A stretch of DNA of 64,000 bases from Candidatus Krumholzibacteriia bacterium (lineage in GTDB: Bacteria; Krumholzibacteriota; Krumholzibacteriia; LZORAL124-64-63). The notes beneath the pieces are model-generated. The model ran no database searches. It saw only the letters and a list, made by a program, of their open reading frames with translations, and was not told where the DNA came from. The position numbers were made by a program, and so were the translations under genes. Location: NCBI GenBank assembly GCA_041908585.1, contig JAYRFB010000236.1, positions 8,277-72,276 on the forward strand, in the 5' to 3' direction. Positions 1 through 64,000 of this stretch are shown piece after piece. How positions within the stretch are numbered: the first letter of the stretch is position 1; the number at the start of each line of letters is the position of its first letter.

Positions 1-322
1 CCGGGGTGTACGAATCACTGGCCACCGAGAAGGGGCCCTGGCGGTCCTGGGCATCGACGCCCGCGACGCGGATCTGGTGCGCATGGCCGACAGCCGCGGT
101 CAGGGTGTAGCTGTTGGTGGAGGTGGTGCCGACCTGCGTGAAGTTGCCGCTGTCGACCTTCACCTCGACGACATAGTGGTCGACGGCCGAGCCGCTCGTC
201 GGCGCGGTCCAGGTGTAGGAGACGTTGACCGTCGTGGTCTGGGCCGAGGCGGACGTCGCCAGCACGGCGGTCGTCAGCAGGACCAGGGCCAGGGTGACGT
301 TGGACTTCGTGATGCGCTTCAT
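1..322 (-). CDS. Secreted fibronectin type III-like domain protein (N-terminal part; gene runs off the window start)
   Basis: Absent from the ORF track because it is open at the edge. My reverse-complement translation from ATG at 322 gives MKRITKSNVTLALVLLTTAVLATSASAQTTTVNVSYTWTAPTSGSAVDHYVVEVKVDSGNFTQVGTTSTNSYTL... It has a signal peptide, GGAG upstream and G/C-ending codons. Confidence 0.6.
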   Translation of the reverse strand, partial: MKRITKSNVTLALVLLTTAVLATSASAQTTTVNVSYTWTAPTSGSAVDHYVVEVKVDSGNFTQVGTTSTNSYTLTAAVGHAHQIRVAGVDAQDRQGPFSVASDSYTP

Positions 323-680
323 CGGGTTGCTCTCCTGGCTTCCGCCCCCCGGGGGCGGTCCTGATCTGGGTCCCTGGGTCACCGTCGCCGCGCCGGGGAC
401 CGGCGACGCGGGAACGACTGCATAGCCGGTGCCATGGAGTTGCAGCCCCCCGCACGGCGCCGCCAACGGGCGAAACCGGCCATCATCAAACGTAGTACGA
501 AATACCCTTAAATCGCTCCGGTTTGTCATCCCCCGGCGCCGCAGCGGGCATTCTGCGCGGCCACCCCCCATCCGCTGCGCTGCAGCGTGCCCGATCGCAC
601 GAGCGGCTTGCCCGTCGCGGGCTCCGCGCCGACATTGACGCCGTCCACGCAACCGCACCCTGAACCCCGGAGCGTGTCCC

Positions 681-1217
681 GTGAACCAGGCCGTCCGTGA
701 CCTGTGGCCCGAGCTCGACTGGATCCAGGACGAGAAGCTGCGCGAGGCGACCGCCCGCACCTGGGAGCTGGCCCTCGAGCGCAGCCCCCTGACCGCCGAG
801 GACCTGCAGACCATCCCCTTCACCCTGCTGGTGCCCGGCCTGAAGGTCAGCTTCATGGCCCACAAGCGCTGCGTGGTGCACGTGGCCCGGGACGCCGCCC
901 TGAAGATGAACGAGTTCTTCGGCGCCGACCTGCCGGTGGACCTGGACGTGACCATCGCCGGGGCCATCCTGGCGGATGTGGGCAAGCTGCTGGAGTATGA
1001 GGTCAAGGACGGCAAGTCGGGCCAGAGCGAGATGGGCCGCTACGTCCGCCACCCGTTCAGCGGCGTGGGGCTGGCCATGGAGGCGGGCGTGCCACCGCGG
1101 GTCTGCCACATCATCGCCGCGCACGCCGGCGAGGGCGACATGGTCAAGCGGACGACCGAGGCCTACGTCGTCCACCATGCCGATTTCATGACGTTCGAGC
1201 CGTTCCGGACGAAGTAG
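681..1217 (+). CDS. HD-domain metal-dependent phosphohydrolase
   Basis: 178-aa ORF with GTG start and GGAG upstream. H..HD-type residues are present (HKRCVVHVARDA, ILADVGK, AAHAGEGD), typical of HD/HDIG hydrolases. Confidence 0.75.
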   Translation: MNQAVRDLWPELDWIQDEKLREATARTWELALERSPLTAEDLQTIPFTLLVPGLKVSFMAHKRCVVHVARDAALKMNEFFGADLPVDLDVTIAGAILADVGKLLEYEVKDGKSGQSEMGRYVRHPFSGVGLAMEAGVPPRVCHIIAAHAGEGDMVKRTTEAYVVHHADFMTFEPFRTK

Positions 1218-1346
1218 GCAACGCGCAAAAACGGGCTTGGCGCAGGGGTGGTTTCCGGCTTATCTAGGAGCCGGATCGGCCGAAACAGGGCACCGGGCCG
1301 CGCGCGGACGCGGCGCCGGGCCACCAGATAGACCGGGAGGAACGCG

Positions 1347-1577
1347 ATGGCTGACAATACCGACAAGGTCGCGAACAACGTCGACGGCGACTTCTACGTG
1401 GACAGCAACTGCATCGACTGCGACCTGTGCCGCCAGACGGCGCCGGACAACTTCTCGCGCAACGAGGACGACGGCTACTCCTACGTCTCCAAGCAGCCGG
1501 AGAGCGACGCCGAGCGCCAGGCCTGCGCCGACGCCATGGAAGAGTGCCCGGTCGAGGCCATCGGCGACGACGGCTAG
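1347..1577 (+). CDS. Small ferredoxin (single Fe-S cluster type)
   Basis: 76 aa. Contains YVDSNCIDCDLCRQTAP...ECPVEAI, the C-x2-C-x2-C...CP cluster-binding pattern. GGAGG lies upstream. Confidence 0.85.
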   Translation: MADNTDKVANNVDGDFYVDSNCIDCDLCRQTAPDNFSRNEDDGYSYVSKQPESDAERQACADAMEECPVEAIGDDG

Positions 1578-1804
1578 GTCCGCCACGGTCGATCCCGTGC
1601 CCGGCGACCCGCGGTCGCCCCGGGCGGATTCAGCAGGCGGCCCGCCCCGGTGGCGGGCCGTCGCGATTTGTGGAAACTTGTCCGCCCCGGCCACGTTGAA
1701 GGCGGCTCGAGACGGAGAGATTCCCGGTGCGGCGCGGCCGCACCCCAACCCCCTGATCGCAGGCGCCCGGCCCGGGGGCCGGCCCGCCGCCGCAAGGAGA
1801 CCCG

Positions 1805-3292
1805 ATGTCCACGCTCAAGCGCAACCCCCTGGCCGCCCTCGCCCTCGTGGCGCTGGGCGTGGCCGTGGGACTGACCCTTCAGGGCGCGCCCGGCAACACG
1901 ACCGCCACGGCCGCGCCCGCTGCCGCCGCGCCGACCGCCGCTGCTGCCGCCGCCGGTGGCGAGCTGCGCTCCTACGCCGACGTGGCCGCCCTGACCATGC
2001 CCGCGGTGGTCAACATCGCCACCGACAAGCAGGTCGACGCCACGTTCCAGCACCCGTTCCTGGAAGATCCCATGTTCCGGCGCTTCTTCAACATGCCGGA
2101 CGACGAGAACCACCGCGGCCAGGAGCGCGTCGAGCGTTCCATGGGCTCGGGCATCGTCATCTCGCAGGACGGCTACATCCTGACCAACAACCACGTGGTG
2201 GAGAACGCCACCAAGATCAAGGTCACCTTCGAGGGCGACCGCGAGTACGAGGCGAAGATCATCGGCACCGACCCGCCGACGGACGTGGCGCTGCTGAAGA
2301 TCGAGGCCAAGGGCCTGCCGGTGATCGAGGTGGCCGACAGTGCGAAGCTGCGCATCGGCGACCAGGTCATGGCCATCGGCAACCCGTTCGGCGTGGGCCA
2401 GACGATCACCATGGGCATCGTCAGCGCGCTGGGCCGCAACATCGGCCTGACCGCCTACGCCGACTTCATCCAGACCGACGCGTCGATCAACCCGGGCAAC
2501 AGCGGCGGCGCGCTGGTGAACATGGACGGCAAGCTGGTGGGCATGAACTCGGCCATCCTCAGCCGCAGCGGCGGGAGCATGGGCATCGGGTTCGCCATCC
2601 CGTCCGGCATGGCGATGAAGGTCGTCGAGTCGCTCAAGAGCGACGGCGAGGTCAAGCGCGCCTACCTGGGCGTGCTGCCGCAGGAAGTGGACCAGTCGCT
2701 GGCCGACTACTACGGCATGGACAAGCCGCGCGGCGTGCTGGTGGCGCAGGTCAACGACGACACGCCGGCCGCTGCCGCCGGCCTCAAGGACGGCGACATC
2801 ATCCTGGCGGTGGACGGCAAGGAGCTCAACTCGCCCAACGCGCTGCGCAACCTGATCAGCCTGTCGGACATCGGCCATGCGGCGCGCGTGCAGGTGCTGC
2901 GCGACGGCAAGGAGCGCGACATCACGGTCAAGCTGGGCCGCCTGCCGGACGCCGAGGTGGCGGGCAACGCGCCGCAGGCCCGCCCGAACGGCCGCGACGA
3001 GGACACGACGCTGGCCGGCGTGACGGTGCGGCCGCTGACCGACCGCGCGCGGGCGACGATGCGCCTGGCGGATTCGATCAACGGCCTGCTGGTCACCGCG
3101 GTGGCACCCACCAGCAACGCCGCTGGCGAGGGCCTCGAGGAAGGCGACATCATCGTCGAGGTCAACCGCATGCCGGTCACCTCGCTGCAGGAGTTCCAGT
3201 CGGCGCTGGCCCGGACGCCCGAGCGCCCGGTGTTCATGCGGGTCTACAAGCCGCGGGCCCAGCAGAGCGTGTTCCTGGCGGTGCCGCGCTAG
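1805..3292 (+). CDS. htrA: Periplasmic serine endoprotease, DegP/HtrA (Do) family, two PDZ domains
   Basis: 495 aa with a signal peptide. Trypsin-like motifs are present (TNNHVV, DVALLKI, GNSGGALVN), followed by two PDZ-like segments. Confidence 0.95.
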   Translation: MSTLKRNPLAALALVALGVAVGLTLQGAPGNTTATAAPAAAAPTAAAAAAGGELRSYADVAALTMPAVVNIATDKQVDATFQHPFLEDPMFRRFFNMPDDENHRGQERVERSMGSGIVISQDGYILTNNHVVENATKIKVTFEGDREYEAKIIGTDPPTDVALLKIEAKGLPVIEVADSAKLRIGDQVMAIGNPFGVGQTITMGIVSALGRNIGLTAYADFIQTDASINPGNSGGALVNMDGKLVGMNSAILSRSGGSMGIGFAIPSGMAMKVVESLKSDGEVKRAYLGVLPQEVDQSLADYYGMDKPRGVLVAQVNDDTPAAAAGLKDGDIILAVDGKELNSPNALRNLISLSDIGHAARVQVLRDGKERDITVKLGRLPDAEVAGNAPQARPNGRDEDTTLAGVTVRPLTDRARATMRLADSINGLLVTAVAPTSNAAGEGLEEGDIIVEVNRMPVTSLQEFQSALARTPERPVFMRVYKPRAQQSVFLAVPR

Positions 3293-3510
3293 GGCGCCGC
3301 ACCGAAGAGCAAGGCCCCGGCGGTCGTCTCCCTGGGGTCGCGGGCCCGCGTCGGCAACGGCGCGGGCTCGCAGTTTTCCTGGGGGGCGGGCTTGCCGGGA
3401 TGGCGGCATCCGGCGGGTGGCGCCGAACGGGGGCATCGTGGGGTAGCATCTTGGGCGAGATCGTGGGGCGAGATCGCGGGGCGGCAGCACCGGGCGGCCC
3501 CGCCAGTGAC

Positions 3511-3525
3511 TGAATACTGTATTCA
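3511..3525. promoter_or_regulatory. Perfect 15-bp palindrome TGAATACTGTATTCA at the edge of an AT-rich island; candidate operator with a possible promoter TTGCGG-N17-TATATT (3549..3577)
   Basis: Read directly. The stretch 3505..3600 is strikingly AT-rich in a high-GC context and precedes the DUF222-like gene. Confidence 0.4.
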
Positions 3526-3623
3526 TCAAATTAATTACCATATTTTGCTTGCGGTTGCCATTTTTATTCGCTATATTTTCGCCATTGACAAGACGGCCCT
3601 TCCTCCCCGGAAAGCGAGCCCCC

Positions 3624-4103
3624 ATGCCCACCCTGACCCTTCCCCAGTTCGCTCCCGGCCAGCCCGCCTCGCAGGTCGATGCCTCCCTGCGCCAGGCCCT
3701 GGACGCCTGCGACCGGGCGCGCCAAAGCGCGGTACTATGGTTTGCGGAAGTCGCACGTCGCGGGCTGTACCGGCAGCTCGGCCACGCCAGCCTGCAGCTC
3801 TACGCCACTCAGGCGCTTGGCTTCAGTGACAATCGCTACCACCAGTTCAAGCGGCTGGCCGATGACCTCGACCGGTTGCCGGTCCTGCGTGAGGCCGTCG
3901 CGACCGGAGAGATCGGCTGGACCAAGGCGCAGCAGGTGGCCCGCGTGGCGACCGAGGCGACGCAAGCCGCGTGGGTGGAGAAAGTGGCTGCGACCGGACG
4001 GCGGGAGCTGGAGCGGCAGGTGCGGGACGCGCGCCAGGCGCAGCGGGCGTGGCAGACGCGGAAGCGGCGGCCGGTTGCGCCGGCGCAAGTCGAGGTGGGC
4101 TGA
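3624..4103 (+). CDS. DUF222-like N-terminal domain protein; possible truncated HNH-endonuclease remnant
   Basis: From MPTLTL... The segment WFAEVARRGLYRQLGHASLQLYATQALGFSDNRYHQFKRLADDLDRLPVLREAVATGEIGWTKAQQVARV matches the pattern of the N-terminal region of DUF222/HNH endonucleases. No HNH domain follows before the stop. An AT-rich island lies upstream. Confidence 0.5.
   Translation: MPTLTLPQFAPGQPASQVDASLRQALDACDRARQSAVLWFAEVARRGLYRQLGHASLQLYATQALGFSDNRYHQFKRLADDLDRLPVLREAVATGEIGWTKAQQVARVATEATQAAWVEKVAATGRRELERQVRDARQAQRAWQTRKRRPVAPAQVEVG
4075..4088. repeat. REP-like palindrome TTGCGCCGGCGCAA
   Basis: An exact 14-mer at the 3' end of the DUF222-like ORF, between convergent genes. Confidence 0.8.
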
Positions 4104-4150
4104 GGACCCCGTGGCCGGCGGCGCGGCGGCCAGGCGCACTGGCGGACGCC

Positions 4151-4657
4151 TTACCGCTCCGGTCGCACCATCACCTCCACCATGTTCGACTCGATCCCGC
4201 AGTCGACCGAGTGCGGGATGGCCGGGCACCTGTACAGGGCGCCCTCAAAGCTCCACTGCTGCAAGCCGGGCTCAGGGAGGGCCGGGGCGGACTTTGCGAA
4301 CGTCACGCTGTCCCCGGGTTCGAGAATGAGGTCGCCGCGATCGGGCAGGCTCTTGCAATCGGGCGCCGCGAAGGTGGCCTTGAAGTGCTCGACCTTGCCC
4401 GAGGCCGGCACGGCGCACGGCAACGGGCCGTATTCCAAGAACGAACCGGGTACGTACACAGAGAGCTCGCCTCGATTGGACAATACCATCGTGAAGGTAA
4501 CGCTGTCCCGCGGGGCATACTCCCGGGCGTCGGCCGTCACTTGGAGCTCGAGTCCGCATTCGTCGACGAACTCCACGCCGCGACAGCCCGCGGTCGCGAC
4601 GCTCGTGACAAGCGACAAGCCGACCAGACATCCAGGCCATGTCGTGACGTATCGCAA
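4151..4657 (-). CDS. Hypothetical lipoprotein
   Basis: 168 aa with a lipobox-like N-terminus (LVTSVATAGC). Codon G/C-ending bias is lower than in neighbouring genes. Confidence 0.6.
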   Translation of the reverse strand: MRYVTTWPGCLVGLSLVTSVATAGCRGVEFVDECGLELQVTADAREYAPRDSVTFTMVLSNRGELSVYVPGSFLEYGPLPCAVPASGKVEHFKATFAAPDCKSLPDRGDLILEPGDSVTFAKSAPALPEPGLQQWSFEGALYRCPAIPHSVDCGIESNMVEVMVRPER

Positions 4658-4682
4658 TGTTCTCCGCCGCGAATGCGGCGCT

Positions 4683-5540
4683 TCACGGCGCCGTCAACGC
4701 CGCCACCGTCTCTTCCAGCAGCCTGTTGAAGCCCTCGGGATCCTCGCGCATCAGGAAGTGCCCGCGCCCGGCCATCACCCGCAACTGGTAGCCGGGGACC
4801 AGCGCCTTGATGGGCTCGACCAGGGTCGGCTGTGCGTCGGCGTTGATGCACATCAGGGGCACCTTGAGCAGCGGCAGGCGCTCGCTGGTGCGGTTGCCGT
4901 ACCAGTGCAGCAGCTCGCGCATGGCGCTGAGGCCGACGGCCGGCGGCGCCGAGGCCATGTCGGCGGCGATGCCGGCCGCCAGGGCGCTGTCGGCGCCGGC
5001 CGGGAAGAAGTGGCCGACCCAGGCGCGCACGCGCGGCACGAAGTCCGCCTCGAAGGTGGACACGAAGACGTCGATGCTCTCGGGCGGCAGCTTCAGATTC
5101 ACGTTCTGGAAGTTGTCGACGCCCACCAGGCCGAGCACGCGGTCGGGCGCGGCCAGTGCCGCCTCGACGATGACCGCCCCGCCCATCGAGTGGCCCACCA
5201 GGACGGCATCCTTCAGGTCCAGCTGCGCCAGCACGGTGGCGACATCGGCGCCGAACGCTTCCATGGTGTACGCCTTGCGTTCCTGGCCCGAGGCGCCGTG
5301 CCCGGCCAGGTTGATCGCGACGACGCGGTGCTTCGCCGCGAAATGCGCCACCTGCGCGTCCCAGTAGGTGGCGTCGCAGCTCCAGCCGTGCACGAACACG
5401 AGCGCGGGCGAGCCGTGGCCCTGGTCGGTGAAGTGGAGGATGACGCCGTCGGGGGCGGTCGCGGTGCCGGCCGGGGCGGACGCGGCCAGCAGGAGGAACG
5501 CGGCGACGATCGTCACCGGCAGCGCAAGGCGTGTACGCAT
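4683..5540 (-). CDS. Secreted alpha/beta-fold hydrolase
   Basis: 285 aa with a signal peptide. HGW oxyanion region and nucleophile elbow GHSMGG are present. Confidence 0.85.
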   Translation of the reverse strand: MRTRLALPVTIVAAFLLLAASAPAGTATAPDGVILHFTDQGHGSPALVFVHGWSCDATYWDAQVAHFAAKHRVVAINLAGHGASGQERKAYTMEAFGADVATVLAQLDLKDAVLVGHSMGGAVIVEAALAAPDRVLGLVGVDNFQNVNLKLPPESIDVFVSTFEADFVPRVRAWVGHFFPAGADSALAAGIAADMASAPPAVGLSAMRELLHWYGNRTSERLPLLKVPLMCINADAQPTLVEPIKALVPGYQLRVMAGRGHFLMREDPEGFNRLLEETVAALTAP

Positions 5541-5778
5541 GGCGCGCGGTCCTTTCGGGAAGCGGGGCGGGCGGTCACGGGGCCGTGACCATCATGGCGC
5601 CACGGAAGCCGGTCTGGCAACGTCCGAGTTGTGAAAGATTAATCATGAAACAGCCTGTTGATTCGGGGTGGCGCGATCGGCGAGAATCGTTGCCGGCTCG
5701 ACTCCGCCGAACCGCGGGGCCCCCGCGCCGACGGCATCGCAACAGCAATGCCGCGTCCCCCACCCACCAGGAGAGAAC

Positions 5779-8619
5779 ATGACCCGACCTCGTTTCTCGC
5801 CCCTGGCCCTGGCGGCCCTGCTGCTGGCCCTGACGGCCGGCCTGGCCTTCGGCGCGGAGGAGACCGCGCCTCGTTCGTTCGCGCCCGTGCAACTCGGCTT
5901 CTCTCCCGACGCCGAGGAGGCGCTTCCCTACGCGCCCGACCGGCTGCTGGTGCAGGTGCGCGAAGGAAGCATCACCAAGTCGAACCTCGGCATTTCCCTG
6001 GACAAGGGCGCCCAGGTGCCGCTCGCGCAGACCGGCCTGCTGCCGATCGACGAGCTGGCGCAGGACGCCGGCATCATCGCGATCGAGCGGCCGTACATCC
6101 GCGTGCAGCGTGCGGACAAGGCCGTCGATGCCGGCATCGACCGCTGGTTCATGTTCCGCTTCGACGAGGTCGAGAACCTGCCCGCCCTGGCCGACGAGTT
6201 CGCGGCCCTCGACGACGTGCAGGCCGTGTCGCTGGACTGGCGCGCCTACCCGATGGCCACGCCGTCCGACCCGTACTTCACCGCCAACTGGGGCCACAAC
6301 AACACCGCGCAGCTGCCCGGCCTGGACTGGGGCGGCACCTACGACCACACCCTGACGACGACCGTCGGCACCGTCGGCTTCGACGCCAACGCGCCGCAGG
6401 CCTGGGACGGCAGCCAGGGCTACGGCTCGGCGAGCATCGTCATCGCCATCATCGACAGCGGCGTCGACATGGAGCACACCGACATCCGCAAGGTGACCGG
6501 CTACGACTTCGGCAGCAACGACAGCAACCCCGACGACAACGCCACGGGCGCCGGCCACGGCACCTGCTGCGCGGGCGTTGCCGCGGCGATGAACAACGGC
6601 GTGGGCGCCGTCGGCGTGGCGGCCGGCTGCAGCATCATGCCGCTGAAGGTCGCCGACAACGCCGGCTCGATGTACTTCAGCGCCATCCAGAACGCGCTGT
6701 ACTACGCGGCCGACAACGGCGCGCACATCATCAGCATGAGCCTCGGCGCCGCCATCTCGTCGGACGCCGCCACGAACACGGCGCTGCAGTACGCGTACAA
6801 TGCCGGCTGCACCATCCTGGCGGCCACCGGCAACGAGAACATGTCGACGATCAGCTACCCGGCCATCAACACCTACGTCATCGGTGTCGGCGCGGCCTCG
6901 CCGTGCGGCGACCGCAAGCGCAGCTCGAGCTCGTCGAGCGAGGTCAACCCCGGCGTCAGCACCGACCCCCGCGGCTACACCTGCGACGGCGAGCGCTGGT
7001 GGGGATCCAACTACGGCGTGACGACGAAGGACGCCGCCGGCGCCGTGGACATCCTCGGCCCGACGATCCTGCCGACGTGCGACGTGGTGGGCTCGGGCGG
7101 GTATCGCTCGGGCGACATCGAGCCGTTCTTCAACGGCACGAGCTGCGCGACGCCGTACGTGGCGGGCGTGTGCGCGCTGATCAAGTCGGCCAACCCCTCG
7201 TATACCCCGGCGCAGGTGCGCGCGGCGCTGGTGAACAGCGCCCGCGACGTGACCAACGCCGAGTCGGGCACCGGCTGGGACCGCTACTCCGGCTACGGCA
7301 TGGTCGACGCGCTGGCGGCGATCGGCGGCACCGGCCCGGTGGCCCCGGTGGCCAGCTTCACCGGCACGCCGACCAGCGGCACGGCCCCGTTGACGGTGAA
7401 CTTCACCGACGCCTCGACCGGCTCGCCCACCTCCTGGAGCTGGACCTTCGGCGACGGCGGCACCTCCACCGCGCAGAACCCCAGCCGCACGTACACCGCG
7501 GCGGGCACCTACACCGTGGCGCTGACGGTCGCCAACGCGGCCGGCAACAACACGCTGACGCGCACCGGGTACATCACCGTGACGGCGGCCGGCTCGGCGC
7601 CCGTGGCGAGCTTCACCGGCACGCCGACCACCGGCACGGCACCGTTGGCGGTGACGTTCACCGACGCCTCGACCGGCTCGCCCACCTCCTGGAGCTGGAC
7701 GTTCGGCGACGGCGGCACCTCCACGGCGCAGAACCCCAGCCACACCTATGCCGCGGCCGGCACCTACACCGTGGCGCTGACGGCGACCAATGCGTTTGGC
7801 AACAACACCATGACCCGCACCGGCTACATCACGGTGACCTCTGCCGGCGGCACCTGGCAGACGATCACCTACGACACGTTCGAGTCCGGCATGGGCACGT
7901 ACACGGACGGCGGCGCCGACATGTCGCGCTACACCAGCACGACGTACGCGTACGCCGGCCGCGCGGCAGCCGACATCCAGGACAACAGCGGCACGCCGTC
8001 GTCGTTCTACCACACGCTGGGTTACAACGTGTCGGCCTACGCGGACCTGAAGGTCGACTTCTACTTCCGCTCGGTGAGCATGGAGACCGGCGAGGACTTC
8101 TTCCTGGAGTACTACAACGGCTCCGCCTGGCAGATCGTGCGGACGTTCGTGGCCGGCACGCACTTCACCAACACCGGATTCTACTCGGCGTCGGTGAGCA
8201 TCCCGAAGGCCACGTACACGTACCCGACCAACGCGAAGCTGCGCTTCCGCTGCGACGCCAGCGACAACTCGGACGACATCTACATCGACGAGATCCGCTT
8301 CAGCGGCCTGACCGCCGGCAGCCTGGATGCCGGCCGCGAGACGGGCGTGCTGGCGCGGGCCGCGGTGCTGGAGCAGAACCAGCCCAACCCGTTCAACCCG
8401 CTCACGCAGATCAAGTTCAGCCTGCAGCGCGAGGGCGCCGTCACGCTGACGATCTACAACGTGCGCGGCGAGGCGGTGGCGAAGCTGGCCGACGGCGTGA
8501 TGAGCGCCGGCGACCACTTCGTGACCTGGGACGCGACCGACCACCCGAGCGGCGTCTACTTCTACCGTCTGGAGGGCGACGGCATCGCCGAGACCCGCAA
8601 GATGACGATGTTGAAGTGA
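5779..8619 (+). CDS. Secreted subtilisin-like (S8) peptidase with two PKD domains and a FlgD/T9SS-like C-terminal domain
   Basis: I moved the start to ATG 5779 (MTRPRFSPLALAALLLALTAGLAFG, GGAGAG upstream). Catalytic motifs are IIDSGVD, HGTCCAG and GTSCATP. Two 85-aa PKD repeats are present. The C-terminus reads NQPNPFNPLTQIKFSL...YFYRL. Confidence 0.9.
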   Translation: MTRPRFSPLALAALLLALTAGLAFGAEETAPRSFAPVQLGFSPDAEEALPYAPDRLLVQVREGSITKSNLGISLDKGAQVPLAQTGLLPIDELAQDAGIIAIERPYIRVQRADKAVDAGIDRWFMFRFDEVENLPALADEFAALDDVQAVSLDWRAYPMATPSDPYFTANWGHNNTAQLPGLDWGGTYDHTLTTTVGTVGFDANAPQAWDGSQGYGSASIVIAIIDSGVDMEHTDIRKVTGYDFGSNDSNPDDNATGAGHGTCCAGVAAAMNNGVGAVGVAAGCSIMPLKVADNAGSMYFSAIQNALYYAADNGAHIISMSLGAAISSDAATNTALQYAYNAGCTILAATGNENMSTISYPAINTYVIGVGAASPCGDRKRSSSSSSEVNPGVSTDPRGYTCDGERWWGSNYGVTTKDAAGAVDILGPTILPTCDVVGSGGYRSGDIEPFFNGTSCATPYVAGVCALIKSANPSYTPAQVRAALVNSARDVTNAESGTGWDRYSGYGMVDALAAIGGTGPVAPVASFTGTPTSGTAPLTVNFTDASTGSPTSWSWTFGDGGTSTAQNPSRTYTAAGTYTVALTVANAAGNNTLTRTGYITVTAAGSAPVASFTGTPTTGTAPLAVTFTDASTGSPTSWSWTFGDGGTSTAQNPSHTYAAAGTYTVALTATNAFGNNTMTRTGYITVTSAGGTWQTITYDTFESGMGTYTDGGADMSRYTSTTYAYAGRAAADIQDNSGTPSSFYHTLGYNVSAYADLKVDFYFRSVSMETGEDFFLEYYNGSAWQIVRTFVAGTHFTNTGFYSASVSIPKATYTYPTNAKLRFRCDASDNSDDIYIDEIRFSGLTAGSLDAGRETGVLARAAVLEQNQPNPFNPLTQIKFSLQREGAVTLTIYNVRGEAVAKLADGVMSAGDHFVTWDATDHPSGVYFYRLEGDGIAETRKMTMLK
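7348..7857 (+). repeat. Tandem duplication of an 85-codon PKD-domain unit inside the subtilase gene
   Basis: Units 7348..7602 and 7603..7857 both encode VASFTGTPT.GTAPL.V.FTDASTGSPTSWSWTFGDGGTSTAQNPS.TY.AAGTYTVALT. The DNA is near-identical over long stretches. Confidence 0.85.
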
Positions 8620-8712
8620 CGATGTTGAAGTGACGTCGTCGACCTGACGATGCCGAACTGCTCGATGCCAGGACAGCCGCTGCAGGCCTGCTCGCCCGGC
8701 CTGCCGCAGCAA

Positions 8713-8743
8713 GGCCGCCGGTCCCTTCGCGGGGCCGGCGGCC
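8713..8743. terminator. GC-rich hairpin between convergent genes (subtilase / SRPBCC)
   Basis: GGCCGCCGGTCCC-TTCGC-GGGGCCGGCGGCC gives a stem of about 12 bp with one mismatch. There is no clear U-tract. Confidence 0.45.
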
Positions 8744-8780
8744 GTTCCATCGTGACGCGGTTGTGGCCAGGCCGGCGGCG

Positions 8781-9359
8781 CTACTTGCCGGCGCCCTCGA
8801 GGTGCTGCTTCATCAGCGGCAGCACGCGGCCCCAGGCATTGTCGAAGTAGGCGTAGGTGGCATCCCAGTCGGCACCCTCGCCGAAGCCCAGGTGGGTCAG
8901 GCGCACGCGCGTCGAGGCTTCACCCAGGGCCTCGACCTCGACGACCACCCAGGTGCGGCGCTCGCGCGTGGGCTGCGTCGGCGGCGCGTTCCAGGTGAAG
9001 CTGACCATGCGGCCGGGGATGTAGCCGAGCACCTGGCAGCCGTTGCTGCCGATCTTCCCGTCGAACAGCCACTCGTAGCGGCCGCCGATCTCCAGGTCGA
9101 TGTTCGCGCGGCTGTCCGGGCCCATCATCCCCTGCCAGGCAGCCGCGTCGGTCCACAGCGCCCAGGCGGCGGCGGCCGGCGCGGCGATCTCGACGTCCTT
9201 CGTGAACGAGCGGGGGGCCGGACCGCGGCCATCGAAGAGAGCGCTGTCGATGGGTGCGGACAGGGCGGCGGCGGGCAGCGCGACCGCCAGGGCCAGGGCC
9301 GCCAGCGCAGGGGCGGGACGACGGCGCCGCGGCGCCGGGAACTTCAGGTGAGGCCGCAT
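8781..9359 (-). CDS. Secreted SRPBCC/AHSA1-like domain protein
   Basis: Start set at MRPHLKFPAPRRRRPAPALAALALAVALPAAA (signal). The rest resembles the Activator-of-Hsp90-ATPase-homolog-1-like START fold (IDLEIGGRYEW, VSFTWN, RVRLTHLGF). Confidence 0.7.
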   Translation of the reverse strand: MRPHLKFPAPRRRRPAPALAALALAVALPAAALSAPIDSALFDGRGPAPRSFTKDVEIAAPAAAAWALWTDAAAWQGMMGPDSRANIDLEIGGRYEWLFDGKIGSNGCQVLGYIPGRMVSFTWNAPPTQPTRERRTWVVVEVEALGEASTRVRLTHLGFGEGADWDATYAYFDNAWGRVLPLMKQHLEGAGK

Positions 9360-9385
9360 CGGAACTTCCTTTCTGGATGGACGGT

Positions 9386-9811
9386 TCAAGACGGATCGTG
9401 CCCGCGCGGCTTCCGACCGCGCTCCTTCAGGATCAGGTACACCTGGCGGAAGGCCGCCAGCATCCCCCACAGCATCCCCGCCAGCGACGGCCACGGCTTG
9501 CCGCCGAACACGCGCTCGGCCCCCATCCCCAGCAGGTAGCCGATGGCCGGGCCCACGAGCATCATCATCGGGATGATGGTGTAGATCCCGATGTCGCGTG
9601 CACGACGACCGGCCTCTTCCTGCGTGCGCGCACCAAGCCGAGGGAGGCCGCCCGATCCGCCGCCCCGCGCCTGCCGTTCCTGGCGCAGCCGGCGGCGAAG
9701 GTCCTCCACACGCGCCGGGTCGGGCGGCTCGGGCAGTTCGCGGCGGCCGCCGCCGGTGCCCTCATCACGGCGCTCCTCGCCGCCGTCTTCACCGCGCTCG
9801 TCACCCGTCAC
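9386..9811 (-). CDS. AtpZ/AtpI-like small membrane protein with charged N-terminal extension
   Basis: The C-terminal 65 aa (GIYTIIPMMMLVGPAIGYLLGMGAERVFGGKPWPSLAGMLWGMLAAFRQVYLILKE) form two TM helices typical of the AtpZ family. The GTG start at 9811 overlaps the upstream gene's stop by 11 nt. The start is uncertain. Confidence 0.5.
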   Translation of the reverse strand: MTGDERGEDGGEERRDEGTGGGRRELPEPPDPARVEDLRRRLRQERQARGGGSGGLPRLGARTQEEAGRRARDIGIYTIIPMMMLVGPAIGYLLGMGAERVFGGKPWPSLAGMLWGMLAAFRQVYLILKERGRKPRGHDPS

Positions 9812-11585
9812 CGTCCGCTCCTTCCCTGCGCTCCGCGTACGCCGGCTCCGACTGCAGCCGCGGGTCGTCGATCGGCCCGCCCACCGTGAAATGGTAGAGG
9901 CTTTGCCAGCGGCGGTCCACCAGTCCCAGCGCGCGGTGCACCTCGTCGTCGAAGAAGCAGCCGATGCCGGTGCCGCGCAGTCCGGCCGCCTCGGCCTCCA
10001 GGTAGAGCAGCTGGCCGACGGCGCCGGTCTCCTGGAACAGGCGCGCCCAGGCGGACGGCCCCCCCTGCGCCAGGACGGGCTCGAAGCGGGCCAGCAGTCC
10101 CGCGCTGAACACGCCATCGGCGGCGATGTCCTGCGCGCAGCTTACCTGCCGCGCCGCCTCGCGCAGGTCACCCGTACCCAGGCGGTGCAGCGGCAGGGTC
10201 GGCGGGACTCCGGCCGGGCGCTCCCAGGTGAAGTCGGCGCGCAGGGCATCGCGCAGGTCCGCCTCGTGGTCCGGCGCGCGGCACAGGATGTAAAGGCCGG
10301 CGGCAAGGCCGTCGACGCGGTGCACCAGGAGCACCAGCGACACATCCACCCGGGGGCCGACGGCGCGCAGGGCCGGGTCCGCAGCGGTCGCGGGCAGCGC
10401 GGGTATCGCGGGCGGCGCGGGCGCTGCGGGCGGCGCAGGTGTCGCGGGCGCTGCGGGCGCTGCGGACGGCGCGGACGGCGCGCGCACCGGCAACAGCGCC
10501 TGCAGCAGGCGGCAGAACGCGGGCAGGTCCAGCCCGGTGCGCCCGTCCATGGCGACGGCGCTGCGCCGGCCGCGGATCAGGGTGCCGGCGTCGAGGGGGC
10601 GATCGGGATCGCGTGCGCCGGCGCACGTTCCGGCGCCGGCCGCATCAACGCCGGCCACCCAGACGTCCGCCGCCGGCGCAGCCACGGCCGCAGCCGCTTC
10701 GGCGACGAGCGGCCAGTCGTGGTGCGACGGGCTCAGCCGGTTGGCCACGCCCAGCCACCGCGCGGGCACGGGCGGCTTCGCCTTCAGCGCGCCGCCGGGC
10801 CAGGGCCCGGGGACGACCGCCAGCAGGGCCTCGGCGTGCTCGAATTCAGGACCCCTGTCCGGGTCCAGGCCCAGGAGCGCCGCCAGTTCCCCGGTGCCGA
10901 CGCCCTCCAGCCGTCGCGCCGTCCAGCCCAGGCGCGCGGCCGCCAGGCCGATCGCGGCCAGCGCGTGGCCGGCATCGTGCTGGCAGTAGCGGAAGGCGCG
11001 CTCGCCGTACTTCCAGGCTTCGCGCCAGGGGATCGACGAGATCGCCACCAGGAACGAGTCGGCGGGCAGGCCCAGGACCGGGGCGTCGAAGCGGTTCGCG
11101 GGCCCGTCGCCCCAGCAGCCGCGCAGCTCGAGCGCGTGGTCGGCGGGCGCGTAGTGATGCACCCCGCGCGGGTCGATGAGCCAGCCCTCGGTCGGGTGCA
11201 GGTTGCCGCTCGAGGGGTTCACGCGCAGCGCCCAGCGCGAGACGACCCGGCCGTCGGGGCCGCGAACCTGCTTCCAGGCCGAGAGCGCCAGGCTGTGGAA
11301 CAGCAGGTCGCCCAGCGTGGCGTCGGTCACGGGTTGCGGCGCGCCGGCCACGCGCCCCTCGCGCACCGCATCCCAGGTCGGCCCCCGGCCGGTGGCCGTC
11401 GGCGGCAGGGGCAATCGCTGCCGGGGCGCCCCGTCGTGGACGCGGAAGGGGTCCGGCTGGTTGGTCCAGTCCAGCCAGCCCAGGGAGCGGGCGTACCGTC
11501 GGACCTGGTGCTTGGTGGCCTCGTGGTAGGCCGCGATGGCCGCCATGGCAGCCTGACCGTCCGGTCCGGGGTCGTTTCCGGTCAT
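9801..11585 (-). CDS. Tandem nitroreductase-fold protein, SagB/ThcOx-type dehydrogenase family
   Basis: 594 aa. The N-terminal AYHEATKH motif and NPSSGNLHP are typical of SagB-type domains. A second nitroreductase-like half follows (GTGIGCFFDDEVH). The halves are joined by an Ala/Pro-rich linker. Confidence 0.8.
   Translation of the reverse strand: MTGNDPGPDGQAAMAAIAAYHEATKHQVRRYARSLGWLDWTNQPDPFRVHDGAPRQRLPLPPTATGRGPTWDAVREGRVAGAPQPVTDATLGDLLFHSLALSAWKQVRGPDGRVVSRWALRVNPSSGNLHPTEGWLIDPRGVHHYAPADHALELRGCWGDGPANRFDAPVLGLPADSFLVAISSIPWREAWKYGERAFRYCQHDAGHALAAIGLAAARLGWTARRLEGVGTGELAALLGLDPDRGPEFEHAEALLAVVPGPWPGGALKAKPPVPARWLGVANRLSPSHHDWPLVAEAAAAVAAPAADVWVAGVDAAGAGTCAGARDPDRPLDAGTLIRGRRSAVAMDGRTGLDLPAFCRLLQALLPVRAPSAPSAAPAAPATPAPPAAPAPPAIPALPATAADPALRAVGPRVDVSLVLLVHRVDGLAAGLYILCRAPDHEADLRDALRADFTWERPAGVPPTLPLHRLGTGDLREAARQVSCAQDIAADGVFSAGLLARFEPVLAQGGPSAWARLFQETGAVGQLLYLEAEAAGLRGTGIGCFFDDEVHRALGLVDRRWQSLYHFTVGGPIDDPRLQSEPAYAERREGADGDG
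10388..10486. repeat. Imperfect 9-bp tandem repeat (about 11 units, NNGCGGGCG) encoding the Ala/Pro-rich linker of the tandem nitroreductase
   Basis: Units read directly: TCGCGGGCA GCGCGGGTA TCGCGGGCG GCGCGGGCG CTGCGGGCG GCGCAGGTG TCGCGGGCG CTGCGGGCG CTGCGGACG GCGCGGACG GCGCGCGCA. Confidence 0.8.
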
Positions 11586-11698
11586 TCCCTGTGGCTCCTT
11601 GAGGTTGCCGGGGCGTCCCGTCGGGGGGCCTGAACCCGGGCGGAACGAGAAATAGTGTAAAACCGACGATTTTCCGGCCGATCCCGTCAGCCGTAACC

Positions 11699-13708
11699 GT
11701 GTCAGACCCGGGAGGGGCCTGCTTGTCCTCGATCGCCGACAAGGACCTGCCGTCGCCGGCCGGCGAGACGCCCGCCACGCTCGCGCCCGAGCACGCCGAG
11801 CTGCTGGCGGCGCTCGACCGCATGCTGACGGTGGGTTCGTACTACCCGCCCGGCCATGAAAAATACCGCGAGGTGGCCAAGGCCGCCCATCGTGCGGTCG
11901 CGCGCGCGGCCGGTCCGCAGGGCGTGGTGGCCATCGAGGTGAACGAGGCCGGCCTGACGATGGGCCCCTCGCTGGCGCCCGCCGACGGCCGCGAGGCCAA
12001 GCGCCTGCACAAGCTGCTGCTGCCGCTGGACATCGCCCTGCTGGAGATCGACCAGGACACGAGCGCCGAGGACCTGCACGCCGCGCTGCTCGCGCTCAAG
12101 AAGCAGCAGTCGGAGCTGGGGTCGTCGCGGGCCTACCGCGCCATCGAGGTCACCGGCCTGCCGGCGAGCGTGCGCGCGACCAGCCGCCAGCTCTACGTGA
12201 AGATGCGCCACAAGATGGTCGGCAGCGGCGGCACGCGGCCGAACGTCGACGCCTTCGACCCGAACACGATCCCCGATGCGATGCTGGTCGCCACGCCCGA
12301 TGGCCAGAAGCTCGAGCGCGAGTTCCTGGCCGTGGTGCGCGGCATCATGACCGGCGCCGACCCGCAGAAACTGCAGCGGCTGCACGAGACGCCGATCGAC
12401 CGCATCACGCAGGTGCTGGGCGAATGGATCCCCGACGCGGCGATCCGCGCGATGAAGGACATCATCGACCGCCTGGCCGAGACGAACTCCGACCCGATGG
12501 TGCTCGAGGCCCTGGTGGCCCATGCCACGAAGGCGCTGGAGCTGACCGGGGACAGCGAGATGGTCGAGCTCGCGTTCCAGCGCCTGCGCGTCGAGCGCGA
12601 GGTGAAGGGCGAGTCGCGGCCCCTGCTGGAGAACCGGCCCCGGCCGCGCGGCGTCAAGCGGACGCCGGTGACCTACACCATGACGCGGGCGCAGCTGGGC
12701 GCGCTGGTCGATGCCGTCGCCGCCTCGGAGCGGCCCATCGAGGACCTCGACGCCGGGACCAACGCCGACTGCCTGGCGATCTGCTACCAGATCCTGGCGG
12801 CGGCGCCGTCGCCGGAGCTGACCGAGCAGGTTGCCGCGTTGATGGAATCGATGGTGGCCGGCGACAACTGCTCGGCGCGCGACTTGGACGCGGCACGCGA
12901 TGCGCTGCGCGCGACCTTCCAGCAGGGCTGGAGCCCGCAGACGCCGGACCTGGCCCGGGCGATCCTGGCGCCGATGCGCATGGTGCGGCCGGGCAAGCTG
13001 AGCTGGCTGTGGCTGGCGGTGTGGGAGGGCCTGCTGGAGGCGGCGCACAAGGAGGCCGCCTGGCCGCTGCTGGTCAACGACCTGCTGCTGGGCATCGAGT
13101 GGGACGATCCGGCGGGCAGGCTGCAGCTCTTCGCGGAGCTGACCGACCTGGACGTCCGCGAGCGCCTGGACCTGCTGGCCCGCCTGGAGGAGCTGCCGGC
13201 GCTGCGCGGGAAGCAGGTGGATGCCCGCCTGCTGGACGCGCCGGCGCCGCTGCTGTTCCCCGTGTACCGGCTCCTGCTGCGCTCGTCGCTGAGCGAGGAG
13301 CTGGGGCCCCTGCTGGCGGCGCGCCTGGCGCGCCAGGACGCGCACCCGCTGGTGCGGCAGCTGGTGGCTTGCCTCGGGGGCTGGGACCGCTCGCACCTGC
13401 GTCTCTACCAGGCGATGCTCGAGCAGGGCGTTGCCGAACGCGTGGTGCCGGCCCTGGCCGACCAGGCCGGCCGCTACCTGCGCGGCATCGTGTCCCGGCT
13501 GGAGGACGACGAGCTGGCCGAGCCCTGGGTGCCGGGAGCCATCGAATGGCTGAGCCGCCTGCGCGTGGGCGGGGCCACGGAGGTGCTGCGCGACATCGTT
13601 GCGGAAAGGCGCTGGCTGTTCATCCCCGTCTGGCCTGCCGCCGCGCGCGACGCCGCCCGCGCGGCCCTGGAGAAGCTCGAGGGGACGCCGCAGGAGGAAT
13701 CGAAGTGA
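11699..13708 (+). CDS. Large helical hypothetical protein, translationally coupled to the HD-GYP gene
   Basis: 669-aa ORF (GTG start, uncertain) with consistent high-GC3 coding. I recognise no catalytic motif. Its stop overlaps the next start (GTGA). Confidence 0.7.
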   Translation: MSDPGGACLSSIADKDLPSPAGETPATLAPEHAELLAALDRMLTVGSYYPPGHEKYREVAKAAHRAVARAAGPQGVVAIEVNEAGLTMGPSLAPADGREAKRLHKLLLPLDIALLEIDQDTSAEDLHAALLALKKQQSELGSSRAYRAIEVTGLPASVRATSRQLYVKMRHKMVGSGGTRPNVDAFDPNTIPDAMLVATPDGQKLEREFLAVVRGIMTGADPQKLQRLHETPIDRITQVLGEWIPDAAIRAMKDIIDRLAETNSDPMVLEALVAHATKALELTGDSEMVELAFQRLRVEREVKGESRPLLENRPRPRGVKRTPVTYTMTRAQLGALVDAVAASERPIEDLDAGTNADCLAICYQILAAAPSPELTEQVAALMESMVAGDNCSARDLDAARDALRATFQQGWSPQTPDLARAILAPMRMVRPGKLSWLWLAVWEGLLEAAHKEAAWPLLVNDLLLGIEWDDPAGRLQLFAELTDLDVRERLDLLARLEELPALRGKQVDARLLDAPAPLLFPVYRLLLRSSLSEELGPLLAARLARQDAHPLVRQLVACLGGWDRSHLRLYQAMLEQGVAERVVPALADQAGRYLRGIVSRLEDDELAEPWVPGAIEWLSRLRVGGATEVLRDIVAERRWLFIPVWPAAARDAARAALEKLEGTPQEESK

Positions 13709-15228
13709 GCGCCACCTTCAGCGACCTGATCATCATGCTCTCGAGCGGCATCACGCAGCGCCGGCTCTACTTCGACGCGCACCCGAAGGTGCAGGCGCTG
13801 GGCCGCGACTTCGCGGCGAAACTGGATGCCCGCCTGCGCGAGTCGGAAGAGAACGCCTTCTTCTTCGGCGTGCTGAACGGCAAGTTCATCCGCGACGGCC
13901 GCTTCCTGGTGGGGCCATCCATCGCGGGGCGGAGCCTGATCGAGTTCGCCGAACGCCTCGGCTGCGGCGGCTTCCTCTTCCAGCAGCACGTGACCGCCGA
14001 CGAGGTCGCCGCGTTCTTCCGCCTGGCCGCCGGCCTTCGCGAGCGCACCGGCTCGCTGGACGAATCGATGGCGATGCTGCGCGCCGAGGGCATCCGGCTG
14101 ATCGAGCTGACGCCGCACTTCCGGCAGGCGGACCCGAACCGGCCGGTGGACCAGGTGGACTTCTCGACGGTGGACCCGTCGCTGATCCAGTTCGACTTCA
14201 CCGAGGACGACGAGGACGGCGAGGGCGGCCTGGGCCGCTCCATCCAGAACGACCTGGCGCCGCTGCTGCCCATCTTCCAGTCGATGTACGAGACGGTGGC
14301 CAGCAACCACGCCGTGGTCGGGCGCGATGGCGAGCTGGACCTGGCGCGCACGCAATCGGTGAGCGAGCAGCTGCAGGTCCGCGCGGACCGCGAGACCATG
14401 GACATCATGAACCTGATGCGCTACCCCGACTACGACAGCTACACGATCGGGCACTCGGTGCGCGTGTCGACGCTGGCGCTGACGGTGGGGCGCGAGATGG
14501 GCTGGCCCGAGCACCGGCTGGGCGAGCTGGCGACCGCCGGCCTGCTGCACGACCTGGGCAAGGCCAAGGTTCCCGACGAGATCCTCTACAAGCCGGGCAA
14601 GCTGGACGACGAGGAGCGGAAGCTCGCCGAGTCGCACGCCGAGATCGGCGCGCGCCTGCTGATGGGCCGCCCCGACGTGACGCCGATGGTGCTGGCCGCG
14701 GCCTGGGGCCATCACATCCGCCAGGACGGCGGCGGCTACCCGAAGATGCCCGAGTGGGCCGTGCGCAGCCCCATCGGCGGGCTGATCCAGGTCTGCGACG
14801 TGTTCGAGGCCCTGACCGCCGCGCGTCCCTACAAGAACCCGATGCCGCCGCGGCGCGCCTTCGAGATCATCTTCAAGGACCGCTCAGCCTTCCACCCCAA
14901 CGCGCTCATGGCGCTGGTGCGGGCGGTGGGCCTGTATCCGCCGGGCAGCGAGGTGGTGCTCAACGACGGCAGCCGCGGCTACGTCACCGCGCGCGGCTCG
15001 AAGTGGGACAGCCCGCTGGTGCGCATCACGAAGGACAAGACCGGCCGCCGCCTGGAACGCGACGACCAGTTCCTGATCGACCTGGCCGACAACAAGAAGC
15101 TGGAAGTGGCGGACTTCCTGTCGGTGAGCATCGACCCCGACGGCAAGCCGGTGGCCGGCGCCCCGGACGAGGCGCCGGAGGGTGACGGGAAGTCCGTCGA
15201 CGAGCTGCTGACCGACGCCCGGATCTGA
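13705..15228 (+). CDS. HD-GYP domain c-di-GMP phosphodiesterase-type protein
   Basis: Start GTG 13705 (VSATFSDLII...). HD-GYP signature is present: HSVRVSTLAL...LLHDLGKAKVPDEILYKPGKLDDEE...HHIRQDGGGYPK. Confidence 0.9.
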   Translation: MSATFSDLIIMLSSGITQRRLYFDAHPKVQALGRDFAAKLDARLRESEENAFFFGVLNGKFIRDGRFLVGPSIAGRSLIEFAERLGCGGFLFQQHVTADEVAAFFRLAAGLRERTGSLDESMAMLRAEGIRLIELTPHFRQADPNRPVDQVDFSTVDPSLIQFDFTEDDEDGEGGLGRSIQNDLAPLLPIFQSMYETVASNHAVVGRDGELDLARTQSVSEQLQVRADRETMDIMNLMRYPDYDSYTIGHSVRVSTLALTVGREMGWPEHRLGELATAGLLHDLGKAKVPDEILYKPGKLDDEERKLAESHAEIGARLLMGRPDVTPMVLAAAWGHHIRQDGGGYPKMPEWAVRSPIGGLIQVCDVFEALTAARPYKNPMPPRRAFEIIFKDRSAFHPNALMALVRAVGLYPPGSEVVLNDGSRGYVTARGSKWDSPLVRITKDKTGRRLERDDQFLIDLADNKKLEVADFLSVSIDPDGKPVAGAPDEAPEGDGKSVDELLTDARI

Positions 15229-15368
15229 GGATCCGGCCTCCCGCCGGCGCCTGAATGTTAATTTTCTGCAAGCGCCTCCCCGCCCGGTGGACACCGGACC
15301 CGCCTCTGTATTGAATGTAGAGTTCCACCGGCAGCGTCCGCGACACCCTTGGGCGGTGGGAGAGCCCC

Positions 15369-16871
15369 GTGCAGAACATCGCCGCCATCGACGCCGGCTC
15401 CAACGGCATCCGCATGGCCGTCGCCCGGCTGGGACCGGACGGGCGGATGCAGGTCCTCAGCGCCGCCCGCGCGCCCGTGCGCCTGGGCGCGGACGCCTTC
15501 GCCCACGGCCAGATCTCCGAACCGACGATGCAGGCGGCCGCCGAGACGTTCGTCCGCTTCCGCAAGGCGGCGGCCGACCTCATGGTCACCCGGCTGCGGG
15601 CCGTGGCGACCAGCGCGCTGCGCGAGGCCGGCAACAGCGACGTCCTGGTCGACCTCATCGCGCGCGAGACGGGCATCAACGTCGAGGTCATCAGCGGCGA
15701 GGAGGAATCCCGCCTGATCCACCTGGCCATCGGCAAGGTCGTGGACCTGGGCAGGCGGCGCGCGATGCTGATCGACATCGGCGGCGGCAGCGTCGAGGTG
15801 ACGCTCACCGAGGGCGAGAACATCGTCTCCTCCGAGAGCTACCGCATGGGCACGGTGCGGCTCCTGCAGAAGTTCGACGGCAACGGCCGGTCGTGGCAGT
15901 CGTTCAACCGCATGGTGAAGGAGTACGCCGAGGCCACGCGCCGCCGGCTTGACCGCGAGATCGGGCGGCAGGGCATCGAGCTCTGCGTGGGAACGGGCGG
16001 CAACATCGAGGAGATGGGCGAGCTCGCGAAGCGCATCTTCCGCCGTGATTCGGCCCGACTGATCACCCAGCGGGACCTGCGGGACCTGGGCGACCTGCTG
16101 GGCGCGCTGACGCCGTCCGAGCGCGCCGCGCGCTACGACCTGCGCCCGGATCGCGCGGACGTGATCATGCCGGCGTGCGTGGTCCTGCAGAGCCTGGTGA
16201 AGACGGCCGGCGTGCGCGAGGTGCTGATCCCGGGCGTCGGGCTCAAGGATGGCGTCCTGTGGGACCTGGCCGCGCAGGCCGACCCGCGGCCGCCGCGACG
16301 CGAGCAGGTGTGGTCGTCGGCGGTTCACCTGGGCGGGAAGTACGCGCTCGACGCCGAGCACGGCGGCATCGTCGCCGACCTGGCCACGCAGATCTTCGAC
16401 CAGACGACGACGCTCCACGGCCTGGGCGCCGAGGAACGCCTGGTGCTGGAGGTCGCGGCGCTGCTCCACGACATCGGCTACTTCGTCAACGCCATCGACC
16501 ATGACCGCCACGGGCACTACCTGCTGCACAACAGCTTCCTGTTCGGGCTCTCGGAGTCCCAGCAGGCGGTGGTGGCGAACATCGTGCGCTACCACCGCAA
16601 GACGGCCCCCACCCTGGAGCACGGCCACTTCAAGGCGCTGGCGCCCCGCGACCGCGTCATGGTCAACAAGCTGTGCGCCCTGCTGCGGCTGGCCGACGGC
16701 ATCGACACCGGCCATGCCGGGCGCGTGCGGCGCGTCGGGCTGACCGGCGCCCGCTCGCGCTGGACGTTGACGCTGGAGGGCGAGGGCGACCTGGCCCTGG
16801 AGAAGTGGACGCTGACCAAGCGACGCGCGCTGTTCCAGGACGTCTTCGGCGTCGAACTGGCGATCGCATGA
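15369..16871 (+). CDS. ppx: Exopolyphosphatase / GppA family (Ppx) with C-terminal HD domain
   Basis: 500 aa. N-terminal ASKHA-fold motif AAIDAGSNGIRM, plus DIGGGSVE. The C-terminal HD region reads LLHDIGYFVN..HDRHGHY. Confidence 0.9.
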   Translation: MQNIAAIDAGSNGIRMAVARLGPDGRMQVLSAARAPVRLGADAFAHGQISEPTMQAAAETFVRFRKAAADLMVTRLRAVATSALREAGNSDVLVDLIARETGINVEVISGEEESRLIHLAIGKVVDLGRRRAMLIDIGGGSVEVTLTEGENIVSSESYRMGTVRLLQKFDGNGRSWQSFNRMVKEYAEATRRRLDREIGRQGIELCVGTGGNIEEMGELAKRIFRRDSARLITQRDLRDLGDLLGALTPSERAARYDLRPDRADVIMPACVVLQSLVKTAGVREVLIPGVGLKDGVLWDLAAQADPRPPRREQVWSSAVHLGGKYALDAEHGGIVADLATQIFDQTTTLHGLGAEERLVLEVAALLHDIGYFVNAIDHDRHGHYLLHNSFLFGLSESQQAVVANIVRYHRKTAPTLEHGHFKALAPRDRVMVNKLCALLRLADGIDTGHAGRVRRVGLTGARSRWTLTLEGEGDLALEKWTLTKRRALFQDVFGVELAIA

Positions 16872-16878
16872 GGCGGGC

Positions 16879-17760
16879 GTGATGGAGGCGGCGCAGCTCT
16901 TCCTGGACGCCTTCGACCGGCGCCGCGAGAACTTCCTGGTGCGCCTGAAGGCGTGCCGCGAGGACTTCTCCGAGGCATCGGTGCACGACCTGCGCGTGGC
17001 CGCACGGCGCCTGATCGCGTTCGTGGAGGTGGCCGGGCTGCTGGAAGGTCGCGGGAAGCCGTCGCGGGCGCGAAGGCAGCTGAAGGATCTCATCGACGGC
17101 TTCGACGAGCTGCGCGACACGCAGGTCATGCAGGCCAGCCTGGACGAGCACCTGCGCGAGGAGCCGTCGCTGGTGGCGCTGCGCGAGCACCTGCTGGCGC
17201 AGGAGCAGGAGCTGCTGCGGGGCGCGCGGCGCGCGGCGCGCAGCTTCGGGACGAGGCAGCTCAAGGACCGCCTGAAGCGGCTGCGCGCGCGGCTGGCGGA
17301 GCAGCTGCGGTCGCCCGACCCGGACCTGGACCCGTTCGCGCCGGTCGACGAGGCGTACGCGCGCGTCGTCAGCCGTGACGCCGCCGCCGATCCCCAGGAC
17401 ACGGCAACCATCCACCGCGTGCGGCTGGCCTTCAAGAAGTTCCGCTATCGCTTCGAGATCGTGCAGCCCGCCGTTCCGGCGCTGCCGCCGGACCACGCCG
17501 CGCGCCTGCACACCTACCAGACGCTGGTGGGCCGGGTCCAGGACGCCGAGACATTCCTCGGGCTGGCCCGCGACTGCGCCGCCGGCAATCCCGGCTTCGA
17601 GTCCGCGGCGGCGCTGGCCTTCTACACCCGCCTGCGCGCCGAGGCCCTCGACGAGTGGCTGGCCAGCCGCGCGGCGCTGTCCGGGTTCTGGCGGGCGGAA
17701 CCTGCCGCGCCGTTCCCCTGGCTGGCCGCGCGACCGCGGCGCCGGGAGACCCGCCCATGA
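16879..17760 (+). CDS. CHAD domain protein
   Basis: 293 aa. VHDLRVAARRLIA and HRVRLAFKKFRYRFE are conserved CHAD helices. It sits between ppx and ppk1. Confidence 0.85.
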   Translation: MMEAAQLFLDAFDRRRENFLVRLKACREDFSEASVHDLRVAARRLIAFVEVAGLLEGRGKPSRARRQLKDLIDGFDELRDTQVMQASLDEHLREEPSLVALREHLLAQEQELLRGARRAARSFGTRQLKDRLKRLRARLAEQLRSPDPDLDPFAPVDEAYARVVSRDAAADPQDTATIHRVRLAFKKFRYRFEIVQPAVPALPPDHAARLHTYQTLVGRVQDAETFLGLARDCAAGNPGFESAAALAFYTRLRAEALDEWLASRAALSGFWRAEPAAPFPWLAARPRRRETRP

Positions 17761-19916
17761 CCCCGCGACCGCGCGACCTGCCGCTCGACGACCCCCGGCT
17801 CTACGTGAACCGCGAGCTGGGGCTTCTGGAGTTCCAGCGGCGCGTGCTGGACGAGGCCCGCGACGAGCGCAACCCGCTGCTCGAGCGCGCCAAGTTCCTG
17901 GCGATCTTCGGCTCCAACCTGGACGAGTTCTTCATGGTCCGGGTCTCGGGCATCCGGCGCCAGGTGCTGTCGCACGTCGCCACGGCCGACCCGGCCGGCC
18001 TGACGCCGCGCGAGGAACTTGCCGCGATCCGCAAGCTCTCGCTGGAGCTCTACACCGAGGGCCTGGGCTTCCTTCGCCGCAAGCTGCTGCCGCGACTGGC
18101 CCGCGAGGGCGTGCACGTGCTGGACTACGCGCGCCTGAACGACACGCAGCGACGGCGCGCCGACAGCTACTTCCGCGAGGTGATCCACCCGGTGCTGACG
18201 CCGCTGGCGGTGGACCCGGGGCACCCGTTCCCCCACATCTCGAACCTGAGCCTGAACCTCGCCATTGTCGTGCGCGATCCCAAGGGACAGGAGCGCTTCG
18301 CGCGCCTGAAGGTCCCCGACACGCTGCCGCGGCTGATCCCCCTGAAGAAGTCGTCCGGCGGCGAGCGCCGCGACGGCACGCTGCCACGCCACCACTACTT
18401 CGTCTGGATCGAGCAGGTGATCCAGGCCAACCTGGGCCCGCTGTTCCCGGGCATGGAGGTGGTCTCGGCGCACCCGTTCAGGGTCGTGCGCGACGCCGAC
18501 ATCGAGATCCAGGAGATCGAGGCGGACGACTTGCTGGAGACGATGCAGCAGGGCATCCGCCGGCGGAAGTTCGGGTCCGTGGTCCAGGTCTCGATCCACG
18601 AGGACATGCCGGCCGGCGTTCGCGAGGTGCTGCTGGAGAACCTGGAGGCGCGGGCCTCCGACCTGTTCGTCATGCACGGTCCGCTCGGGCTCAGCGCGCT
18701 GTGGCAGGTCTACAACGGCGTCGAGCGCCACGAGCTCAAGTTCCCGCCCTACCGGCCGTTCGTGCCCAAGGAGCTCCGCAAGGCGACCGGTGCCGACATC
18801 TTCGACGCGATTCGCGCCGGCAACATCCTGCTGCACCACCCCTACGACTCGTTCGAGCCGGTGGTGGAGTTCCTGCGCGCCGCCGCGCGCGACCCGCAGG
18901 TCCTGGCCATCAAGCAGACGCTGTACCGTGTGGGCCGCAATTCGCCGGTCGTGGATGCGCTGCTGGAGGCCGCCGAGCACGGGAAGCAGGTGGCCGTCCT
19001 GGTCGAGCTGAGCGCCCGGTTCGACGAGGAGAGCAACATCGGCTGGGCCCGCCTGCTGGAGCAGACCGGCGTCCACGTGGTCTACGGCGTGGTTGGGCTC
19101 AAGACCCACAGCAAGATCGCCATGGTTGTCCGGCGCGAAGGCGAGGGCATCCGCCGCTACCTGCACCTGGCCACGGGCAACTACAACCCCGTCACCGCGG
19201 GCATGTACGAGGACATCGGAGTCTTCACCTGCGACGAGACGATGGGCGTCGACGCGACCGACCTGTTCAACTACCTGACCGGCTACTCCACGAAGCAGGA
19301 CTACAGCAAGCTCCTGATCGCGCCGGTCACGCTGCGGGCGCGCCTGGAGAAGCTGATCGAGCGCGAGACGGCGCACGCCGCGGGCGGCCGGCGCGCGCAC
19401 ATCATCCTCAAGGCCAACGCACTGGTGGACCCGGCGGTGATCCGCCTGCTGTACCGTGCCTCGCAGGCGGGCGTGAAGGTCGAACTGTACATCCGCGGCA
19501 TCTGCTGCCTGCGCCCGGGGTGGCCCGGCATCAGCGAGAACATCACGGTGACCAGCACCGTCGGCCGCTTCCTGGAGCACAGCCGCGTCTTCTACTTCCT
19601 GAACGACGGCGACGAAGAGGTGTATCTGGGCAGCGCCGACCTCATGATGCGCAACCTCAACCGGCGCGTGGAGGTGGTCTTCCCGGTCGAGGCGCCGGCG
19701 CATCGGCGCTACCTGCGCGACGTGGCCCTGGAGGCCTACCGGCAGGACAACTTCAAGCTGCGACAGATGACGCCGGAGGGGACCTACGTCCAGGTGGCGG
19801 CGGGCGAGGGCGAGGCGTTGACGAGCGCCCACGACATCCTCATGCGCGGGCGGGGGCGCGTGCGGCACTTCGGGGCGGCCCCAGGGGACGGGGCCGACGA
19901 CATCACTCGTCCTTGA
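17757..19916 (+). CDS. ppk1: Polyphosphate kinase 1
   Basis: The start ATG overlaps the CHAD stop (ATGA). MTPRPRDLPLDDPRLYVNRELGLLEFQRRVLDEA is the canonical PPK1 N-terminus. Two PLD-like HxK regions are present (GLKTHSKIAMV, FLEHSRVFYF). Confidence 0.95.
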   Translation: MTPRPRDLPLDDPRLYVNRELGLLEFQRRVLDEARDERNPLLERAKFLAIFGSNLDEFFMVRVSGIRRQVLSHVATADPAGLTPREELAAIRKLSLELYTEGLGFLRRKLLPRLAREGVHVLDYARLNDTQRRRADSYFREVIHPVLTPLAVDPGHPFPHISNLSLNLAIVVRDPKGQERFARLKVPDTLPRLIPLKKSSGGERRDGTLPRHHYFVWIEQVIQANLGPLFPGMEVVSAHPFRVVRDADIEIQEIEADDLLETMQQGIRRRKFGSVVQVSIHEDMPAGVREVLLENLEARASDLFVMHGPLGLSALWQVYNGVERHELKFPPYRPFVPKELRKATGADIFDAIRAGNILLHHPYDSFEPVVEFLRAAARDPQVLAIKQTLYRVGRNSPVVDALLEAAEHGKQVAVLVELSARFDEESNIGWARLLEQTGVHVVYGVVGLKTHSKIAMVVRREGEGIRRYLHLATGNYNPVTAGMYEDIGVFTCDETMGVDATDLFNYLTGYSTKQDYSKLLIAPVTLRARLEKLIERETAHAAGGRRAHIILKANALVDPAVIRLLYRASQAGVKVELYIRGICCLRPGWPGISENITVTSTVGRFLEHSRVFYFLNDGDEEVYLGSADLMMRNLNRRVEVVFPVEAPAHRRYLRDVALEAYRQDNFKLRQMTPEGTYVQVAAGEGEALTSAHDILMRGRGRVRHFGAAPGDGADDITRP

Positions 19917-20091
19917 GCAGGCGCTCGGGCTCGCAGAGCCACTTCTTCTTCGCGGCGACCCGGCCGCAGTCGGTGCAGAAGAACACGGGCTCGGCGACGA
20001 TCCGGGCGAGCAGCTCGCGCTCCTTCTCGTACTGGCCCGGCTTCCACTTGCACAGCGTCCGGTTCTCCGCGGCGCGGCCCTTCTCCCCCAT
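19903..20091 (-). CDS. Small conserved-looking Cys-containing protein (62 aa)
   Basis: MGEKGRAAENRTLCKWKPGQYEKERELLARIVAEPVFFCTDCGRVAAKKKWLCEP... It has strong G/C-ending codon bias and lies downstream of the GT4 gene on the same strand. Its 3' end overlaps the ppk1 3' end by 14 nt. Confidence 0.5.
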   Translation of the reverse strand: MGEKGRAAENRTLCKWKPGQYEKERELLARIVAEPVFFCTDCGRVAAKKKWLCEPERLLKDE

Positions 20092-20142
20092 CCCGACCTC
20101 CCGGTCCGGTCCGGACCACAGCGTCCGGAGCCCCGGGCCAGT

Positions 20143-21333
20143 CTAGGCCAGGCGGGAGGCCGGCGCCACCCCGACCGGGGGACCGGTGGGCCTGCGGGCC
20201 GCCGGGGCGCCGTCGGCACGGCTGGCCGCCACCAGGCGCTCGTAGTGGCCGAGGAGCCCGTCCAGGTTCTGTTCCCAGGTCAGGCCACGGGCATAGGTCA
20301 GGGCGTTGGCCGCCAGGCGGGCGCGGTAGTCGGCATCGCTCAGGAGCCACCGGACCAGCGTAGCCAGCTGCGCCCCGTTGCCCGGCTCGAACTGGAAGCC
20401 GTTCCAGCCGTTGTGGGTGTGGTCCTTGAGCCCGCTGTGGGAGGCGACCAGGGCCGGCAGGCCGGAGGCCATGGCCTCCAGGACGACGTTGCCGAAGGTC
20501 TCGTTCTCGCCCGGGAACACGAAGATGTCGCCGGCGGCGTAGGCGGCCGGCAGGTCATCGCCGGTGAGATAACCCGTGAACACGGTGTTGGTGCCGGCGA
20601 AGAGCTCCTCCAGGCGCGTCCGCTCGGGACCATCGCCGATGATCGCCAGGCGGACATCCGGCAACTCAGCGAGCACGGGGCGGATCACATCCACGCGCTT
20701 CTCCACGGCCAGGCGACCGACGTAGACCAGCAGCGGCGCCTCGGGGTTCCCGCCGGTCAGGCGCTCGCGCCACAGGCGGGTGCGACGCTCGGGAGAGAAG
20801 ACCTGGCTGTCGACGCCGCGGCCCCAGATCTCCAGTCGCTCGAACCCGTGGTCGGCCAGCTGCCGGCGGATGAAGCGGGTCGGGCAGAGGTTCAGGTCGG
20901 CCTGGTTGTGCAGCCAGCGGAAGTAGTTCCAGACGAAGTCGCGGAAGGCCGTCAGGTTGTACTTCTCGAGGTAGCCCGGCAGGTCGGTGTGGTACGAGGC
21001 CACGACGGGCACGCCCGCCTCGCGCGCGCGATGCAGGCCGCTGATGCCCAGCAGCGCGGGGTTCACCAGGTGCACGATGTCGGGCTTGAAGTCCAGGATC
21101 TCCGCGCCGATGCCCGGTCGTGGCGTGACCAGCCGCAGCGCGGGGTACATCGGCAGCGCGAAGCACGGGCGGCCCAGGATCGGCGTGTCCGCGTAGCTGG
21201 GCGGCGCGCCCTCGGGCGCGATCATCAGCGACTCGTGCCCCCGCGCCGCCAGGTGGTCGAGCAGGTGGCAGACGGTGTTGGCGACACCATCCCACTTCGG
21301 CAGGAACGTCTCGGCGAAGATCGCGACGCGCAT
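20143..21333 (-). CDS. Glycosyltransferase family 4 (GT-B fold)
   Basis: 396 aa. The N-terminus MRVAIFAETFLPKWDGVANTV and the C-terminal FVFPGENETFGNVVLEAMASGLP (E-x7-E region) are typical of GT4 enzymes. Confidence 0.9.
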   Translation of the reverse strand: MRVAIFAETFLPKWDGVANTVCHLLDHLAARGHESLMIAPEGAPPSYADTPILGRPCFALPMYPALRLVTPRPGIGAEILDFKPDIVHLVNPALLGISGLHRAREAGVPVVASYHTDLPGYLEKYNLTAFRDFVWNYFRWLHNQADLNLCPTRFIRRQLADHGFERLEIWGRGVDSQVFSPERRTRLWRERLTGGNPEAPLLVYVGRLAVEKRVDVIRPVLAELPDVRLAIIGDGPERTRLEELFAGTNTVFTGYLTGDDLPAAYAAGDIFVFPGENETFGNVVLEAMASGLPALVASHSGLKDHTHNGWNGFQFEPGNGAQLATLVRWLLSDADYRARLAANALTYARGLTWEQNLDGLLGHYERLVAASRADGAPAARRPTGPPVGVAPASRLA

Positions 21334-21609
21334 GGCTGCCTCCCCGGTTGGCCGACAGTCTAGGCATCGCCTGTATCGCCGCCGTTCACGCTGCGCGAAT
21401 TCACGGTCAGGTTCCGGTTAGCGGAGGGTCAGCGTCGGCGTCCCGCGCGCGTGGTTTCTCACGAGCTTCTGGCCGTCGGCAGACCGTCCGTTGACAATCG
21501 GGCGGTAGACTCCCCGCACTTACGGAGCGTCGCGGGCAACGGATGCGTGCCGCATCCCGCGCGCCTGCGGCGACCCAGCCGACAGGTCAACCACGGGGGA
21601 GTTGTGCAT

Positions 21610-23673
21610 ATGTTCAAGTGGCGATCGATCCTCACGGCGCTCGCGCTGCTGGCCGCGCTGGCGATGGCCGGCGGCGCCGATGCCTACACGCTGACCGTCT
21701 TCCACAACAACGACGGCGAGAGCGCGCTGCTGCCGAACGCCGCGGGCTTCGGCGGCGCAGCGGCCTTCGTGGCCAAGCTGGACCAGCTGCGAGCCGCAGC
21801 GACCACCGACGGCCAGATCATGGTCTCGAGCGGCGACAACTTCCTGGCCGGCCCGAACTTCTCGGCCAGCCTGGACCACGGCGTGCCCTTCTACGACACG
21901 CTGGTCATGGAGCGCATCGGCTACGACGCGGTGTGCCTGGGCAACCACGACTTCGACTTCAACCCCGACGTCCTGGCCGACTTCATGGCCGGGTACGTCA
22001 ACCGCCCCAAGTACGTCAACTGCAACCTGGACTTCAGCGCCGAGCCCGGCCTGCAGGCGTACGTGACCGGCGGTGACCTGGTGCGCTCGCACGTGGTGAC
22101 GACCGGCGGCGAGCAGGTCGGCATCGTCGGCGCCACGACCGAGCGGCTGCCCTACATCTCGAGCCCGCGCGGCGTGGTCGTGAACGCGGTGGCCCCGGCC
22201 GTCCAGGCCGAGATCGACGCGCTGACGCTGGCCGGCGTGAACAAGATCGTCCTGATCAGCCACCTGCAGAGCATCCTCGAGGACCTGGCGCTGGCGGCGC
22301 AGATCCGCGGCGTGGACGTCATGGTGGCGGGCGGCGGCAGCGAGGTGCTCGCCAACCCGGGCGACCTGCTGGTGCCGGGCGACGTCATCTACGGATCCTA
22401 TCCGATGATCGCCACCGACCTGGACGGCGCGAACGTGCCGGTCGTGACCACGCAGGGCGACTACTTCTACGTCGGTCGCCTGGAAGTGACGTTCGACGCC
22501 GCGGGTAACGTGACCGGCACGGCCGGTGGCCCGGTGCGCGTGGCCAACGCCTCGTTCGCCGACGGCGTGACGCCCGATGCCGCCATCGCGGCCGCGGTGC
22601 AGGTCCCGGTGGCGGCCTACTCGGCCGCCCTGGGCGCGCAGGTGATCGGCACCAGCGATGTCGCCCTGGACGGCGTGCGCACCAACGTCCGCACACGCGA
22701 AACCAATGAAGGCAACCTCGTCGCCGACGCCATGCTGTGGCAGGCCCGCCAGTTCATGGGCGACTACGGCGTTTCGCACGTCGACGTGGCCATCCAGAAC
22801 GGCGGCGGCATCCGCAACAACGCCGTGATCCCCGCCGGCAACCTGACGTTGCTGGATACCTTCAATATCCTGCCGTTCGCGAACTTCCTGAGCGTGGTGG
22901 AGAACCTGAGCCGCGAGAACCTGAAGGAGATCCTCGAGAACTGCGTCAGCCGCGTGGAATTCGTCGATGGGCGCTTCGGCCAGGTGGCCGGCATGCGCTT
23001 CCTCTACGACCCGAGCGGCACGGCCCAGGTGCTCGATGCCGCCGGCAACGTCACCGTTCCCGGCACGCGCGTCCGCGAGATCGTGCTGATGGACGCGCCG
23101 CAGACGGTCATCTGCGAGTTCGGCGCGGTGGTCCCGGGCCCGGCCGTGAACATGGCGATCGTCGACTTCTCGGCCCGCGGCGGCGACCAGTACCCGTTCC
23201 ACGGCGCGCCCCTGAAGATCATGGGCGTGACGTACCAGCAGGCGCTGGCCAACTACATCGTCCAGGGCCTGGGCGGCTTCGTCTCGGCGGCCGCGTACCC
23301 GCTGGCCGGCGAGGGCCGCATCATCACCGGCGGCACGGTCGGCATCGAGGACCGCGACGACGACGCCACGACGCCGGACGGCGACGTGACGCCGACGGCG
23401 ATGAAGCTCGCGCAGAACAGCCCGAACCCGTTCAACCCCTCGACGACGATCGCGTTCAGCCTGGACCGCTCCGGTCCGGTGCGGCTGGACGTGTTCGACC
23501 TGCAGGGTCGGCTCGTGCGCTCGCTGGTCGACGGCGCGCGCGAGGCCGGCGAGTACCGCGTGACCTGGGACGGGCGCAGCGATGCGGGCGCCCCGGCCGC
23601 CTCGGGCACCTACGTGTACCGCCTGGAGACCTCGCTGCGCGTGATCTCGCGCTCGATGACGCTGGTGAAGTAG
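21610..23673 (+). CDS. Secreted 5'-nucleotidase/metallophosphatase with FlgD/T9SS-like C-terminal domain
   Basis: Start moved to MFKWRSILTALALLAALAMAGGADA. Calcineurin-like motifs are present (HNNDGE, GDNF, GNHDFD), followed by a 5'-nucleotidase C-terminal region. The C-terminus reads QNSPNPFNPSTTIAFSL...YVYRL. Confidence 0.9.
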   Translation: MFKWRSILTALALLAALAMAGGADAYTLTVFHNNDGESALLPNAAGFGGAAAFVAKLDQLRAAATTDGQIMVSSGDNFLAGPNFSASLDHGVPFYDTLVMERIGYDAVCLGNHDFDFNPDVLADFMAGYVNRPKYVNCNLDFSAEPGLQAYVTGGDLVRSHVVTTGGEQVGIVGATTERLPYISSPRGVVVNAVAPAVQAEIDALTLAGVNKIVLISHLQSILEDLALAAQIRGVDVMVAGGGSEVLANPGDLLVPGDVIYGSYPMIATDLDGANVPVVTTQGDYFYVGRLEVTFDAAGNVTGTAGGPVRVANASFADGVTPDAAIAAAVQVPVAAYSAALGAQVIGTSDVALDGVRTNVRTRETNEGNLVADAMLWQARQFMGDYGVSHVDVAIQNGGGIRNNAVIPAGNLTLLDTFNILPFANFLSVVENLSRENLKEILENCVSRVEFVDGRFGQVAGMRFLYDPSGTAQVLDAAGNVTVPGTRVREIVLMDAPQTVICEFGAVVPGPAVNMAIVDFSARGGDQYPFHGAPLKIMGVTYQQALANYIVQGLGGFVSAAAYPLAGEGRIITGGTVGIEDRDDDATTPDGDVTPTAMKLAQNSPNPFNPSTTIAFSLDRSGPVRLDVFDLQGRLVRSLVDGAREAGEYRVTWDGRSDAGAPAASGTYVYRLETSLRVISRSMTLVK

Positions 23674-23710
23674 CAGGGCCCGGCTCATCGACGCGGATCA
23701 CGCCACTTCG

Positions 23711-23740
23711 GAGGCCCCGGCCGGTTGCGGTCGGGGCCTT
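23711..23740 (+). terminator. Hairpin downstream of the 5'-nucleotidase gene
   Basis: GAGGCCCCG-GCCGGTTGCGGT-CGGGGCCTT gives an 8-9 bp GC stem, 38 nt after the stop. Confidence 0.45.
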
Positions 23741-23760
23741 CGGCTTGCGCGGGCGTCGGC

Positions 23761-23813
23761 TTGGGCCGGCGCAATGGCGGTGGCGGGGCGGGGCTGGGCG
23801 TGCGCCGGCGCAC
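23761..23813. repeat. REP-like palindrome pair (TTGGGCCGGCGCAA ... GTGCGCCGGCGCAC)
   Basis: A one-mismatch copy at 23761..23774 and the GTGC-variant at 23800..23813, in a convergent intergenic region. Confidence 0.7.
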
Positions 23814-23836
23814 GTGCATGCCGTTTTCTTGGACGA

Positions 23837-23880
23837 TTGACCGGTCAACGATTCGGCCGGCTTACCGGTCCGCGAGTTCC
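23837..23880 (+). repeat. Possible degenerate relative of the 48-nt element
   Basis: TTGACCGGTCAACGATTCGGCCGGCTTACCGGTCCGCGAG. It has a 12-bp perfect palindrome followed by a ..GGCCGG..GGTCCGCGA tail. It shares GGTCAACGATTC with 61694..61705. Confidence 0.35.
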
Positions 23881-24104
23881 CGCCGCACTTCGGCCGCCAC
23901 GCGGAGCACCAGGTTGTCGGTCGCATGCGCCAGCAGCGTGTCGACGTACGCGCGCACCGGCCCGCTCGGCTCCGGCAGGTAGCGCAGCTGGTGCACGCCC
24001 ATGAAGAAACTTTCGCCGGGCATCTCCGCCAGCGAGGCGATGAAGGCCTCGACGCCGGCGGCGGCAGCGGCCGGCGCCAACTCGCGGCCGCGCGCCATCA
24101 TCAC
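23862..24104 (-). CDS. Hypothetical small protein (80 aa)
   Basis: The ORF has G/C-ending codon bias and sits 55 nt downstream of the propeller gene on the same strand. No motif recognised. Confidence 0.35.
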   Translation of the reverse strand: MMMARGRELAPAAAAAGVEAFIASLAEMPGESFFMGVHQLRYLPEPSGPVRAYVDTLLAHATDNLVLRVAAEVRRELADR

Positions 24105-24158
24105 CGCGCGGGCGGCGGCGCGCGGGCTCTCCCGCGGGTCGGCGAAGCCGCGGGGGGA

Positions 24159-26588
24159 CTACCGCAACAGCGTCAGTCGCCGCGTCGCCGCGCCTTCGGC
24201 AGACAGCAGATGGGCGAAGTAGATGCCGCTGGGGCAGGAACGTCCTCTCGCGTCCCGGCCGGTCCACTCCACGACGTGCAGGCCCGCCGCGTGTTCGCCC
24301 TCCGCGAGCGTAACGACGTGCTCGCCGCGCAGGTTGTACACGGCCAGGCGGACCGGCCCCCGCTCGGCGATCTCGTACCGGAGCGTAGCCCTCGGATTGA
24401 ACGGGTTCGGAAACGGCGCCTCGAGGCGCGCGCGCGCCGACCCGGCGGCAATGGGCGCGGCAGCGGCCGTCGGAAGGTGCCAGATGCCGAAGCGGGCCGC
24501 GGGCACGCCGCCCGTCCGCGCAAAGGCGCCGCCGACGCACAGATCGTCACCCGCGATCGCCAGAGCCAGAACCCCGTTGTCGGTCCCTGACCCGAGCGAC
24601 TTCCAGGTCGCCCCGTCCCAGCGGGCCAGATGCGACACTGCAGCGCCGCCCGCCGTGGTGAAATCGCCGCCGGCGAACACGTCCCCGCCGGAGCCCAGCG
24701 CCAACGCACTGACCGCGGCGTTCAGGCCGGGCGCGAAGTCCGTCCACGCCGCCCCGTCCCAGCGCGCGACATGCGACGCCGGAGTCTCGCCCGCGTTGTC
24801 GAAATCGCCGCCGGCCAGCAGGAAGCCGCTTTCCCCGGCCAGGAGGGCCCGCACCGGCCCATCGACGCCGGCCGCGAGCGCCGACCAGCGCGCGCCGTCC
24901 CAGCAGGCGATGTTGGCCGCCGGCACGACGTACTGCTCCACGAAATCCGCCGCGAAGGTGAATTGCCCGCCGACGTAAAGCCTGTCCGCGGCATCCACGG
25001 CCAGCGCCGTGACGGGTCCATCCACACCCCAGCCAAGCGAACGCCAGGCCGTGCCGTTCCAGCTGGCGATGTGCGACGCCGCGATGTCGCCGGCGACGGT
25101 GAACTCACCGCCGGCGTAGAGCGTGCCGTCGCCGGTGACCGCCAGTGCGTGCACGATGCCGTTGACCCCCAGGCCGAGCGCCGACCAGGCCGCGCCATCC
25201 CAGCCCGCCACGTTCGCCAGCATCGTGTCCGCCGAGCGCGTGAACTCCCCGCCGGCGTACACGACTCCGTTCGCACCCGTGGCCAGGGCATTGACCGCGC
25301 GGCCGCTGAGTCCCGCCCCGGTGCCGGTCCAGCCGGTGCCGTGCCAGCGCGCGACCAAGGGAGACTGTGCCGATCCCGCCTGCCTGAACCAGCCGCCGGC
25401 GAAGACGCCGCCCCCGCCATCGACGACCAGGGCCTGCACCCAGCCGTTCAGGCCGGCGCCGAGCGCCTCCCACCCGGAACCGCTCCAGCGCGCGATCCCG
25501 CCGACCGTCGCGCCGCCGGCCACGAGCCTCTCGTCGCCCTCCGTGATCAGCGCCCGCACGATGCCGCCCGGTCCATCGCCCAGCGGCGACCAGCCCGCGC
25601 CGTCCCAGCGCGCGAGGTAGGCGGGAAGCAGGCTGTCGCTGGAATCGAAATTCCCCCCCGCATAGATCAGCCCATCGGGGCCCCGCGCGATGGTCTCCAC
25701 CGCCGCTTCGGGAACGAGCCCCACCTCCGAGGCGATGCCCTCGCCGAGAGGCCACCAATTGGAGCCGTCCCACCGGGCGATGCGCAGCAACTCCTGGCCG
25801 CCCGCCGACACGAACGCGCCGCCGGCCAGGAGATCGCCGTCGGCATCGACGCACAACGAGCGGACATCGCCATCGAGGGAGGCGGCGCCGACGGCCGTCC
25901 ACTGCGCGCCGTTCCAGCTGAAGAGACACCCGCTGCCGATCCCGGCGTTCGACATCGCGCCCCCGCCAGCGTAGAGCGTCCCGTCGGTTCCGATCGCCAG
26001 GGCTCTTACCGGGCCGTTCCTGAGCGAACCGAGCCAGGTCCACGAGGCGCCATCCCAGACGGAGACGGCCGAGGCCCCGGGAACGCCCCAGCCGGGATCG
26101 TCCCCGCCCGCGAAGAGCCGCCCGTCGCTGCCGAATGCCAGAGCGCGGACGGTGGCCGTCGAGCCCGCACCCAGGCCGGACCAGGTCAAGCCGTTCCAGC
26201 GCGCGACCCGGGTCGCAGGCATGCCTCCGGCCGTCGCGAAGGAGCCGCCCGCATACAGGCAGCCGTCCGGCCCCACCGCCAGGGCATGCACGGTGCCATC
26301 GAGCCCGCTCCCGAGCGCCGACCACCGGCTGCCGTCCCAGTGTGCAAGACGGCCGACCGGCAGGCCGCCGGCGGTCACCAGGTCGCCGCCGACATAGAAG
26401 CCTCCGCTGCCGTCGGCGACCAGACAACGAACCGCACCGGTGACGCCTTCCGGCGCGAAGCGCGCATCCCAGCGGTCATCGCTTTCCTCGCCGGCAGCCG
26501 GGTCGGCCGCCGGCAGCGCGAGCGCCACAAGTGCCACGGCAAGGAACGGGTGGAACGGGAACGTGTGCGTCATCCTGATCGACATCAT
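24159..26588 (-). CDS. Secreted beta-propeller repeat protein (about 14 blades) with FlgD/T9SS-like C-terminal domain
   Basis: Start set at MMSIRMTHTFPFHPFLAVALVALALPAA (GGAGG upstream). About 14 repeats of roughly 47-50 aa follow the pattern W-D/N-G-x-x-W-x-x-LG-x-G-x-x-G-x-V-x-AL-x(5)-LYAGG-x-F. The C-terminus reads PFPNPFNPRATLRY. Confidence 0.85.
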   Translation of the reverse strand: MMSIRMTHTFPFHPFLAVALVALALPAADPAAGEESDDRWDARFAPEGVTGAVRCLVADGSGGFYVGGDLVTAGGLPVGRLAHWDGSRWSALGSGLDGTVHALAVGPDGCLYAGGSFATAGGMPATRVARWNGLTWSGLGAGSTATVRALAFGSDGRLFAGGDDPGWGVPGASAVSVWDGASWTWLGSLRNGPVRALAIGTDGTLYAGGGAMSNAGIGSGCLFSWNGAQWTAVGAASLDGDVRSLCVDADGDLLAGGAFVSAGGQELLRIARWDGSNWWPLGEGIASEVGLVPEAAVETIARGPDGLIYAGGNFDSSDSLLPAYLARWDGAGWSPLGDGPGGIVRALITEGDERLVAGGATVGGIARWSGSGWEALGAGLNGWVQALVVDGGGGVFAGGWFRQAGSAQSPLVARWHGTGWTGTGAGLSGRAVNALATGANGVVYAGGEFTRSADTMLANVAGWDGAAWSALGLGVNGIVHALAVTGDGTLYAGGEFTVAGDIAASHIASWNGTAWRSLGWGVDGPVTALAVDAADRLYVGGQFTFAADFVEQYVVPAANIACWDGARWSALAAGVDGPVRALLAGESGFLLAGGDFDNAGETPASHVARWDGAAWTDFAPGLNAAVSALALGSGGDVFAGGDFTTAGGAAVSHLARWDGATWKSLGSGTDNGVLALAIAGDDLCVGGAFARTGGVPAARFGIWHLPTAAAAPIAAGSARARLEAPFPNPFNPRATLRYEIAERGPVRLAVYNLRGEHVVTLAEGEHAAGLHVVEWTGRDARGRSCPSGIYFAHLLSAEGAATRRLTLLR

Positions 26589-26684
26589 TTCGCGCCTCCG
26601 GGATCGGGTCTCCTCCGGACGCCGCACATTCTAGCACATCGAGGCGGTGTGAAGAGGCGATTGAGAATTCGGCGCGGGCTGGCG

Positions 26685-26700
26685 CTTGCGCCGGCGCAAG
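26685..26700. repeat. REP-like palindrome CTTGCGCCGGCGCAAG
   Basis: An exact 16-bp palindrome between the propeller gene start and the exonuclease gene stop. Confidence 0.8.
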
Positions 26701-26715
26701 TCGGTCACGCCCCGC

Positions 26716-28113
26716 TCATTCCGGCCGCAACCCCTCCGGCTGCGTATGGATCCACCCCCGCTCGCGCTGCCCAGCAATCACGTCGACCGGCTCCGTGCAG
26801 TGGAAGCGCAACAGCTCGCCGAGGGTGTTGAACCCCTGCATCTGCAGCCGCGTGACCATGCGCAGGAACAGCTCGGCGGTGACGAGCGCGTCGCCCAGGG
26901 CGGTGTGGCGGCCGTGCAGGTCCAATTGGTAGAGCTGCGCCAGGCTCTCCAGGTCCAGGCGTCCCATCGCCGGGTTCAGCAGCGAGGCCAGCCGCAGCGT
27001 GTCGATGAAGACGAAGTCCTCCCAGGGGCGGTCGTGGCGGCGGCACTCCTCGCGCAGGATCGTCAGGTCGAACGAGATGTTGTGGCCCACGACGACGCGG
27101 CCGCGCGCCAGGCGCTGGAAATCGGCCCACACCTCGGGGAACGCGCGCGCGTCCCTGACCATCGCGTCGGTGATGCCGTGCACGGCGGTCGAGGCGGGCG
27201 GGATGGGCACGCCGGGATCCACCAGGTCGTCCATCAGCCGGCTCTTGTAGAGGCGCGGGCCGTGCGCGCAGACGGCGCCCAGCGAGACGATGCGGTCGGT
27301 CGTCACGTCCAGGCCGGTGGTCTCGGTGTCGATGACGATGACGGGAACATCGTCCAGCCGCATCGCCAGATCCAGCGGGCCGGCGGCCGGCGGCACGTCG
27401 TGCAGCTTGAGGTCGAACTCGACGCCGGGCCGATGGCGGTCCAGCTCGACGGGCGGGAAGATGATCACCGCGCCCTCGTCGTCCGGCAGCAGCGCGATGC
27501 GGCCCTGCAGCGAGACGCCGTCCAGCCGCTCGAACACCGACTCGAGCGCGCGGCGCGCGCGCCGGGCCTTCTGCATCGCGGCCAGCACCGACTCGCGGCT
27601 GAGCGCCGCGAACAGCGAGGTGCCCACGCGGGCGCGCTCGGCCCCCAGCAGTTCGCGCGCGGTGCTGTTGAGCAGGCGGACCTGGCCCTGGTCGGTGATG
27701 ATGACCACGCCGCTGGCCAGGGAGCCCAGCACGGTGAGCAGCTTGTGGTCCGGGGCGTGGCGCTCGCGCGTGATCTGGTCCTGGTAGAGGCCCAGCGAGG
27801 CGAGCATCGACTCGACCTCCGGCGGCGTCCCCTGGCCGAGGGTCTTCGGCACCGCGGCGCCCTGGTCGGCCACCAGGTTCAGCACCGCGGTGCGCGCGCC
27901 CTCGATGCCGCGGCCCAGCCGGTCGGCCGCGCGCCAGCTGCGCCAGTACAGCGCCAGCGCCGCGGCGAAGGTGGCCGCCCCCACCACGAGCGGCAGCGGC
28001 GACAGCGGGCGGCGCATGATCACATCCGGCAGCAGCACCAGCGCCCCGGCCCCCGCGCAGACGCCGGCCCAGACCAGCGAGCGCTTGATCAGTCGGTGGG
28101 CGGGTTCGCGCAT
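26716..28113 (-). CDS. Membrane-anchored PAS-domain DEDDh 3'-5' exonuclease (DnaQ/epsilon-like)
   Basis: 465 aa with two N-terminal TM helices and a PAS-like segment (VVIITDQGQVRLLNSTARELLG). Exo motifs are VIDTETTGL, VVGHNISFDL and HTALGDALVTAELF. Confidence 0.85.
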   Translation of the reverse strand: MREPAHRLIKRSLVWAGVCAGAGALVLLPDVIMRRPLSPLPLVVGAATFAAALALYWRSWRAADRLGRGIEGARTAVLNLVADQGAAVPKTLGQGTPPEVESMLASLGLYQDQITRERHAPDHKLLTVLGSLASGVVIITDQGQVRLLNSTARELLGAERARVGTSLFAALSRESVLAAMQKARRARRALESVFERLDGVSLQGRIALLPDDEGAVIIFPPVELDRHRPGVEFDLKLHDVPPAAGPLDLAMRLDDVPVIVIDTETTGLDVTTDRIVSLGAVCAHGPRLYKSRLMDDLVDPGVPIPPASTAVHGITDAMVRDARAFPEVWADFQRLARGRVVVGHNISFDLTILREECRRHDRPWEDFVFIDTLRLASLLNPAMGRLDLESLAQLYQLDLHGRHTALGDALVTAELFLRMVTRLQMQGFNTLGELLRFHCTEPVDVIAGQRERGWIHTQPEGLRPE

Positions 28114-28273
28114 GGGGGGCGGCTCCGGGTCGGGTGGCCGGTCCGGCCCCGGCGGGGCCTTCGGCGGGGATCATAAGGGCCGGGCGGGGCGCTTCCAAGC
28201 GGGATGCGGGCAGCGGCACGGGGTGCCGGGATCGCATCGCCGCAGGTAACTGCTTGTCAAAATATGATTTGTC

Positions 28274-28350
28274 ATATTCCGCAGCCAATTGCGGAATATT
28301 CAAGACCATTCCGCAGTCAACTGCGGAATTATATTGACAATTCCGCAGCA
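28274..28350. promoter_or_regulatory. Phased operator array: two 22-bp palindromes plus a half-site, 32-bp period, in the divergent exonuclease / ATPase control region
   Basis: ATTCCGCAGCCAATTGCGGAAT (28276..28297), ATTCCGCAGTCAACTGCGGAAT (28308..28329, perfect 10-bp arms) and the half-site ATTCCGCAGCA (28340..28350). The third site lies between TTGACA (28334..28339) and GAAAAT (28357..28362). The ATG at 28369 lies where a transcript would start. Confidence 0.7.
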
Positions 28351-28368
28351 TCGTTCGAAAATGTCCAT

Positions 28369-29565
28369 ATGGAGACACGCAGGGTCTACCAGGCCATCGT
28401 CGAGGACCATCTGGAGCAGCATCGCCAGATGATCTTCGTCTCGGGTCCCCGTCAGGTGGGCAAGACCACCATCTGCCGCGGCCGGGCCGACCTTTACCTG
28501 GACTGGGACAACGAGGACCACCGCGCCGTGGTGCTGGCGGGGCCGGGGGCCGTCGCGCGCCGCGCCGGGCTGGAGGGGCTGGTCACGCGGGCGCCGGTGA
28601 TCGCCTTCGACGAACTGCACCGCTACCGGCGCTGGCGGGGATTCCTGAAGGGATTCTTCGACACCTACGAGCAGCGCTCGCGCGTCCTGGTCACCGGCTC
28701 GTCGCGCCTGGACCAGTATCGGCGAGGCGGCGACAGCCTGATGGGACGCTACTTCCCGCTGCGCATGCATCCGTTCAGCGTGGCGGAGTTGACGTCGCCG
28801 ACCCTGCCGTCGCAACCGGTGCGCGCGCCCGCCGCGCTGGCTGACGCGGACTGGCAGGCGCTGTGGGACCACGGCGGCTTCCCCGAGCCGTTCACGCGCC
28901 GCGCCGCCACCTTCACCACGCGCTGGCGCAACCTGCGCCGCACGCAGCTGCTGCGCGAGGACGTGCGCGACCTCACGCGCATCCAGGAGCTCGACCAGCT
29001 CGACATGCTCGAGCGCCTGCTGACGGACCGCTCGGGCGAACAGCTCGTCTACAGCTCGCTGGCCCGCGAGGTGCGCGTGAGCGAGAACACGATCCGGTCG
29101 TGGGTCGGCACGCTGTGCTCGCTGCACCACGGTTTCGTGGTCCGGCCCTGGTCGAAGAGCCTGACAGGAACTCTGCGCAAGGAGCCCCGCTGGTACCTGC
29201 GCGACTGGTCCGGCGTCGCCGACCCGGGCAAGCGCTTCGAGACGCTCTGCGCCTGCCACCTGCTCAAGGCCGTCGAGGGCTGGACGGACCTGGGCCTCGG
29301 CGAGTTCGAGTTGCGCTACATCCGCGACCGCCAGGGCCGCGAGGTCGATTTCGTCGTGGTGCGCGACGGCCGACCGTGGTTCCTGGCCGAAGCGAAGCTG
29401 TCGGACACCCGGCTGACGCCGGCCCTCCGGTCGTACCACGAGAAGACGGGTGCGCCGCACGCTTTCCAGATCGTGGCCGAGCTGCCCTTCGTCGATGCCG
29501 ACGCCTTCGCGCCGACCGGGCCCGTGGTGGTCCCGGCGCGCACGCTGTTGTCCCAGTTGCTGTAA
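28369..29565 (+). CDS. AAA+ ATPase (AAA_14-like) with DUF4143-type C-terminal region carrying a PD-(D/E)xK-like motif
   Basis: Start METRRVYQ. Walker A is FVSGPRQVGKTT and Walker B-like is VIAFDELH. The C-terminus reads GREVDFVVVRDGRPWFLAEAKLSD (D...E-x-K nuclease-like pattern). It lies 11 nt upstream of the next gene. Confidence 0.85.
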   Translation: METRRVYQAIVEDHLEQHRQMIFVSGPRQVGKTTICRGRADLYLDWDNEDHRAVVLAGPGAVARRAGLEGLVTRAPVIAFDELHRYRRWRGFLKGFFDTYEQRSRVLVTGSSRLDQYRRGGDSLMGRYFPLRMHPFSVAELTSPTLPSQPVRAPAALADADWQALWDHGGFPEPFTRRAATFTTRWRNLRRTQLLREDVRDLTRIQELDQLDMLERLLTDRSGEQLVYSSLAREVRVSENTIRSWVGTLCSLHHGFVVRPWSKSLTGTLRKEPRWYLRDWSGVADPGKRFETLCACHLLKAVEGWTDLGLGEFELRYIRDRQGREVDFVVVRDGRPWFLAEAKLSDTRLTPALRSYHEKTGAPHAFQIVAELPFVDADAFAPTGPVVVPARTLLSQLL

Positions 29566-29576
29566 GGGAGAGGCCC

Positions 29577-31394
29577 ATGATCCCCCGCCTCCAGGACTTC
29601 CTCCAGGGCCAGCACCCGTTCACGCTGCTGACCGAGAGCGAGCGCGAGCGCGTCGAGGCCGCCGCCACCGCCCGCGCGTTCCCCGACGGCGCGCGCATCC
29701 TGGAACAGGACGGTCCGCAGAGCACGTGCCTGTACCTGCTGGCCGGCGGCCAGGCGCGCCTGGTGCGCGACGGCGAGGAGCTGCAGGTGCTGGAGGAGGG
29801 CGACTGCTTCGGCTACCCGTCGATGATCAGCCGCTCGGCGCCCGCCTTCGACGTGGTGGCCACGGGTGAGGTGCGGGTCCACTGCGTGCCGGAAGCGGTG
29901 TTCCGCGGCCTGCTGGGCAACCGCGACTTCGCCGAGTTCTTCCTGCAGAGCCTGGGCGAGCGCCTGCGGCGCGTGACCGCCGGCGGCGTGACCGCGCTGG
30001 GCGGCGAGCTGACCACCGAGCTGGGCGACCTCGAGCTGCGCCGCGTCGTGCGCGTGGCCCCCGGCGCCACCGTGCAGCAGGCCGCCCGCGCGATGCGCGA
30101 CGCGCGCGACGACTTCGCGCTGGTCGGCGACGACGGCGACGAGATGCCGGGCATCGTCACCGACCACGACTTCCAGGTGAAGGTGCTGGCCGAGGGGCTG
30201 GGCCCGGACACCCCGGTAGCGCGCGTGATGACGCGCCCGCTCAAGACCCTGACCGCCGACACGCCCGTGCACGGCGCGCTGCTCTACATGCTCGAGGAGC
30301 GCATCCACCACCTGCCGGTGGTGCGCGACGGCGGCATCATCGGCGTGCTGACGGCCACCGACCTGCTGCGCCACCAGACCACCAACCCGCTCTATCTCAT
30401 GCGCCGCCTGGACCACCTGGACCGCGGCGAGTCTCTGGCCGCCTACGGGCGCGACGCCGCGGCGATGGTCGAACGCCTGTTCCGCGGCGGCCTGAAGGTG
30501 GGGCAGATCGGCCGCGTCTTCGCCAGCCTGAACGACGCGCTCATCCGCCGGCTGTGCAGGCTGGCCGAGGCCGAGCTGGGCCCGCCGCCGTGTCCCTATG
30601 CGTGGCTGGTCTTCGGTTCGGAAGGGCGGATGGAGCAGGCGCTGCTGACCGACCAGGACAACGCGCTGGTCTACGGCGACGACACGGCCGCGGCGAAGGA
30701 CTACTTCGCGAAGCTGGCCGCGCTGGTCGTCGCCGACCTGGTCACCGCCGGCTTCCCGCCCTGCCCCGGCGGCTGCATGGCCACCAACTGGAACCGGCCG
30801 CTGGGCGCGTGGCTGGAGACGGTGCGCGGCTGGATCGACGAGCCGACGCCCGACAATCTCATGGTCTCGTCGATCTTCTTCGACTTCCGCGCCGTCGCCG
30901 GCGCGCTGGATGTGGCGCCGCTGGCCGACCTGGCGGCCGGCGCCGCCGGCAACCAGCTCTTCATGGCGCACCTGGCGCGCGTCTCGCTGCGCTTCAAGCC
31001 GCCGCTGGGCCTGTTCCAGCAGATCCAGGCCACCGACGACAAGGTCGACCTGAAGAAGCGCGCCATCGCGCCGGTGGTCGCGGCCGCGCGCGTCTGGGGC
31101 CTGGAGGCGGGCACGCGCGCGCGTCCGACGCGCGAGCGCCTCGAGACCGCGATCGAGGCCGGCGTGGTCAGCCGCGACCTGGGCCAGACGCTGATCGAGA
31201 CCTACCGCTTCCTGCTGCAGCTGCGGCTGCGCGAGCAGCTGGCCGCGCTCGAGCGCGGCGAAGCGCCCGGCAACGACGTCAACGTCAAGGCGCTCTCTTC
31301 GCTGCAGCGACGGCACTTGAAGGACGCGTTCGGGGCGATCCGCGAGATGCAGGGGGCCGTGGCGCAGCGGTACCGGACGAACATGCTGGGGTGA
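29577..31394 (+). CDS. cNMP-binding / CBS-pair / DUF294 putative nucleotidyltransferase signalling protein
   Basis: 605 aa with strong RBS AAGGGAGAGG. It has an N-terminal cyclic-nucleotide-binding fold (EGDCFGYPSMI), two CBS motifs, a GlnD-like NTase region (WLVFGSEGRMEQALLTDQDNALVY) and a DUF294_C-like tail. Confidence 0.9.
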   Translation: MIPRLQDFLQGQHPFTLLTESERERVEAAATARAFPDGARILEQDGPQSTCLYLLAGGQARLVRDGEELQVLEEGDCFGYPSMISRSAPAFDVVATGEVRVHCVPEAVFRGLLGNRDFAEFFLQSLGERLRRVTAGGVTALGGELTTELGDLELRRVVRVAPGATVQQAARAMRDARDDFALVGDDGDEMPGIVTDHDFQVKVLAEGLGPDTPVARVMTRPLKTLTADTPVHGALLYMLEERIHHLPVVRDGGIIGVLTATDLLRHQTTNPLYLMRRLDHLDRGESLAAYGRDAAAMVERLFRGGLKVGQIGRVFASLNDALIRRLCRLAEAELGPPPCPYAWLVFGSEGRMEQALLTDQDNALVYGDDTAAAKDYFAKLAALVVADLVTAGFPPCPGGCMATNWNRPLGAWLETVRGWIDEPTPDNLMVSSIFFDFRAVAGALDVAPLADLAAGAAGNQLFMAHLARVSLRFKPPLGLFQQIQATDDKVDLKKRAIAPVVAAARVWGLEAGTRARPTRERLETAIEAGVVSRDLGQTLIETYRFLLQLRLREQLAALERGEAPGNDVNVKALSSLQRRHLKDAFGAIREMQGAVAQRYRTNMLG

Positions 31395-31452
31395 GGCGGC
31401 GGGGCGGGGGCGCGCGCGGGGTGTCGGCGCGGGGGTGCGCATTCCGCGGACT

Positions 31453-31500
31453 GGTTGATATGTCAACCATCCGCCGGAAGGGACCTGCGGATGAAGAGGC
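31453..31500 (+). repeat. 48-nt intergenic element, copy a
   Basis: GGTTGATATGTCAACCATCCGCCGGAAGGGACCTGCGGATGAAGAGGC. It has a 6-4-6 palindrome followed by a conserved tail, and lies 233 nt upstream of the secreted-protein gene. Confidence 0.8.
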
Positions 31501-31513
31501 CCTTTCTGCGGAC

Positions 31514-31527
31514 GTGCGCCGGCGCAC
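31514..31527. repeat. REP-like palindrome, GTGCGCCGGCGCAC variant
   Basis: A perfect 14-bp palindrome 14 nt after element copy a. Confidence 0.7.
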
Positions 31528-31732
31528 ACCGCTAACCGAAAGAAAAATGGCGAGATAGATCCAATGAAGGGCGCGCGGGTCGCCGCCCCATTGAAACGAC
31601 CCTATCATGTGCGAGCTTCGGCCGCTCCGCCCCAGCGGAAGCCGGCCGTTCGAGGCCGCCTGCGGGCGCGCCTCCTCCGCGCCCGCGGTTCCCCCAGCGG
31701 TCTCGTGTCCATGTCGCGACAGGAGGCCCAAG

Positions 31733-32341
31733 ATGAGATTGACCGCCATCGTATCCTGTCTGCTGCTGCTGGTGGCCGCGCCGTGCGCGCTGGCCGTCGT
31801 CGTCGGCGGGGACTTCGACAGCCAGCCCCCCGGCCCCTATACCGGCGGCGCCACCGTGCAGCCGCCCGGCTCACCCGGCGTGCAGGTCGTGCCCGACAAC
31901 CAGGGCTACGCCGGCGCGCCGAGCCTCGGCGACGGCTCGGGCAACATGCTGCGCATCGACAACCTGAGCGGCCCGGGGCCCATCACCGTCACCTTCGTCT
32001 TCTACTGCGACGTGATCCCCGACAACCTCTGCCGCATCGGGTACACCTACGCCGCCGCGGCCTGGGACATCTACTCCGGGTTCGGCGTGTACGTGGACGA
32101 TCCCACGCTCACCAACCCCGACGACCTGTGGGAGCCGCCGGTCGGCTTCCCGCCCAGCACGGTCGGGCCGGGCGACAACCACGAGAACGCCGGCGACTGC
32201 GACGGCACGACGCACACCATCACGTTCGTCGTGGCCCCGGGCACGGTCCTGCACCTGGACAACATGGCCACCGAATGCCTGGAGAACCCGGTCGGCGACG
32301 AACAGCACAGCTGGGGTGCGTTGAAGGCGTGGTACCGGTAA
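31733..32341 (+). CDS. Secreted hypothetical protein ending in SWGALKAWYR
   Basis: Start MRLTAIVSCLLLLVAAPCALA (AGGAGG upstream). 202 aa, with no motif recognised. It is flanked by copies a and b of the 48-nt intergenic element. Confidence 0.7.
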   Translation: MRLTAIVSCLLLLVAAPCALAVVVGGDFDSQPPGPYTGGATVQPPGSPGVQVVPDNQGYAGAPSLGDGSGNMLRIDNLSGPGPITVTFVFYCDVIPDNLCRIGYTYAAAAWDIYSGFGVYVDDPTLTNPDDLWEPPVGFPPSTVGPGDNHENAGDCDGTTHTITFVVAPGTVLHLDNMATECLENPVGDEQHSWGALKAWYR

Positions 32342-32342
32342 C

Positions 32343-32390
32343 GTCGATGCATCAACCATCCGCCAAGGCGGACCTGCTACGAGAGAGACC
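32343..32390 (+). repeat. 48-nt intergenic element, copy b (most diverged)
   Basis: GTCGATGCATCAACCATCCGCCAAGGCGGACCTGCTACGAGAGAGACC. It starts 2 nt after the stop of the secreted-protein gene and runs into the terminator stem. Confidence 0.7.
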
Positions 32391-32420
32391 GGCCGCGCTG
32401 CCGTAGCCGCGCGGCCGGTC
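32387..32420. terminator. Strong bidirectional-type terminator hairpin between convergent genes
   Basis: GACCGGCCGCGC-TGCCGTAGCC-GCGCGGCCGGTC gives a 12-bp perfect stem, followed by TTCCGTTTG. Confidence 0.7.
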
Positions 32421-32440
32421 TTCCGTTTGCGGCGTCCGGC

Positions 32441-33700
32441 CTAGAAGGCGGCCAGGAAGCGCATCTGCAGCACGCTGAAGTCGTAGTCGGGCGTCAGGTC
32501 GTCGCGGCGGCCCATGGCGGTCTCGCCGTTGTTGACCAGGCTGTAGTCCAGGTAGATGCGGATGTTGGCGTTGGCGTAGTAGTTCAGGCCCAGGGTGATG
32601 ATGTTCGCCGTGCCGCCCTCGATGTCCTTGTCGTCCAGGTCCAGCGTCGAGTAGCGGGCGGCCAGTTCCCAGGCGCCGCTCTCGGCCTTGGGAACCACGC
32701 GGCCGAACTCGGCGGTGGTGCTGTCGTACGGATGGGTGTCGTCGGTCAGGAAGTAGGTCGCGTAGACGTAGCCGCCGCCGAATCCCACGTCCTCCAGGTC
32801 GTCCAGACGCGTGACGCTGGCCATCATGTACTCGCCCTGGGCGTAGAAGCGCTTGTTGACGTAGGCCAGTTCGCCGCCCATGACGTTGTACTTGTCCACG
32901 TCCTCGATGTCGTCGGTGTCGGTGAACTTGACATCGCCGACGTAGCTCTCCGGACGCACGTCGAAGCGGACCTCGCCGCTGTCGAAGTCGGTCTTGCGCA
33001 GGGCCGCCGAGGCGCCCAGCAGCAGCACGCTCTCGTCGTTCCGGATGGGCGTGTAGTTGAAGCGCGCCGCGAAGTTGATGGTCTCGTCATCGTCCTTCTC
33101 GAAGTCCGCCACGTCGGCGCCGAACATCGAGGCGGCCAGGCGCCAGTCGGCGTCCCAGCGGGCGATCTCGATGCCCATGCGGCGCCCGACCACGAACGGA
33201 TCGGTGCCGAAGCTGCGCTCCATGAACACCAGGTTACGGCTGGTGAAGTTCTCCTCCAAGCCGAACGGCTGACGGAAGTTGCCGACGCGCACGTGGCCCA
33301 TGCCGTCGAAGAGGCCGCGGTAGGCCATGTAGATGTCCTTGACGGCGACCGTCTCCTCGGCGAAGTCGAAATCCGCCTCGGCGTACCAGTCGTTCCACAG
33401 CTCCGCCTTCAGCGCGAAGCGGGCCCGGCGCAGCAGCGTGCCGCCGGACATGTCCTGGATCTCCTCTTCCTCGTCCTGGTAGAGGGTCTTGTCCTCGTCC
33501 TCCATGTAGGTGGCCACGTCGATGTAGGCGCGGGCATCCACCCACCACTTGAAGGCGCCGTCGGTCGACTTCCAGACCAGGATCCCGTCCTCGCTGGCGG
33601 CCTTGAGATCCGTCTCACCCGCGGCGGCGACCAGCGGCATCGCCATGACGGCGAGCGCGACCACGACCAGGGTCAGCTTGGCGAACAACTTGCGCATCAC
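32441..33700 (-). CDS. Phosphate-selective porin O/P family outer-membrane protein
   Basis: 419 aa with a signal peptide. Family-typical segments are LLRRARFALKAEL, VGNFRQPFGLEE, GAWELAARYSTLDLDD and ITLGLNYYANANIRIYLDY. The C-terminal residue is Phe. Confidence 0.85.
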   Translation of the reverse strand: MMRKLFAKLTLVVVALAVMAMPLVAAAGETDLKAASEDGILVWKSTDGAFKWWVDARAYIDVATYMEDEDKTLYQDEEEEIQDMSGGTLLRRARFALKAELWNDWYAEADFDFAEETVAVKDIYMAYRGLFDGMGHVRVGNFRQPFGLEENFTSRNLVFMERSFGTDPFVVGRRMGIEIARWDADWRLAASMFGADVADFEKDDDETINFAARFNYTPIRNDESVLLLGASAALRKTDFDSGEVRFDVRPESYVGDVKFTDTDDIEDVDKYNVMGGELAYVNKRFYAQGEYMMASVTRLDDLEDVGFGGGYVYATYFLTDDTHPYDSTTAEFGRVVPKAESGAWELAARYSTLDLDDKDIEGGTANIITLGLNYYANANIRIYLDYSLVNNGETAMGRRDDLTPDYDFSVLQMRFLAAF

Positions 33701-33854
33701 GTTCTCTCCTTCGTTGACGTGCTACTCCGGGACCGCCGCGACGGCGACGAGCGGGGCCGACGCGCGCGATCCCACCGGGGACCTGTCTTTCGCTTGCTCC
33801 TCGGTCTGTCGTGGACGACAGGCGGCGCGGACGCCGCCGAGGACGTCCGTGTCT

Positions 33855-34661
33855 CTATCGTCGCGCCGCGGCGTCCAGCAGGCCGCGATTGAACACCAGG
33901 TACAGGACCGCCAGAGCGCCGCCTACCAGCAGCGGCAGCAGGCCGCGCCGCACGGGTCGCGCCTCGAGGCGGAACATCGCCGCGCCGGTCGGTCGCAGCA
34001 TCGGCGCCGCGATCTCGAACGTGCCGCTGTCGCCCCGGCGCCCGATCGTGAACGGCGGCTGCGGGTTCTTGTTCGAATCGAACGACGGCGTCGTGGCGCC
34101 GACGGACTCGACCAGCAGGCCGGGCGGCAGGACCAGAGCCAGCCGGAAATCCCCCAGCACGAACCGCGAGCTGTTGACCCACTCGCGCCGCAGCTTGTGC
34201 ACGCCGAACTGCGCGCGGCTGCCCTTCTCGTCGTACCAGCCCGGCACGACGGCGCGCAACACGATCGTGTCGCCAGGCGCCGCTCCCGGCAGCAGCTGCA
34301 GGTTCCAGTGGGGCATGCCGGCCACCGCCACCACGGGCAGCGGCAGGCTGTCGACGCCGGCGCCGAACGCCGCCGGGCCCCGCACGATCTGGTGGTCACG
34401 GCCGCCCCCGGTTTGCCAAGGCAGCAGGAGGTCCAACGAACCGCCTCGCCCGAGGACGACCGTGACCGAAACGATTGCGTCGCCGCGCGCGTCGACGACC
34501 AACTCGTCGCGGTACGCCGTCAGCGTATCAGCGGGAACGCCGACGGCCGGCGCCGCTGCCACCGCCGCCCGCGCGCCGCCCGCCAGCAGCAGCGCCACGA
34601 ACAGCGTGGTGGCCGACAGTGCGGCCAGCGCCAGCAGGATGCCCACGCGGCGCGCCCGCAT
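33855..34661 (-). CDS. Hypothetical bitopic membrane protein (N-terminal signal/anchor, C-terminal TM)
   Basis: 268 aa. The ATG overlaps the stop of the upstream permease (ATGA at 34661). The ectodomain is beta-rich. No motif recognised. Confidence 0.65.
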   Translation of the reverse strand: MRARRVGILLALAALSATTLFVALLLAGGARAAVAAAPAVGVPADTLTAYRDELVVDARGDAIVSVTVVLGRGGSLDLLLPWQTGGGRDHQIVRGPAAFGAGVDSLPLPVVAVAGMPHWNLQLLPGAAPGDTIVLRAVVPGWYDEKGSRAQFGVHKLRREWVNSSRFVLGDFRLALVLPPGLLVESVGATTPSFDSNKNPQPPFTIGRRGDSGTFEIAAPMLRPTGAAMFRLEARPVRRGLLPLLVGGALAVLYLVFNRGLLDAAARR

Positions 34662-36226
34662 CAGTTGAACCCCGGCGTCACGCCCAGCACGCGGAACCAC
34701 GTGAAGCCCGCGACGATGAGCAGCAGCGTGCCGACCGTGGTCATGATCAAACCGTACTTCAGGCTCTCGAGGACCGAGTACTGCCCGGTCGCGAACAGGA
34801 TCACGTTCGGCTTGGCGTTGATCGGCAGCGAAATGACCCAGTCGATGGTGAAGGCCGACGGCAGCGCCAGCCAGAGCGGGTCGAAGCCCAGGTTCTGCGC
34901 GATCGCGATCACGAAGGGGATAAAGATCAACGTGCGCATCGTCTTGCTGGTGAAGAACAGGTGGCTGAACATGTTCACGGCGATGACGATGCAGTAGACG
35001 ACCCAGAAGTTGACGCCGGGCCTGATGTCCATGGCCGCGAAGAGCTGTCCGACCAGCCAGCGCGCGGCCCCGGTGTCGTTCAGCGCCAGGCCGCCAGCGT
35101 AGGCGCCGCAGGAGAACAGCATCAGGTGCCACGGGATGTCGGCTTCGTTCCACTTCAGCAGGCCGAGCCGGGGCGCCAGCGCGATGATGCCGCCCAGGAA
35201 CGCCGCCATGACGGCCGAGACCTCGAAGCCGAACATCGACATGTGCAGCTTGTCGGTCACCCACAGCAGGACGACCACGCCGAAGATCGACGCGGCCTTC
35301 TTCTCGGCGCCGGTGACCGGACCCATCTCGTGCAGCTTGGCCTGCATGCGCTCGATGCCGCCCTCGACCACCGGCTGACGGTGCTCCGGCTTCACGGGGA
35401 AGACGAAACGCGGCCCGATCCACCAGCTGATCAGCGCGGCGACGAGCACCACGGGCAGCGCGGCGAAAAGCCAGTCGGTGTAGTAGACGCGCGAGCCGCC
35501 CATCGAGAGGATGAATGCCACGGCGATCAGGTTGGCGTTCGAGCCCGTCATGTAGCCGCTGGACCCGAAGTTGATGCCTTGCAGGTTCTGCAGGAACAGG
35601 TTGCGCCCGAAGTTGTTCGGTTCGCGGTTGCTGGCGCCGTAGATGCTGGCCACGACCAGCATGATCGGCAGCAGGATGGCCGCGCGCGCCGCCGTGGCCG
35701 GGATGAAGGCCGCCAGGAAGATGTTCAGCGCGAAGAACGCCAGCAGGATCCACTTCGCGCTGCGCCCGAAGCGCACGATCATGGCCAGGGCGATGCGCTT
35801 GGCGAGGTTCGTCTTGACGAGCATCGACGAGAGGATGAACGCCAGCACGTTCAGCCAGATCACGCCGTAGCCGAGGACGCCCAGCACCTGTTCCTCGGGC
35901 CAGCCGTTGCAGAAGACCAGCAGCGCCATGAGCACCAGGCTCGTGACGTAGGTGGGCATGGGCTCGGTGACCCACCAGACCAGCGCCGCCGCGAAGCAGG
36001 CGATCACGGCCTGGCCCGCCGTGGTGAGCCCGGCCGGCGTCGGCATGTAGTACAGCGCCAGGAACACGGCGACGCCGACCGGGAAGCCCAGGTAGCGCAT
36101 CCACTGCTGGCCGGCGGTGGCCTTCTTCTCCGGGATCTCGCTCAGCTTGTTGCGCGAGAGGTCCAGGAGCTCGTCGATCCCGCCGGTGGCCGTCCCGCGC
36201 GGGGCGGCGACGCTGTCGGCGCTCAT
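34661..36226 (-). CDS. DASS/SLC13-type anion permease (ArsB/NhaD superfamily)
   Basis: 521 aa and polytopic. The segment MPTPAGLTTAGQAVIACFAAALVWWVTEPMP and repeated hairpin-type segments are typical of divalent-anion:Na+ symporters. Confidence 0.8.
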   Translation of the reverse strand: MSADSVAAPRGTATGGIDELLDLSRNKLSEIPEKKATAGQQWMRYLGFPVGVAVFLALYYMPTPAGLTTAGQAVIACFAAALVWWVTEPMPTYVTSLVLMALLVFCNGWPEEQVLGVLGYGVIWLNVLAFILSSMLVKTNLAKRIALAMIVRFGRSAKWILLAFFALNIFLAAFIPATAARAAILLPIMLVVASIYGASNREPNNFGRNLFLQNLQGINFGSSGYMTGSNANLIAVAFILSMGGSRVYYTDWLFAALPVVLVAALISWWIGPRFVFPVKPEHRQPVVEGGIERMQAKLHEMGPVTGAEKKAASIFGVVVLLWVTDKLHMSMFGFEVSAVMAAFLGGIIALAPRLGLLKWNEADIPWHLMLFSCGAYAGGLALNDTGAARWLVGQLFAAMDIRPGVNFWVVYCIVIAVNMFSHLFFTSKTMRTLIFIPFVIAIAQNLGFDPLWLALPSAFTIDWVISLPINAKPNVILFATGQYSVLESLKYGLIMTTVGTLLLIVAGFTWFRVLGVTPGFN

Positions 36227-36233
36227 GCGGCTC

Positions 36234-36695
36234 CTACCACGTCGAGAACGGCCTGGCGATCAGGTTGCTGTTGAAGTAGCGCGGATCGCCCGTCACCTCG
36301 TCGCCCACCCACTCCGGCTTGTCCACCGCCTGGTCCTCGGATTGCAGCTCGCACTCGGCCACGGTCAGGCCCTGGTTCGCGCCATGAAACTCGTCGATCT
36401 CCCAGACCAGGCCGCCGTGCGGCACCTTGTAGCGCGTCTTCTCGACCAGCGGCTGCTCGCACATCGCCAGCAGTTGCCTGGCGTCGTCCAGGGGGATCTC
36501 GTACTCGAACTCGGCGCGCGTGGCGCCCACGGTCACACCCTTGATGGTCAGCGCGGCCTTGTCGCCCATGGTGCGCACGCGGACCACGCGCTCCTTGGCG
36601 GAGTTGAGGTAGCCCTGGCGGAAGAGGGTCCCCGGCGCCAGCGCCTTGTAGGCATCGCTGCGGACCAGGTACTTGCGCTCGATCTCCTTGCCCAT
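36234..36695 (-). CDS. CYTH-domain protein (inorganic triphosphatase / class IV cyclase superfamily)
   Basis: Start MGKEIERKYLV, the canonical E-x-E-x-K motif. It continues RVRTMGDKAALTIKG...EFEYEI...VEKTRY...WEIDEF...LTVAECE. 153 aa. Confidence 0.85.
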   Translation of the reverse strand: MGKEIERKYLVRSDAYKALAPGTLFRQGYLNSAKERVVRVRTMGDKAALTIKGVTVGATRAEFEYEIPLDDARQLLAMCEQPLVEKTRYKVPHGGLVWEIDEFHGANQGLTVAECELQSEDQAVDKPEWVGDEVTGDPRYFNSNLIARPFSTW

Positions 36696-36780
36696 GCCGT
36701 CTCCTGGGGTCAGGCCCGCCGGCGGCGCGCAGGCAATCGGTTCGCGGAAGCGGCAACCCGCCCGGGCGCCACCGGTCGGC

Positions 36781-36796
36781 TGCAATGGCCGTGCCC
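36781..36796 (-). promoter_or_regulatory. Sigma-54 (-24/-12) promoter for the CYTH-DASS-unknown-porin operon
   Basis: The minus strand reads gGGCACG-GCCA-TTGCA against the consensus TGGCACG-N4-TTGCW (15 of 16 positions, correct GG-N10-GC spacing). It lies about 85 nt upstream of the CYTH start codon at 36695. Confidence 0.75.
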
Positions 36797-36869
36797 CAGG
36801 CCCCCTCCGCTGCAATCGACGGGTTGACAACGGGTTCCGAATGGTCCATGGTGCGCCGGGCACGGAGGC

Positions 36870-36906
36870 GGCGAAATTTCGCCAGCGAGACCGGCGAACG
36901 GTCGCC
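36870..36906. promoter_or_regulatory. Paired palindromes GGCGA-N4-TCGCC; candidate enhancer (UAS) for the NtrC-type regulator
   Basis: GGCGAAATTTCGCC (36870..36883) and GGCGAACGGTCGCC (36893..36906) are 23 bp apart centre to centre. They lie 75-125 nt upstream of the -24/-12 element on the minus strand. Confidence 0.6.
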
Positions 36907-36962
36907 AGGTGGAAGATCGAGCGCGGGCCCGACGTCGGGCACCGCGGGGGCGGGTGACAGCC

Positions 36963-37880
36963 ATGAACAGCCGGACCAGACGATGGGCCGTCGTTGCGAT
37001 CGTGCTCGCGGTCGCCGCGGCCAGCGCAATCGTCCACGAGGGCCTGCTGGACATCCGCCGCGGGGAGGCGGCCCGCGCGCCGGCCGCGTCGCCGCCGCAC
37101 GGCGCCGGCGACGACCGCGCGGTGGTGCGTATCGGCGTCGTCTCACGCTTCGCGCCCAACCTCATCTACGCGGGCTACCAGCCGCTCATCGACTACCTCA
37201 ACGCCCATGGCCGGCGGCGCTACGAACTGCGCCCCAGCCGCGACTACCGCGACGCCGTGGAGCGGCTGCGGCGCGGCGAAGTGGCCGCTTCCTTCCTCGG
37301 CGCCTGGATCCTGCGCAGCCTCGGCCCCGCCAGTGGGCTGGAGCCGCTGCTGGGCCCGCTGAACCCGGACGGACGCAGCCGCTTTCACGATGTGCTGATC
37401 GTGCCGCGAGGTTCGGACATCCGCGGCGTCGTCGACCTGGCCGGGCGGCGCGTGGCGCTGCCCTCGGCCGATTCCTGGGCCGGCAACTGGCTGCAGACGA
37501 CCGCCCTGCCCGCGGCGGGCCTGGACGTCGCCGACCTCGATACGATCCGGCACTTCGACCACCACCAGACCGTGGTCTGGCGGGTGCTGCACGGCGAGTT
37601 CGACGCCGGCGTGGTCAAGGAGTCCGTGGCCGCGCGCTACGGAGCGGAGGGACTGCGCGTGGCGGCGCGGTCCGAGCCCATCCCCGGCCCGCCTCTGGTG
37701 GTCCGCGCGGGCGATCGCGATCCCGCGCTGGCGGAAATCCGTGCGCTGCTGCTGGCGCTGAGGCCCGATGATGCGACCGACGCCGAGGTCCTGGCCGGCT
37801 GGACTCTGGAGTTCGCCGGCGGCTTCGGCCCGGTCCACTGGGGGGACTTCGCGGCCACGCCGCCGGAGGCCCGGCCGTGA
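36963..37880 (+). CDS. PhnD-like (phosphate/phosphonate-type) periplasmic substrate-binding domain protein
   Basis: Start MNSRTRRWAVVAIVLAVAAA (anchor). VVRIGVVSRFAPNLIYAGYQPLIDYL...GEVAASFLG...DLAGRRVALPS matches the PhnD/SBP_bac_3-like pattern. Its stop overlaps the kinase start. Confidence 0.75.
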   Translation: MNSRTRRWAVVAIVLAVAAASAIVHEGLLDIRRGEAARAPAASPPHGAGDDRAVVRIGVVSRFAPNLIYAGYQPLIDYLNAHGRRRYELRPSRDYRDAVERLRRGEVAASFLGAWILRSLGPASGLEPLLGPLNPDGRSRFHDVLIVPRGSDIRGVVDLAGRRVALPSADSWAGNWLQTTALPAAGLDVADLDTIRHFDHHQTVVWRVLHGEFDAGVVKESVAARYGAEGLRVAARSEPIPGPPLVVRAGDRDPALAEIRALLLALRPDDATDAEVLAGWTLEFAGGFGPVHWGDFAATPPEARP

Positions 37881-39367
37881 CCCCCCAAGCCCCCGCGCCG
37901 GCCAGCCTGCGCACGCGAATCATGGTCACGGTCGGCGCCATCGTGGTGCTGATCACGATGCTCCTGTCGTGGGGCCTGCTCTACAGCTGGCGCGAGACGC
38001 TGGTCGCGCGCGAGGAGAGCCATGCCGTCGCGGTCAGCCGCGCCTTCTCGGTGGCGGTGATCGACGCCATGGTCTTCGCCGAGATGGACCTGCACCGCTC
38101 CGAGGGTTTCCTCGACAACTACGTCACGCTGTTCATGGCGATGGATCCCCGCCTGCGGTCGCTCACGATCCTTGATCCCGGCGGGCGCATCGTCGCCCGC
38201 AGCTGGGAGCGCGCGGAAGCGCCCTGGGTCTCGGGCGACCGCGACGCGCTCATCGCGACGACCGCGCCCCGCACGCTGATCGCCGAGCAGGACGACGGCC
38301 ACTGGGTCCTGGAAACCGTGCTGCCGATGACCACCGGCGGCCGCCGCTGGGGCACGCTGGTGCTGGGGCTGGAGGCCGATTCCATCCGTGCTTCCATCAA
38401 CCGCAGCTTCGTGCTGCTGGCGCTGCTGACTGCGGCCGTCGCCTCGATCATGCTGCTGCTGCTGTGGCTGATGCTCGGCCGGTTGCTGGGTTCGCTGCGT
38501 TCCCTGGTGCACGCCATGGACGCGGTGGCCGCCGACGGCGCCGCGGCGCCGGCGCTGCCGCCGCGCGCGGACGAGATCGGCGTCCTCTACCGCCACTTCG
38601 ATCACATGCAGAAGCGGCTGGAGGAGTCGCAGCGCGAACTGATCGGCGCCCAGGAACAGGTGTGGCACGCCGAGCGGCTGGCGGCCGTCGGCCGGCTGGC
38701 CTCGGGCATCGCCCACGAGATCAACAACCCCGTCAACGGCATCCGCAACTGCGTGTACGCCATCCGCAACGACCTGGACAACCGCGAGCAGACCCGCGAG
38801 TACTTGGCGATGATGGACGAGGGCCTGTCGCACGTGGCGGACGTCGTGCAGAAACTGTTGGACTTCGCGCGCAAGCAGCAGCCCGGGCGGCAGCCCATGC
38901 GCATCAACGACGCCGTCGGCGCCGTGGCGCGCCTGGTTTCGTTCGATCTCGAGCGCAAGGGCGCGCGGCTGGACCTTGAGCTGGCGCCGGCGCTGCCGCC
39001 GGTGCAGGCCGACCCGCAGCTGATCCGCGAGGTCTGCATGAACCTGCTGCTGAACGCGGTGGACGCGGTCGAGGCCGGCGGGCGGATCCGCGTGGCAACG
39101 CGCGCGGCGGGTCCGGCGCAGGTGGTCCTGGAGGTCGCGGACGACGGCCGGGGCATCCCGGCCGACATGCTCGGGCGCATCTTCGATCCCTTCTTCACCA
39201 CCAAGCGCACCGGCGAGGGCACCGGTCTGGGCCTGTCCATCTGCCTTGGCATTGTGCAGGCGCACGGCGGCTCCATCCGCGTGGCCAGCGAACCCGGCCA
39301 CGGCGCCACCTTCACCATCCTGCTGCCGGTCGACAACGCCGGTGACGAGGCGGGGAGCGAGACATGA
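37877..39367 (+). CDS. Sensor histidine kinase (two TM, periplasmic domain, HAMP-like, HisKA, HATPase_c)
   Basis: 496 aa. The H-box is [12 protein letters not shown], the N-box is NLLLNAVDA, and the G-boxes are DDGRGIP and [10 protein letters not shown]. Confidence 0.9.
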
Positions 39368-40704
39368 GGATTCTGCTGGTCGAGGACGAGCGCATGACGC
39401 GCGTGGCGCTGACCGGGACGCTGCGCAAGGCCGGCTACGAGGTCACGCCCTGCGCCGACGGCGACGCCGGGCTGGCGGCGCTCAACGCCGGAGCGTTCGA
39501 CATCGTGCTGACGGACCTGAGCCTGCCGGGCGCCGACGGACTGGCCATCCTGGCACGCGCGAAGCAGACCAGCCCCGACACCAAGGTGGTGATCATGACC
39601 GCCTACGCGTCGACGGAGACGGCGGTGGCGGCGCTGCGCCAGGGCGCCTATGACTACCTGACCAAGCCGTTCCAGCCGGAGGACCTGCTCAACCGCGTCG
39701 GCCACCTGGCGCGGCTGCGCACGGTCGAACTGGAGAACCGCGCGCTGAAGCGACACCTGACCGGACTGGCCGAGCGGCCGATCATCGGCGGTTCGCGCGC
39801 CATGGAACAGGTGCGACGCACGATCGAGACCATCGCCCCGGGCGACCACACGGTGCTGATCCTGGGCGCCAGCGGCACCGGCAAGGAACTGGCCGCGCGC
39901 GCGATCCACGACCGCTCCGCGCGGGCCGCAGGCCCGTTCGTGGCCATCAACTGCGCTGCCATCCCCGAGACGCTACTGGAGAGCGAGCTGTTCGGCCACC
40001 GCCGCGGCGCCTTCACCGGCGCCGAACGCGACCACGCCGGCTACTTCGCGCGCGCGCAGGGCGGGACGCTGTTCATCGACGACATCGACGACCTGCCGCT
40101 GGGCATCCAGGTCAAGCTGCTGCGCGTGATCCAGGAGCGCGAGATCGAGCCGGTGGGCGCCGGGCGGTCCGTGACGATCGATATCCGTCTGATCACCGCC
40201 ACGAAGGCGGATCTGGCGCGGCTTGTTGCCGAGCGTCGCTTCCGCGAGGACCTCTACTACCGCCTGAACGTGATCCCGCTGCGGCTGCCCGAGCTGCGCG
40301 AGCGCCGGGAGGACATCCCGGCGCTGGTGGAGCATTTCGTGGGCCGGCGCGGCCGTGTCGACGACCTCCTGCTGGACCGGGAGCGCTTCGCCGTGCTGAT
40401 GGCCCACGACTGGCCGGGCAACGTGCGCGAACTGGAGAACGTGGTCGAGCGCATGCTGGCGCTGCCCGGCATTCCGGTGCACGAGCTGTTCGACGCCCCC
40501 CTGCGGCGGCCCGCCGGCGCTCCCGTCGGCGCCACCCTGGACGGCGGCGTCGAATTGCCCAGCTACGTGACGTACATGCAGGATTGCGAGGACCGGCTCC
40601 TGCGGGACGTGATGGTCCGCTCGGGCGGCAACATCTCGGCCGCGGCGAAGCTGCTGGGGCTCCCGCGCTCGACGCTGCGCAGCAAGCTGGAGAAGCGCGG
40701 CTGA
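39364..40704 (+). CDS. Sigma-54-dependent response regulator, NtrC family
   Basis: 446 aa with a receiver domain (VLTDLSLPGADG). The AAA+ domain has GASGTGKE and the sigma-54 contact loop GAFTGA. A C-terminal Fis-type HTH is present (AAAKLLGLPRSTLRSKL). Confidence 0.95.
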   Translation: MRILLVEDERMTRVALTGTLRKAGYEVTPCADGDAGLAALNAGAFDIVLTDLSLPGADGLAILARAKQTSPDTKVVIMTAYASTETAVAALRQGAYDYLTKPFQPEDLLNRVGHLARLRTVELENRALKRHLTGLAERPIIGGSRAMEQVRRTIETIAPGDHTVLILGASGTGKELAARAIHDRSARAAGPFVAINCAAIPETLLESELFGHRRGAFTGAERDHAGYFARAQGGTLFIDDIDDLPLGIQVKLLRVIQEREIEPVGAGRSVTIDIRLITATKADLARLVAERRFREDLYYRLNVIPLRLPELRERREDIPALVEHFVGRRGRVDDLLLDRERFAVLMAHDWPGNVRELENVVERMLALPGIPVHELFDAPLRRPAGAPVGATLDGGVELPSYVTYMQDCEDRLLRDVMVRSGGNISAAAKLLGLPRSTLRSKLEKRG

Positions 40705-40742
40705 GCGCCGGGGCGCGGCCGGATCCGGCGGATCGGCTATGA

Positions 40743-40760
40743 TATAAGTCGGGGCTTATA
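40743..40760. promoter_or_regulatory. AT-rich inverted repeat TATAAG-N6-CTTATA between the regulator gene and the CYTH-like/SulP genes
   Basis: Read directly. It sits in a local AT-rich patch (40735..40790) of an otherwise GC-rich spacer. Function unknown. Confidence 0.3.
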
Positions 40761-40893
40761 GATATGACTGAAACGATTGATTGGACGTTCTGCCTGGGGC
40801 GCCGATATCGTGGCGGGGTGCGCCAGAATCGCCTACGCGCACACGCCGCCCTTTACATGACCGGACCCGCCCGCAACCGCAAGGAGCCCGCTG

Positions 40894-41532
40894 ATGAACG
40901 ACGTCTTCGCGAAGAACCGCGCCACGTCGGCTGACGAGGCCGCGAAGATCACGCCGCGCGCCGAGTTCCGCGTCTTCGGCCAAGGGGTCATCGAGACGGT
41001 TCGCGCGCACATGTACAACGGCAAGACGGTGCTTTACCAGGCGCGCCGCATGCCGGTGGAGACCTATTTCCTCTCGGTCAACACCGACGAGGCGAACGTG
41101 AAGGTCCGCGACGGCCTGCTGGACATCAAGACGAAGGTGGGCGAGACGCCCGATGGCTACGAGATCTTCCAGCCGCGCGGCAAGTTCCAGTTCCCGGTGC
41201 CGGCGGCCGAACTGGCGAAGATCCTCGGACACCTGAAGGTGGCGATGACGCTGGACCGCGAGATGTACGAGATCGACGCCTTCATCGCGCTGGCGCGCCG
41301 CCACCCCGAGATGCGCGTGGTGTCGGTTGAGAAGATGCGCTACGGCTTCACCGTCGACGGCATCATCTGCGAGTATGCGCAGGTGTGGTTCAACGGCGCC
41401 CTGCTGGAGACGGCCTGCGCCGAGAGCGAGAACTACGCGGGCATGAAGGACGTCATCGAAGGCCTGGGCATCGCCGCCATGCCGAACACGAACTACCTGC
41501 GCGCTGCGAAGCACGTCGTCGGACTTTACTGA
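40894..41532 (+). CDS. Hypothetical protein with degenerate CYTH-like topology
   Basis: 212 aa. By eye it aligns to CYTH strands: AEFRVFG vs EIERKF, VKVRDGLLDIKTKV, and VEKMRYGFTVDGIICEYAQVWFNGALLETACAES vs VEKTRY...ELD...EVE. The acidic/lysine catalytic residues are largely replaced. Confidence 0.6.
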   Translation: MNDVFAKNRATSADEAAKITPRAEFRVFGQGVIETVRAHMYNGKTVLYQARRMPVETYFLSVNTDEANVKVRDGLLDIKTKVGETPDGYEIFQPRGKFQFPVPAAELAKILGHLKVAMTLDREMYEIDAFIALARRHPEMRVVSVEKMRYGFTVDGIICEYAQVWFNGALLETACAESENYAGMKDVIEGLGIAAMPNTNYLRAAKHVVGLY

Positions 41533-41541
41533 GCGGTCGGC

Positions 41542-43788
41542 GTGGTCGCGACGCACCACCAGGACAAACGGCCCGTCGCGCGGGCGAGCGCGGCGGGCCG
41601 ACGACTGCCGGCCCGCGGTGACGCGTGGGGCGGTCTGGCGGCGATGCTCGTCGCGCTGCCCGCCGCCATCGCCTTCGGCGTGTCGGTCTACACGGTGCTG
41701 GGGCCGGGCTTTGCCGGCCACGGCGCGCTGGCGGGCCTGGTCGGCGTCGCGCTGATGGGCATGGTCGCAGCCTGGCTCGGGGGCACCGAGCGACTGGTCA
41801 GCGCGCCGTGCGCGCCGGCGGCCGCCGTGCTCTCGGCGTTCGCGGCCCAGATGCTGCGCGATGGAGCAGAGCCGCGCGCGATCATCCTCTGCCTGCTCCT
41901 GGTCGGCGCGCTGGGCGGGCTGATCCAGGTCGTGTTCGGGCTGGTCGGCCTCGGGCGTCTCATCCGTTACATCCCCTATCCCGTGGTCAGCGGCTACCTG
42001 ACCGGCGTGGGGCTGATCATCATCGGCGCGCAGATCCCGGCGCTGCTGGGCGCGCCGGCCGACCTGGGCTGGCAACAGGCGCTGGCTGCGCCCGGAGCCT
42101 GGGACGCGCGCGCGCTGGTGGTCGCCGCCGCGACCATCGCCGGCGCCTGGCTGGGGCCGCGCCTGACGCGGCAGGTGCCGGGCACGGTGTTCGGCATCGC
42201 CGCGGGCATCGGCAGCTACTTCCTGCTGGCCCTCGGCGACGGCGCGCTGCTGACCCTGGCGGACAACCCGCTGCTGGTTGGGCCGCTGCAGGCCAGGGCC
42301 GCCGGCCTCCCGGTGCCCGAACCTGCGCAGTGGCGGGCGCTGGCGGCGCTGGACGGCGCGCAGGTGGCGGCCGTCCTGGGCAACGCGGTCATCCTGGCGG
42401 CGCTGCTCTCCATCGACACCCTGAAGACCTGCGTGGTGCTGGACAAGCTGACGCGCAGCCGCCACGACCCCGACCGCGAACTGCGCGGCCAGGGCGCGGC
42501 CAACCTGGCGACCGCGGCCTGCGGGGGCCTGGCCGGCGCCGGCACCATGGGCGCGACGCTGGTGGCCCTCAACAGCGGCGCCGCGACGCGGCGCGCCGGC
42601 CTGCTGGCGGGCGCATTCGCGCTGGTGGCGGCGGTGGCCGTGGGCTCGCTCATCGGCTGGATCCCGGTGGCCGCGCTGGCGGCGATCCTGGTGACGATCG
42701 GTGTGCGCATGATCGACCGCGAGGCGCTCGGCTATGCGCGCGCGCGGGCCACGTTCCTCGATTTCTGCGTCGTTCTGACGGTGGTGGCCGTGGCCATCGG
42801 CGTCGGGCTGATCATGGCGTCGGCGGTGGGCGTGGGCCTGGCGATGATCCTGTTCGTGCGCGAGCAGAGCGGCGGCTCGCCGGTGCGCCACAAGCTGGAA
42901 CTGGACCGCACGTCGTCGACCTGGCACCGGCCGACGCGGGAAGTCGAGTACCTTGCCACGCGCGCGCCCGACTGCGTGGTGTTCGAGCTGCAGGGCGCCC
43001 TGTTCTTCGGCAACACCTACCGCCTGTACAATGACCTGGCGCGCGAGGCGGTCGCGCGGCGCTTCGTCATCATCGACTTCCGGCGCGTGCCGTCCATCGA
43101 CGTGACGGCGATCGAGATACTCCTGCAGGTCCGCGCCGCCATCCGCGAGCGCGGCGCCACGCTGGTGCTCTGCGGCACCAGCGGTCGCTCGGGGCGCGCG
43201 CGCACGCTGTCGTACCTGGTCGAGCGGCTGGCCGCGGACCGGAACGGCGACGGCACGGTCGTGGTCCTGCCGGACCTGGACGGCGCCGTTGCGTGGGTGG
43301 AGAACCGCATCCTGGCCGACGCGGAAGTCGGCGCCGACGCCCACGCGCCGATTCCCGTCCACGATCTGGAGCTGTTCGCGGGCTATCGCGACGACACGCT
43401 GGCCGACCTGGAGCAGCTTCTTGAGATCCGCGCCTTCGCTGCCGGCAGCACGATCTATGAGCGCGGGTCCGACGGGGCGGAACTGTTCTGGGTGCGGCGC
43501 GGCGCGGTGAGCCTGCTGGCGACCGTCGGCGCGAAGCCCGAACGCCAGGTGGCCGGGTTCGGCCGCGGCGATTTCTTCGGCGCGCGGTCGTTCCTGGACC
43601 GCAAGCAGCGCCCGAGCCGCGCCGTGGCGATGGTCGACACCGAGGTCTACGTGCTGACGCGGACGGCCTTCGAGGAAATCGCGCGCTCGCACCGCACGCT
43701 GGCCCTGAACCTCGCCTGGGCGATGGCGCGCGCGCTGGCCTCGCGCATGCGCCGCGCGGAAGAGCGCCTCGCCGCGCTCAGCGAGTAG
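41542..43788 (+). CDS. SulP-family anion transporter with STAS and C-terminal cyclic-nucleotide-binding domain
   Basis: 748 aa. The SulP N-terminus is GGLAAMLVALPAAIAFGVS. It is polytopic. The STAS region reads CVVFELQGALFFGN and VIIDFRRVPSIDVTA. The cNMP fold reads GFGRGDFFGARSFL. Confidence 0.85.
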   Translation: MVATHHQDKRPVARASAAGRRLPARGDAWGGLAAMLVALPAAIAFGVSVYTVLGPGFAGHGALAGLVGVALMGMVAAWLGGTERLVSAPCAPAAAVLSAFAAQMLRDGAEPRAIILCLLLVGALGGLIQVVFGLVGLGRLIRYIPYPVVSGYLTGVGLIIIGAQIPALLGAPADLGWQQALAAPGAWDARALVVAAATIAGAWLGPRLTRQVPGTVFGIAAGIGSYFLLALGDGALLTLADNPLLVGPLQARAAGLPVPEPAQWRALAALDGAQVAAVLGNAVILAALLSIDTLKTCVVLDKLTRSRHDPDRELRGQGAANLATAACGGLAGAGTMGATLVALNSGAATRRAGLLAGAFALVAAVAVGSLIGWIPVAALAAILVTIGVRMIDREALGYARARATFLDFCVVLTVVAVAIGVGLIMASAVGVGLAMILFVREQSGGSPVRHKLELDRTSSTWHRPTREVEYLATRAPDCVVFELQGALFFGNTYRLYNDLAREAVARRFVIIDFRRVPSIDVTAIEILLQVRAAIRERGATLVLCGTSGRSGRARTLSYLVERLAADRNGDGTVVVLPDLDGAVAWVENRILADAEVGADAHAPIPVHDLELFAGYRDDTLADLEQLLEIRAFAAGSTIYERGSDGAELFWVRRGAVSLLATVGAKPERQVAGFGRGDFFGARSFLDRKQRPSRAVAMVDTEVYVLTRTAFEEIARSHRTLALNLAWAMARALASRMRRAEERLAALSE

Positions 43789-43810
43789 CGCCGCCGAGCC
43801 AGGTGGCGGG

Positions 43811-44719
43811 TCAGGCCTCCGCCGGCTGCGGCCAGGCTCCTGCCGCCAGCTCCATGAACGCCGCGCACGCCGGGGACGGTGTCCGTCCGCGCGGCCAGCA
43901 GAGCGCGATCCGCCGCTCCAGGTCCAGCCCCGCCACGCGCACCGCGCGCAGCCGGCCATCGTCCAGCTCGCGCTGCACCGCGAAGCGCGAGACCACCGAG
44001 ATGCCCAGTCCCGCCTCCACCGCGCGCTTGACCGCGCCCACGTTGCCCAGTTCGAGGACCGACTCCAGGCGTATGCCCTCGGCCGAAAGCTGCTCGATGA
44101 GGCTGCGCGAACTGGCCGAGTCCAGGCGCGGCAGCAGGAACGGCAGCCGCGCCAGGCTGGCCGCCGGCACGCTGGGCAGCTCGGCCAGCACATGTCCGCG
44201 CGGGACGATCACCAGCAGCTCGTCGCGGCGCACCGGCCGCCGCTCCAGGCGCGGGTCATCGCCCAGCGCCCCCTCGCCGACCAGGCCCACGTCCAGTTCA
44301 CCGTCGGCCACCATCTCGCCGATGCGCCGCGCCGGCTCCACGCGCACCGCCAACTCGACGCCCGGGTGGTCGCGCCGGAACGCAGCCAGCAGCCCCGGCA
44401 GGATGTAGACGCCCACGACCTGGCTGGCCCCGATGCGCAGCATCCCCGTCTGGGCGCCGGCCAGGTCGCGCAGCTCCTGCGTGAGCGAGTCCACCCGGGC
44501 CAGGATCTCGTCGGTCGCCGCCAGCAGCGCCTCGCCCGACGGCGTCAGCGCGACGCGCCGGCCCAGGCGGTCGAAGAAGCGCGCCCCGAGCGTGCGCTCG
44601 AGCGTCGCGATCTGCGCGCTGACCGCCGGCTGCGTCAGGTTCAGCTCGAGCGCCGCGCGCGAGAAGCTGCGCAGGCGGGCCACCGCCTGGAACGTGCGCA
44701 GCTGGGCCATGGTGAGCAT
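43811..44719 (-). CDS. LysR-family transcriptional regulator
   Basis: 302 aa. The N-terminal wHTH is LRTFQAVARLRSFSRAALELNLTQPAVSAQIATLE. Confidence 0.9.
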   Translation of the reverse strand: MLTMAQLRTFQAVARLRSFSRAALELNLTQPAVSAQIATLERTLGARFFDRLGRRVALTPSGEALLAATDEILARVDSLTQELRDLAGAQTGMLRIGASQVVGVYILPGLLAAFRRDHPGVELAVRVEPARRIGEMVADGELDVGLVGEGALGDDPRLERRPVRRDELLVIVPRGHVLAELPSVPAASLARLPFLLPRLDSASSRSLIEQLSAEGIRLESVLELGNVGAVKRAVEAGLGISVVSRFAVQRELDDGRLRAVRVAGLDLERRIALCWPRGRTPSPACAAFMELAAGAWPQPAEA

Positions 44720-44773
44720 GCCTCGGGCCCCCGTGGGTTCGCTGTTCCGCGGCGGCTCCCGCCGCCCGGGAAG

Positions 44774-45844
44774 TCAGGAATGCGCCGCCGGCCGCCGCCG
44801 ATCCGCCACCAGCGACGCGACCACGCCCACCATCAGGATCCCCAGCACCACCAGCAGCAGCACCTGGTTGAAGTTCTTGCCCAGGTACTGCTTGAGCCAG
44901 CTCGCGGTCAGCATCTTGACGCCGACCACCAGGAGCACGAACGCCAGCGAGACCTTCAGGTAGCGGAACTTGTGCACGGCGCCGGCCAGCGCGAAGTACA
45001 GCGAGCGCAGGCCCAGGATGGCGAACACGTTGCTGGTGAAGACCAGGAACGGGTCGCCGGTGATGGCGAAGATGGCCGGGATCGAATCGACCGCGAAGAT
45101 CAGGTCGGTCGTCTCGACCATCACCAGCGCCAGCGCCAGCGGCGTCAGCAGCAGCGTGCCGGGCTTCGCCTTCTCCACGGCCTCGTCGCGCAGGACGGCG
45201 GCGCCCGGCGTCTCGGCCTCGTGCGAGGCGGCCGTGCCCGCGCGCACCACGAAGTGCTCGCCGTGGAAGCGCTCGGTGACCGGGAACAATCGCCGCGTCA
45301 ATCGCACCACCGCGTTCTGCCCGGGATCGCCGTGCTCGCTCTTCATGAACAGCATCTTCAGCGCCGTGAGTATGAGGAACGCCGCGAACACGTACAGGAT
45401 CCAGTGGAACTCGTGGATCAGCTTCGCGCCGATGCCGATCATGGCGCCGCGCATGACCAGCGCCCCGATGATGCCCCAGAACAGCACCCGGTGCTGGTAG
45501 ATGGCCGGCACGCCGAAGAAGCTGAAGATCATGACGATGACGAAGATGTTGTCGACGCTGAGCGATTTCTCCACCACGTAGCCGGTCAGGTACTTGCCCA
45601 GCGCGCTGGCGCCGTCGTTGGGCAGCCCGTCGACGATGTCGATCCCCAGTCCCAGCCCGAACCAGTGCGCGTCGTAGGCCACCTTGACGAACCCGCCGAA
45701 CGACAGCCCCAGCGCGATCCAGACGGCCGACCAGCCCAAGGCCTCGCGCACGCCGATGACGTGGGACTTGCGGTGGAAGACGCCGAGGTCCAGGGCCAGG
45801 AGCAGCAGGACGAAGGCGATGAAGCCGGTCCACATCCAGATCAT
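44774..45844 (-). CDS. TerC/Alx-family integral membrane protein
   Basis: 356 aa. Family-typical segments are GKYLTGYVVEKSLSVDNIFVIVMIF and AVDSIPAIFAITGDPFLVFTSNVFAILGLRSLYF. Confidence 0.9.
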   Translation of the reverse strand: MIWMWTGFIAFVLLLLALDLGVFHRKSHVIGVREALGWSAVWIALGLSFGGFVKVAYDAHWFGLGLGIDIVDGLPNDGASALGKYLTGYVVEKSLSVDNIFVIVMIFSFFGVPAIYQHRVLFWGIIGALVMRGAMIGIGAKLIHEFHWILYVFAAFLILTALKMLFMKSEHGDPGQNAVVRLTRRLFPVTERFHGEHFVVRAGTAASHEAETPGAAVLRDEAVEKAKPGTLLLTPLALALVMVETTDLIFAVDSIPAIFAITGDPFLVFTSNVFAILGLRSLYFALAGAVHKFRYLKVSLAFVLLVVGVKMLTASWLKQYLGKNFNQVLLLVVLGILMVGVVASLVADRRRPAAHS

Positions 45845-45932
45845 GGGTGAGGGCCTTTCGGGGGGTGACGCCGTTCAGCAGGGCGCACCATTTATACAGT
45901 GTATCGGGTTGCGCGGCCAGTGGCGGGCACGA

Positions 45933-46544
45933 TCAGATGTACTTGCGATACAGGCCCAGCTCTTCCATCCGGTAGGCGATGGTGCGCTCGTTGGCATTCA
46001 TTCTCCTGGCGATCTCCCGGAAGATCGTCGGCCACTCGACTTCCAGGAGCGGAGTCAGTTCGATGCCATGAGCCTTGACAATCCCAACGACATCGTCCGC
46101 CGTCGCCTCGAGCAGGCGCCCGGGAGCGATCAGGGCGCCCGCGAACAAATGGGCCTGGGACTCAAGCCTGCCATATGCCGCGGTGCCGATCCTGCGACGA
46201 AAGGCCTCGAATTCGGCGCGGGTCCTGTGTGTGGCTGCGGCAAACACCTGCCGATGCAGAACAAGATGGCCAACCTCATGCGCAAGCGTGTAGTTGTACC
46301 AGGCGGGATCGCGGAGAGTGATCTCCCGATCAACGAAGACCTGCCTGCAACCCCCCGCCACGAAGGCGTGCACCGAAGTGGTCCGGTAGAGTTCATCGGC
46401 GACGACGATCTCGATGTCGAAGATGGACTCGAGGACGTAATCGGCCTCAACGGGCGCGTCGCCGAGTTCGTGCTCATCGAGCAGAGCTTCCGCGCGGGCA
46501 AAGATGTCATCCTTGGTGATCCACGGAACGTCGATGGGATCCAA
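45933..46544 (-). CDS. ImmA/IrrE-family zinc metallopeptidase (COG2856-like)
   Basis: 203 aa. The HEXXH motif is in YTLAHEVGHLVLH. It lies 1 nt after the XRE gene. Its G/C-ending codon bias is lower than in core genes. Confidence 0.85.
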   Translation of the reverse strand: MDPIDVPWITKDDIFARAEALLDEHELGDAPVEADYVLESIFDIEIVVADELYRTTSVHAFVAGGCRQVFVDREITLRDPAWYNYTLAHEVGHLVLHRQVFAAATHRTRAEFEAFRRRIGTAAYGRLESQAHLFAGALIAPGRLLEATADDVVGIVKAHGIELTPLLEVEWPTIFREIARRMNANERTIAYRMEELGLYRKYI

Positions 46545-46545
46545 A

Positions 46546-46902
46546 TCAGGACCTCTTGATGATCTCGATCAACTTGTCGACTGTCTCGTCACCGACCTTT
46601 TCGCCGCGGATGCTGCGCATCACCGCCGGCAGGAGCTCCATCGCCTGCTCGTCGGTGAGGAGATCCGGCGGGATCGTTCCGGCTTCGACGTGCCCAAGGT
46701 CAAGGAACGCTGACTTCTCAGAGCCCTCGAGCCCAAGTGCCTCGGCGAGCCGGGACCGGAATTCCTCGCCGGGCAGCTTGATACGGCCGCGCTCGATCTT
46801 GGAGATCAGCGCCGGATCGAAGTCGTTCTCCACGCAGAATCTCCGGAGCCCCATCCCTCGGGCCAGTCGTGCCTCCCTGCACCTCTCGCCGAATTTCGAC
46901 AT
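46546..46902 (-). CDS. XRE-family helix-turn-helix transcriptional regulator
   Basis: 118 aa. FGERCREARLARGMGLRRFCVENDFDPALISKIERG is a Cro/C1-type HTH. It lies upstream of the ImmA-like gene. Confidence 0.85.
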   Translation of the reverse strand: MSKFGERCREARLARGMGLRRFCVENDFDPALISKIERGRIKLPGEEFRSRLAEALGLEGSEKSAFLDLGHVEAGTIPPDLLTDEQAMELLPAVMRSIRGEKVGDETVDKLIEIIKRS

Positions 46903-46949
46903 GGCTGTCCCCTTCCCCTTATGATGCCGATGGCCACGTCGTCGGCATC

Positions 46950-46988
46950 TGTTGTCATTATTTTACAACACCCATCAAGCGATGGCAA
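46950..46988 (-). promoter_or_regulatory. Promoter of the XRE-ImmA pair with overlapping operator palindrome
   Basis: The minus strand reads TTGCCA-N17-TAAAAT. The inverted repeat TGTTGT-N9-ACAACA (46950..46970) covers the -10 box. A second inverted repeat, GATGCCGA-N11-TCGGCATC (46923..46949), lies in the leader. Confidence 0.6.
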
Positions 46989-47043
46989 GGTGGTTCGGGA
47001 GATTTTGGCGCAATTGCGGAACGAAGCCCGGAATCTGTTGGTT

Positions 47044-48795
47044 TCAATTGGGATTGCGCGCCCAGACCAGACGAAGCAGGTCATCCAGCTCGCCCCCCGC
47101 GCCAAGCTCCGGGTCCTTTGCGAGCAGCTCCCTCAGCCTCCCGCCAGTTCTTTCATCCCGTGAATACGCCAGATACACGGCCATCTCGAACGCCAATCGC
47201 GGCCGCACGGCTTCGCAGGCCGCCAGCGCCCGGAAACGTTCCGCCGACTGCTCCGGCGCGAAGTAGCGGAGCTCGTAGCGCGCGATCAACTCCGCATGCT
47301 CGGGCGCGCGGCGCACGACCAACGTCGACACGTAATCGCTGTAGACCCAGGCCCACGCGTCCTGCGGGAACAGACGGGTCAGTTCCCCGACGCTCCCGGC
47401 GAACCCGTAGTCGATGTCCCATGCGGCCAGCGCATCCGGATCGCGCACGAACCGGGTAGGATCCCCGAACACCGGCGGCAGGTTGTACTGGAAGATGGGC
47501 CGCTCCGGCGCCAGCGCATACGCCAGGTAGCCACCGAGATTCGCGTTGTTGTACATGTGACCGCTCAGCCCCAGTGCACCGGCGAAGCGCGCCGAGCCGG
47601 CCGGCACCAGCGCCTCGTTGAGGCCGACGCCGAAGGCTGTGGGTGATGGGAGCGTGTAGGTGCCGTCGCCGGCCGTGCCGCCGGACATCCGGCCGAACTT
47701 CTCCCAGGCACCGACGCAGACCACGATAGCGCATCCCGCCGCGATCAGCGCCGCGCCAAGGTTCGTTCGCCATCGCGGCTGTGCGGCGCCCGCGGGCGGC
47801 GCGGCGTGTCTGGCGATGATCGGCACCAACGCGATGGCCGCCACAGCCGCCAGCCGGTTGTAACGCAGCGCGCCGAGTGCGAATGCGGCGAAGAGCGCCC
47901 ACTCCGTGAGGTCGAATTCCCAGCGATCGACCACGAGCAGCGTCAGGGCCCACAGCAGCAGGAACAGCAGCGGGAGCCAGTCCGCAGGAGCGCTCCAGAT
48001 CGGCTGCAGCTCGCCGATCCTGTCCGCACCGCGGAGACCGCCGGCCAGGACCAGGAAATGGCCATAGGATCGCGGGCCATAGGGATTCGCGAGCATGATC
48101 GCCAAGGTGAACGCGTACCAGCCGCCGAGGCTCGCCAGCCTCCTGCCATCCATCGCGCCGGCGCGCCATGCCGGGACTAGGCGCTTCGCGCCTTCGGCGG
48201 CGACCACCACGGAGAAGTAGGCCAGGCCGAGCACGGCCCCGTGCAGCCAGTCCCAGACGAGCATCATGATCGGGATCGTCCACAGACGGCCGCGATGATC
48301 GCCGCCTCTCCGGTGGGCATCGAGCGCCAGGCCCAGGATCGCCATCCCCAGCAGCGTGAAGAGTTCGGGACGGACCTGGAACCGGCGAATCCCGGCCAGG
48401 GCGGTGAATGCGCAGAGGAGTGCTGCGGTGCGGTTGCCGGCCCCGGCGCCACGCGTCGTGTGGAACAGAACCGCAATGGCCGCGGCCGAGATCGCCCACT
48501 TCAGCGCCAGCAACCCGTTCGCGCCGTACCGGTCCCACACGGAAAAGAGCGCGATCTGGCCCAGCCACTCGTGGTTCACGAATGGCGTTCCCCGATGGGT
48601 GAAAGAGAACAGCTCCTCGTTGACGATCCGTCCCTGCTTGAGCATCGCGCGGCCGTTGGCCAGGTGCCAGTACAGGTCACAATCGAAGACGGGATAAGTC
48701 ACGATAACCAGAGCGAGCGCAACGGCCAGAATGGCCCACGGGAAGGCAGACAGGCGCGCCGCGGCGGCTGGTGCCGGCATTGTCTTCTGAATCAA
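47044..48795 (-). CDS. Large polytopic membrane protein, possibly a GT-C-type glycosyltransferase
   Basis: 583 aa with 12 or more hydrophobic segments. An early loop contains FDCDLYWHLANG (acidic loop as in GT-C enzymes). A soluble C-terminal domain of about 170 aa follows. Function is inferred only. Confidence 0.7.
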   Translation of the reverse strand: MIQKTMPAPAAAARLSAFPWAILAVALALVIVTYPVFDCDLYWHLANGRAMLKQGRIVNEELFSFTHRGTPFVNHEWLGQIALFSVWDRYGANGLLALKWAISAAAIAVLFHTTRGAGAGNRTAALLCAFTALAGIRRFQVRPELFTLLGMAILGLALDAHRRGGDHRGRLWTIPIMMLVWDWLHGAVLGLAYFSVVVAAEGAKRLVPAWRAGAMDGRRLASLGGWYAFTLAIMLANPYGPRSYGHFLVLAGGLRGADRIGELQPIWSAPADWLPLLFLLLWALTLLVVDRWEFDLTEWALFAAFALGALRYNRLAAVAAIALVPIIARHAAPPAGAAQPRWRTNLGAALIAAGCAIVVCVGAWEKFGRMSGGTAGDGTYTLPSPTAFGVGLNEALVPAGSARFAGALGLSGHMYNNANLGGYLAYALAPERPIFQYNLPPVFGDPTRFVRDPDALAAWDIDYGFAGSVGELTRLFPQDAWAWVYSDYVSTLVVRRAPEHAELIARYELRYFAPEQSAERFRALAACEAVRPRLAFEMAVYLAYSRDERTGGRLRELLAKDPELGAGGELDDLLRLVWARNPN

Positions 48796-48959
48796 ATCCG
48801 CGCTGAACTATTCCATGCCCCGGAACCGCATGCCCCGCTGATCCGGATCCCCATTCTCCCGCCGATGCCGCCCTGAATGCCCCTGCGCGACGTGTCGGGA
48901 ATGGGATGTGGGGTGACGTTATGCCGAACGAGGCCGAATTGTCAATGCGCCCCGGCGAT

Positions 48960-49009
48960 GGTTGATAGGTCAACCAGCCGCCGGAACGGACCTGCGAACA
49001 GAGAGAGCC
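48960..49009 (+). repeat. 48-nt intergenic element, copy c
   Basis: GGTTGATAGGTCAACCAGCCGCCGGAACGGACCTGCGAACAGAGAGAGCC. It ends 10 nt before the csoR stop codon. Confidence 0.8.
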
Positions 49010-49018
49010 CGCCGCCGC

Positions 49019-49360
49019 CTACCGCGAATACTTGAACATCAGGTCCACCAGCTCGTCATAAGTCGCCTCCGCCGCCTCCTCGCTGACGCGCACCGCCGCC
49101 GCCGCGCAGTGCTTGAGGTGGTTGCGCATCAGTTCGCGGCCCACCGCGCGCAGCGCCTCCTGCACCGACGAGACCTGTGCCAGGATGTCGGGGCAGTAGC
49201 GGTCCTCCTCGACCATCCGCTGCAGGCCGCGCACCTGGCCCTCGATGCGGCGCAAGCGTTTGAGATTGCGGTCGCGGATGGCGGGGTCGACCGCTACGGC
49301 CTTGCGGTCGCCTTCCGCGGCGCCGGCGCCGCACTGGTCCCCGTTGTTCTCGTGCTTCAT
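49019..49360 (-). CDS. csoR: CsoR/RcnR-family metal-sensing repressor (copper type)
   Basis: Start MKHENNGDQ (GGGAGAG upstream). LKRLRRIEGQVRGLQRMVEEDRYCPDILAQV...HLKHC carries the C-H-C ligand pattern. Confidence 0.9.
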   Translation of the reverse strand: MKHENNGDQCGAGAAEGDRKAVAVDPAIRDRNLKRLRRIEGQVRGLQRMVEEDRYCPDILAQVSSVQEALRAVGRELMRNHLKHCAAAAVRVSEEAAEATYDELVDLMFKYSR

Positions 49361-49395
49361 CCCGATCTCTCCCTGTTGCGGGCCGGGGCCCGCGT

Positions 49396-51579
49396 TCACG
49401 CCGCCAGCGGCCCGGCCCCGCGCCGCAGCCGCAGCGAGTTGGCCACCACGCTCACCGAACTGAAGGCCATCGCCGCGCCGGCCAGGACCGGCGACAGCAG
49501 CAGGCCGAAGGCCGGGAACAGCAGCCCGGCCGCGACGGGGATCCCCGCCGCGTTGTAGAGGAACGCCCAGAACAGGTTCTGCTTCATGACGCGCATCGTC
49601 TGCCGCGAGAGCGCGATGGCATCCGCGACGCCGGAAAGATCGGCGCGCATCAGAGCGATGTCGCTGGCCTCGACGGCGATGTCCGCGCCCGCGCCCATGG
49701 CGATGCCCACGTCGGCCTGCGCCAGCGCCGGCGCGTCGTTGACGCCGTCGCCGACCATCGCCACCACGTGGCCGGCCGCCTGCAGGCGCTTCACTTCGGC
49801 GACCTTGCCCTCGGGCATGACGCCGGCCACGACGTCATCGATGCCGGCGGCGCGGGCCACGGCGCGCGCCGTGCGTTCGTTGTCGCCGGTGAGCATGATC
49901 ACCTGCAGGCCCAGCCGCCGCAACCGCGCCACGGCCGCCGGCGAGGTGGCGCGCACAGGGTCGGCCACCGCGACCAGCCCGGCCGGCTGCCCGTCGACCG
50001 CCACGTGGACCGGCGTCCAGCCCGCGGCTGCGAACCGTTCGGCTTCGGCGCGCAGCGGCGCGGCGTCGACCGCGTGCTCGCGCAGCATGGCCTCGTTGCC
50101 CACCAGCACCTCGCGCCCGCCCACGCGCCCGCGCGCGCCGCGCCCGGTGACCGAGTCGAAGCCCTCGGCAGGCGGCAGGGACAGGCCGCGGGCCGTCGCG
50201 TGGGCGACGATCGCCTCGGCCAGCGGGTGCTCGGACGACTTCTCCAGCGCGGCGGCCAGCCGCAGCAGCTCGTCCTCACCGGTCGACGCGGACAAGGTGG
50301 CGATCGCGGTCACCGCCGGCCGCCCCTCGGTGATGGTGCCGGTCTTGTCCAGCACCACCGCCGTCACGCCGCCGGCGCGCTGCAGCGCCACGCCGCCCTT
50401 GATCAGGACACCTTGCCGCGCGCCGCGGCCGGTGGCCACCATCAATGCGGTGGGCACCGCCAGGCCCATCGCGCACGGGCAGGCGATGATCAGCACCGCG
50501 ACCGCGGCCGCGAGCCCGCGCGCAAGCGGCGCCGCGTCCGCCGCCACGAACCACACCGCGAACGTGACGACGGCCAGCTGCAGCACCACCGGCACGAACA
50601 CCGCGCTGATGCGGTCGGCCAGGCGCTGGATGGGGGCCTGCGAGCCCTGCGCGTCGCGCATCAGGCGGACGATCCGGGCCAGCACGCTGTCCTCGCCGAC
50701 GGTCGTCGCGCGGTAGCGGAAGGCGCCGGTGCGGTTGATGGTCCCGCCGATCACGGGGCTGCCCACAGCCTTGGCCACGGGCACGGACTCGCCGGTGAGC
50801 ATCGACTCGTCGACGGCGCTCGCGCCGGACACCACCTCGCCGTCGACGGGCACGCGCTCGCCCGGGCGCACCAGGACCTGGTCGCCCGCGACGACCTCGC
50901 CGACGACCACGTCGAGCTCGCGCCCGTCGCGCGCGACGCGCGCCATCGCCGGCTGCAGGTCCGCCAGCGCGCGCAGGGCCGCGGTCGTCTGCCGCCGCGC
51001 CCTCGCCTCCAGCGCGTTGCCGGCCAGCACCAGAGCGATGATGAAGACGATCGCCTCGTAGTACACGTCCGGCTGCAGGCCGCGCGCCCGGAAGAAGCCC
51101 GGCCACAGCGTGGCCAGCGCCGAGTACGCGAACGCAGCCCCCGTGCCGACCGCCACCAGCGTGTTCATGTCGGCCGCGTGGTGGCGGAAGGCCGTCCACG
51201 CGCGCGTGTAGAAGTGCCGGCCGCCGCGCAGCATCACGGCCAGGCTCAGCGCCAGCAGGACGTAGCTGAGCGCGCCGGCCGGGATCGCGTAGAGCCACGG
51301 CGCCGCCGACTGCAGGCCCGGCGAGAGCCAACCCATCGCCCAGGTCATGAACGGATCGGCGGCGCCGCCGTGTCCGCCGTGCCCGCCGCCCATCAGCGGC
51401 ATCGACAGGAGCATCGCCAGCGCGGCCGCGACGAGACTCTCGCCGGCCAGCCGCCGCAGGTGCCGGTACTCGGCGATCTGCGCGCGGTCCTGCGCTTCCT
51501 GCTCGGCCACGGCGCTGCGCGCATTCAAGTGCGCTCCCGACGCGCAGCACGCCTTGTTGGTGATTGTCGAGTCGTTCAT
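49396..51579 (-). CDS. copA: Copper-translocating P1B-type ATPase
   Basis: 727 aa with CPC in TM6 ([13 protein letters not shown]), DKTGTIT and [10 protein letters not shown]. No GMxCxxC HMA domain is present. The N-terminus has only a CC pair. Confidence 0.95.
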
Positions 51580-51582
51580 CGC

Positions 51583-51972
51583 TCACGCCTCCTGTTCCAC
51601 GACGACGAGCCGGCCCTTGAGCATGCCCATGCCGCAGGTGAAGGCGAAGGTGCCGGCCTGCTGCGGCAGCAGCTCGATCGTGGTGCGGTCGAACGCGGGC
51701 AGGAACCGCTTCACGCCAAGGTCGGGGAAGACGACTTCTTCCGAGCAGGCGGACGACTCCTGCCGGTCGAAGGTGATGCGGACCGGCACGCCGCGGCGCA
51801 CCTGGACCGCCGCGGGCTCGTAGCCGCCGCGCACGGCGACGGTGATGCTCTGGACCTGCCCCTCGGCCAGGGCAGCGGCCGCCGGCCGGCGCCGGCTCAG
51901 GAAGAAGTACCGGTTGATCCACGCGATCGCCGCGAGCGAGGCCGCGATGACGATGATTTCGTTCTGCGACAT
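51583..51972 (-). CDS. Membrane-anchored cupredoxin-like domain protein
   Basis: 129 aa with an N-terminal TM helix, then ITVAVRGGYEPAAVQVRRGVPVRITFDRQESSACSEEVVFPDLG...FTCGMGMLKG. This is typical of the small cupredoxin_1 proteins found in front of copA. Confidence 0.8.
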   Translation of the reverse strand: MSQNEIIVIAASLAAIAWINRYFFLSRRRPAAAALAEGQVQSITVAVRGGYEPAAVQVRRGVPVRITFDRQESSACSEEVVFPDLGVKRFLPAFDRTTIELLPQQAGTFAFTCGMGMLKGRLVVVEQEA

Positions 51973-52003
51973 GGGGTTACCTCCAAGACTGGTCTATTGC
52001 CAA

Positions 52004-52020
52004 ATACCCACAAGGGGTAT
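52004..52020. promoter_or_regulatory. CsoR operator (ATACCC-N5-GGGTAT)
   Basis: ATACCCACAAGGGGTAT lies 32-48 nt upstream of the cupredoxin-copA-csoR operon start. It closely resembles the published CsoR boxes of the TACCC..GGGGTA type. Confidence 0.75.
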
Positions 52021-52049
52021 AACCACAAAGGCAATATACATACCCCATC

Positions 52050-52065
52050 CCCCTATCGCAAGGGG
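52050..52065. promoter_or_regulatory. Second G/C-tract inverted repeat (CCCCT-N6-AGGGG), possible auxiliary CsoR site
   Basis: Read directly. It is preceded by the half-site ATACCCC at 52040. Confidence 0.4.
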
Positions 52066-52112
52066 TGAAGTTCAATGACCGCCGCCGCGGCGGGGCGGCG
52101 GCCTGGGGGGCG

Positions 52113-52126
52113 TTGCGCCGGCACAA
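52113..52126. repeat. REP-like palindrome, one-mismatch variant TTGCGCCGGCACAA
   Basis: It lies between the CsoR operators and element copy d. Confidence 0.6.
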
Positions 52127-52171
52127 GCCCCCCCCCTGCCCGCACTCCTCGCGGGCTCCGCCGCGGAGATC

Positions 52172-52220
52172 GTTGATACATCAACCATCTGCCGGAAAGT
52201 GACTGCGAAGAGCGAGACCG
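52172..52220 (+). repeat. 48-nt intergenic element, copy d
   Basis: GTTGATACATCAACCATCTGCCGGAAAGTGACTGCGAAGAGCGAGACCG. It lies about 107 nt beyond the CsoR operators of the copper operon. Confidence 0.8.
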
Positions 52221-52392
52221 CAGCCCGTCGCCGCCGCCACACCCCTGCTCACGATATACGGTATGTATCCCCGTCTTTCTGTGTGAACGCGCGTTGACGC
52301 GCCCCAAACGCGCGCTGCGATCGGCTAGACTTCCTGCGCACGGGACCTCACGGAGAATTGGTCCCGGTCGGCCTATGCAGGAGGATCCCCAT

Positions 52393-54006
52393 ATGACGAA
52401 CCAGACGCCGCGCCAGCTCCCGACCCCCCGTGAAATCGTCGCCCACCTCGACCGCTACGTGTACGGACAGGACCAGGCCAAGCGCGACCTCGCGGTTGCG
52501 ATCTACAACCACTACCTCGGACTCGGCTATCACCATCATCATCCGCAGGCCACCGGTGGCGCGCCGACGCGCGGGCAGGCCGGGGCGCCGTTCGGCAAGC
52601 AGCACATCCTGCTCATGGGCCCCACGGGCTCGGGCAAGACGTACCTGATCCGGCTGATCGCCGAGCTGCTCGGCGTGCCGTGGACGTTCCTGGCGGCCAC
52701 GTCGCTGGTGCAGACCGGCTACGTGGGGACGCGCATCGAGACCGCGATCGGCACGCTGTACCAGGCGGCCGGGCGCGAGCGGCGCGCGGCCGAGCGCGGC
52801 ATCATCCTGATCGACGAAATCGATAAGATCGCCGCGCACGGGCGCTCGTCCGGGCCCGACGTCAGCGGCGAGGGCGTGCAGCAGGCGCTGCTCTCGGTGC
52901 TGGACGGGCGCGTGGTGCAGGTGTCGACCGGCGGTTCGGCCGACTTCGTGATGGGCGAGATCGACACCGCGTCGATCCTGTTCGTCTGCGCGGGGGCCTT
53001 CGTGGGCCTCGACGAACAGGCGCGCCGGCGGCGGCGCGGCGAGGCCGGCATCGGCTTCGGCGCCCGCCCCGGCGCGGGCGGCGCGGGCGCGCCGGCGCGC
53101 GACCTCGACCTGCCCGACACCGAGGACCTGGTCCGCTTCGGCTTCATCCCCGAGCTGGTCGGCCGCTTCGCCACCGTTTCGGCCACGCGCGCGCTGACCG
53201 TCGACGACCTGGTCTCGGTGCTGGAATCGGCCGAGGAGTCGGTGCTGCCGCGGCAGCAGCGATTGTTCGAGGTGCACGGCATCGACCTGCAGTTCACCCC
53301 CGGCGCGCTGCGCGCGGTGGCGGAGGAGGCGTGCGCGCTGGGCACCGGCGCCCGCGGCCTCAACCGCGCGGTGCTGCGCAGCCTGGCCGACGTCGACTTC
53401 CGCCTGCCCGAACTGGCGGCCGAGGGCGTCACGCGCGTGACGGTCACGGCCGCCACGGTGCGCGGCGCGCGGGGAGCGGGCGTGCAGGTGGCGCGGACGC
53501 GGCCGCGGGCGGTGCGGCGCCCCGGTCGCGGCGCGCGCGCGCGCGGGGACGGGCCGGCCGGCCCCCGCGCGTCAGCGCCCTGCCGCACCATCGCCGAGGA
53601 GCTGCGCGCCGTCGCGCTGGCCGCGCCCGAGCCTGCCGCCGAGGAACCGGCCGCCGCCGCGGCCAAGGTCGCCGACGGCGAGGTCTTCACCTTCACCGAC
53701 CCGCGCGGCCTGACGGTCGAGCAGATCCGCAGGCGCCTGGAAGCGGTGAAAAGATCGCTGAAGTTCGGCCGCTCGATGGTCACGGCCAAGACCTGGTGGG
53801 CCGCCTTCGAGGAGGAGAACCAGGACAAGCTGCACGTGGTCCTGCGCACCGCCGAGGAGCTGCGCATGCGCGACTGCGGCCTGGACGAGTTCTACCGGGC
53901 CCATCTGGACGCGGACACGGACAATATCCACGCGGTGCTGCTCTACCTGGACTACCGCCGCGCGCGCGAGGCGTGGGAGCGCAAGCGGAAGGGACCCAAG
54001 TCCTGA
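52393..54006 (+). CDS. ClpX-like AAA+ unfoldase paralog lacking the zinc-binding domain, with a novel C-terminal extension
   Basis: Start MTNQTPRQLPTPREIVAHLDRYVYGQDQAKRDLAVAIYNHY. Walker A is GPTGSGKT, the pore loop is GYVG, Walker B is ILIDEIDK, then VSGEGVQQALL and an IGF tripeptide (AGIGFGA). There is no C4 zinc finger and the RKH loop is shortened. About 170 extra C-terminal residues follow. Confidence 0.85.
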   Translation: MTNQTPRQLPTPREIVAHLDRYVYGQDQAKRDLAVAIYNHYLGLGYHHHHPQATGGAPTRGQAGAPFGKQHILLMGPTGSGKTYLIRLIAELLGVPWTFLAATSLVQTGYVGTRIETAIGTLYQAAGRERRAAERGIILIDEIDKIAAHGRSSGPDVSGEGVQQALLSVLDGRVVQVSTGGSADFVMGEIDTASILFVCAGAFVGLDEQARRRRRGEAGIGFGARPGAGGAGAPARDLDLPDTEDLVRFGFIPELVGRFATVSATRALTVDDLVSVLESAEESVLPRQQRLFEVHGIDLQFTPGALRAVAEEACALGTGARGLNRAVLRSLADVDFRLPELAAEGVTRVTVTAATVRGARGAGVQVARTRPRAVRRPGRGARARGDGPAGPRASAPCRTIAEELRAVALAAPEPAAEEPAAAAAKVADGEVFTFTDPRGLTVEQIRRRLEAVKRSLKFGRSMVTAKTWWAAFEEENQDKLHVVLRTAEELRMRDCGLDEFYRAHLDADTDNIHAVLLYLDYRRAREAWERKRKGPKS

Positions 54007-54014
54007 CCTGGCGC

Positions 54015-54062
54015 GTGCGCCGGCGCTCGTTTCGCGCCGTCGTGAGCGTTGCGCCGGCGCAA
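54015..54062. repeat. REP-like palindrome pair (GTGCGCCGGCGCtc ... TTGCGCCGGCGCAA)
   Basis: It begins 9 nt after the ClpX-like stop. It has the same two-part layout as 58534..58577. Confidence 0.8.
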
Positions 54063-54186
54063 GCCGCCGCCGGGTCTCCCGCAGCGTCCGCCTCTGGGCC
54101 GTGATGCCCGACCACAGCGTGGTCAGTTGCGATTGGGTGACCGTCGACGCCGACGATGGCGCCGAGGTTGTGATTGCGCCGCCATC

Positions 54187-54777
54187 TCAAGCCTGCGCCA
54201 GGCCCAGAACGCGGCTGACGTCCACCATCAATCCGTGCGCCGTCACTTCGTTCATGCCGCCGGCCAGAGTGTGGGAGCGGCCGCCGGACTCGGCGCACAG
54301 CATGTACGACACCTGGATGGCGCGCGCGCGGTTGACGGCCCGGTCGTTGGCCGCGCCCGCGGCCATCGACGTGAACAGGGTGCCGGTGTCCACGGCCACG
54401 GCGCCGCCCTGGATGTCGGGCACGCCGTTGCGCACGATCAGGCGGTGCAGCTGCTCGCGCGTGATGGTGGCGCCGCCGGTCTCGATGGCGCCGTTCGACA
54501 CCACGAACGTGCCGCCGGGCGAGCGCAACTTGTCCACCTTGCCCGCGAACCACTTGTTGACCCACTTGCGCACGTACCACGCGCCGACGATGCCGACCGC
54601 CAGCCGCAGAACGACGAGGACCGGGTTCGTGTGAGCCGGCGTCGTGCCGATGACGACCAGCGCGAAGATCACGGCGATGATGTTGGCCGCGCCCTTGGAA
54701 CGGGGCGCCGAGGCCGGGGTGACGGTGAAGCGGACACGACCGCCGCCGAGGGGTTCCTGACGATAGCTGCTGTCCAT
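54187..54777 (-). CDS. Hypothetical membrane protein (two TM plus soluble domain)
   Basis: Start MDSSYRQ (AGGAAAGG upstream). 196 aa with strong G/C-ending bias (24 of the first 30 codons by my count). It lies 106 nt downstream of the ECF sigma gene. Confidence 0.6.
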   Translation of the reverse strand: MDSSYRQEPLGGGRVRFTVTPASAPRSKGAANIIAVIFALVVIGTTPAHTNPVLVVLRLAVGIVGAWYVRKWVNKWFAGKVDKLRSPGGTFVVSNGAIETGGATITREQLHRLIVRNGVPDIQGGAVAVDTGTLFTSMAAGAANDRAVNRARAIQVSYMLCAESGGRSHTLAGGMNEVTAHGLMVDVSRVLGLAQA

Positions 54778-54883
54778 GGCTTGCCGCCTTTCCTGCGGAC
54801 GCAGGGGTTGGTGCCGGCGGGTGGGCCGCGCCGATCCCCATGAAGGGAACGGACGCAGCCTCTGGAGAATATAAAGGATACAT

Positions 54884-55513
54884 TCACTCCCGATTATCGG
54901 ACAAGCCCTGCCGCGACCGGGCTTTGGGGGCGGGAGGCCGGCAGCCGCGGCAGGGGGCGCCCCCGTCGGCCGCGGCGTAGTCGACCACGCCGCCCCGCTT
55001 GTCGATCTCCACCCGGCAGCACCTGAGCAACACGTCGCGCAACATCCGGCGCGCCCGCTGGACGCGCGACTTCGCGCCGGACAGGGACAGGCCTGCCGCC
55101 TCGGCGATCTCGCGCTGCGTCCTGCCCTCGATCTCCGCAAGCGTCAACGCGTGGCGATAGCGCTCGGGCAGCCCGTCGAGCAGGGGCAGCAGGCAGCGCG
55201 CCAGCTCCTGTTCGGCGCGATCGTCACCGCCATCGGTCTCGCCGACCAGATCCTCCGGCACCGGCTCCGTCGGCCGGCGCGCCCGGTGGTGATCCACCAG
55301 CGCGTTGCGGGTGATCCGGTACAGCCACGGCCGCAGCTTGCCCGGATCCTTCAGGTCCTGCCCGTGGGCGTGGGCCTTGATGAAGACATCGTGCACGATG
55401 TCCTCGGCCAGCATCTCGTCCCGCACCCGCCTGTAGACGAAGCGGAAGAGTTCCGCCCGGTACGCCTGCCAGATCCCCGCTTCGGTCGCCGCCTTGGATG
55501 CGTCCGCGGACAT
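54884..55513 (-). CDS. ECF sigma factor with Cys-rich C-terminal extension (SigZ/CorE-like)
   Basis: Sigma-70 region 2 (DIVHDVFIKAH...RPWLYRITRNALVDHHR) and region 4 (REIAEAAGLSLSGAKSRVQRARRML) are present. The tail is LLRCCRVEIDKRGGVVDY...CRGC. The start ATG overlaps the upstream stop (ATGA); an alternative ATG is at 55522. Confidence 0.85.
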   Translation of the reverse strand: MSADASKAATEAGIWQAYRAELFRFVYRRVRDEMLAEDIVHDVFIKAHAHGQDLKDPGKLRPWLYRITRNALVDHHRARRPTEPVPEDLVGETDGGDDRAEQELARCLLPLLDGLPERYRHALTLAEIEGRTQREIAEAAGLSLSGAKSRVQRARRMLRDVLLRCCRVEIDKRGGVVDYAAADGGAPCRGCRPPAPKARSRQGLSDNRE

Positions 55514-56112
55514 CAGCGGCATCCGCAGGTGGTGGGCGCCGGCGCCTCGCAGCACCCGGCTTTCTCGACGGGGTCGCAGCAACTCGCCAGTTCCGCGGGC
55601 GCGCAGCAGGGTTCACTGTCCGGGCTCATCGTGGCGACCTTGCCGGCGAAGTACCGGCGCAGGTTCTCGGGCACTTCATAGGGACCGGAGGTGCCGGCGT
55701 TGGCACCGGAATCGCCGACGAGCTCCCGCAGCAGCGCCTCGACGAGAAGCCCCACCGGCGCCTCCATGTACTCCTGGCCCCGGTAGGGCCAGACGCGGCA
55801 ACTGATACCCTCGTCGCACCCGCACAGGTCGGTGCAGGAGTCGCAGCTGCTTTCGAGCGTCTCGATCACGATGTCCCTGCCGTTGATCCGCACGGTCGGC
55901 GAGGTGACGAAACGGTGCCGCCGGGCCTGTTCGTCCGACGTGATGACCCGCTTGGTCACCGTCACCCGCGTGCCCGTCGCCTCCAGCGCGGGGCGCACCG
56001 CGCCGATGGCTTTCTCGATGTTCTCCAGGGTCCCCACGCAGCGGGTGCAGGTGGTCAGGTCGAGCGCCAGAAGCTCGATGTCGACGGCCGGTTCGGACAA
56101 GTGACTGTTCAT
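55513..56112 (-). CDS. DUF2703-like thioredoxin-fold protein with Cys-rich C-terminal tail
   Basis: Start MNSHLSEP. It contains LALDLTTCTRCVGTLENIEKAI (CxxC) and SSCDSCTDLCGCDEGISC. The tail is EPCCAPAELASCCDPVEKAGCCEAPAPTTCGC. Confidence 0.7.
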   Translation of the reverse strand: MNSHLSEPAVDIELLALDLTTCTRCVGTLENIEKAIGAVRPALEATGTRVTVTKRVITSDEQARRHRFVTSPTVRINGRDIVIETLESSCDSCTDLCGCDEGISCRVWPYRGQEYMEAPVGLLVEALLRELVGDSGANAGTSGPYEVPENLRRYFAGKVATMSPDSEPCCAPAELASCCDPVEKAGCCEAPAPTTCGCR

Positions 56113-56733
56113 GGTCTTCTCCCTGCGGTTTCCGGGTCCGGAGCCCGGCACCACGCCCGGCTCTCACTCCGGTAGACGGGAAGAGACCCGAAAGGACGCA
56201 GATCCCGTCGGCGTCGCCGCTCACAGGGCCCGACCCGGCCACCGCGTCATCTCGGAATTGGCGGGACTCGACACGGATATAGTATACCATTCTTGTCGTC
56301 TATCGTCAGTTCCGGGTGGGGCCGATGCGCCTTTGCCGACACGCCGCCATGCGCCTTTATTTGACCTATTATCGCCCGCGCGGGCGCAATAATCACAAAG
56401 AATCACGCCGCGTGGCCTCTCGCGGGCTGGATCCGGCCACTGCGCCTCGGTCCGCCCGGAGCGCGCCGGCGATTAGGACTTGTGGTGTCGGCATTAACCG
56501 ACGATATTGCGCCCACATGGCGCCCGGCCCCGAAGGCCGGCCCCCATGCCGCCTGGACGCTTCCTCCGCCCCCTGGCCTGGACCCGTACCGCGCGGAACG
56601 CCGCTCGACGCGGCGTCACGAGGCTGCGGGATCTCCGCTTCCACGTCGAAACACCATCAGCGCGTTGGCGCTTTGGGCCTCGGTCTGCCGTCGGCAACCG
56701 GGCCGGATCGCGCCGGCGCGCAGGGCAGGGACC

Positions 56734-56961
56734 ATGGGCAAGCCCAAGGACCAGCGAGGCCGCCTGGCCGAGGAGCCGTTCGCCTACCAGGCGACGGCCG
56801 ACGGCAAGGTCTTCATCACCTGGCAGGGCCGGCAGGTCACGATCCTCAGGGGCGATGACGCGCAGGCCTTCCTGAAGCGCGCGACGGGCCGCGATGCCCG
56901 CGCGCAGCAGCTGGCCATGGCCAAGGCGACAGGCAATTTCAAGCGCGGGAACGAACGATAG
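56734..56961 (+). CDS. Small hypothetical protein (75 aa)
   Basis: MGKPKDQRGRLAEEPFAYQATADGKVFITWQGRQVTILRGDDAQAFLKR... The region upstream of this Met in the same ORF looks non-coding. The gene lies directly upstream of the helicase. Confidence 0.5.
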   Translation: MGKPKDQRGRLAEEPFAYQATADGKVFITWQGRQVTILRGDDAQAFLKRATGRDARAQQLAMAKATGNFKRGNER

Positions 56962-56992
56962 GCGTCCCGCGCCAATCACAGGAGACTTCCAC

Positions 56993-58519
56993 TTGAGCAA
57001 CGTAACGACTGACTTCACTTCCTTCGCGCTGGACCGCCGCCTGCAGGCCGCGGTCGCCAAGGCCGGCTACGCGAAGCCGACCCCCATCCAGGCGAAGGCC
57101 ATCCCGGTCGTCCTGGAAGGGCACGACGTGCTGGGCCTGGCGCAGACCGGCACCGGCAAGACGGCGGCGTTCATGCTGCCGATCGCGCACCGCCTGGCCA
57201 ATGGGCCGCGCCTGCTGGGCAAGCGCGCGCCGCGCTGCCTGATCCTGGCGCCGACGCGCGAGCTGGCCGACCAGATCGCCCAGGCCGGCGCCCAGTTCGG
57301 CGGCGCCGTGGGCCTGCAGGGCGTGGCGCTGTACGGCGGCGTCGGCAAGAGACCGCAGGACGAGAAGCTGCGCCGCGGCGTCGACGTGGTCGTCGCCTGC
57401 CCCGGCCGCCTGCTCGACCACATCGACTCGGGCACCATCGACCTGCGCGCCATCGAGGTGCTGGTCCTGGACGAGGCCGACCAGATGTGCGACATGGGAT
57501 TCCTGCCGGATGTGCGCCGCATCATCGCCCAGCTGCCGGCGCAGCGGCAGACGCTGTTCTTCTCGGCCACCATGCCCAAGGACATCCGCGAGCTGTCCGA
57601 CCGCATCCTGCAGCGGCCGGTGGTGGTCGAGATCGGCCATTCGCGCCCGGCGGCCACCGTGGCGCACGCGCTGTACCCGCTGCGCGAGAACAGCAAGGGC
57701 GCCTTCCTGCTGGAGATGCTCCAGCGCGAGGCCACCGGCAAGGTGCTCGTCTTCACGCGCACCAAGCGCCGCGCCCGCCACCTGGCCGAGGTCCTGGAGC
57801 GCGAAGGCCACCGCGTCAGCGCCCTGCAGGGCAACATGACGCAGAACCGCCGCCAGGCCGCCATCGAGGGTTTCAAGAAGGGCCGCTACGACATCCTCGT
57901 GGCGACCGACCTGGCCGCCCGCGGCATCGACATCAGCGCCATCTCACACGTCATCAACTACGACATGCCCTCGACCGTCGAGGCCTACACCCACCGCATC
58001 GGCCGCACCGGCCGCGCGGAACTGACCGGCGAGGCGTTCACCTTCACCACGCCCGAGGACGAGGGGCTGGTGCGCGGCATCGAGCGCGTGCTGGGCGCGC
58101 GCATCGAGCGGCGGATGCTGGACGGGTTCGATTACGGCTCGACGCCGCCGCGGGCGGGGCGGCCAAAGATGGAGCGGGATGGGAACTGGACGCCGCGCGG
58201 AGTGAGCGTGCCGGCTTCCGAGGCGCGGACGTCGCGGGGCGGGCGCGGGGAGCGGGGGGCGCGTGATGCCGGCGATTCGCGTGGCTCGCGCGGTTCGCGC
58301 GGTTCGCGGGGCGATGGACGTCGCGAGGGTTCGCGGCCGCAGGCGCCGCGCGACGGTGGGCGGCCTGAGGCGCGGCGCGAGGGCGGGCATGTCGCAAGGC
58401 CGGTGCAGACCGCCCGGCCGGCGGCCGCCGCTGAAGTGCGGCGCGACAAGCCGGCAAGCGTGGCCGCGGCGCCGGCGGCGCCGAAGCCTGTGCGGCGGAC
58501 GTTCGGGCGGCCGCGGTAG
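56993..58519 (+). CDS. rhlE: DEAD-box ATP-dependent RNA helicase (RhlE-like) with Arg/Gly-rich tail
   Basis: TTG start 7 nt after AGGAGA. Q-motif is PTPIQ, then AQTGTGKT, DEAD, SAT and HRIGRTGRAE. The C-terminal tail is basic and low-complexity. Confidence 0.9.
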   Translation: MSNVTTDFTSFALDRRLQAAVAKAGYAKPTPIQAKAIPVVLEGHDVLGLAQTGTGKTAAFMLPIAHRLANGPRLLGKRAPRCLILAPTRELADQIAQAGAQFGGAVGLQGVALYGGVGKRPQDEKLRRGVDVVVACPGRLLDHIDSGTIDLRAIEVLVLDEADQMCDMGFLPDVRRIIAQLPAQRQTLFFSATMPKDIRELSDRILQRPVVVEIGHSRPAATVAHALYPLRENSKGAFLLEMLQREATGKVLVFTRTKRRARHLAEVLEREGHRVSALQGNMTQNRRQAAIEGFKKGRYDILVATDLAARGIDISAISHVINYDMPSTVEAYTHRIGRTGRAELTGEAFTFTTPEDEGLVRGIERVLGARIERRMLDGFDYGSTPPRAGRPKMERDGNWTPRGVSVPASEARTSRGGRGERGARDAGDSRGSRGSRGSRGDGRREGSRPQAPRDGGRPEARREGGHVARPVQTARPAAAAEVRRDKPASVAAAPAAPKPVRRTFGRPR

Positions 58520-58533
58520 TCCGGCGGCTTCGC

Positions 58534-58577
58534 GTGCGCCGGCGTACGTCCCGCACTGGGGCTTGCGCCGGCGCAAG
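58534..58577. repeat. REP-like palindrome pair (GTGCGCCGGCGtAC ... CTTGCGCCGGCGCAAG)
   Basis: It begins 15 nt after the helicase stop, in a convergent intergenic region. Confidence 0.8.
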
Positions 58578-58612
58578 TGGGCCCGAAGACCCAGCAGGCC
58601 GCGCGCAGATCT

Positions 58613-59920
58613 TCAGCGGAACATCGACTTGAGGCTACCGAAACCCTTCGGTTGCGCCGAAACCGCGCCAGTCAGGCATGGGCTCCATTGAACGTAGTAG
58701 TACGGCGGGTCCGTGTGGTCACTACTGTCATATATCCATGCCTGGATGCTGTCCGCATCCGATGTGCCCCACCAATTGTTCGTGAAGTCCATCCGCGCCG
58801 CAGGCCCGACGTCGAGCCGTCCCGCACCCGCCGACTCATCCGGGGGGTAGCTCGAGACGATGTAGCGGCGCCCTTTGGCAAGATTGCAATTGTGGAACGA
58901 ACCCTGGCCATCAAATGCCCAATACTTGTAGGTGGCCTCCGAAACGCCGGTGAAGTTGCATCCGTTGACGCTCAAGACTGCCAGGCGGCTGTCCTGATAT
59001 ATGGCAACTTTCTGCGCCGAGAAATCGCAGTTCTCAATTCTTGCCGCGCCGAAATAGCCACCGACTCCATAGTCGCCTTGGCCGGCGAACTGGCAGTTGG
59101 CAACGATGCATGAGTCGACACCGCATGCGATGCCCGTTCCACCGGATTCAAAGGTGCAATTGACGACCGTGACGGCGCGCGCATACAAACTCATGTGGCG
59201 GCTGGCCACCACCGGGTTCGGCAAGCTGAATGTGCACCTGGACACCACAAGTTCATTCTGCTGATAGGAGATCAGGTTGATTGCATCGGCTGAACCACCT
59301 TCGAATACACAATTCTCTACCGCAGATTGGTTCGAATTCAGATCGGCGCCTCTGCGATTGCCTTCAAAGGTGCAATTGACGAAATCAGACGAGGCGCCCA
59401 TGCCCACAAAGGCGCCGACTTGCATGTTCCTGAACGCCACGCCCCGCACGCGCAGGACTTCATTCCCAAGGTAACGATCGCTCACCAGGCCTTTGTGATT
59501 TCCCTGAGAGAGCTCATACGGTTCCTCTTGGCCGATCGACGTCAGCTCCGGGCCGTTGCCAATGATGGTCAACTCAGCTTGCGGGACATGAACCCGAACA
59601 TATGCTGTCCAGCCCGGCGTGGACAGCATGTGCTTCTCGGAAAACAACCCTGCCCCAACACGAATCGTGTCCCCGGTAGCCGCGGCATCAACAGCATTCT
59701 GAATCACCTGGTAATCGCCGGTGCCATCCTTTTCGACATGCCAGGTCTTGGCGATCGACTTGGCCGAAAGGCCGAGCAGAGACAATAGCACCAAAGTTGC
59801 GCCAGTGGCGCGACCGAATCCGCTCCTGGCTCGGCGTGGCGTTCGCAATCTCGCACCTCGAAATCGGTTCGGCTGCGCCGCAATTGCGCTCCCCGGCCGT
59901 GTTTGCTGGTCGCTAGTCAA
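58613..59920 (-). CDS. Secreted right-handed parallel beta-helix protein, NosD-like, ending in GFGSLKSMFR
   Basis: 435 aa with repeated turns (NCTFEGN, NCVFEGG, RCTFS, NCTFESGG, NCQFAGQG, NCDFSA, GCNFTG, NCNLAKG), then TNNWWGTSD. The TTG start overlaps the permease stop. Codon usage is atypical: 27 of 51 hand-counted codons end in G/C. Confidence 0.8.
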   Translation of the reverse strand: MTSDQQTRPGSAIAAQPNRFRGARLRTPRRARSGFGRATGATLVLLSLLGLSAKSIAKTWHVEKDGTGDYQVIQNAVDAAATGDTIRVGAGLFSEKHMLSTPGWTAYVRVHVPQAELTIIGNGPELTSIGQEEPYELSQGNHKGLVSDRYLGNEVLRVRGVAFRNMQVGAFVGMGASSDFVNCTFEGNRRGADLNSNQSAVENCVFEGGSADAINLISYQQNELVVSRCTFSLPNPVVASRHMSLYARAVTVVNCTFESGGTGIACGVDSCIVANCQFAGQGDYGVGGYFGAARIENCDFSAQKVAIYQDSRLAVLSVNGCNFTGVSEATYKYWAFDGQGSFHNCNLAKGRRYIVSSYPPDESAGAGRLDVGPAARMDFTNNWWGTSDADSIQAWIYDSSDHTDPPYYYVQWSPCLTGAVSAQPKGFGSLKSMFR

Positions 59921-60644
59921 GGATCATCTCCGAACGCCTGAACCTGGCGACAGCAAGTCGGATCGCAATCAGGGCCACGACGCCGACCACACCAACGGCC
60001 ACAGCCACGATCGGTGCGGCGCCACCCGCCAGGATATTGGCGGCCGCGCGCGATTCCCAGGCGTCCGGGGTCAACTTGACCGCGACGGTCAACAGCAGCA
60101 CCAGCACGAGCGGCAACCGCCCGAGCAGCTGCTGGGCCTGGCGCACCGTGGCCGAGGTCAGCGACACCAGCGCCCCGAACCCCGACGCCATCGCCGCGCT
60201 CAGGATGCTGACAGCCAGGTTGCCGACAAGGAACAGCGGCGAGTAGAGAATCAGCCCCCCCTGCCCGTGCACGAGGTTGACGGTCACCAGCCCGACCAGC
60301 ATGACGATCCAAGTGATCGCCACGGCATAGGCAGCCAGCGCGGCGAGCTTGCCGAAGATGATGGCGCGATCCGGGAGACGGCTGGACAGGAGCGTCTCCA
60401 GGGTGTGCCTTTCGCGCTCCCCGGCAAACGAGTCCGCCGCCGGCGTGCCGGCCAGGACGGCCGGCAGCCACGCCCAGATAAACAGGTACATGGGCGATTC
60501 CGCCCATTCGGCGCCCGCCTCGATCGGCAGGTAAATGCCGACGACCGCAATGAGCACAACCAGGCCCAGGTCACGCCGGCCGCGCGATGACGCGCAGATC
60601 TCCCGCCATTCCTTCCAGATGACTGCGCGGACGTCCTGCATCAC
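59913..60644 (-). CDS. ABC-2 type transporter permease
   Basis: 243 aa with six hydrophobic segments. FAGERERHTLETLLS is the motif typical of ABC-2 permeases (NosY/NatB-like). The start overlaps the ATPase stop. Confidence 0.85.
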   Translation of the reverse strand: MMQDVRAVIWKEWREICASSRGRRDLGLVVLIAVVGIYLPIEAGAEWAESPMYLFIWAWLPAVLAGTPAADSFAGERERHTLETLLSSRLPDRAIIFGKLAALAAYAVAITWIVMLVGLVTVNLVHGQGGLILYSPLFLVGNLAVSILSAAMASGFGALVSLTSATVRQAQQLLGRLPLVLVLLLTVAVKLTPDAWESRAAANILAGGAAPIVAVAVGVVGVVALIAIRLAVARFRRSEMILD

Positions 60645-61576
60645 CGGTCCTCCTCCATGAGCGACAGGTAGGCCTCCTCCAGGCTGCGATCGGGCTTCCT
60701 GACCTCCTCGATCTCCGCGCCCATCTCCACCGCCAGTTTCACCAGCGAGGGCACCGCTTCCGCGTCGCCGAGTTCGATGACGAGCCGGTTGCCCTCGCCG
60801 ATGGCGGCCACGACACCGCTCCTCGCCCCCAACTCCCGCAGCAGGCTTTCGGACGCGACGCCGCGCCCCAGGATCTCCACGCGGGGCGACACGCGGCGCC
60901 GACGCAGCTCATCGGGGCTGCCGACCGCCAGCAACCTGCCGCGGCGGATGACGCCCACCGAGGTGCACAGCTTCTCCGCCTCGGCGAGGTTGTGGGTGTT
61001 GATGAACACGGTGGTTCCCTCGCCGGCGACCATGGCCTGCAACGCCGACCTCAACTCGACGGCGGCTTCGGGGTCCAGCCCGGCGGTCGGCTCGTCGAGG
61101 ATCACCAGCGGCGGGCGGTGGAACACCGCGCGCGCGATGGCCAGCTTCTGCCGCATTCCCCGGCTCCAGCTTCCCACTCGCTCGCGTCGCCGATCCCAGA
61201 GTCCCGCGCCGCCGAGGAGCTCCCTGATCCGGGCCTCGCGCTCGCCGGGCCGGAGTCGCCAGATGCGCCCCTGGAATTGCAGGTTCTCCTCGGCGCTCAG
61301 GCGTTCATAGAGACCGGAATGCTCGCACAGGACGCCGCATTGCTGCCGCACCGCCGGCGCCTCGGTCCGGATGTCATGCCCCAGCACCACGGCCGTCCCC
61401 GTGGTCGGCGCCACCAGGCCCAGGAGCATCCTGATCGTCGTCGTCTTGCCGGACCCGTTCGGGCCAAGGAATCCGAATACGGAACCCGGCTCGATATCCA
61501 GGCTGAGATCATCCACGGCCTTGAGGGAACCGAAATCGCGGCCCAGGTGCTCGATCCGGATGGCTGCTTGCACCAA
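60641..61576 (-). CDS. ABC transporter ATP-binding protein
   Basis: 311 aa. Walker A is GPNGSGKTT, the signature-like motif is WSRGMRQKLAIA, and Walker B is LVILDEPTAGLD. Confidence 0.9.
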   Translation of the reverse strand: MVQAAIRIEHLGRDFGSLKAVDDLSLDIEPGSVFGFLGPNGSGKTTTIRMLLGLVAPTTGTAVVLGHDIRTEAPAVRQQCGVLCEHSGLYERLSAEENLQFQGRIWRLRPGEREARIRELLGGAGLWDRRRERVGSWSRGMRQKLAIARAVFHRPPLVILDEPTAGLDPEAAVELRSALQAMVAGEGTTVFINTHNLAEAEKLCTSVGVIRRGRLLAVGSPDELRRRRVSPRVEILGRGVASESLLRELGARSGVVAAIGEGNRLVIELGDAEAVPSLVKLAVEMGAEIEEVRKPDRSLEEAYLSLMEEDR

Positions 61577-61718
61577 GGCTCATCTCCCGATCCGGTATTC
61601 GCATTCGTGGATAGTCTGTTCGGAGCAATGGCGTCCGACGCGTTGAGGGCAAGCCATGATGCGATGATGAGTGTTCCACAGCGGCCATCTGCAGGTCAAC
61701 GATTCAACGCTCGACGAC

Positions 61719-61732
61719 TTGCGCCGGCGCAA
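61719..61732. repeat. REP-like palindrome TTGCGCCGGCGCAA
   Basis: An exact 14-mer within the 570-bp non-coding stretch upstream of the ABC operon. Confidence 0.8.
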
Positions 61733-61856
61733 CTCGTTCATTCCGACTTCGAATCGAACGCCATCGGGTCGAAGAACCAATGCCCCAGCCTGTATCGCGG
61801 CCGAAACACCGCCGATTGCCCGACTCCCAGCGCTCGCCCCGCCATCAGGGCTTGCA

Positions 61857-61900
61857 GGTTGATCAACGCTCATCCTTCCGTGAACAGCGGACCGCCCCAT
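61857..61900 (+). repeat. Possible degenerate relative of the 48-nt element
   Basis: GGTTGATCAACGCTCATCCTTCCGTGAACAGCGGACCGCC. The palindrome has no spacer, and the GAAC.GCGGACC tail resembles GGAACGGACC of copy c. Confidence 0.3.
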
Positions 61901-62070
61901 TGTACCGCCCGATGTGCTGGTCGCGGGCACACCTCGAAATATTGCCCGACTGCTGCCCTCGTTGGCTGAGCGGACTCTACCCGGACGGCCTCCATGTTGA
62001 ACCGAGAATCGCCCCGCGGGCGCCCCGGCAAGGCTCGAGATATTTTGTTAATTATCAATTAGTTAATATT

Positions 62071-62167
62071 ATATGTGGCCAAAAGTCGCCTCTGGCTTAT
62101 GGTTTTGGCCAGATAAGACAAATCATATATGGCCAAAACTTGCTGAATGATGTATGTTTTGGCCATG
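62071..62167. promoter_or_regulatory. Two tandem 54-bp units, each an inverted pair TGGCCAAAA-N18-TTTTGGCCA, ending on the ATPase start codon
   Basis: Arms lie at 62076, 62103, 62130 and 62157, with 27-bp half-site spacing. The units ATATGTGGCCAAAAG...TATGGTTTTGGCCAGATAAGACAAATC and ATATATGGCCAAAAC...TATGTTTTGGCCATGAATAACAAAGC align. An AT-rich tract lies just upstream at 62041..62070. Confidence 0.7.
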
Positions 62168-63658
62168 AATAACAAAGCACCAAAGAGCCCCCCACCACGC
62201 CCGTCCGCGACGTCACCGATCACCGGCCGCGTTGCCGAGGTGCAAAAGTTGGCCCAGGCGCTGGCCTCGGCCGACGCCGAGTTCGTGGCCATCTACGGTC
62301 GCCGCCGCGTGGGGAAGACGTTTCTCGTGCGGGAGTTCTTTGGCGAGGCCATCTGCTTCGAGCTGACCGGCATCCACGGGGTATCGCGGGCCCACCAGCT
62401 CGAGAACTTCGCCTCTGCCCTGGGCCGGGCCAAGGGGCTCGACGAGAAGCTGCACCCGCCCGGATCCTGGCAGGAAGCGTTCGAGCAGCTGGCAAGGCAC
62501 GTGGAAGCGCTGCCCGCACCGGCTGCCGGAAGCAAACATGTGCTGTTCCTGGATGAGCTGCCCTGGCTGGATACGCGGCGATCGAATTTCTGCCCTGCGC
62601 TCGACCACTTCTGGAACAGTTGGGCGTCCCGGCGCAAGGATGTGCTGCTGGTCGTGTGCGGATCGGCCGCCGCGTGGATGATGCGGCGGATCGTCGAGGC
62701 CCGGGGCGGGCTTCACAACCGGATCACGCGCAGGATCCGGTTGCTGCCGTTCACGCTCGGGGAGACGGCGGAATTCCTCAAGTCGCGGGGCATTGAGCTG
62801 ACGCCGTACCAGGTGATCGAACTCTACATGGCGATCGGCGGTGTCCCGCATTACCTTAAGCTGGTCGAGCCGGGCCTGTCGGCGTTCCAGATCATCGACC
62901 GGCTGTGCTTCTCGCCCCAAGGCGAGTTGCGGGGTGAGTTCGACCGCCTCTACGCCTCGCTGTTCGACAGCGCCGAAGAGCACCTCGCCATCGTGAGAGC
63001 CTTGGCGGCCAAGCGCGAGGGGCTGACCCGAAACGAATTGCTGGCGGCAACGGGTCTTCCCTCGGGGGGGGCGGCCAGCCGATACCTCGACGAACTCGCC
63101 GAATCCGGGTTCATTCACCCAGCCGTTCCCTTCGGAAGACGGGAGAAGGACTCGCTCTACCGGTTGTCGGACGAGTTCTCCCACTTTCACTGCACCTGGA
63201 TCGCGCCGCTGGGAAAGCGAAGCCCGGGGAGCGACCACTGGCTGAAGCAGCGCCAATCACCCAAGTGGCGGGCCTGGTCGGGATACGCTTTCGAGGGGAT
63301 CTGCCTGAAGCACGCGCATCAGCTCAAGGTCGCACTGGGCATCAGCGGGGTTCAGACCACGGACGCGCCCTGGCGGCATCATCCACGCGCGGGCGAGCCT
63401 GGCGCGCAGATCGATCTGCTGATCGACCGCGCGGACGACACCATCACCTTGTGCGAGATGAAATTCTCGGAGGGCGCGTTCAGCATCGACAAGCGCTACG
63501 CCGAAGAGCTGCGGCAAAAGCGCGAGACCTTCCGCCAGGTGACCGGCACGCGAAAGAATCTCTTCATTGCCATGGTGACTACTTATGGTGTCGCCGACAA
63601 CGCCCATGCAAAGGAACTGGTCGCCAACTCCGTCACGGCCGAGGCGCTGCTGGGTTGA
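62165..63658 (+). CDS. Orphan ATPase (archaeal-ATPase/AAA type) with DUF234-like PD-(D/E)xK-type C-terminus
   Basis: ITGRVAEVQKLAQALASADAEFVAIYGRRRVGKTFLVREFF (Walker A), Walker B VLFLDELPWLD, and the C-terminal segment AQIDLLIDRADDTITLCEMKF (D...E-x-K). Start taken at the Met overlapping the last operator arm; an alternative start is at 62147. Confidence 0.8.
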   Translation: MNNKAPKSPPPRPSATSPITGRVAEVQKLAQALASADAEFVAIYGRRRVGKTFLVREFFGEAICFELTGIHGVSRAHQLENFASALGRAKGLDEKLHPPGSWQEAFEQLARHVEALPAPAAGSKHVLFLDELPWLDTRRSNFCPALDHFWNSWASRRKDVLLVVCGSAAAWMMRRIVEARGGLHNRITRRIRLLPFTLGETAEFLKSRGIELTPYQVIELYMAIGGVPHYLKLVEPGLSAFQIIDRLCFSPQGELRGEFDRLYASLFDSAEEHLAIVRALAAKREGLTRNELLAATGLPSGGAASRYLDELAESGFIHPAVPFGRREKDSLYRLSDEFSHFHCTWIAPLGKRSPGSDHWLKQRQSPKWRAWSGYAFEGICLKHAHQLKVALGISGVQTTDAPWRHHPRAGEPGAQIDLLIDRADDTITLCEMKFSEGAFSIDKRYAEELRQKRETFRQVTGTRKNLFIAMVTTYGVADNAHAKELVANSVTAEALLG

Positions 63659-63779
63659 GGCAACCGCCCCCACTGGCGCCCCGCCCCCCTCTCCTTATCA
63701 TGTGCTCTCCCCGCCCGCGCGCCGCCCGCCGCCGCGCCGGCGCTCCCGATAGACCCGCCCCCGACGAAAGGCGTCCGCC

Positions 63780-64000
63780 ATGCCCGGCAACACCATCCGC
63801 CTGCACCGCGTGGTCCGCGCCCCGGCCGATCGCGTGTACCGCGCGTTCCTCGACCCCGACGCCATGGTCAAGTGGCTGCCCCCGCACGGCTTCACCGCGA
63901 AGGTGCACCACCTCGACGCGAAGGTGGGCGGCACCTACAAGATGTCGTTCACGAACTTCGGCACCGGCAGCTCGCACTCGTTCGGCGGCAAGTACCTCGA
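63780..64000 (+). CDS. SRPBCC/AHSA1-like domain protein (N-terminal part; runs off the window end)
   Basis: Not in the track (open-ended). My translation gives MPGNTIRLHRVVRAPADRVYRAFLDPDAMVKWLPPHGFTAKVHHLDAKVGGTYKMSFTNFGTGSSHSFGGKYL, typical of Activator-of-Hsp90-ATPase-homolog-1-like proteins. Confidence 0.7.
   Translation, partial: MPGNTIRLHRVVRAPADRVYRAFLDPDAMVKWLPPHGFTAKVHHLDAKVGGTYKMSFTNFGTGSSHSFGGKYL

Follow-up and report, generated by a model that had tools for sequence, protein, structure and literature searches.

The 64,000-nucleotide stretch of Candidatus Krumholzibacteriia DNA analysed here (hereafter the window) carries a run of regularly spaced palindromes immediately before the start codon of an ATPase-nuclease gene, which raises the question of what, if anything, reads them. 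The phased palindromes can be described as putative protein-docking sites built into a promoter that runs into the ATPase start codon. We favour, with moderate confidence, the explanation that the array is the private self-operator of this gene, a member of the PDC-S01 family, and that it would serve to repress a leaderless promoter. The case is built from sequence comparison and one structural model, and it has to be weighed against the persistence of the same palindromes in relatives that have no such ATPase.

The array consists of two 22-bp palindromes and one additional half-site. An earlier note on this DNA had placed them in a 32-bp phase, and our reading of the sequence between 27900 and 28700 bears this out, with half-site starts at 28276, 28308 and 28340 and a spacing of exactly 32 + 32 bp. 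Palindrome 1 (ATTCCGCAGCCAATTGCGGAAT, 28276-28297) has the form ATTCCGCAG-CCAA-TTGCGGAAT and opens the first 32-bp unit (28276-28307). Palindrome 2 (ATTCCGCAGTCAACTGCGGAAT, 28308-28329) is perfect, has the form ATTCCGCAG-TCAA-CTGCGGAAT, and belongs to the second unit (28308-28339), the end of which is the -35 element. The third half-site, ATTCCGCAG on the forward strand at 28340-28348, sits inside the promoter spacer and opens a third unit (28340-28371) that is a degenerate full copy, its right arm turned into the -10 element and its end coinciding with the ATG. A repeat search resolves five half-sites in alternating orientation with centre spacings of 13, 19, 13 and 19 bp. The inverted pair that brackets the -35, CTGCGGAAT-N10-ATTCCGCAG (28321-28348), is referred to here as the core operator and is the part of the array best conserved in relatives. 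A degenerate dyad core, CCGCAGGTAACTGC (28240-28253), lies 39 bp upstream of the core of palindrome 1 and out of phase with it; like the palindromes and the bracket pair, it is assigned to no strand.

When up to three mismatches are allowed, the 22-bp pattern matches twice in the window against 0.01 matches expected, and its occurrence is therefore not attributable to chance. Across the whole 3.78-Mb assembly, a metagenome-assembled genome (MAG) that is 84% complete, the pattern is present at the array only. The genome-wide search that the earlier note had suggested for defining a regulon thus leads to a single locus and to no regulon. The GC content over the array is 0.42 compared with 0.72 for the genome (71.7%), in agreement with the AT-rich patch described before. 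No copies of the motif were found downstream of the ATPase gene, which rules out flanking repeats of a mobile element, and an RNA element was rejected after an Rfam search in which no family reached threshold.

The consensus promoter scan placed a -35 hexamer, TTGACA, at 28334-28339 and a -10 hexamer, GAAAAT, at 28357-28362, both on the forward strand. The combination TTGACA-17-GAAAAT matches 10 of the 12 consensus positions (shuffles give 0.1), and the third half-site does fall within its spacer as first described. Since half-sites bracket the -35 and occupy the spacer, the operator overlaps the core promoter of the ATPase gene. The ATG, at 28369, follows the -10 by 6 nt, and the intervening GTCCAT contains no Shine-Dalgarno sequence; transcription is predicted to start at the A of the ATG or at a base adjoining it. 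From the position of the -10 and the missing Shine-Dalgarno sequence we infer that the ATPase mRNA is leaderless. A promoter abutting an in-frame start was seen for only 17 of the 5,495 long open frames in the genome, and two of the three best of these frames are ATPase-family genes, namely the ATPase gene itself and its paralogue on contig C196. The geometry of -10 and start codon is conserved in position among ATPase orthologues. This conservation, together with the rarity of the arrangement in the genome, supports the probable leaderless promoter that the earlier note had proposed.

The gene behind this promoter (28369-29565, forward strand) encodes a protein of 398 aa with profile matches to an N-terminal P-loop domain (AAA_14, PF13173, E = 6.8e-21, residues 19-141), a C-terminal DUF4143 domain (PF13635, E = 7.1e-21, residues 197-344) and the PADLOC PDC-S01 profile PDLC04790 (E = 6.3e-47, residues 4-349). 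Also on the forward strand, it contains a Walker A motif, GPRQVGKT (28444-28467), and a PD-(D/E)XK-like motif, EVDFVVV...AEAK (29341-29397). DUF4143 has been assigned to the PD-(D/E)XK fold (PMC3424549), and few candidate defence genes are commoner in bacteria and archaea than PDC-S01 (COG1373), which has tens of thousands of copies in one survey (PMC12988326). A gene for a cNMP-binding/CBS/DUF294 nucleotidyltransferase (29577-31394, forward strand) starts 11 nt after the ATPase stop codon, behind GGGAGAGG, and on account of this short gap the two genes are taken to form one operon with one promoter. Upstream and divergent lies a TM/PAS + DEDDh (RNase_T) exonuclease gene (26716-28113, reverse strand), for which the promoter scan found a promoter-like site, TTGGAA-17-TATGAT (28198-28170, reverse strand). 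There is no evident defence island around the ATPase gene, its partner being the cNMP-CBS-DUF294 gene. The statement that no classical repressor gene is adjacent remains correct, as none is nearby and the neighbours are the exonuclease and DUF294 genes. A small Xre-type controller with linked methyltransferase and endonuclease genes is likewise absent among the neighbours (exonuclease, ATPase, DUF294).

Orthologues of the ATPase are patchily distributed, being present in 10 of 61 related genomes and in 1 of the 7 other species of the genus. When one genome for each GTDB species was scanned for the exact motif, 46 matches came up, most of which are terminator-like hairpins, coding sequence or a Smithella repeat and are read as chance. 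The relevant matches are only three: L088, which is the sister species G006 discussed below, L097 and L111. The last two belong to two other phyla, and in both the exact motif stands directly upstream of an ATPase orthologue. In L097, a gammaproteobacterial MAG (Ca. Azotimanducaceae; 59% protein identity), the order is palindrome-AGTA-TTGACC-ATTCCGCAGT...AATAAT-7 nt-ATG, and in L111, a Kiritimatiellia MAG (57% identity), two palindromes 32 bp apart precede TTGACA-17-GAAAAT-7 nt-ATG. The same motif pattern was seen in L007, from another genus (71%), and in the metagenome contig L186 (57%). The earlier note had named absence of the motif upstream of homologous modules in relatives among the findings that would together refute its reading; the motif is present at all four of these loci. 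Their flanking genes are unrelated and the ATPase is the sole gene in common. A tblastx comparison of flanks was uninformative in this high-GC DNA. No DUF294 genes stand beside the motif and ATPase in the two other phyla. A family-wide scan allowing up to two mismatches yielded 12 matches outside the genus, 9 of which lie inside genes and resemble chance matches. Some orthologues have only part of the layout: G005 and L223 are without the spacer half-site, and L011 is atypical.

The layout, as distinct from the exact motif, is common to the family. It was followed in 118 non-identical homologue loci drawn from relatives, paralogues and 80 metagenome contigs and spanning several phyla; in it, half-sites in inverted orientation flank the -35, the repeat unit measures 32 bp and the -10 adjoins the start codon. 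An 8-nt inverted repeat within the last 75 nt before the start was found at 96 of the 118 loci, compared with 32 +/- 4.5 in dinucleotide shuffles (maximum 43). At 37 of the 118 a full sigma-70-like promoter ends 4-9 nt ahead of the assigned start, compared with 1.1 in shuffles (maximum 5); homologue start codons were assigned by alignment and are noisy, and these leaderless counts are therefore lower bounds. In the orthologous clade (27 loci, at least 43% identity) the bracket pair lies at a fixed -47/-48 from the start codon, reading TGCGGAAT-N10-ATTCCGCA at the array locus and CGTAAAAT-N10-ATTTTACG in the largest group. Self-similarity within the 100 upstream nt shows a sharp peak at a lag of 32, reaching 0.389 in the clade with the array locus left out and 0.332 in the other 91 homologues, against about 0.26 at other lags. 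This peak across homologues indicates that the 32-bp phase is the unit length of the family promoter and not a peculiarity of the locus.

A candidate reader for the half-sites is found within the ATPase itself. The AlphaFold model of the protein, of moderate confidence (pLDDT 71; 7-sequence alignment), contains an AAA+ core, a winged helix-turn-helix and an alpha/beta unit. The winged helix-turn-helix (residues 203-277, encoded at 28975-29199, forward strand), which we propose as the half-site reader, is modelled with helices at 203-219, 228-235 and 239-251 and a wing at 255-277. It includes the recognition helix SENTIRSWVGTLC (residues 238-250, 29080-29118, forward strand), which the model places between the AAA+ and PD-(D/E)XK-like domains. 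The alpha-beta-beta-beta-alpha-beta unit at 286-369 fits the PD-(D/E)XK assignment of DUF4143. No solved structure was found by sequence similarity to the ATPase, and a fold search with the model returned generic AAA+ matches (clamp-loader and ORC/Cdc6-type) and one weak match to Cdn1.

Among homologues the half-site changes along with this helix. Proteins with a helix of the (S/A)ENT type have the half-site ATTCCGCAG at 5 of 5 loci, the largest group (SV/LDT) has ATTTTACGAT, and SVDT has ATTTTACGA. SQDT, at L125, goes with ATTCCACGAT (also given as ATTCCACGA), and GEIT, at L127, with ATTCCATAT. In more distant classes AHET is paired with TTTACTCATGAGTAAA, SHKT with GAGTATTTT (also given as (A)AAATACTCG), SPATVRGW with TGTACAAT and SRTTV.DY with direct repeats of CAATTGGACG. 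Over three helix classes a two-position pattern can be seen, in which E or Q in the helix accompanies CC in the half-site and V or L accompanies TT, and N accompanies GCAG and D accompanies ACGA. In a maximum-likelihood tree the SENT group and L127 form one clade (96/93), and L125 is nested in the SVDT clade (99/96), which puts the V-to-Q change in the helix and the TT-to-CC change in the half-site on one branch. There are about three or four independent switches of helix and half-site in the close clade. L011 was considered as a second SQD-type case and dropped since its promoter is atypical and its operator assignment ambiguous. The operator class TTTACTCATGAGTAAA is common to proteins that differ in the first helix residues. 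The covariation is a correlation, inflated by shared descent, and lends moderate support. Even so, with at least eight classes, self-recognition would be far more economical than a separate co-transferred regulator for each. The ATPase's own DNA-binding domain is thus the most likely reader of the palindromes as judged from these comparisons. The suggestion that the binder could be the ATPase's C-terminal module gains good comparative support, as motif and gene keep company from phylum to phylum and changes in the half-site follow those in the recognition helix.

The relatives without the ATPase complicate this picture. The sister species G006 has flanking genes 96-98% identical in DNA to those of the array genome (G000), but the ATPase cassette (28142-29572 in the window) is replaced there by about 253 bp. 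The replacement keeps ATTCCGCAGGCAACTGCGGAAT and, at a distance of 32 bp, ATGCCGCGGCACATTGCGGAAT with GGTCTTGACC behind it, some 95 nt upstream of the DUF294 gene. Further alleles were gathered via close DUF294 homologues. The ATPase is present in the operon arrangement in G000, G005 and L223. L215 has the promoter and ATPase followed by a 174-aa gene on the opposite strand, a second promoter copy (L215-P2) and the DUF294 gene; the ATPase there is intact and has retained its own palindromes, and the dyads of the second copy are decayed. In G003 the ATPase is a pseudogene with an internal deletion, and the dyads are decayed at both positions. Within the same genus the ATPase is absent from four lineages (G006, L216/217, L218/219 and G001/L220/221), and all four retain 21-22 of the 22 bases of palindrome 1 before the DUF294 gene, including the central GCAA, as well as the same 32-bp phase, against flanking columns that are only about 60% alike. 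L222 (82%) is also without the ATPase, and its dyads are half decayed. Operator decay after loss of the ATPase is therefore mixed, with decay in G003, L215-P2 and L222 and conservation in G006, L216, L218 and G001. Upstream of DUF294 genes in other genera (L224 and L225, 70%) the dyads are absent, which indicates that the motif arrived in the genus with the ATPase cassette. A search of G001 (20 contigs) and G006, both 95% complete, found no ATPase orthologue and no SENT-type winged helix, only paralogues of 28-34%. No regulator gene was found adjoining the ATPase-less or related DUF294 loci. The conservation of palindrome 1 in four ATPase-less lineages implies a second reader or some other function there, and by parsimony a second reader would also be expected in the array genome, which is close to G006. 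It is this conservation that keeps our confidence in pure self-regulation no more than moderate.

The trans factor that the earlier note offered as an alternative binder accordingly stays alive, because the sister alleles without the ATPase conserve the palindromes. On that account a separate, genus-conserved factor would be the main reader of the 22-bp dyads and would control the DUF294/exonuclease module, with the ATPase merely under that control or sharing the sites. Such a factor may be a dimeric helix-turn-helix regulator, as a 5-6-5 core of CCGCA-N6-TGCGG would suit a CRP/FNR-type protein. We regard this account as possible but rather doubtful. The near invariance of palindrome 1 in the ATPase-less alleles, with palindrome 2 partly kept and the 32-bp phase retained upstream of DUF294, speaks for it, as does the lack of an ATPase orthologue or similar winged helix in G001 and G006, and the 97-98% identity of the flanking genes to those of G006 would lead one to expect the factor in the array genome as well. 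In the ATPase-less alleles the dyads are also centred roughly as for an activator, their positions relative to a conserved extended -10, TGGTATCGT, being about -43.5 and -75.5 (alignment read by eye). Yet no candidate gene has emerged and no regulator adjoins any of the loci. The absence of the motif upstream of DUF294 in other genera argues against an old DUF294 regulon, and in two other phyla the motif accompanies the ATPase without DUF294. Moreover, the site fits a family layout with a site particular to each subfamily, and the dyads decay in the ATPase-less L222 and in alleles with a dead or displaced ATPase. A bolder reading is that the operator of a selfish gene has been exapted: a second, unrelated protein would have evolved or been recruited to read a site brought in by a defence-type cassette, the host having adopted it to control the cNMP-CBS-nucleotidyltransferase gene of an acetate-linked module and selection maintaining it even after loss of the ATPase. 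PDC-S01 proteins would then be sequence-specific readers whose targets are spelled out in their own promoters, and species of the genus would swap alleles that have the cassette for alleles that lack it. As a whole this scenario is speculative and we consider it unlikely.

Two further explanations were weighed. NtrC sites classically come in pairs separated by three helical turns, as at glnAp2, and the two 22-bp dyads 32 bp apart resemble such a pair, so that the array could be the upstream activator sequence of an NtrC-type sigma-54 enhancer-binding protein. Near-identical sites, ATT(C/T)CGCAG-N4-CTGCG(A/G)AAT, do occur in genera g17 and g8 (L036, L034 and L039), in pairs 31 bp apart and about 110 bp from promoters of the form GGAAC-N5-TTGCA or TGGCCT-N5-TTGCT; the look-alike motif adjoins an NtrC-type activator gene in G098, and G023 and G080 are without any AAA_14 gene. 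At the array itself, by contrast, no -24/-12 element (TGGCACG-N4-TTGCW, up to three mismatches) is present between 26537 and 28741, and the sites overlap a strong sigma-70-type promoter. The best homologue of the activator in G000 and G001 is 55% identical and differs in its recognition helix (SERNLRYKL vs TESGLRYKL). No ATPase remnants were found at the look-alike sites of g17 and g8, which are sigma-54 enhancers whose likeness to the array is probably coincidental, and a sigma-54 role for the array is most improbable. It is also very unlikely that the repeats are structural or recombinational DNA without a dedicated protein, whether scars of tandem duplication, cruciform-forming DNA or a substrate for cassette gain and loss. 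The promoter is visibly made of tandem 32-bp units, the cassette at 28142-29572 is an insertion or deletion relative to G006, and ATPase-bearing and ATPase-less alleles occur in a scattered pattern over the genus, all of which would suit that idea. It does not account for an exact 9-mer conserved between phyla at 57-59% protein identity, nor for the constant position of this 9-mer with respect to the -35 and -10 and its covariation with the recognition helix, and the results downstream of the ATPase gene (no copies) and in Rfam (no match) also count against it.

We therefore return to the self-operator as the preferred explanation. It is supported by a motif that is unique in the genome and stands in the same register before orthologues in unrelated contexts, by the family-wide layout, the covariation of helix and half-site and the modelled winged helix-turn-helix, by the decay of the dyads in G003 with its dead ATPase set beside their retention in L215 with its intact one, and by the lack of dyads before DUF294 genes of other genera. 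The promoter would be composed of 32-bp units in tandem, every one of them a dyad of the 9-bp half-site ATTCCGCAG, to which the winged helix-turn-helix (helix SENTIRSW) could bind as a dimer or larger oligomer. Because 32 bp corresponds to about three helical turns, the oligomers would line up on one face of the DNA, and occupation of the bracket pair and the spacer site would shut out RNA polymerase. The ATPase gene would in this way repress both itself and the co-transcribed cNMP-CBS-DUF294 gene, and with an mRNA that begins at the ATG the control would lie at transcription initiation alone.

The protein shares with PDC-S01 both Pfam domains, the profile match and the fusion of an ATPase to a PD-(D/E)XK-like domain. 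In a full-text search of the literature we found no account of the regulation, DNA-binding specificity or self-operator of PDC-S01, COG1373, DUF4143, PF13173 or PF13635. The nearest functional analogues are C-protein/C-box control of type II restriction-modification systems and the AAA+ initiators (DnaA, Orc1/Cdc6). C proteins are autoregulated, and C.PvuII has leaderless transcripts. C-boxes (C.PvuII, C.AhdI) resemble the array in that the regulator's own promoter has tandem dyad operators, placed at its -35 or upstream of it. However, C proteins are small Xre-type helix-turn-helix dimers that both activate and repress, whereas here the presumed reader, an AAA+ ATPase of 398 aa, contains an internal winged helix together with a nuclease-like domain, and the methyltransferase/endonuclease pair of C-box systems has no counterpart at this locus. 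DnaA and archaeal Orc1/Cdc6 also combine an AAA+ module with a DNA-reading helix, in a C-terminal HTH or winged helix, and bind phased repeats that lie directly before their own gene in an AT-rich patch, but the array locus shows no evidence of an origin, has its repeats in the promoter core, encodes a PD-(D/E)XK-like domain and has no detectable sequence similarity to them. Membership of either family fails on these defining features. New at the array locus are the pairing with DUF294 in one operon, the operators left orphaned in sister species and the two-position correspondence between helix and half-site.

If each PDC-S01 copy has its own operator read by its own winged helix, the family would consist of sequence-specific DNA-binding ATPase-nucleases. 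The sequence recognised by each member would then be predictable from its promoter, and simple binding and helix-swap experiments would become feasible. The locus described here would in addition provide a natural test for a second reader, as its operator would also govern a nucleotide-sensing nucleotidyltransferase gene and survives in relatives that have no ATPase.

The genome carries three further AAA_14/DUF4143 paralogues, and the private repeat is different for each. At the first (L004, contig C196:1036-1866), ATTGTG...CACAAT flanks a TTGACA hexamer and the start is of the leaderless type, with GATACT 7 nt before the ATG; the second (L005, C230:1105-1833) carries TGTACAATTC...GAATTGTACA together with a Shine-Dalgarno sequence. 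The third (L006, C166:24956-25480) contains an in-frame TGA and probably represents a pseudogene. In the paralogue subfamily with the recognition helix SRTTV.DY, represented by loci L045 and L049 (genomes G001 and G003 of the same genus), the repeats are direct instead of inverted; CAATTGGACG recurs with a 22-bp period and the array ends in TTGCAA-17-GACAAT-7-ATG.

A further palindrome, TTGCGCCGGCGCAA, occurs in 75 copies in the assembly vs. 0.05 expected, including those at 26685-26700 and at 4075, 54049, 58562 and 61719 in the window. Copies frequently lie immediately outside genes, for example 5′ of several AAA_14 paralogues in the genus, and they form a REP-like extragenic palindrome family.

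Look-alike dyads, ATT(C/T)CGCAG-N4-CTGCG(A/G)AAT paired at 31 bp, were seen in genomes of other genera of the family (L036 in G023, L034 in G080 and L039/L198 7125-7178 in G098). They lie ~110 bp from sigma-54-type promoters (GGAAC-N5-TTGCA; TGGCCT-N5-TTGCT), with DUF2202 or small secreted Ca-binding-repeat genes downstream and, in G098, an adjoining histidine kinase/NtrC-type pair. These dyads probably represent an enhancer regulon whose motif is almost the same as the operator in the window.

In proteobacteria, the exonuclease/DUF294 pair is known from an acetate-linked neighbourhood. Relatives show this neighbourhood too: in the ATPase-less allele L222 (4441-6821) and the other-genus allele L225 (4395-6809), the pair adjoins genes for an SSF-type symporter, a DUF4212 protein and acetyl-CoA synthetase. 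In the window the pair instead lies beside a gene for porin O/P and a cluster of phosphate-related genes.

The ATPase cassette shows clean presence/absence (window 28142-29572 vs. L022 2925-3177 of G006), with flanking DNA 96-98% identical between the two species. In G003 (L023, reverse strand, about 1270-1350) the ATPase is a pseudogene in which an internal deletion joins the first 13 codons to the C-terminal ...GWTDLGISE stretch, followed by an unrelated minus-strand gene, a second promoter copy and DUF294. Since alleles with and without the cassette are scattered across the genus, their distribution suggests that they have been exchanged between species by recombination.

What the first reader, a model, noticed from the sequence alone, without database searches (positions are those of the whole stretch)
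31453..52220. Conserved 48-nt intergenic element whose same-orientation copies bracket discrete gene units
Four clear copies (31453, 32343, 48960, 52172) share the core GGTTGA-N4-TCAACC-A(T/G)C(C/T)GCC(GG/AA). The tail diverges more: ..GGACCTGCGAA in copies a and c, GTGACTGCGAA in copy d, GGACCTGCTAC in copy b, then ..AGAGAGA. All four are on the plus strand regardless of neighbouring gene direction.

They form two brackets. Copies a and b enclose the single secreted-protein gene, with b starting 2 nt after its stop. Copies c and d enclose the complete cupredoxin-copA-csoR operon with its CsoR operators, with c ending 10 nt before the csoR stop.

Each copy is preceded within 2-5 nt by a different short GC palindrome (TCCGCGGA, TACCGGTA, CGCC-CC-GGCG, CTCCGC-C-GCGGAG). 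Two weaker relatives sit at 23837 and 61857.

Direct repeats flanking self-contained units suggest recombination sites (cassette boundaries of att/attC type) or an unrecognised structured element. I know of no described motif with this sequence.
Basis: seen in the sequence. Interest (0 to 1): 0.72.

Follow-up and report, generated by a model that had tools for sequence, protein, structure and literature searches.

The report
Conserved palindromic intergenic repeat element
A 48-base non-coding element built around a 16-base palindrome is real and is kept in related uncultured bacteria; it is most likely a docking site for a DNA-binding protein, and it has not been shown to be a site where gene cassettes are cut and pasted.

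Summary
The four copies exist as described, all on the + strand, and are far beyond chance. The window is a 70% G+C metagenome scaffold from an FCB-group bacterium, probably Krumholzibacteriota.

Relatives carry nine more copies at syntenic intergenic spots. GTTGA-N4-TCAAC is nearly invariant among them. A GCGA(A/C)NAGAGAGA box lies a fixed 19 nt downstream, and the flanks are unalignable. There is no base-pair covariation, no Rfam match, and no integrase or transposase gene nearby.

In a second lineage the same palindrome occurs as four boxes, in two 55-bp-spaced pairs, flanking a syntenic MarR gene. This resembles the MexR operator (inverted GTTGA, two boxes).

Best reading (about 0.42): an operator-type binding site for a winged-helix dimer, inside an oriented ~50-bp unit copied to several joints of a very variable, defence-gene-rich neighbourhood.

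The cassette or att reading is only partly supported. In its favour, the copies share one orientation and sit at synteny breaks, and relatives have one copy where the window has c, the copper operon and d. Against it, attC architecture is not met, the central spacers differ between copies, other indel joints lack the element, and the 202-aa gene is syntenic with or without copies. REP-like, RNA and promoter readings remain as minor rivals.

The parts
31453..31499 (+). Copy a: palindrome GGTTGA-TATG-TCAACC (31453-31468) plus tail CATCCGCCGGAAGGGACCTGCGGATGAAGAGG. It lies between the DUF294 gene stop (31394) and the 202-aa gene.
   Evidence: An orthologous copy is present in L031 (8317) but absent from L027-29, L025 and L024.
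32342..32389 (+). Copy b: CGTCGA-TGCA-TCAACC (one arm mismatch) plus tail ending AGAGAGA. It starts 2 nt after the stop of the 202-aa gene.
   Evidence: Orthologous copies occur in L024 (4704) and L034 (9008). L025 keeps only AGAGAGA plus the hairpin.
32387..32428 (.). G+C-rich hairpin GACCGGCCGCGC...GCGCGGCCGGTC followed by TTCCGTTT. It is a terminator-like stem shared by the convergent 202-aa and porin genes and abuts the AGAGAGA of copy b.
   Evidence: It is conserved, with a different loop sequence, in L025.
48960..49007 (+). Copy c: GGTTGA-TAGG-TCAACC plus tail ...CTGCGAACAGAGAGAG. It lies between the start side of the 578-aa/CapH/CapP-like operon (- strand) and the csoR stop (49019).
   Evidence: No orthologue was seen, because the flanking modules are absent from L031, L032, L034 and L029.
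52171..52217 (+). Copy d: CGTTGA-TACA-TCAACC plus tail ...CTGCGAAGAGCGAGA. It lies in the divergent spacer between the cupredoxin-copA-csoR operon and the ClpX-like AAA+ gene, about 20-30 nt left of the conserved AAA+ leader (which starts at 52238-52252).
   Evidence: Orthologues: L001 2611 (region 92% identical), L031 9708, L032 9613.
23835..23876 (+). Possible decayed copy e: ATTGACCGGTCAAC plus a diverged tail with GCGAG 3 nt further out than in the other copies. It sits next to the remnant of a truncated gene.
   Evidence: nhmmer E 0.12 on +, 0.0018 on - through the palindrome. Its centre CCGG matches the relatives' consensus.

Best explanation
The element is a double-stranded-DNA protein-binding site. 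Its core is a 16-22-bp palindrome, (G)AT(G/C)GTTGA-N4-TCAAC(C)AT(C), of the kind bound by a dimeric winged-helix or HTH regulator. The best candidate is a MarR-family protein encoded elsewhere in the genome.

The palindrome sits inside an oriented unit of about 50 bp (palindrome, 19 nt, then GCGA(A/C)NAGAGAGA). That unit has been copied, by local duplication or gene conversion, into several non-coding joints of a rapidly rearranging neighbourhood rich in defence and metal-resistance genes.

Shown: the copies, their conservation, their orientation and their positions. Inferred: that a protein binds them, the identity of the binder, and how the copies spread. The role of the oriented tail is unexplained.
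For: 1. Conservation. Twenty-one copies were aligned or read across at least 8 genomes. The arms GTTGA/TCAAC are invariant except for three single changes, and the central 4 nt are free (TATG, TGCA, TAGG, TACA, CCGG, CAGG, CTTG, TGGA, CGTA). The flanks are unalignable.

2. No RNA signal. None of the 5 predicted pairs covaries, and there is no Rfam match even at E<=1. This points to recognition of sequence rather than of structure.

3. The second lineage. In L038-L047 and L048 (MarR 74% identical), the same palindrome occurs as four boxes in two pairs spaced 55 bp apart. One pair lies upstream of a syntenic MarR gene and the other between MarR and the NUDIX gene. No other copy occurs in 19.8 kb or 14.6 kb, and the boxes are the best-conserved islands of those spacers.

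4. A known parallel. MexR, a MarR-family repressor, recognises two boxes, each holding inverted GTTGA separated by 5 bp (bioRxiv 10.1101/2024.04.02.587325).

5. The half-site extension AT-N-GTTGA is shared by both lineages.

6. All copies are intergenic.

7. Low copy number. The strict pattern matches all 4 window copies and 1 of the 9 relatives' copies (L034_b). It hit only one locus among 185,579 species genomes, the orthologue of d. The element is therefore not a high-copy repeat.
Against: - Three of the roughly seven independent positions lie between convergent genes (b, y, e), where an operator has no obvious promoter to act on.
- Copies a and d lie outside the conserved leaders of the 202-aa and AAA+ genes, and relatives that keep those genes intact lack them.
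- A plain operator does not explain the conserved oriented tail, or the fixed 19-nt spacing kept in 11 of 13 copies.
- It does not explain why all copies of this lineage share one orientation.
- It does not explain why tails of different window copies resemble each other more than their own orthologues do (W_a to W_c 76% against W_a to L031_a 56%).
- No candidate binder is encoded in the window.
- Binding by the MarR protein is inferred from position only.
Confidence: 0.42

Rival explanations
1. The copies are recombination sites that delimit exchangeable gene modules. A recombinase encoded elsewhere acts at or beside the palindrome, so segments are inserted or deleted between same-orientation copies, as in a cassette array or attL/attR pair.
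For: - All copies share one orientation at about 7 independent positions.
- Either side of a copy can vary while the copy stays. For b the left side (202-aa gene) is constant and the right side is porin, CYTH or something else. For y the right side (SSF) is constant and the left is the 231-aa gene or AAA+. For d the right side (AAA+) is constant and the left is the copper operon or the 141-aa gene.
- L031 and L032 have a single copy where the window has c, the copper operon and d.
- In L028 and L029 the 202-aa gene is joined to the AAA+ leader through a decayed copy, so the 20 kb between b and d is missing.
- The palindrome abuts a stop codon in W_b and L036_y, so the break is exactly at its left edge.
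- The 578-aa/CapH/CapP module to the left of c has a deviant G+C content, 0.65.
Against: - No recombinase is found in the window or in the relatives' loci.
- The central 4 nt differ among all four window copies, which is incompatible with tyrosine- or serine-recombinase strand exchange between them.
- c and d are no more alike than other pairs.
- Other indel joints lack the element.
- The L034 arrangement needs deletions that are not bounded by copies.
- The L031 joint still holds a remnant of the 141-aa gene, so it is not a clean b-by-d product.
- The copies are old and diverged (about 60-80% identical).
- Any conserved non-coding site in a rearranging region would appear to sit 'at joints'.
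Confidence: 0.17
2. It is a low-copy selfish or duplicative intergenic repeat of the REP/REPIN or MITE kind. It would be spread by a transposase encoded elsewhere (RAYT, IS200/IS605 or IS110-type) or by template switching, and tolerated mainly at gene 3' ends.
For: - Presence/absence polymorphism at orthologous sites.
- All copies are intergenic, and most are beside gene 3' ends or terminator hairpins.
- In L018-L020 a block of about 135 nt, holding two inverted copies 39 nt apart (a REPIN-like doublet), lies in three different gene contexts at about 93-95% identity. An IS110-family transposase fragment lies about 130 nt away in L018.
- Tails are similar between copies within one genome.
- The three single-arm variants would all be G.U or G.T pairs on the minus strand, a weak hint of a single-stranded form.
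Against: - Copy number is very low, with only one locus in the GTDB-wide scan.
- There are no target-site duplications, no terminal inverted repeats, and no linked transposase.
- The palindrome is invariant across two lineages whose flanks and neighbouring genes share nothing, whereas REP sequences usually differ between close species.
- The doublet upstream of MarR is syntenic and conserved down to 74% protein identity.
- The L018 copy of the block carries about 70 nt of MarR coding sequence. That looks like a segmental duplication, not transposition of a defined element.
Confidence: 0.17
3. It is an RNA element. A 5' hairpin, a single-stranded stretch and a purine run ahead of a terminator would form a 3'-UTR element or small RNA, or a terminator accessory on the minus strand.
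For: - A composite of the element followed by a G+C hairpin occurs in b, in y (four genomes), in a, in L034_b and in L031_x.
- AGAGAGA is otherwise absent from the window.
- The spacing is fixed.
- On the minus strand, TCTCTCT directly follows the terminator hairpin of the porin gene.
Against: - There is no covariation, and the stem is only 5-6 bp and invariant.
- There is no Rfam match.
- c and d have no downstream hairpin.
- No promoter-like site is found.
- The element lies on the sense side of some neighbouring genes and the antisense side of others.
Confidence: 0.1
4. It is a promoter for an alternative (ECF-type) sigma factor, with the palindrome as an overlapping operator. TCAACC would be the -35 element, GCGAAG the -10 region, and transcription would start in AGAGAGA.
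For: - It has a bipartite, oriented design with fixed spacing.
- AAC is the typical core of ECF -35 elements (own knowledge).
- An ECF sigma operon lies at 54884-56154.
- a and d point at the 202-aa and AAA+ genes.
Against: - The spacing from AAC to CGA is 20 nt, against the usual 16-17 (own knowledge).
- b, c, y and e point into convergent genes or straight into terminators.
- No similar motif lies upstream of the ECF operon itself.
- Relatives without a or d keep the conserved leaders.
- The sigma-54 option is excluded. The GG-to-GC spacing is wrong, and the only good sigma-54 site in the window is at 36796-36781.
Confidence: 0.07

Closest known systems
MarR-family operators, especially the MexR PI/PII boxes of Pseudomonas aeruginosa
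   Same: Both have inverted GTTGA half-sites. The boxes come in pairs next to the regulator gene, as seen in the L038/L048 lineage. The centre is free, and recognition is of sequence rather than structure.
   Different: The spacer is 4 bp here against 5 bp in MexR. In the window's lineage the copies are single, lie far from promoters or between convergent genes, and carry an oriented 30-nt tail. No MarR gene is in the window, and binding has not been tested.
REP / BIME / REPIN elements (RAYT-mobilised extragenic palindromes)
   Same: Both are short intergenic palindromes that occur as singlets and as inverted doublets. Both sit beside gene 3' ends, show presence/absence polymorphism, and have an IS110-family element next to one doublet.
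   Different: This element has very few copies and no RAYT. Its core is conserved across distant lineages, and orthologous copies are kept at syntenic sites.
Integron attC sites and CALIN arrays; pdif modules
   Same: Both are same-orientation repeats between gene units. Gene content between them varies among relatives, and GTTGAY / RTCAAC loosely resemble the R' (GTTRRRY) and R'' (RYYYAAC) boxes.
   Different: Here the boxes are adjacent and in the order R'-R'', not at the two ends of a 57-141-nt bulged hairpin. There is no IntI. The units range from 0.9 to 16.6 kb and include whole operons in both directions. There is no 11-6-11 Xer-type site.
Polar replication terminators (B. subtilis Ter/RTP) and parS clusters
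   Same: Both are low-copy, clustered, intergenic protein-binding palindromes. Ter sites are asymmetric and co-oriented and are bound by a winged-helix dimer (own knowledge).
   Different: There is no sequence similarity. No canonical parS is found within 3 mismatches. There is no GC-skew switch in the window. The density of copies is much higher than for known Ter sites. This option is pure speculation.

Membership tests
Integron attC site | R'' (RYYYAAC) and R' (GTTRRRY) lie at the two ends of a 57-141-nt imperfect palindrome with L''/L' boxes and extrahelical bases. | tested here: not met
   The inverted boxes are 4 nt apart and in the order GTTGAY then RTCAAC. The predicted stem is 5-7 bp, and extended arm pairing is not general. 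HattCI and IntegronFinder were not available.
Integron attC site | An integron integrase (IntI) lies nearby, or there is a dense array of short cassettes (CALIN). | tested here: not met
   No integrase was found in the 64 kb or in the relatives' loci. Spacings between copies are 0.9, 16.6 and 3.2 kb and enclose complete operons.
Xer dif / pdif site | Two 11-bp arms flank a 6-8-bp central region, and the centre is identical between recombining partners. | tested here: not met
   The half-sites are about 9 bp around a 4-bp centre, and the centres differ in all four window copies.
REP/REPIN | Tens to hundreds of copies per genome. | tested here: inconclusive
   The strict pattern gave one locus in 185,579 species genomes. 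In about 190 kb of related DNA there is about one copy per 12 kb, but clustered. No complete-genome census was possible.
REP/REPIN | An associated RAYT (Y1 transposase) is flanked by copies. | tested here: not met
   None is present in the sequence held (the Pfam calls listed above).
REP/REPIN | Inverted doublets with a short spacer. | tested here: met
   L018, L019 and L020 carry two inverted 23-nt copies 39 nt apart within a shared block of about 135 nt. This was not seen in the window's own lineage.
MarR-family operator | A 16-20-bp palindrome, often in two boxes, lies in the regulator's own promoter region. | tested here: met
   In the L038 and L048 lineage only. Two boxes lie with their centres 56-111 nt upstream of the MarR start codon, two more lie before the next gene, and all are conserved at 74% protein identity.
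MarR-family operator | The cognate regulator binds the site. | not testable with these tools
   This needs EMSA or DAP-seq. No MarR homologue is in the window.
Structured RNA (an Rfam family or a new motif) | A match to a covariance model, or covarying base pairs. | tested here: not met
   No Rfam match at gathering score or at E<=1. None of the 5 pairs covaries among 12 copies.
Intrinsic terminator | A G+C-rich stem followed by a T run. | tested here: not met
   The scan found none at the copies. The palindrome is not followed by a T run on either strand. A separate hairpin follows b and y.
Sigma-54 promoter or enhancer-binding-protein site | GG-N10-GC with TGGCAC-N5-TTGC, downstream of an upstream activating palindrome. 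| tested here: not met
   The GG-to-GC spacing in the tail is 9 nt. No sigma-54-like site follows any copy, and the only good one is at 36796-36781.
parS | The palindrome TGTTNCACGTGAAACA. | tested here: not met
   There are no matches within 3 mismatches, and the element shares only 8 of 16 positions with it.

The most novel reading that the evidence does not exclude
The copies are junction sites of a recombination system with no linked integrase. This system would shuffle whole gene modules (copper resistance, a CapH/CapP-regulated defence-like gene, transporters) into one hotspot between the 202-aa gene and the ClpX-like gene in an uncultured FCB-group phylum. The palindrome would be the protein-binding core, and the oriented tail would fix polarity.
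Probability: 0.15. Interest if true: 0.8.

Novelty: new member of a known kind. Interest (0 to 1): 0.42.

Why it matters
If the palindrome is an operator, it defines a conserved recognition sequence, and part of a regulon, for a MarR-type regulator in a phylum with no cultured members. It would also show binding sites being copied together with about 30 nt of flanking sequence.

If instead it marks recombination joints, it would be a module-shuffling system without a known recombinase, sitting in a hotspot that carries defence and metal-resistance genes. That would be of wider interest.

Either way, the element gives a precise marker for a hypervariable chromosomal region that can be followed across metagenome-assembled genomes.

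Tried and rejected
- Rfam at gathering score and at E<=1: nothing at the copies.
- tRNA/tmRNA scan: none.
- Plasmid collection: no similarity for the 24-kb region beyond conserved genes, and only chance hits (E=3) for the element consensus.
- Viral contigs: three chance hits in coding DNA.
- The other 15 of the 18 metagenome pattern hits look like chance matches (L005 perhaps weakly related), because only L018-20 share the full 23-nt core.
- Exact-protein look-up of the 244-aa ORF failed because the true gene is 202 aa.
- Sigma-70 promoter and intrinsic terminator scans: none at the copies.
- Sigma-54: rejected.
- ECF autoregulation: no motif upstream of the ECF operon.
- parS: rejected.
- Extended arm pairing beyond the 16-22-bp palindrome: mean self score 2.1 against a background of 2.4, so rejected as a family feature.
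- Upstream GC palindromes as part of the element: rejected.
- Conserved small ORF across the element on either strand: none, by reading the frames.
- CapH (the XRE-family protein next to c) as the binder: unlikely, because relatives with copies lack capH/capP nearby.
- Literature search for TTGACCGGTCAA: no paper.

Full report
**Observation**

Reading the four sites confirms the shared sequence GGTTGA-N4-TCAACC-A(T/G)C(C/T)GCC...CTGC...AGAGAGA at 31453, 32342, 48960 and 52171, all on the + strand. A degenerate pattern gives 7 hits, which are the four copies plus three reverse-strand hits to the palindromes of a, c and d, against 0.2 expected. None of 100 shuffles reached this. An nhmmer profile of the four copies finds no further copy in the window at E<1. 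The heptamer AGAGAGA occurs twice in the whole window on both strands, both times inside copies.

Gene calling by third-position G+C, together with Pfam, gives the following setting:
- the DUF294 gene, ending at 31394
- copy a
- the 202-aa secreted-protein gene, 31733-32341
- copy b
- a terminator hairpin
- the porin O/P gene on the - strand
- about 13 kb of transporter and two-component genes
- TerC, a CapP-like M78 peptidase, a CapH-like XRE protein and a 578-aa protein, all on the - strand
- copy c
- csoR, copA and cupredoxin, all on the - strand
- copy d
- a ClpX-like AAA+ gene, 52393-54006

No integrase, transposase or ParB is encoded anywhere in the 64 kb.

**Source**

The window is an ENA metagenome scaffold (ERZ28614577, scaffold_326) with 70% G+C. 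It carries type IX secretion sorting domains. One homologue of the 202-aa protein is labelled Candidatus Krumholzibacteria, and the closest genome hit is labelled Fibrobacteraceae. The organism is therefore an FCB-group bacterium, probably Krumholzibacteriota.

**Copies in relatives**

A strict pattern scan of 185,579 species genomes returned a single locus. That locus is the orthologue of copy d in a region 92% identical to the window. I then fetched the contexts of homologues of the 202-aa and AAA+ proteins and searched them with profiles. This found nine more copies, all pointing the same way when the AAA+ gene is placed on the + strand:
- L031_a, between the DUF294 gene and the 195-aa gene
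- L024_b and L034_b, after the 202-aa gene
- L031_x and L032_d, between a divergent 141-aa gene and AAA+
- four 'y' copies (L031, L032, L036, L037) beside the 3' end of an SSF transporter gene

In most of these the palindrome is the perfect GGTTGACCGGTCAACC. This makes the window's ATTGACCGGTCAAC at 23836 a plausible decayed copy. The site at 61857 is not supported.

**Anatomy**

Across 12-17 aligned copies:
- GTTGA and TCAAC are invariant apart from three single changes.
- The central four bases are free.
- The half-site extends to (G)AT(G/C)GTTGA.
- CATCCGCC follows in most copies.
- A box GCGA(A/C)NAGAGAGA starts exactly 19 nt after AAC in 11 of 13 copies, although the intervening bases differ.

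Orthologous spacers are otherwise unalignable, so the element is under constraint.

RNAalifold predicts only the 5-bp hairpin, with no covarying pair. Rfam has nothing even at E<=1.

In a and c they pair with the tail, but arm pairing beyond the palindrome is no better than background across the family.

**A second lineage**

The metagenome scan found three contigs, L018-L020, that carry GGTTGATAGGTCAACCATCTGCC as an inverted pair 39 nt apart, inside a shared block of about 135 nt. Fetching the contexts of the adjacent MarR gene showed a conserved chromosomal locus: TopoVI-B, TopoVI-A, MarR, NUDIX. Exactly four palindromes occur there. Two are 55 bp apart upstream of MarR, and two are 55 bp apart between MarR and NUDIX. 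None occurs elsewhere in 19.8 kb or 14.6 kb.

In L048, whose MarR is 74% identical, the boxes are the best-conserved islands of those spacers, with free centres. This is the classical picture of an autoregulated winged-helix repressor with paired operators. MexR recognises two boxes, each holding inverted GTTGA separated by 5 bp.

In L018 and L020 the block lies in other contexts. L018 carries about 70 nt of MarR coding sequence along with it and has an IS110-family transposase fragment about 130 nt away. This looks more like segmental duplication than transposition of a defined element.

**Are the copies cassette boundaries?**

blastn maps of relatives against the window show a mosaic. The 202-aa module (31572-32340) is present in every relative that covers that region (L024, L025, L029, L034; only a short stretch matches in L031) and ends exactly at its stop codon. 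The AAA+ module starts at 52238-52252 in all. What lies between them varies:
- nothing (L029; a 141-aa gene remnant in L031)
- the CYTH gene only (L034)
- about 20 kb (the window)

The stretch 45864-52237, which holds CapP, CapH, the 578-aa gene, copy c, the copper operon and copy d, is missing from L032, L031, L034 and L029. L031 and L032 have one copy upstream of AAA+ where the window has two copies flanking the copper operon. In L028 and L029 the 202-aa gene is joined to the AAA+ leader through a decayed copy. For b, d and y, one side of the copy is constant while the other side varies between genomes. These facts keep a recombination reading alive.

Against that reading:
- Other indel joints in the window have no copy.
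- The L034 arrangement needs deletions that are not bounded by copies.
- The L031 joint is not a clean b-by-d product.
- Copy a is absent from five relatives that keep both flanking genes.
- The central spacers of the four window copies all differ.
- c and d are no more alike than other pairs.
- No recombinase is present in any locus.
- attC and dif architectures are not met.

**Other readings**

- The element is not a sigma-70 promoter or an intrinsic terminator.
- It is not a sigma-54 site.
- It is not parS.
- An ECF-type promoter is possible in geometry. However, the spacing is long, four positions point into convergent genes, and the nearby ECF operon lacks the motif.
- An RNA reading is suggested by the recurrent composite of element plus downstream hairpin (b, y, a, L034_b, L031_x). 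It has no covariation support.
- A REP/REPIN-like reading fits the doublets, the polymorphism and the preference for gene 3' ends. It does not fit the very low copy number or the deep conservation of the core.

**Unexplained features**

- Tails partly cluster by position (y copies 68-82%; b copies 71-79%) and partly by genome (W_a is closest to W_c at 76% and only 56% to its orthologue L031_a).
- All four window copies share a derived T after GTTGA where the relatives have C.
- Together these suggest gene conversion, re-seeding of sites, or co-evolution with the binding protein.
- The uniform orientation is also unexplained. About 7 independent positions agree, roughly p = 0.02-0.03.

**Verdict**

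This is a real, conserved element that I could not find described, and it is specific to this lineage. The best-supported mechanism is an operator-type protein-binding palindrome embedded in an oriented unit of about 50 bp that has been copied among the joints of a hypervariable region (confidence about 0.4). A whole-genome census, read-level junction searches and a binding assay would settle the question.

Noticed in passing
window 4076, 10614, 23801, 26687, 31515, 54050, 58564, 61720 and variants: The 12-bp palindrome TGCGCCGGCGCA occurs 13 times against 2.2 expected. Most copies lie just after stop codons, often in pairs about 35 nt apart (23762/23801, 54016/54050, 58535/58564). It also lies next to the element in relatives. 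It is probably the usual terminator-like hairpin of this lineage, or a second repeat family.
   Followed up: partly
window 31572-31732: The 202-aa secreted-protein gene has a leader of about 160 nt that is nearly invariant in six relatives while everything upstream is unalignable. The invariant stretch reads ...GAGGCCGCCTGCGGGCGCGCCTCC...CAGCGGTCTCGTGTCCATGTCGCGACAGGAGG. It is a candidate cis-regulatory leader.
   Followed up: no
window 52238-52392: The ClpX-like AAA+ gene has a leader of about 150 nt conserved in seven genomes. It starts with ATATACNGTATGTATCCCC and contains the hairpin GGGACC-N12-GGTCCC. Looser TATAC.GT.TAT motifs lie upstream of TerC (45888) and the ECF operon (about 56285), but only one site matches within 3 mismatches.
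   Followed up: partly
window 45933-48780 (- strand): This is an operon of a 578-aa protein with no known domain, a CapH-like XRE repressor and a CapP-like M78 peptidase (PADLOC). Its G+C content is 0.65 against about 0.71 for its surroundings, and it is absent from relatives. It looks like an acquired defence module controlled by CapH/CapP.
   Followed up: partly
window 62147-63658 and 28204-29565: These are strong matches to PADLOC candidate defence families PDC-S27 (E 7e-188) and PDC-S01 (an AAA_14/DUF4143 ATPase, E 4e-47). The neighbourhood is rich in defence-candidate genes.
   Followed up: no
window 36781-36796 (- strand): A near-consensus sigma-54 promoter, GGGCACGGCCATTGCA, lies upstream of the CYTH and Na/sulfate symporter genes. 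It is next to a histidine kinase and a sigma-54-dependent response regulator at 37877-40704.
   Followed up: no
window 23862-24104 (- strand): This 80-aa ORF is 81% identical at the DNA level to the 3' part of a 357-aa gene in L031. It is therefore a gene remnant at a rearrangement joint, directly beside the possible decayed copy e.
   Followed up: no
L032 9745-9815: About four tandem copies of CATCACAAGTCAYTNG are inserted between the element and the AAA+ leader.
   Followed up: no
L036 about 9690-9790: A run of roughly 100 C residues lies upstream of the AAA+ gene in GCA_016718425.1. It is probably an assembly artefact.
   Followed up: no
L018 3401-3661; L048 723-1823: IS110-family transposase genes occur in the MarR-box lineage. 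The one in L018 lies about 130 nt from the inverted doublet, and the one in L048 lies 8 kb from the MarR locus.
   Followed up: partly

Follow-up and report, generated by a model that had tools for sequence, protein, structure and literature searches.

An apparently undescribed bacterial gene cluster built around a predicted triphosphate-tunnel-fold protein, with a putative role in condensed-phosphate uptake

In eukaryotes, DASS-type carriers and triphosphate-tunnel (TTM)-fold domains both take part in phosphate and polyphosphate handling: Pho87, Pho90, and Pho91 are SPX-DASS proteins, in yeast DASS-family orthophosphate carriers, and VTC combines SPX with a TTM polyphosphate polymerase. Among bacteria, the described counterparts are the Nitrosomonas europaea inorganic tripolyphosphatase NeuTTM (NE1496) and the phosphate-/pyrophosphate-selective porins OprO and OprP of the Pseudomonas Pho regulon. 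Carboxylates, sulfate, and bicarbonate are the substrates usually associated with the DASS, SulP, and TctABC transporter families. Here we discuss a locus in which such components occur side by side, in a stretch of 64,000 nucleotides (the window) from a Candidatus Krumholzibacteriia bacterium.

The locus is a member of an apparently undescribed gene cluster that is found in at least seven bacterial phyla and is built around P212, a 212-residue protein; we found no publication on it. Homologues of P212 have the same gene set around them in 80 genomes at species level, which span at least seven phyla, and the association is thus far beyond chance. The flanks of P212 extend over at least 8 kb to either side in 40 species loci; in 37 of them a transporter gene (DASS, SulP, TctABC, or DUF4010) lies within 1 kb of P212, and in 38 a CYTH or DHH-DHHA2 (yeast-PPX1-like exopolyphosphatase) enzyme is present. 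Of these 40 loci, 32 have a gene of the pyrophosphatase family, whose product frequently bears a signal peptide, and 26 a porin of the O/P or Porin_4 type. Many carriers of the cluster are metagenome-assembled genomes (MAGs) from wastewater treatment plants, and the window has one instance of this conserved module, which seems to be horizontally mobile. An earlier note on this DNA had described nine genes, with CYTH-type proteins paired twice with transporters. All nine genes were recovered at its positions and in its families, and both pairings are real. The co-occurrence outside this genome that it proposed to check is borne out as well, the gene association recurring well outside it. What the note did not recognise is that the two pairings are parts of one conserved regulon.

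P212 (plus strand, 40894-41532) is a soluble protein of an uncurated family that forms the conserved core of the cluster, and it has no sequence match in Pfam, NCBIfam, or the PDB. It has 1,872 homologues, the best 120 listed all being at least 77% identical, and its species-level matches in at least seven phyla are 72-86% identical. P212 is the most conserved gene of the cluster, and the neighbouring CYTH and DASS genes lack such cross-phylum conservation. The AF2 model (pLDDT 95.6) has nine predicted strands, and in a Foldseek search of the PDB the top ~35 matches are all TTM/CYTH proteins (probability 1.0, E=3e-6 to 1e-4). As the TM-scores are just 0.42-0.50, P212 would be a divergent member. 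On this model, P212 has the eight-stranded tunnel fold that marks the CYTH/TTM superfamily. Its invariant residues are R22, E24, R26, Y58, K70, K79, K147, and E160, and the charged ones alternate along the predicted beta-strands in the manner of tunnel-lining residues.

At the level of sequence, the family stands apart. Of 46 family members, none matches PF01928 at E<=1, comparison of P212 with the alignment of the cluster's CYTH proteins (hhalign) gives a nonsignificant probability of 0.2%, and strand 1 carries R22-A-E24-F-R26 (RxExR), invariant across the family, in place of ExExK. The latter motif and the absence of a significant CYTH profile match raise the possibility that P212 is no hydrolase. 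Collectively, these data suggest that P212 is a new triphosphate-tunnel-fold protein. The earlier note had called it a degenerate CYTH-like protein; structure prediction, the check that it named, supports the CYTH-like fold and with it the second pairing, but "degenerate" does not suit the most conserved gene of the cluster.

The first pairing lies in a minus-strand operon, which begins with a cytosolic CYTH protein of 153 aa (36234-36695; PF01928 E=2e-17, 63.7 bits against a gathering cut-off of 23.2). Its best PDB matches are the structures of N. europaea NE1496 (2fbl/3typ, E=1e-16). Neither the ExExK motif nor any basic or acidic residue shared with NeuTTM varies, the invariant positions being E4, E6, K8, R39, R41, K52, K86, R88, E114, E116, and E120. 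The window CYTH is thus a close structural-family relative of a characterised tripolyphosphatase, and the same activity is predicted for it. After a gap of 7 nt (8 in the earlier note) follows a DASS/SLC13-type anion symporter of 521 aa (34661-36226; Na_sulph_symp PF00939 E=9e-65). Its membership in DASS (TC 2.A.47) rests on 220 bits to PF00939 across residues 50-516; against TIGR00785 it scores 197.6 bits, 1 bit short of the cut-off of 198.6. The DASS transporters of solved structure, which carry dicarboxylates, citrate, or sulfate, are remote from it (E=1e-25 at best), and its hairpin motifs, TGSNANL and INAKPNV, depart from SNT-type tips. The second motif with Lys (xxKPNV) accounts for 35 of the motif matches gathered from 48 DASS sequences of the cluster.

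The next gene (33855-34661) starts on the DASS stop codon with a 1-nt overlap, TGATG, rather than the ATGA read earlier. It encodes a bitopic membrane protein of 268 aa with an N-terminal signal/anchor, a periplasmic domain of ~200 aa, and a C-terminal transmembrane helix, and has a GC3 of 0.91. No Pfam or NCBIfam family matches it, and the single named organism among its eleven close homologues belongs to Krumholzibacteria. U240 proteins, which are weakly similar to it, occur in 24 of the 40 loci and lie 3′ of DASS in Acidobacteriota and Betaproteobacteria. The last gene of the operon, 154 nt further on, encodes a Porin O/P-family outer-membrane channel of 419 aa (32441-33700; PF07396 E=1e-55, 189.9 bits). 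Its alignment with OprP (2o4v, E=5.6e-12) is too weak for placing the selectivity residues 62 and 114.

Divergent from this operon, on the plus strand, is a sensor operon. Its first gene (36909-37880, probable start ATG at 36963) encodes a PhnD-like periplasmic binding protein (Phosphonate-bd PF12974 E=1e-43) that scores far under the equivalog cut-offs for PhnD. It is followed by a membrane sensor histidine kinase (37877-39367; weak dCache, HAMP, HisKA, HATPase) with the H-box HEINNP at His280, and an NtrC-type sigma-54 enhancer-binding response regulator (39364-40704). The overlapping stop and start codons noted earlier are read from the sequence as GTGA (binding protein/kinase) and ATGA (kinase/regulator). 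The regulator has a receiver, an AAA+ Sigma54_activat domain with GAFTGA at 215-220 and Walker A GASGTGKE, and HTH_8; together with the cognate kinase and a neighbouring -24/-12 promoter, it shows all features of an NtrC-type sigma-54 two-component system. This promoter, GGGCACGGCCATTGCA (36781-36796, minus strand), is correctly oriented and lies between the two divergent operons, ~85 nt before the start codon of CYTH. It is one of only two single-mismatch matches to TGGCAC-N5-TTGCW in the 64 kb, and was not mentioned in the earlier note. Sigma-54 boxes also precede the structural operons of nine other loci with NtrC-type regulators, and do so wherever such a regulator occurs.

The second unit, P212-SulP, is convergent with a LysR-family regulator (43811-44719, minus strand; PF00126, PF03466), which lies beyond the range covered earlier but is part of the module. 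The order P212-SulP-LysR, with LysR on the opposite strand, is repeated in six related loci (L002, L004, L005, L006, L015, and L074), and the orthologue in the closest relative, L001, scores 403 bits. Upstream of P212, a candidate LysR operator and promoter element (40743-40786, plus strand) consists of the inverted repeat TATAAG-N6-CTTATA (40743-40760) and ATTGATTGGAC (40776-40786), the latter 118 nt upstream of P212. Across ~2 Mb of retrieved loci, the 11-mer ATTGATTGGAC occurs in 13 exact copies, all on the coding strand, against an expectation of about 1. They are situated 5′ of P212; in Betaproteobacteria, where all operons of the cluster share the element, the porin and CYTH/DASS operons are preceded by it too. 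The sigma-54 boxes and the shared ATTGATTGGAC element thus appear to tie the parts of the cluster together by regulation. The regulators identified in the window locus are of the LysR and NtrC types; none of the PhoB type was identified there.

Judging from their families, the accessory enzymes of related clusters are all phosphohydrolases. Family I pyrophosphatase-like proteins are among them, the examined copy (L002) having a signal peptide. Spirochaete clusters encode a DHH-DHHA2 protein; among solved structures, the yeast exopolyphosphatase PPX1 comes closest to it (E=3.6e-20). Holophagae clusters encode a histidine phosphatase with a signal peptide and a protein resembling PLC/P1 nucleases. 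The secreted hydrolases, the porin O/P, and the precedent of Pho87, Pho90, and Pho91 would also suit a general phosphate-scavenging locus, in which periplasmic hydrolases free orthophosphate from esters and anhydrides, DASS and SulP import orthophosphate only, and the cytosolic CYTH and P212 sense phosphate status or serve as housekeeping enzymes instead of processing what is imported. We consider this unlikely: the window and the spirochaete version lack a periplasmic hydrolase, yet a cytosolic CYTH or PPX1-like enzyme adjoins the transporter, no other genes are as conserved or as tightly linked as those for the cytosolic TTM-fold proteins, and the PhoB-type regulator is missing from those identified.

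Uptake of an anion without phosphorus (sulfate, selenate, thiosulfate, or a di- or tricarboxylate), with the TTM-fold proteins serving signalling or energy coupling, is suggested by the family names DASS (sodium:sulfate symporter), SulP (sulfate permease), and TctABC (tricarboxylate). The nearest model of the LysR regulator is moreover a selenium-metabolism-associated LysR, and the binding protein weakly matches a putative selenate binding-protein model. However, all selenium and selenate NCBIfam matches, that of LysR included, are below cut-off. A screen of the 80 loci with a fixed, non-exhaustive set of query families revealed no recurrent sulfur, selenium, or carboxylate enzyme family, while genes for pyrophosphatase, exopolyphosphatase-like, and CYTH proteins turn up in 80-95% of loci. 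This alternative is, in our judgement, quite improbable.

The reverse direction of transport has parallels in Pho91 of yeast vacuoles and in the phosphate release by polyphosphate-accumulating organisms. TTM proteins would then mobilise internal polyphosphate, and the carriers would release phosphate or pyrophosphate. The wastewater origin of many carriers is in line with such a role, as are the association of NeuTTM orthologues with CHAD granule proteins and the ppx (15321-16871), CHAD (16816-17760), and ppk1 (to 19916) operon, which is indeed present 15 kb away as reported earlier. That operon carries little weight, however, as no ppx-CHAD-ppk1 was seen up to 10 kb from the cluster in L001, the sole neighbourhood annotated for those genes. 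A binding-protein sensor and hydrolases in the periplasm, TctC binding proteins, and a porin in the outer membrane each indicate that an external substrate is handled, and we give export only a slight probability.

Finally, the earlier note had proposed that a nucleotide made or sensed by the CYTH proteins gates SulP. The SulP-family anion transporter (41542-43788, plus strand, 748 aa; PF00916, PF01740) starts 9 nt after P212 (10 in that note), and it lies directly 3′ of P212 in proteobacterial and Gemmatimonadota loci as well. It has STAS and CRP/CNB-like C-terminal domains, the latter matching PF00027 with E=6e-16. The canonical phosphate-binding cassette (FGE...PR[ST]A) is nevertheless absent: the window has FFGARSFLDRKQRPSRAVA and its orthologues FFGGLAFLDxxxRPNDAVA, a variant without the canonical Glu and PR[ST]A that is conserved in 15 aligned sequences, the window's included. 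A role of P212 and/or CYTH in gating SulP, as nucleotide cyclase of class IV type or as nucleotide sensor, fits the adenylate cyclases among the structural matches of P212 (3n0z, 2fjt), the cNMP-binding domain of SulP, and another cNMP-CBS-DUF294 gene upstream (28863-31394), but becomes very improbable given this non-canonical pocket, the equal linkage of P212 with DASS, TctABC, and DUF4010 proteins, none with such a domain, the retention by P212 of just one metal-binding Glu of the pair in ExExK, and the absence of known cyclase activity in NeuTTM-type enzymes.

We therefore return to condensed phosphate. The module is a putative substrate-induced route for the uptake and hydrolysis of tripolyphosphate or short-chain polyphosphate, possibly also of pyrophosphate, and we regard the chances that this reading, the most likely of those considered, is correct as about even. 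In this model, the polyanion would cross the outer membrane through the porin O/P-type channel and be detected in the periplasm by the PhnD-like protein, which would signal via the histidine kinase. The phosphorylated NtrC-type regulator would then activate the sigma-54 promoter and switch on the CYTH-DASS-bitopic protein-porin operon. DASS would carry the anion into the cytoplasm, probably aided by the translationally coupled bitopic protein, and the NeuTTM-like CYTH would split triphosphate into pyrophosphate and phosphate. The P212-SulP unit may be driven by the adjacent LysR regulator from the conserved LysR-type operator, with SulP as a second anion carrier. P212 would bind or cleave condensed-phosphate species alongside CYTH or, in lineages without CYTH, beside the PPX1-like exopolyphosphatase.

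Import and hydrolysis of short-chain polyphosphate had been proposed in the earlier note for the first operon, and the proposal is strengthened, short of proof, because the window CYTH retains every residue invariant with NeuTTM, because proteins of the pyrophosphatase family with signal peptides and, among spirochaetes, an exopolyphosphatase like PPX1 are further members of related clusters, and because the gene association is conserved far beyond this genome. Several observations count against it, namely the usual substrates of DASS, SulP, and TctABC together with the distance of the window DASS from characterised members, the absence from the window of the secreted pyrophosphatase and U608 genes that are usual in most relatives, and the stand-alone occurrence of this CYTH subfamily in unrelated contexts in 10 of 24 CYTH-seeded loci. 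The RxExR motif of P212 with no CYTH profile match, the LysR and NtrC-type regulators where no PhoB-type one was identified, and the selenium-associated model nearest to LysR, albeit below cut-off, weigh in the same direction.

Compared with NeuTTM, its best PDB match, the window CYTH has nearly the same length (153 versus 151 aa) and shares its charged residues, but is only 38% identical and has a conserved C-terminal DPRYFNSNL...W tail. It adjoins transporters, whereas NeuTTM orthologues sit within CHAD-ParA-CYTH operons, a setting that independently ties this CYTH type to polyphosphate. P212 resembles canonical CYTH/TTM proteins (ThTPase, YgiF, AtTTM3, SaTTM, and class IV adenylate cyclase) in its predicted fold and in the alternating basic and acidic residues of its strands; it differs in RxExR, in extra helices, and in its extreme cross-phylum conservation. 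Like OprO and OprP, the window porin is encoded with phosphate-related genes. Unlike them, it is coupled with secondary carriers rather than PstSCAB and would be under a sigma-54 two-component system and LysR instead of a PhoB-type regulator, and its similarity to OprP is weak. The enzyme at the CYTH position in spirochaete clusters aligns over its full length to yeast PPX1, an exopolyphosphatase considered here together with the family II (DHH-DHHA2) pyrophosphatases; absent from the window, it informs the function of the module only. Pho87/90/91 and VTC differ from the window cluster, which has separate soluble polypeptides, no SPX or VTC membrane domain, and no sign of a polymerase, but here, too, a DASS-type carrier is paired with TTM-fold proteins.

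The 212-aa soluble protein P212, encoded at 40894-41532 on the plus strand, has no match in Pfam or NCBIfam, and the earlier note described it as a degenerate CYTH-like protein. It has 1,872 homologues, the best 120 of which are 77-95% identical, and data with one genome per species place it in 184 species. The 80 species loci that we retained (P212 72-86% identical) come from Beta- and Gammaproteobacteria, Gemmatimonadota, Acidobacteriota, Spirochaetota, Chloroflexota and Desulfovibrio. In all 42 paired loci P212 is more conserved than the adjacent CYTH and DASS proteins, with median identities to the window of 76%, 61% and 53%, respectively. When 1.84 billion cluster representatives were searched with a profile, 893 more divergent members emerged, most of them ~190-215 aa long among the matches listed, and across these R22, E24, R26, Y58, K70, K79, K147 and E160 are invariant. 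Given these residues and the constraint at 42 of 42 loci, "degenerate" was the wrong word.

The CYTH-like part of the description is supported at the level of the fold. A first model from a shallow alignment (pLDDT 74) was superseded by an AlphaFold model built on a diverse alignment, with a pLDDT of 95.6 and a pTM of 0.90. The top ~35 Foldseek matches of this model are all triphosphate tunnel metalloenzymes (E=3e-6 to 1e-4, TM 0.42-0.50), including thiamine triphosphatase, YgiF, AtTTM1, AtTTM3, SaTTM and class IV adenylate cyclases, together with the putative cyclases 2gfg and 3sy3. On the predicted strands, the invariant charged residues occupy alternate positions, as expected if they line the tunnel, and strand 1 reads RxExR, not ExExK. 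Pfam gave no family match in 46 diverse P212 members, alignment of P212 with the cluster CYTH by hhalign was not significant and phmmer against the PDB returned no match; none of these comparisons supports a link at the level of sequence. The relationship between P212 and CYTH is one of predicted structure only.

The gene set recurs around P212 in species loci of several phyla; hence, the association is conserved outside this genome. To establish gene orders, six-frame ORFs of the 80 P212-seeded loci were searched by targeted phmmer with proteins of the window and of related loci; an attempt to cluster every neighbouring ORF de novo was abandoned because antisense ORFs in high-GC DNA swamped it. 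Betaproteobacteria have two orders: LysR(-), CYTH, DASS, U240 (a bitopic-like protein), P212, SulP, U608 (a secreted protein) and a secreted pyrophosphatase (PPase), or P212, SulP, LysR(-), porin, U608, PPase, CYTH and DASS. The Gemmatimonadota order is PhnD, histidine kinase, NtrC, porin, CYTH, DASS, P212 and SulP, and that of Holophagae is U608, PPase, HisPhos, PLC/P1-like, porin, a P212 paralogue, CYTH, DASS, U240, DUF4010, P212 and DUF4010. In the latter, the two DUF4010 membrane-protein genes that flank P212 (8627-9910 and 10727-12058 of locus L031) replace SulP. Chloroflexota and Desulfovibrio carry LysR(-), CYTH, P212 and DASS, in some cases with U608 and PPase, and Spirochaetota carry LysR, DHH-DHHA2, P212 and TctC, TctB and TctA. 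The closest relative of the window has the same cluster without SulP. Among the 40 P212 loci flanked on each side by at least 8 kb, a transporter gene lies within 1 kb of P212 in 37, a CYTH or DHH-DHHA2 enzyme is present in 38 and a pyrophosphatase-family gene in 32; the porin and U608 each occur in 26 and the bitopic/U240 protein in 24.

The spirochaete DHH-DHHA2 enzyme aligns best, over its full length, with the yeast exopolyphosphatase PPX1, and the pyrophosphatase-like protein examined, that of locus L002, has a signal peptide. U608 (~608 aa; L002 15411-17237, again with a signal peptide in this copy) has homologues in 33 of the 80 loci, is sometimes divided into two genes, always adjoins the secreted pyrophosphatase-like gene and is without relatives in Pfam or the PDB. 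On visual inspection, CYTH-like strand motifs (REYKFL, KEYFDT, GYLIRIT, TVKS and KTEAEEN) are seen in its N-terminal half. A periplasmic CYTH-like domain is kept as a tentative lead only, since neither hhalign comparison with CYTH or P212 nor a profile search of the PDB gave a match.

In the window, where G+C is ~70% and the closest relatives of the lineage-specific genes are Krumholzibacteria-like MAGs, Pfam and NCBIfam bore out every gene that the earlier note had listed, with P212 and the bitopic protein belonging to no family. The minus strand carries CYTH (153 aa, 36234-36695), DASS (521 aa, 34661-36226), the bitopic protein (268 aa, 33855-34661) and Porin_O_P (419 aa, 32441-33700). On the plus strand are the PhnD-like binding protein (323 aa, 36909-37880), histidine kinase (496 aa, 37877-39367), NtrC-type regulator (446 aa, 39364-40704), P212 and SulP-STAS-cNMP_binding (748 aa, 41542-43788). 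The stop/start overlaps of the sensor operon are as noted earlier (GTGA and ATGA), whereas the DASS/bitopic junction is TGATG and the two short gaps are 7 and 9 nt, not 8 and 10; these differences are trivial. The ppx-CHAD-ppk1 operon is present, 15 kb from the locus, and neither U608 nor a secreted pyrophosphatase was found in the 64-kb window. The window DASS and 48 cluster orthologues share the hairpin-tip motifs TGS[SAN]ANL and I[SN][GA]KPNV. The lysine of the second motif is kept in most of them, and this residue could be linked to a more highly charged substrate. Mapping of the OprO/OprP selectivity residues onto the porin was dropped, the alignment being too weak.

Other genes of the window deserve mention. 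Two divergent genes just upstream of the locus encode an RNase_T/DEDD exonuclease-domain protein (26716-28170, minus strand) and a cNMP_binding-CBS-DUF294 nucleotidyltransferase (28863-31394, plus strand), the latter with a second sensor domain of cyclic-nucleotide type. Three large secreted proteins, a subtilase-PKD protein (5662-8619), a 5'-nucleotidase C-domain protein (21364-23673) and a beta-propeller protein (24159-26630), each terminate in a FlgD_ig or Por_Secre_tail sorting domain. Such T9SS-type tails on neighbouring genes suggest that the organism is FCB-group-like and has a type IX secretion system. ORFs of 587 aa (47044-48807, minus strand), 701 aa (11603-13708, plus strand) and 244 aa (31607-32341, plus strand) have a strong coding signal (GC3 0.83-0.94) and no Pfam family, and the last adjoins the porin gene at its 3' end. 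A P-type ATPase (E1-E2; 49396-51993, minus strand) follows a cupredoxin-like protein, and the two are probably a copper-handling pair.

The sigma-54 system had been recognized earlier; a promoter box, a shared element and a LysR gene had gone unseen. The box, GGGCACGGCCATTGCA, is of the -24/-12 type and lies at 36781-36796 (minus strand), between the two divergent operons and ~85 nt upstream of the CYTH gene. The NtrC-type regulator has GAFTGA and Walker A motifs, and similar boxes precede the structural operons in 9 other loci with NtrC-type regulators. Upstream of P212, an AT-rich inverted repeat is followed by the 11-mer ATTGATTGGAC at 40776-40786, which has 13 exact copies in ~2 Mb of related loci (~1 expected), 13 of 13 on the coding strand. 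It precedes P212 in the window, in its close relative and in several Betaproteobacteria; in the latter group, the porin-U608-pyrophosphatase and CYTH-DASS operons are likewise preceded by it. The LysR gene (43811-44719, minus strand) is convergent to SulP, an order also seen in Betaproteobacteria. The shared element and the LysR order therefore indicate that both pairings of a CYTH-type protein with a transporter belong to one regulon. In the window, this regulon appears to consist of two circuits, one run by the sigma-54 two-component system and the other by LysR. A scan of the locus for sigma-70 promoters and terminators gave nothing above chance.

Judged by family membership, all recurring identifiable enzymes of the cluster are phosphoanhydride or phosphoester hydrolases, its carriers are polyanion carriers of four different families, its outer-membrane channel is of the phosphate/pyrophosphate type and a PhnD-like binding protein serves as its sensor. 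Most economically, the cluster would be a module for condensed phosphates that its substrate induces; substrate, transport direction and catalysis are all inferred here. In this module, a new type of tunnel-fold protein, P212, would act on the shared substrate or on a product of it. Because four unrelated carrier families partner P212, a dedicated carrier-subunit role appears less likely than such a substrate-tied one. The earlier proposal that a nucleotide made or sensed by the CYTH proteins gates the cNMP-SulP transporter is weakened, since the SulP binding cassette is non-canonical and conserved as such and P212 also associates with carriers that have no cNMP-binding domain. Within the condensed-phosphate reading, P212 might found a new triphosphate-tunnel family and form the indispensable cytosolic centre of a mobile regulon that spans phyla and serves the use of external condensed phosphates, with a chemistry new to the fold; we regard this fuller version as rather doubtful. 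Candidate chemistries would be the cleavage of longer polyphosphate chains to give the partner CYTH or PPX1-like enzyme its triphosphate units, ring opening of cyclic metaphosphate, or a phosphotransfer from triphosphate onto a nucleotide that conserves the anhydride energy.

Wastewater, sediments, detergents and fertilisers are rich in condensed phosphates such as pyrophosphate, tripolyphosphate and polyphosphate, and we know of no dedicated bacterial route for them from the outer membrane to the cytoplasm. The cluster is a concrete candidate for such a route, carried by Proteobacteria, Acidobacteriota, Gemmatimonadota, Spirochaetota, Chloroflexota, Desulfovibrio and Krumholzibacteria-like MAGs. 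A full-text literature search, with most subscription journals outside its coverage, found no published description of it. Known superfamilies supply the parts, and the P212 family, newly exposed here, has ~1,900 homologues, no curated model in Pfam and 72-86% identity across phyla. Such strong constraint usually signals a function worth knowing, and we class the cluster among regulons for nutrient acquisition, with a new protein family in it. Specialists in CYTH enzymes or phosphorus metabolism should be surprised by its conservation and gene linkage. Confirmation would mean an additional step in the microbial phosphorus cycle, a new activity for the triphosphate-tunnel fold and markers of polyphosphate use in metagenomes.

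As a check on ascertainment bias, we also seeded the search with CYTH. Among 24 metagenome loci with enough flank, a P212-family gene is adjacent in 14, a DASS or Tct transporter lies within 3 kb in seven, and ten have none of the query families; in five of these that were examined, the neighbours are unrelated. Co-occurrence of CYTH with DASS is thus frequent but not universal, and the link between the P212 family and CYTH is the tightest. The gene for a divergent P212 paralogue (~190-220 aa; L031 5090-5749 and many CYTH-seeded metagenome loci, L087-L160) very often directly precedes a CYTH gene resembling NeuTTM (NE1496 of Nitrosomonas europaea), even without a transporter nearby, suggesting that the two tunnel-fold proteins act as a pair. 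NeuTTM itself, a characterised tripolyphosphatase, does not adjoin a DASS gene, as had been considered; it and its orthologues (Nitrosomonas and Ruegeria, L163 and L164) are the last gene of a conserved CHAD-ParA/MinD-like ATPase-CYTH operon. This operon suggests a role associated with polyphosphate granules. Hence, the NeuTTM orthologues also have a polyphosphate context, but, unlike the window CYTH, no transport context.
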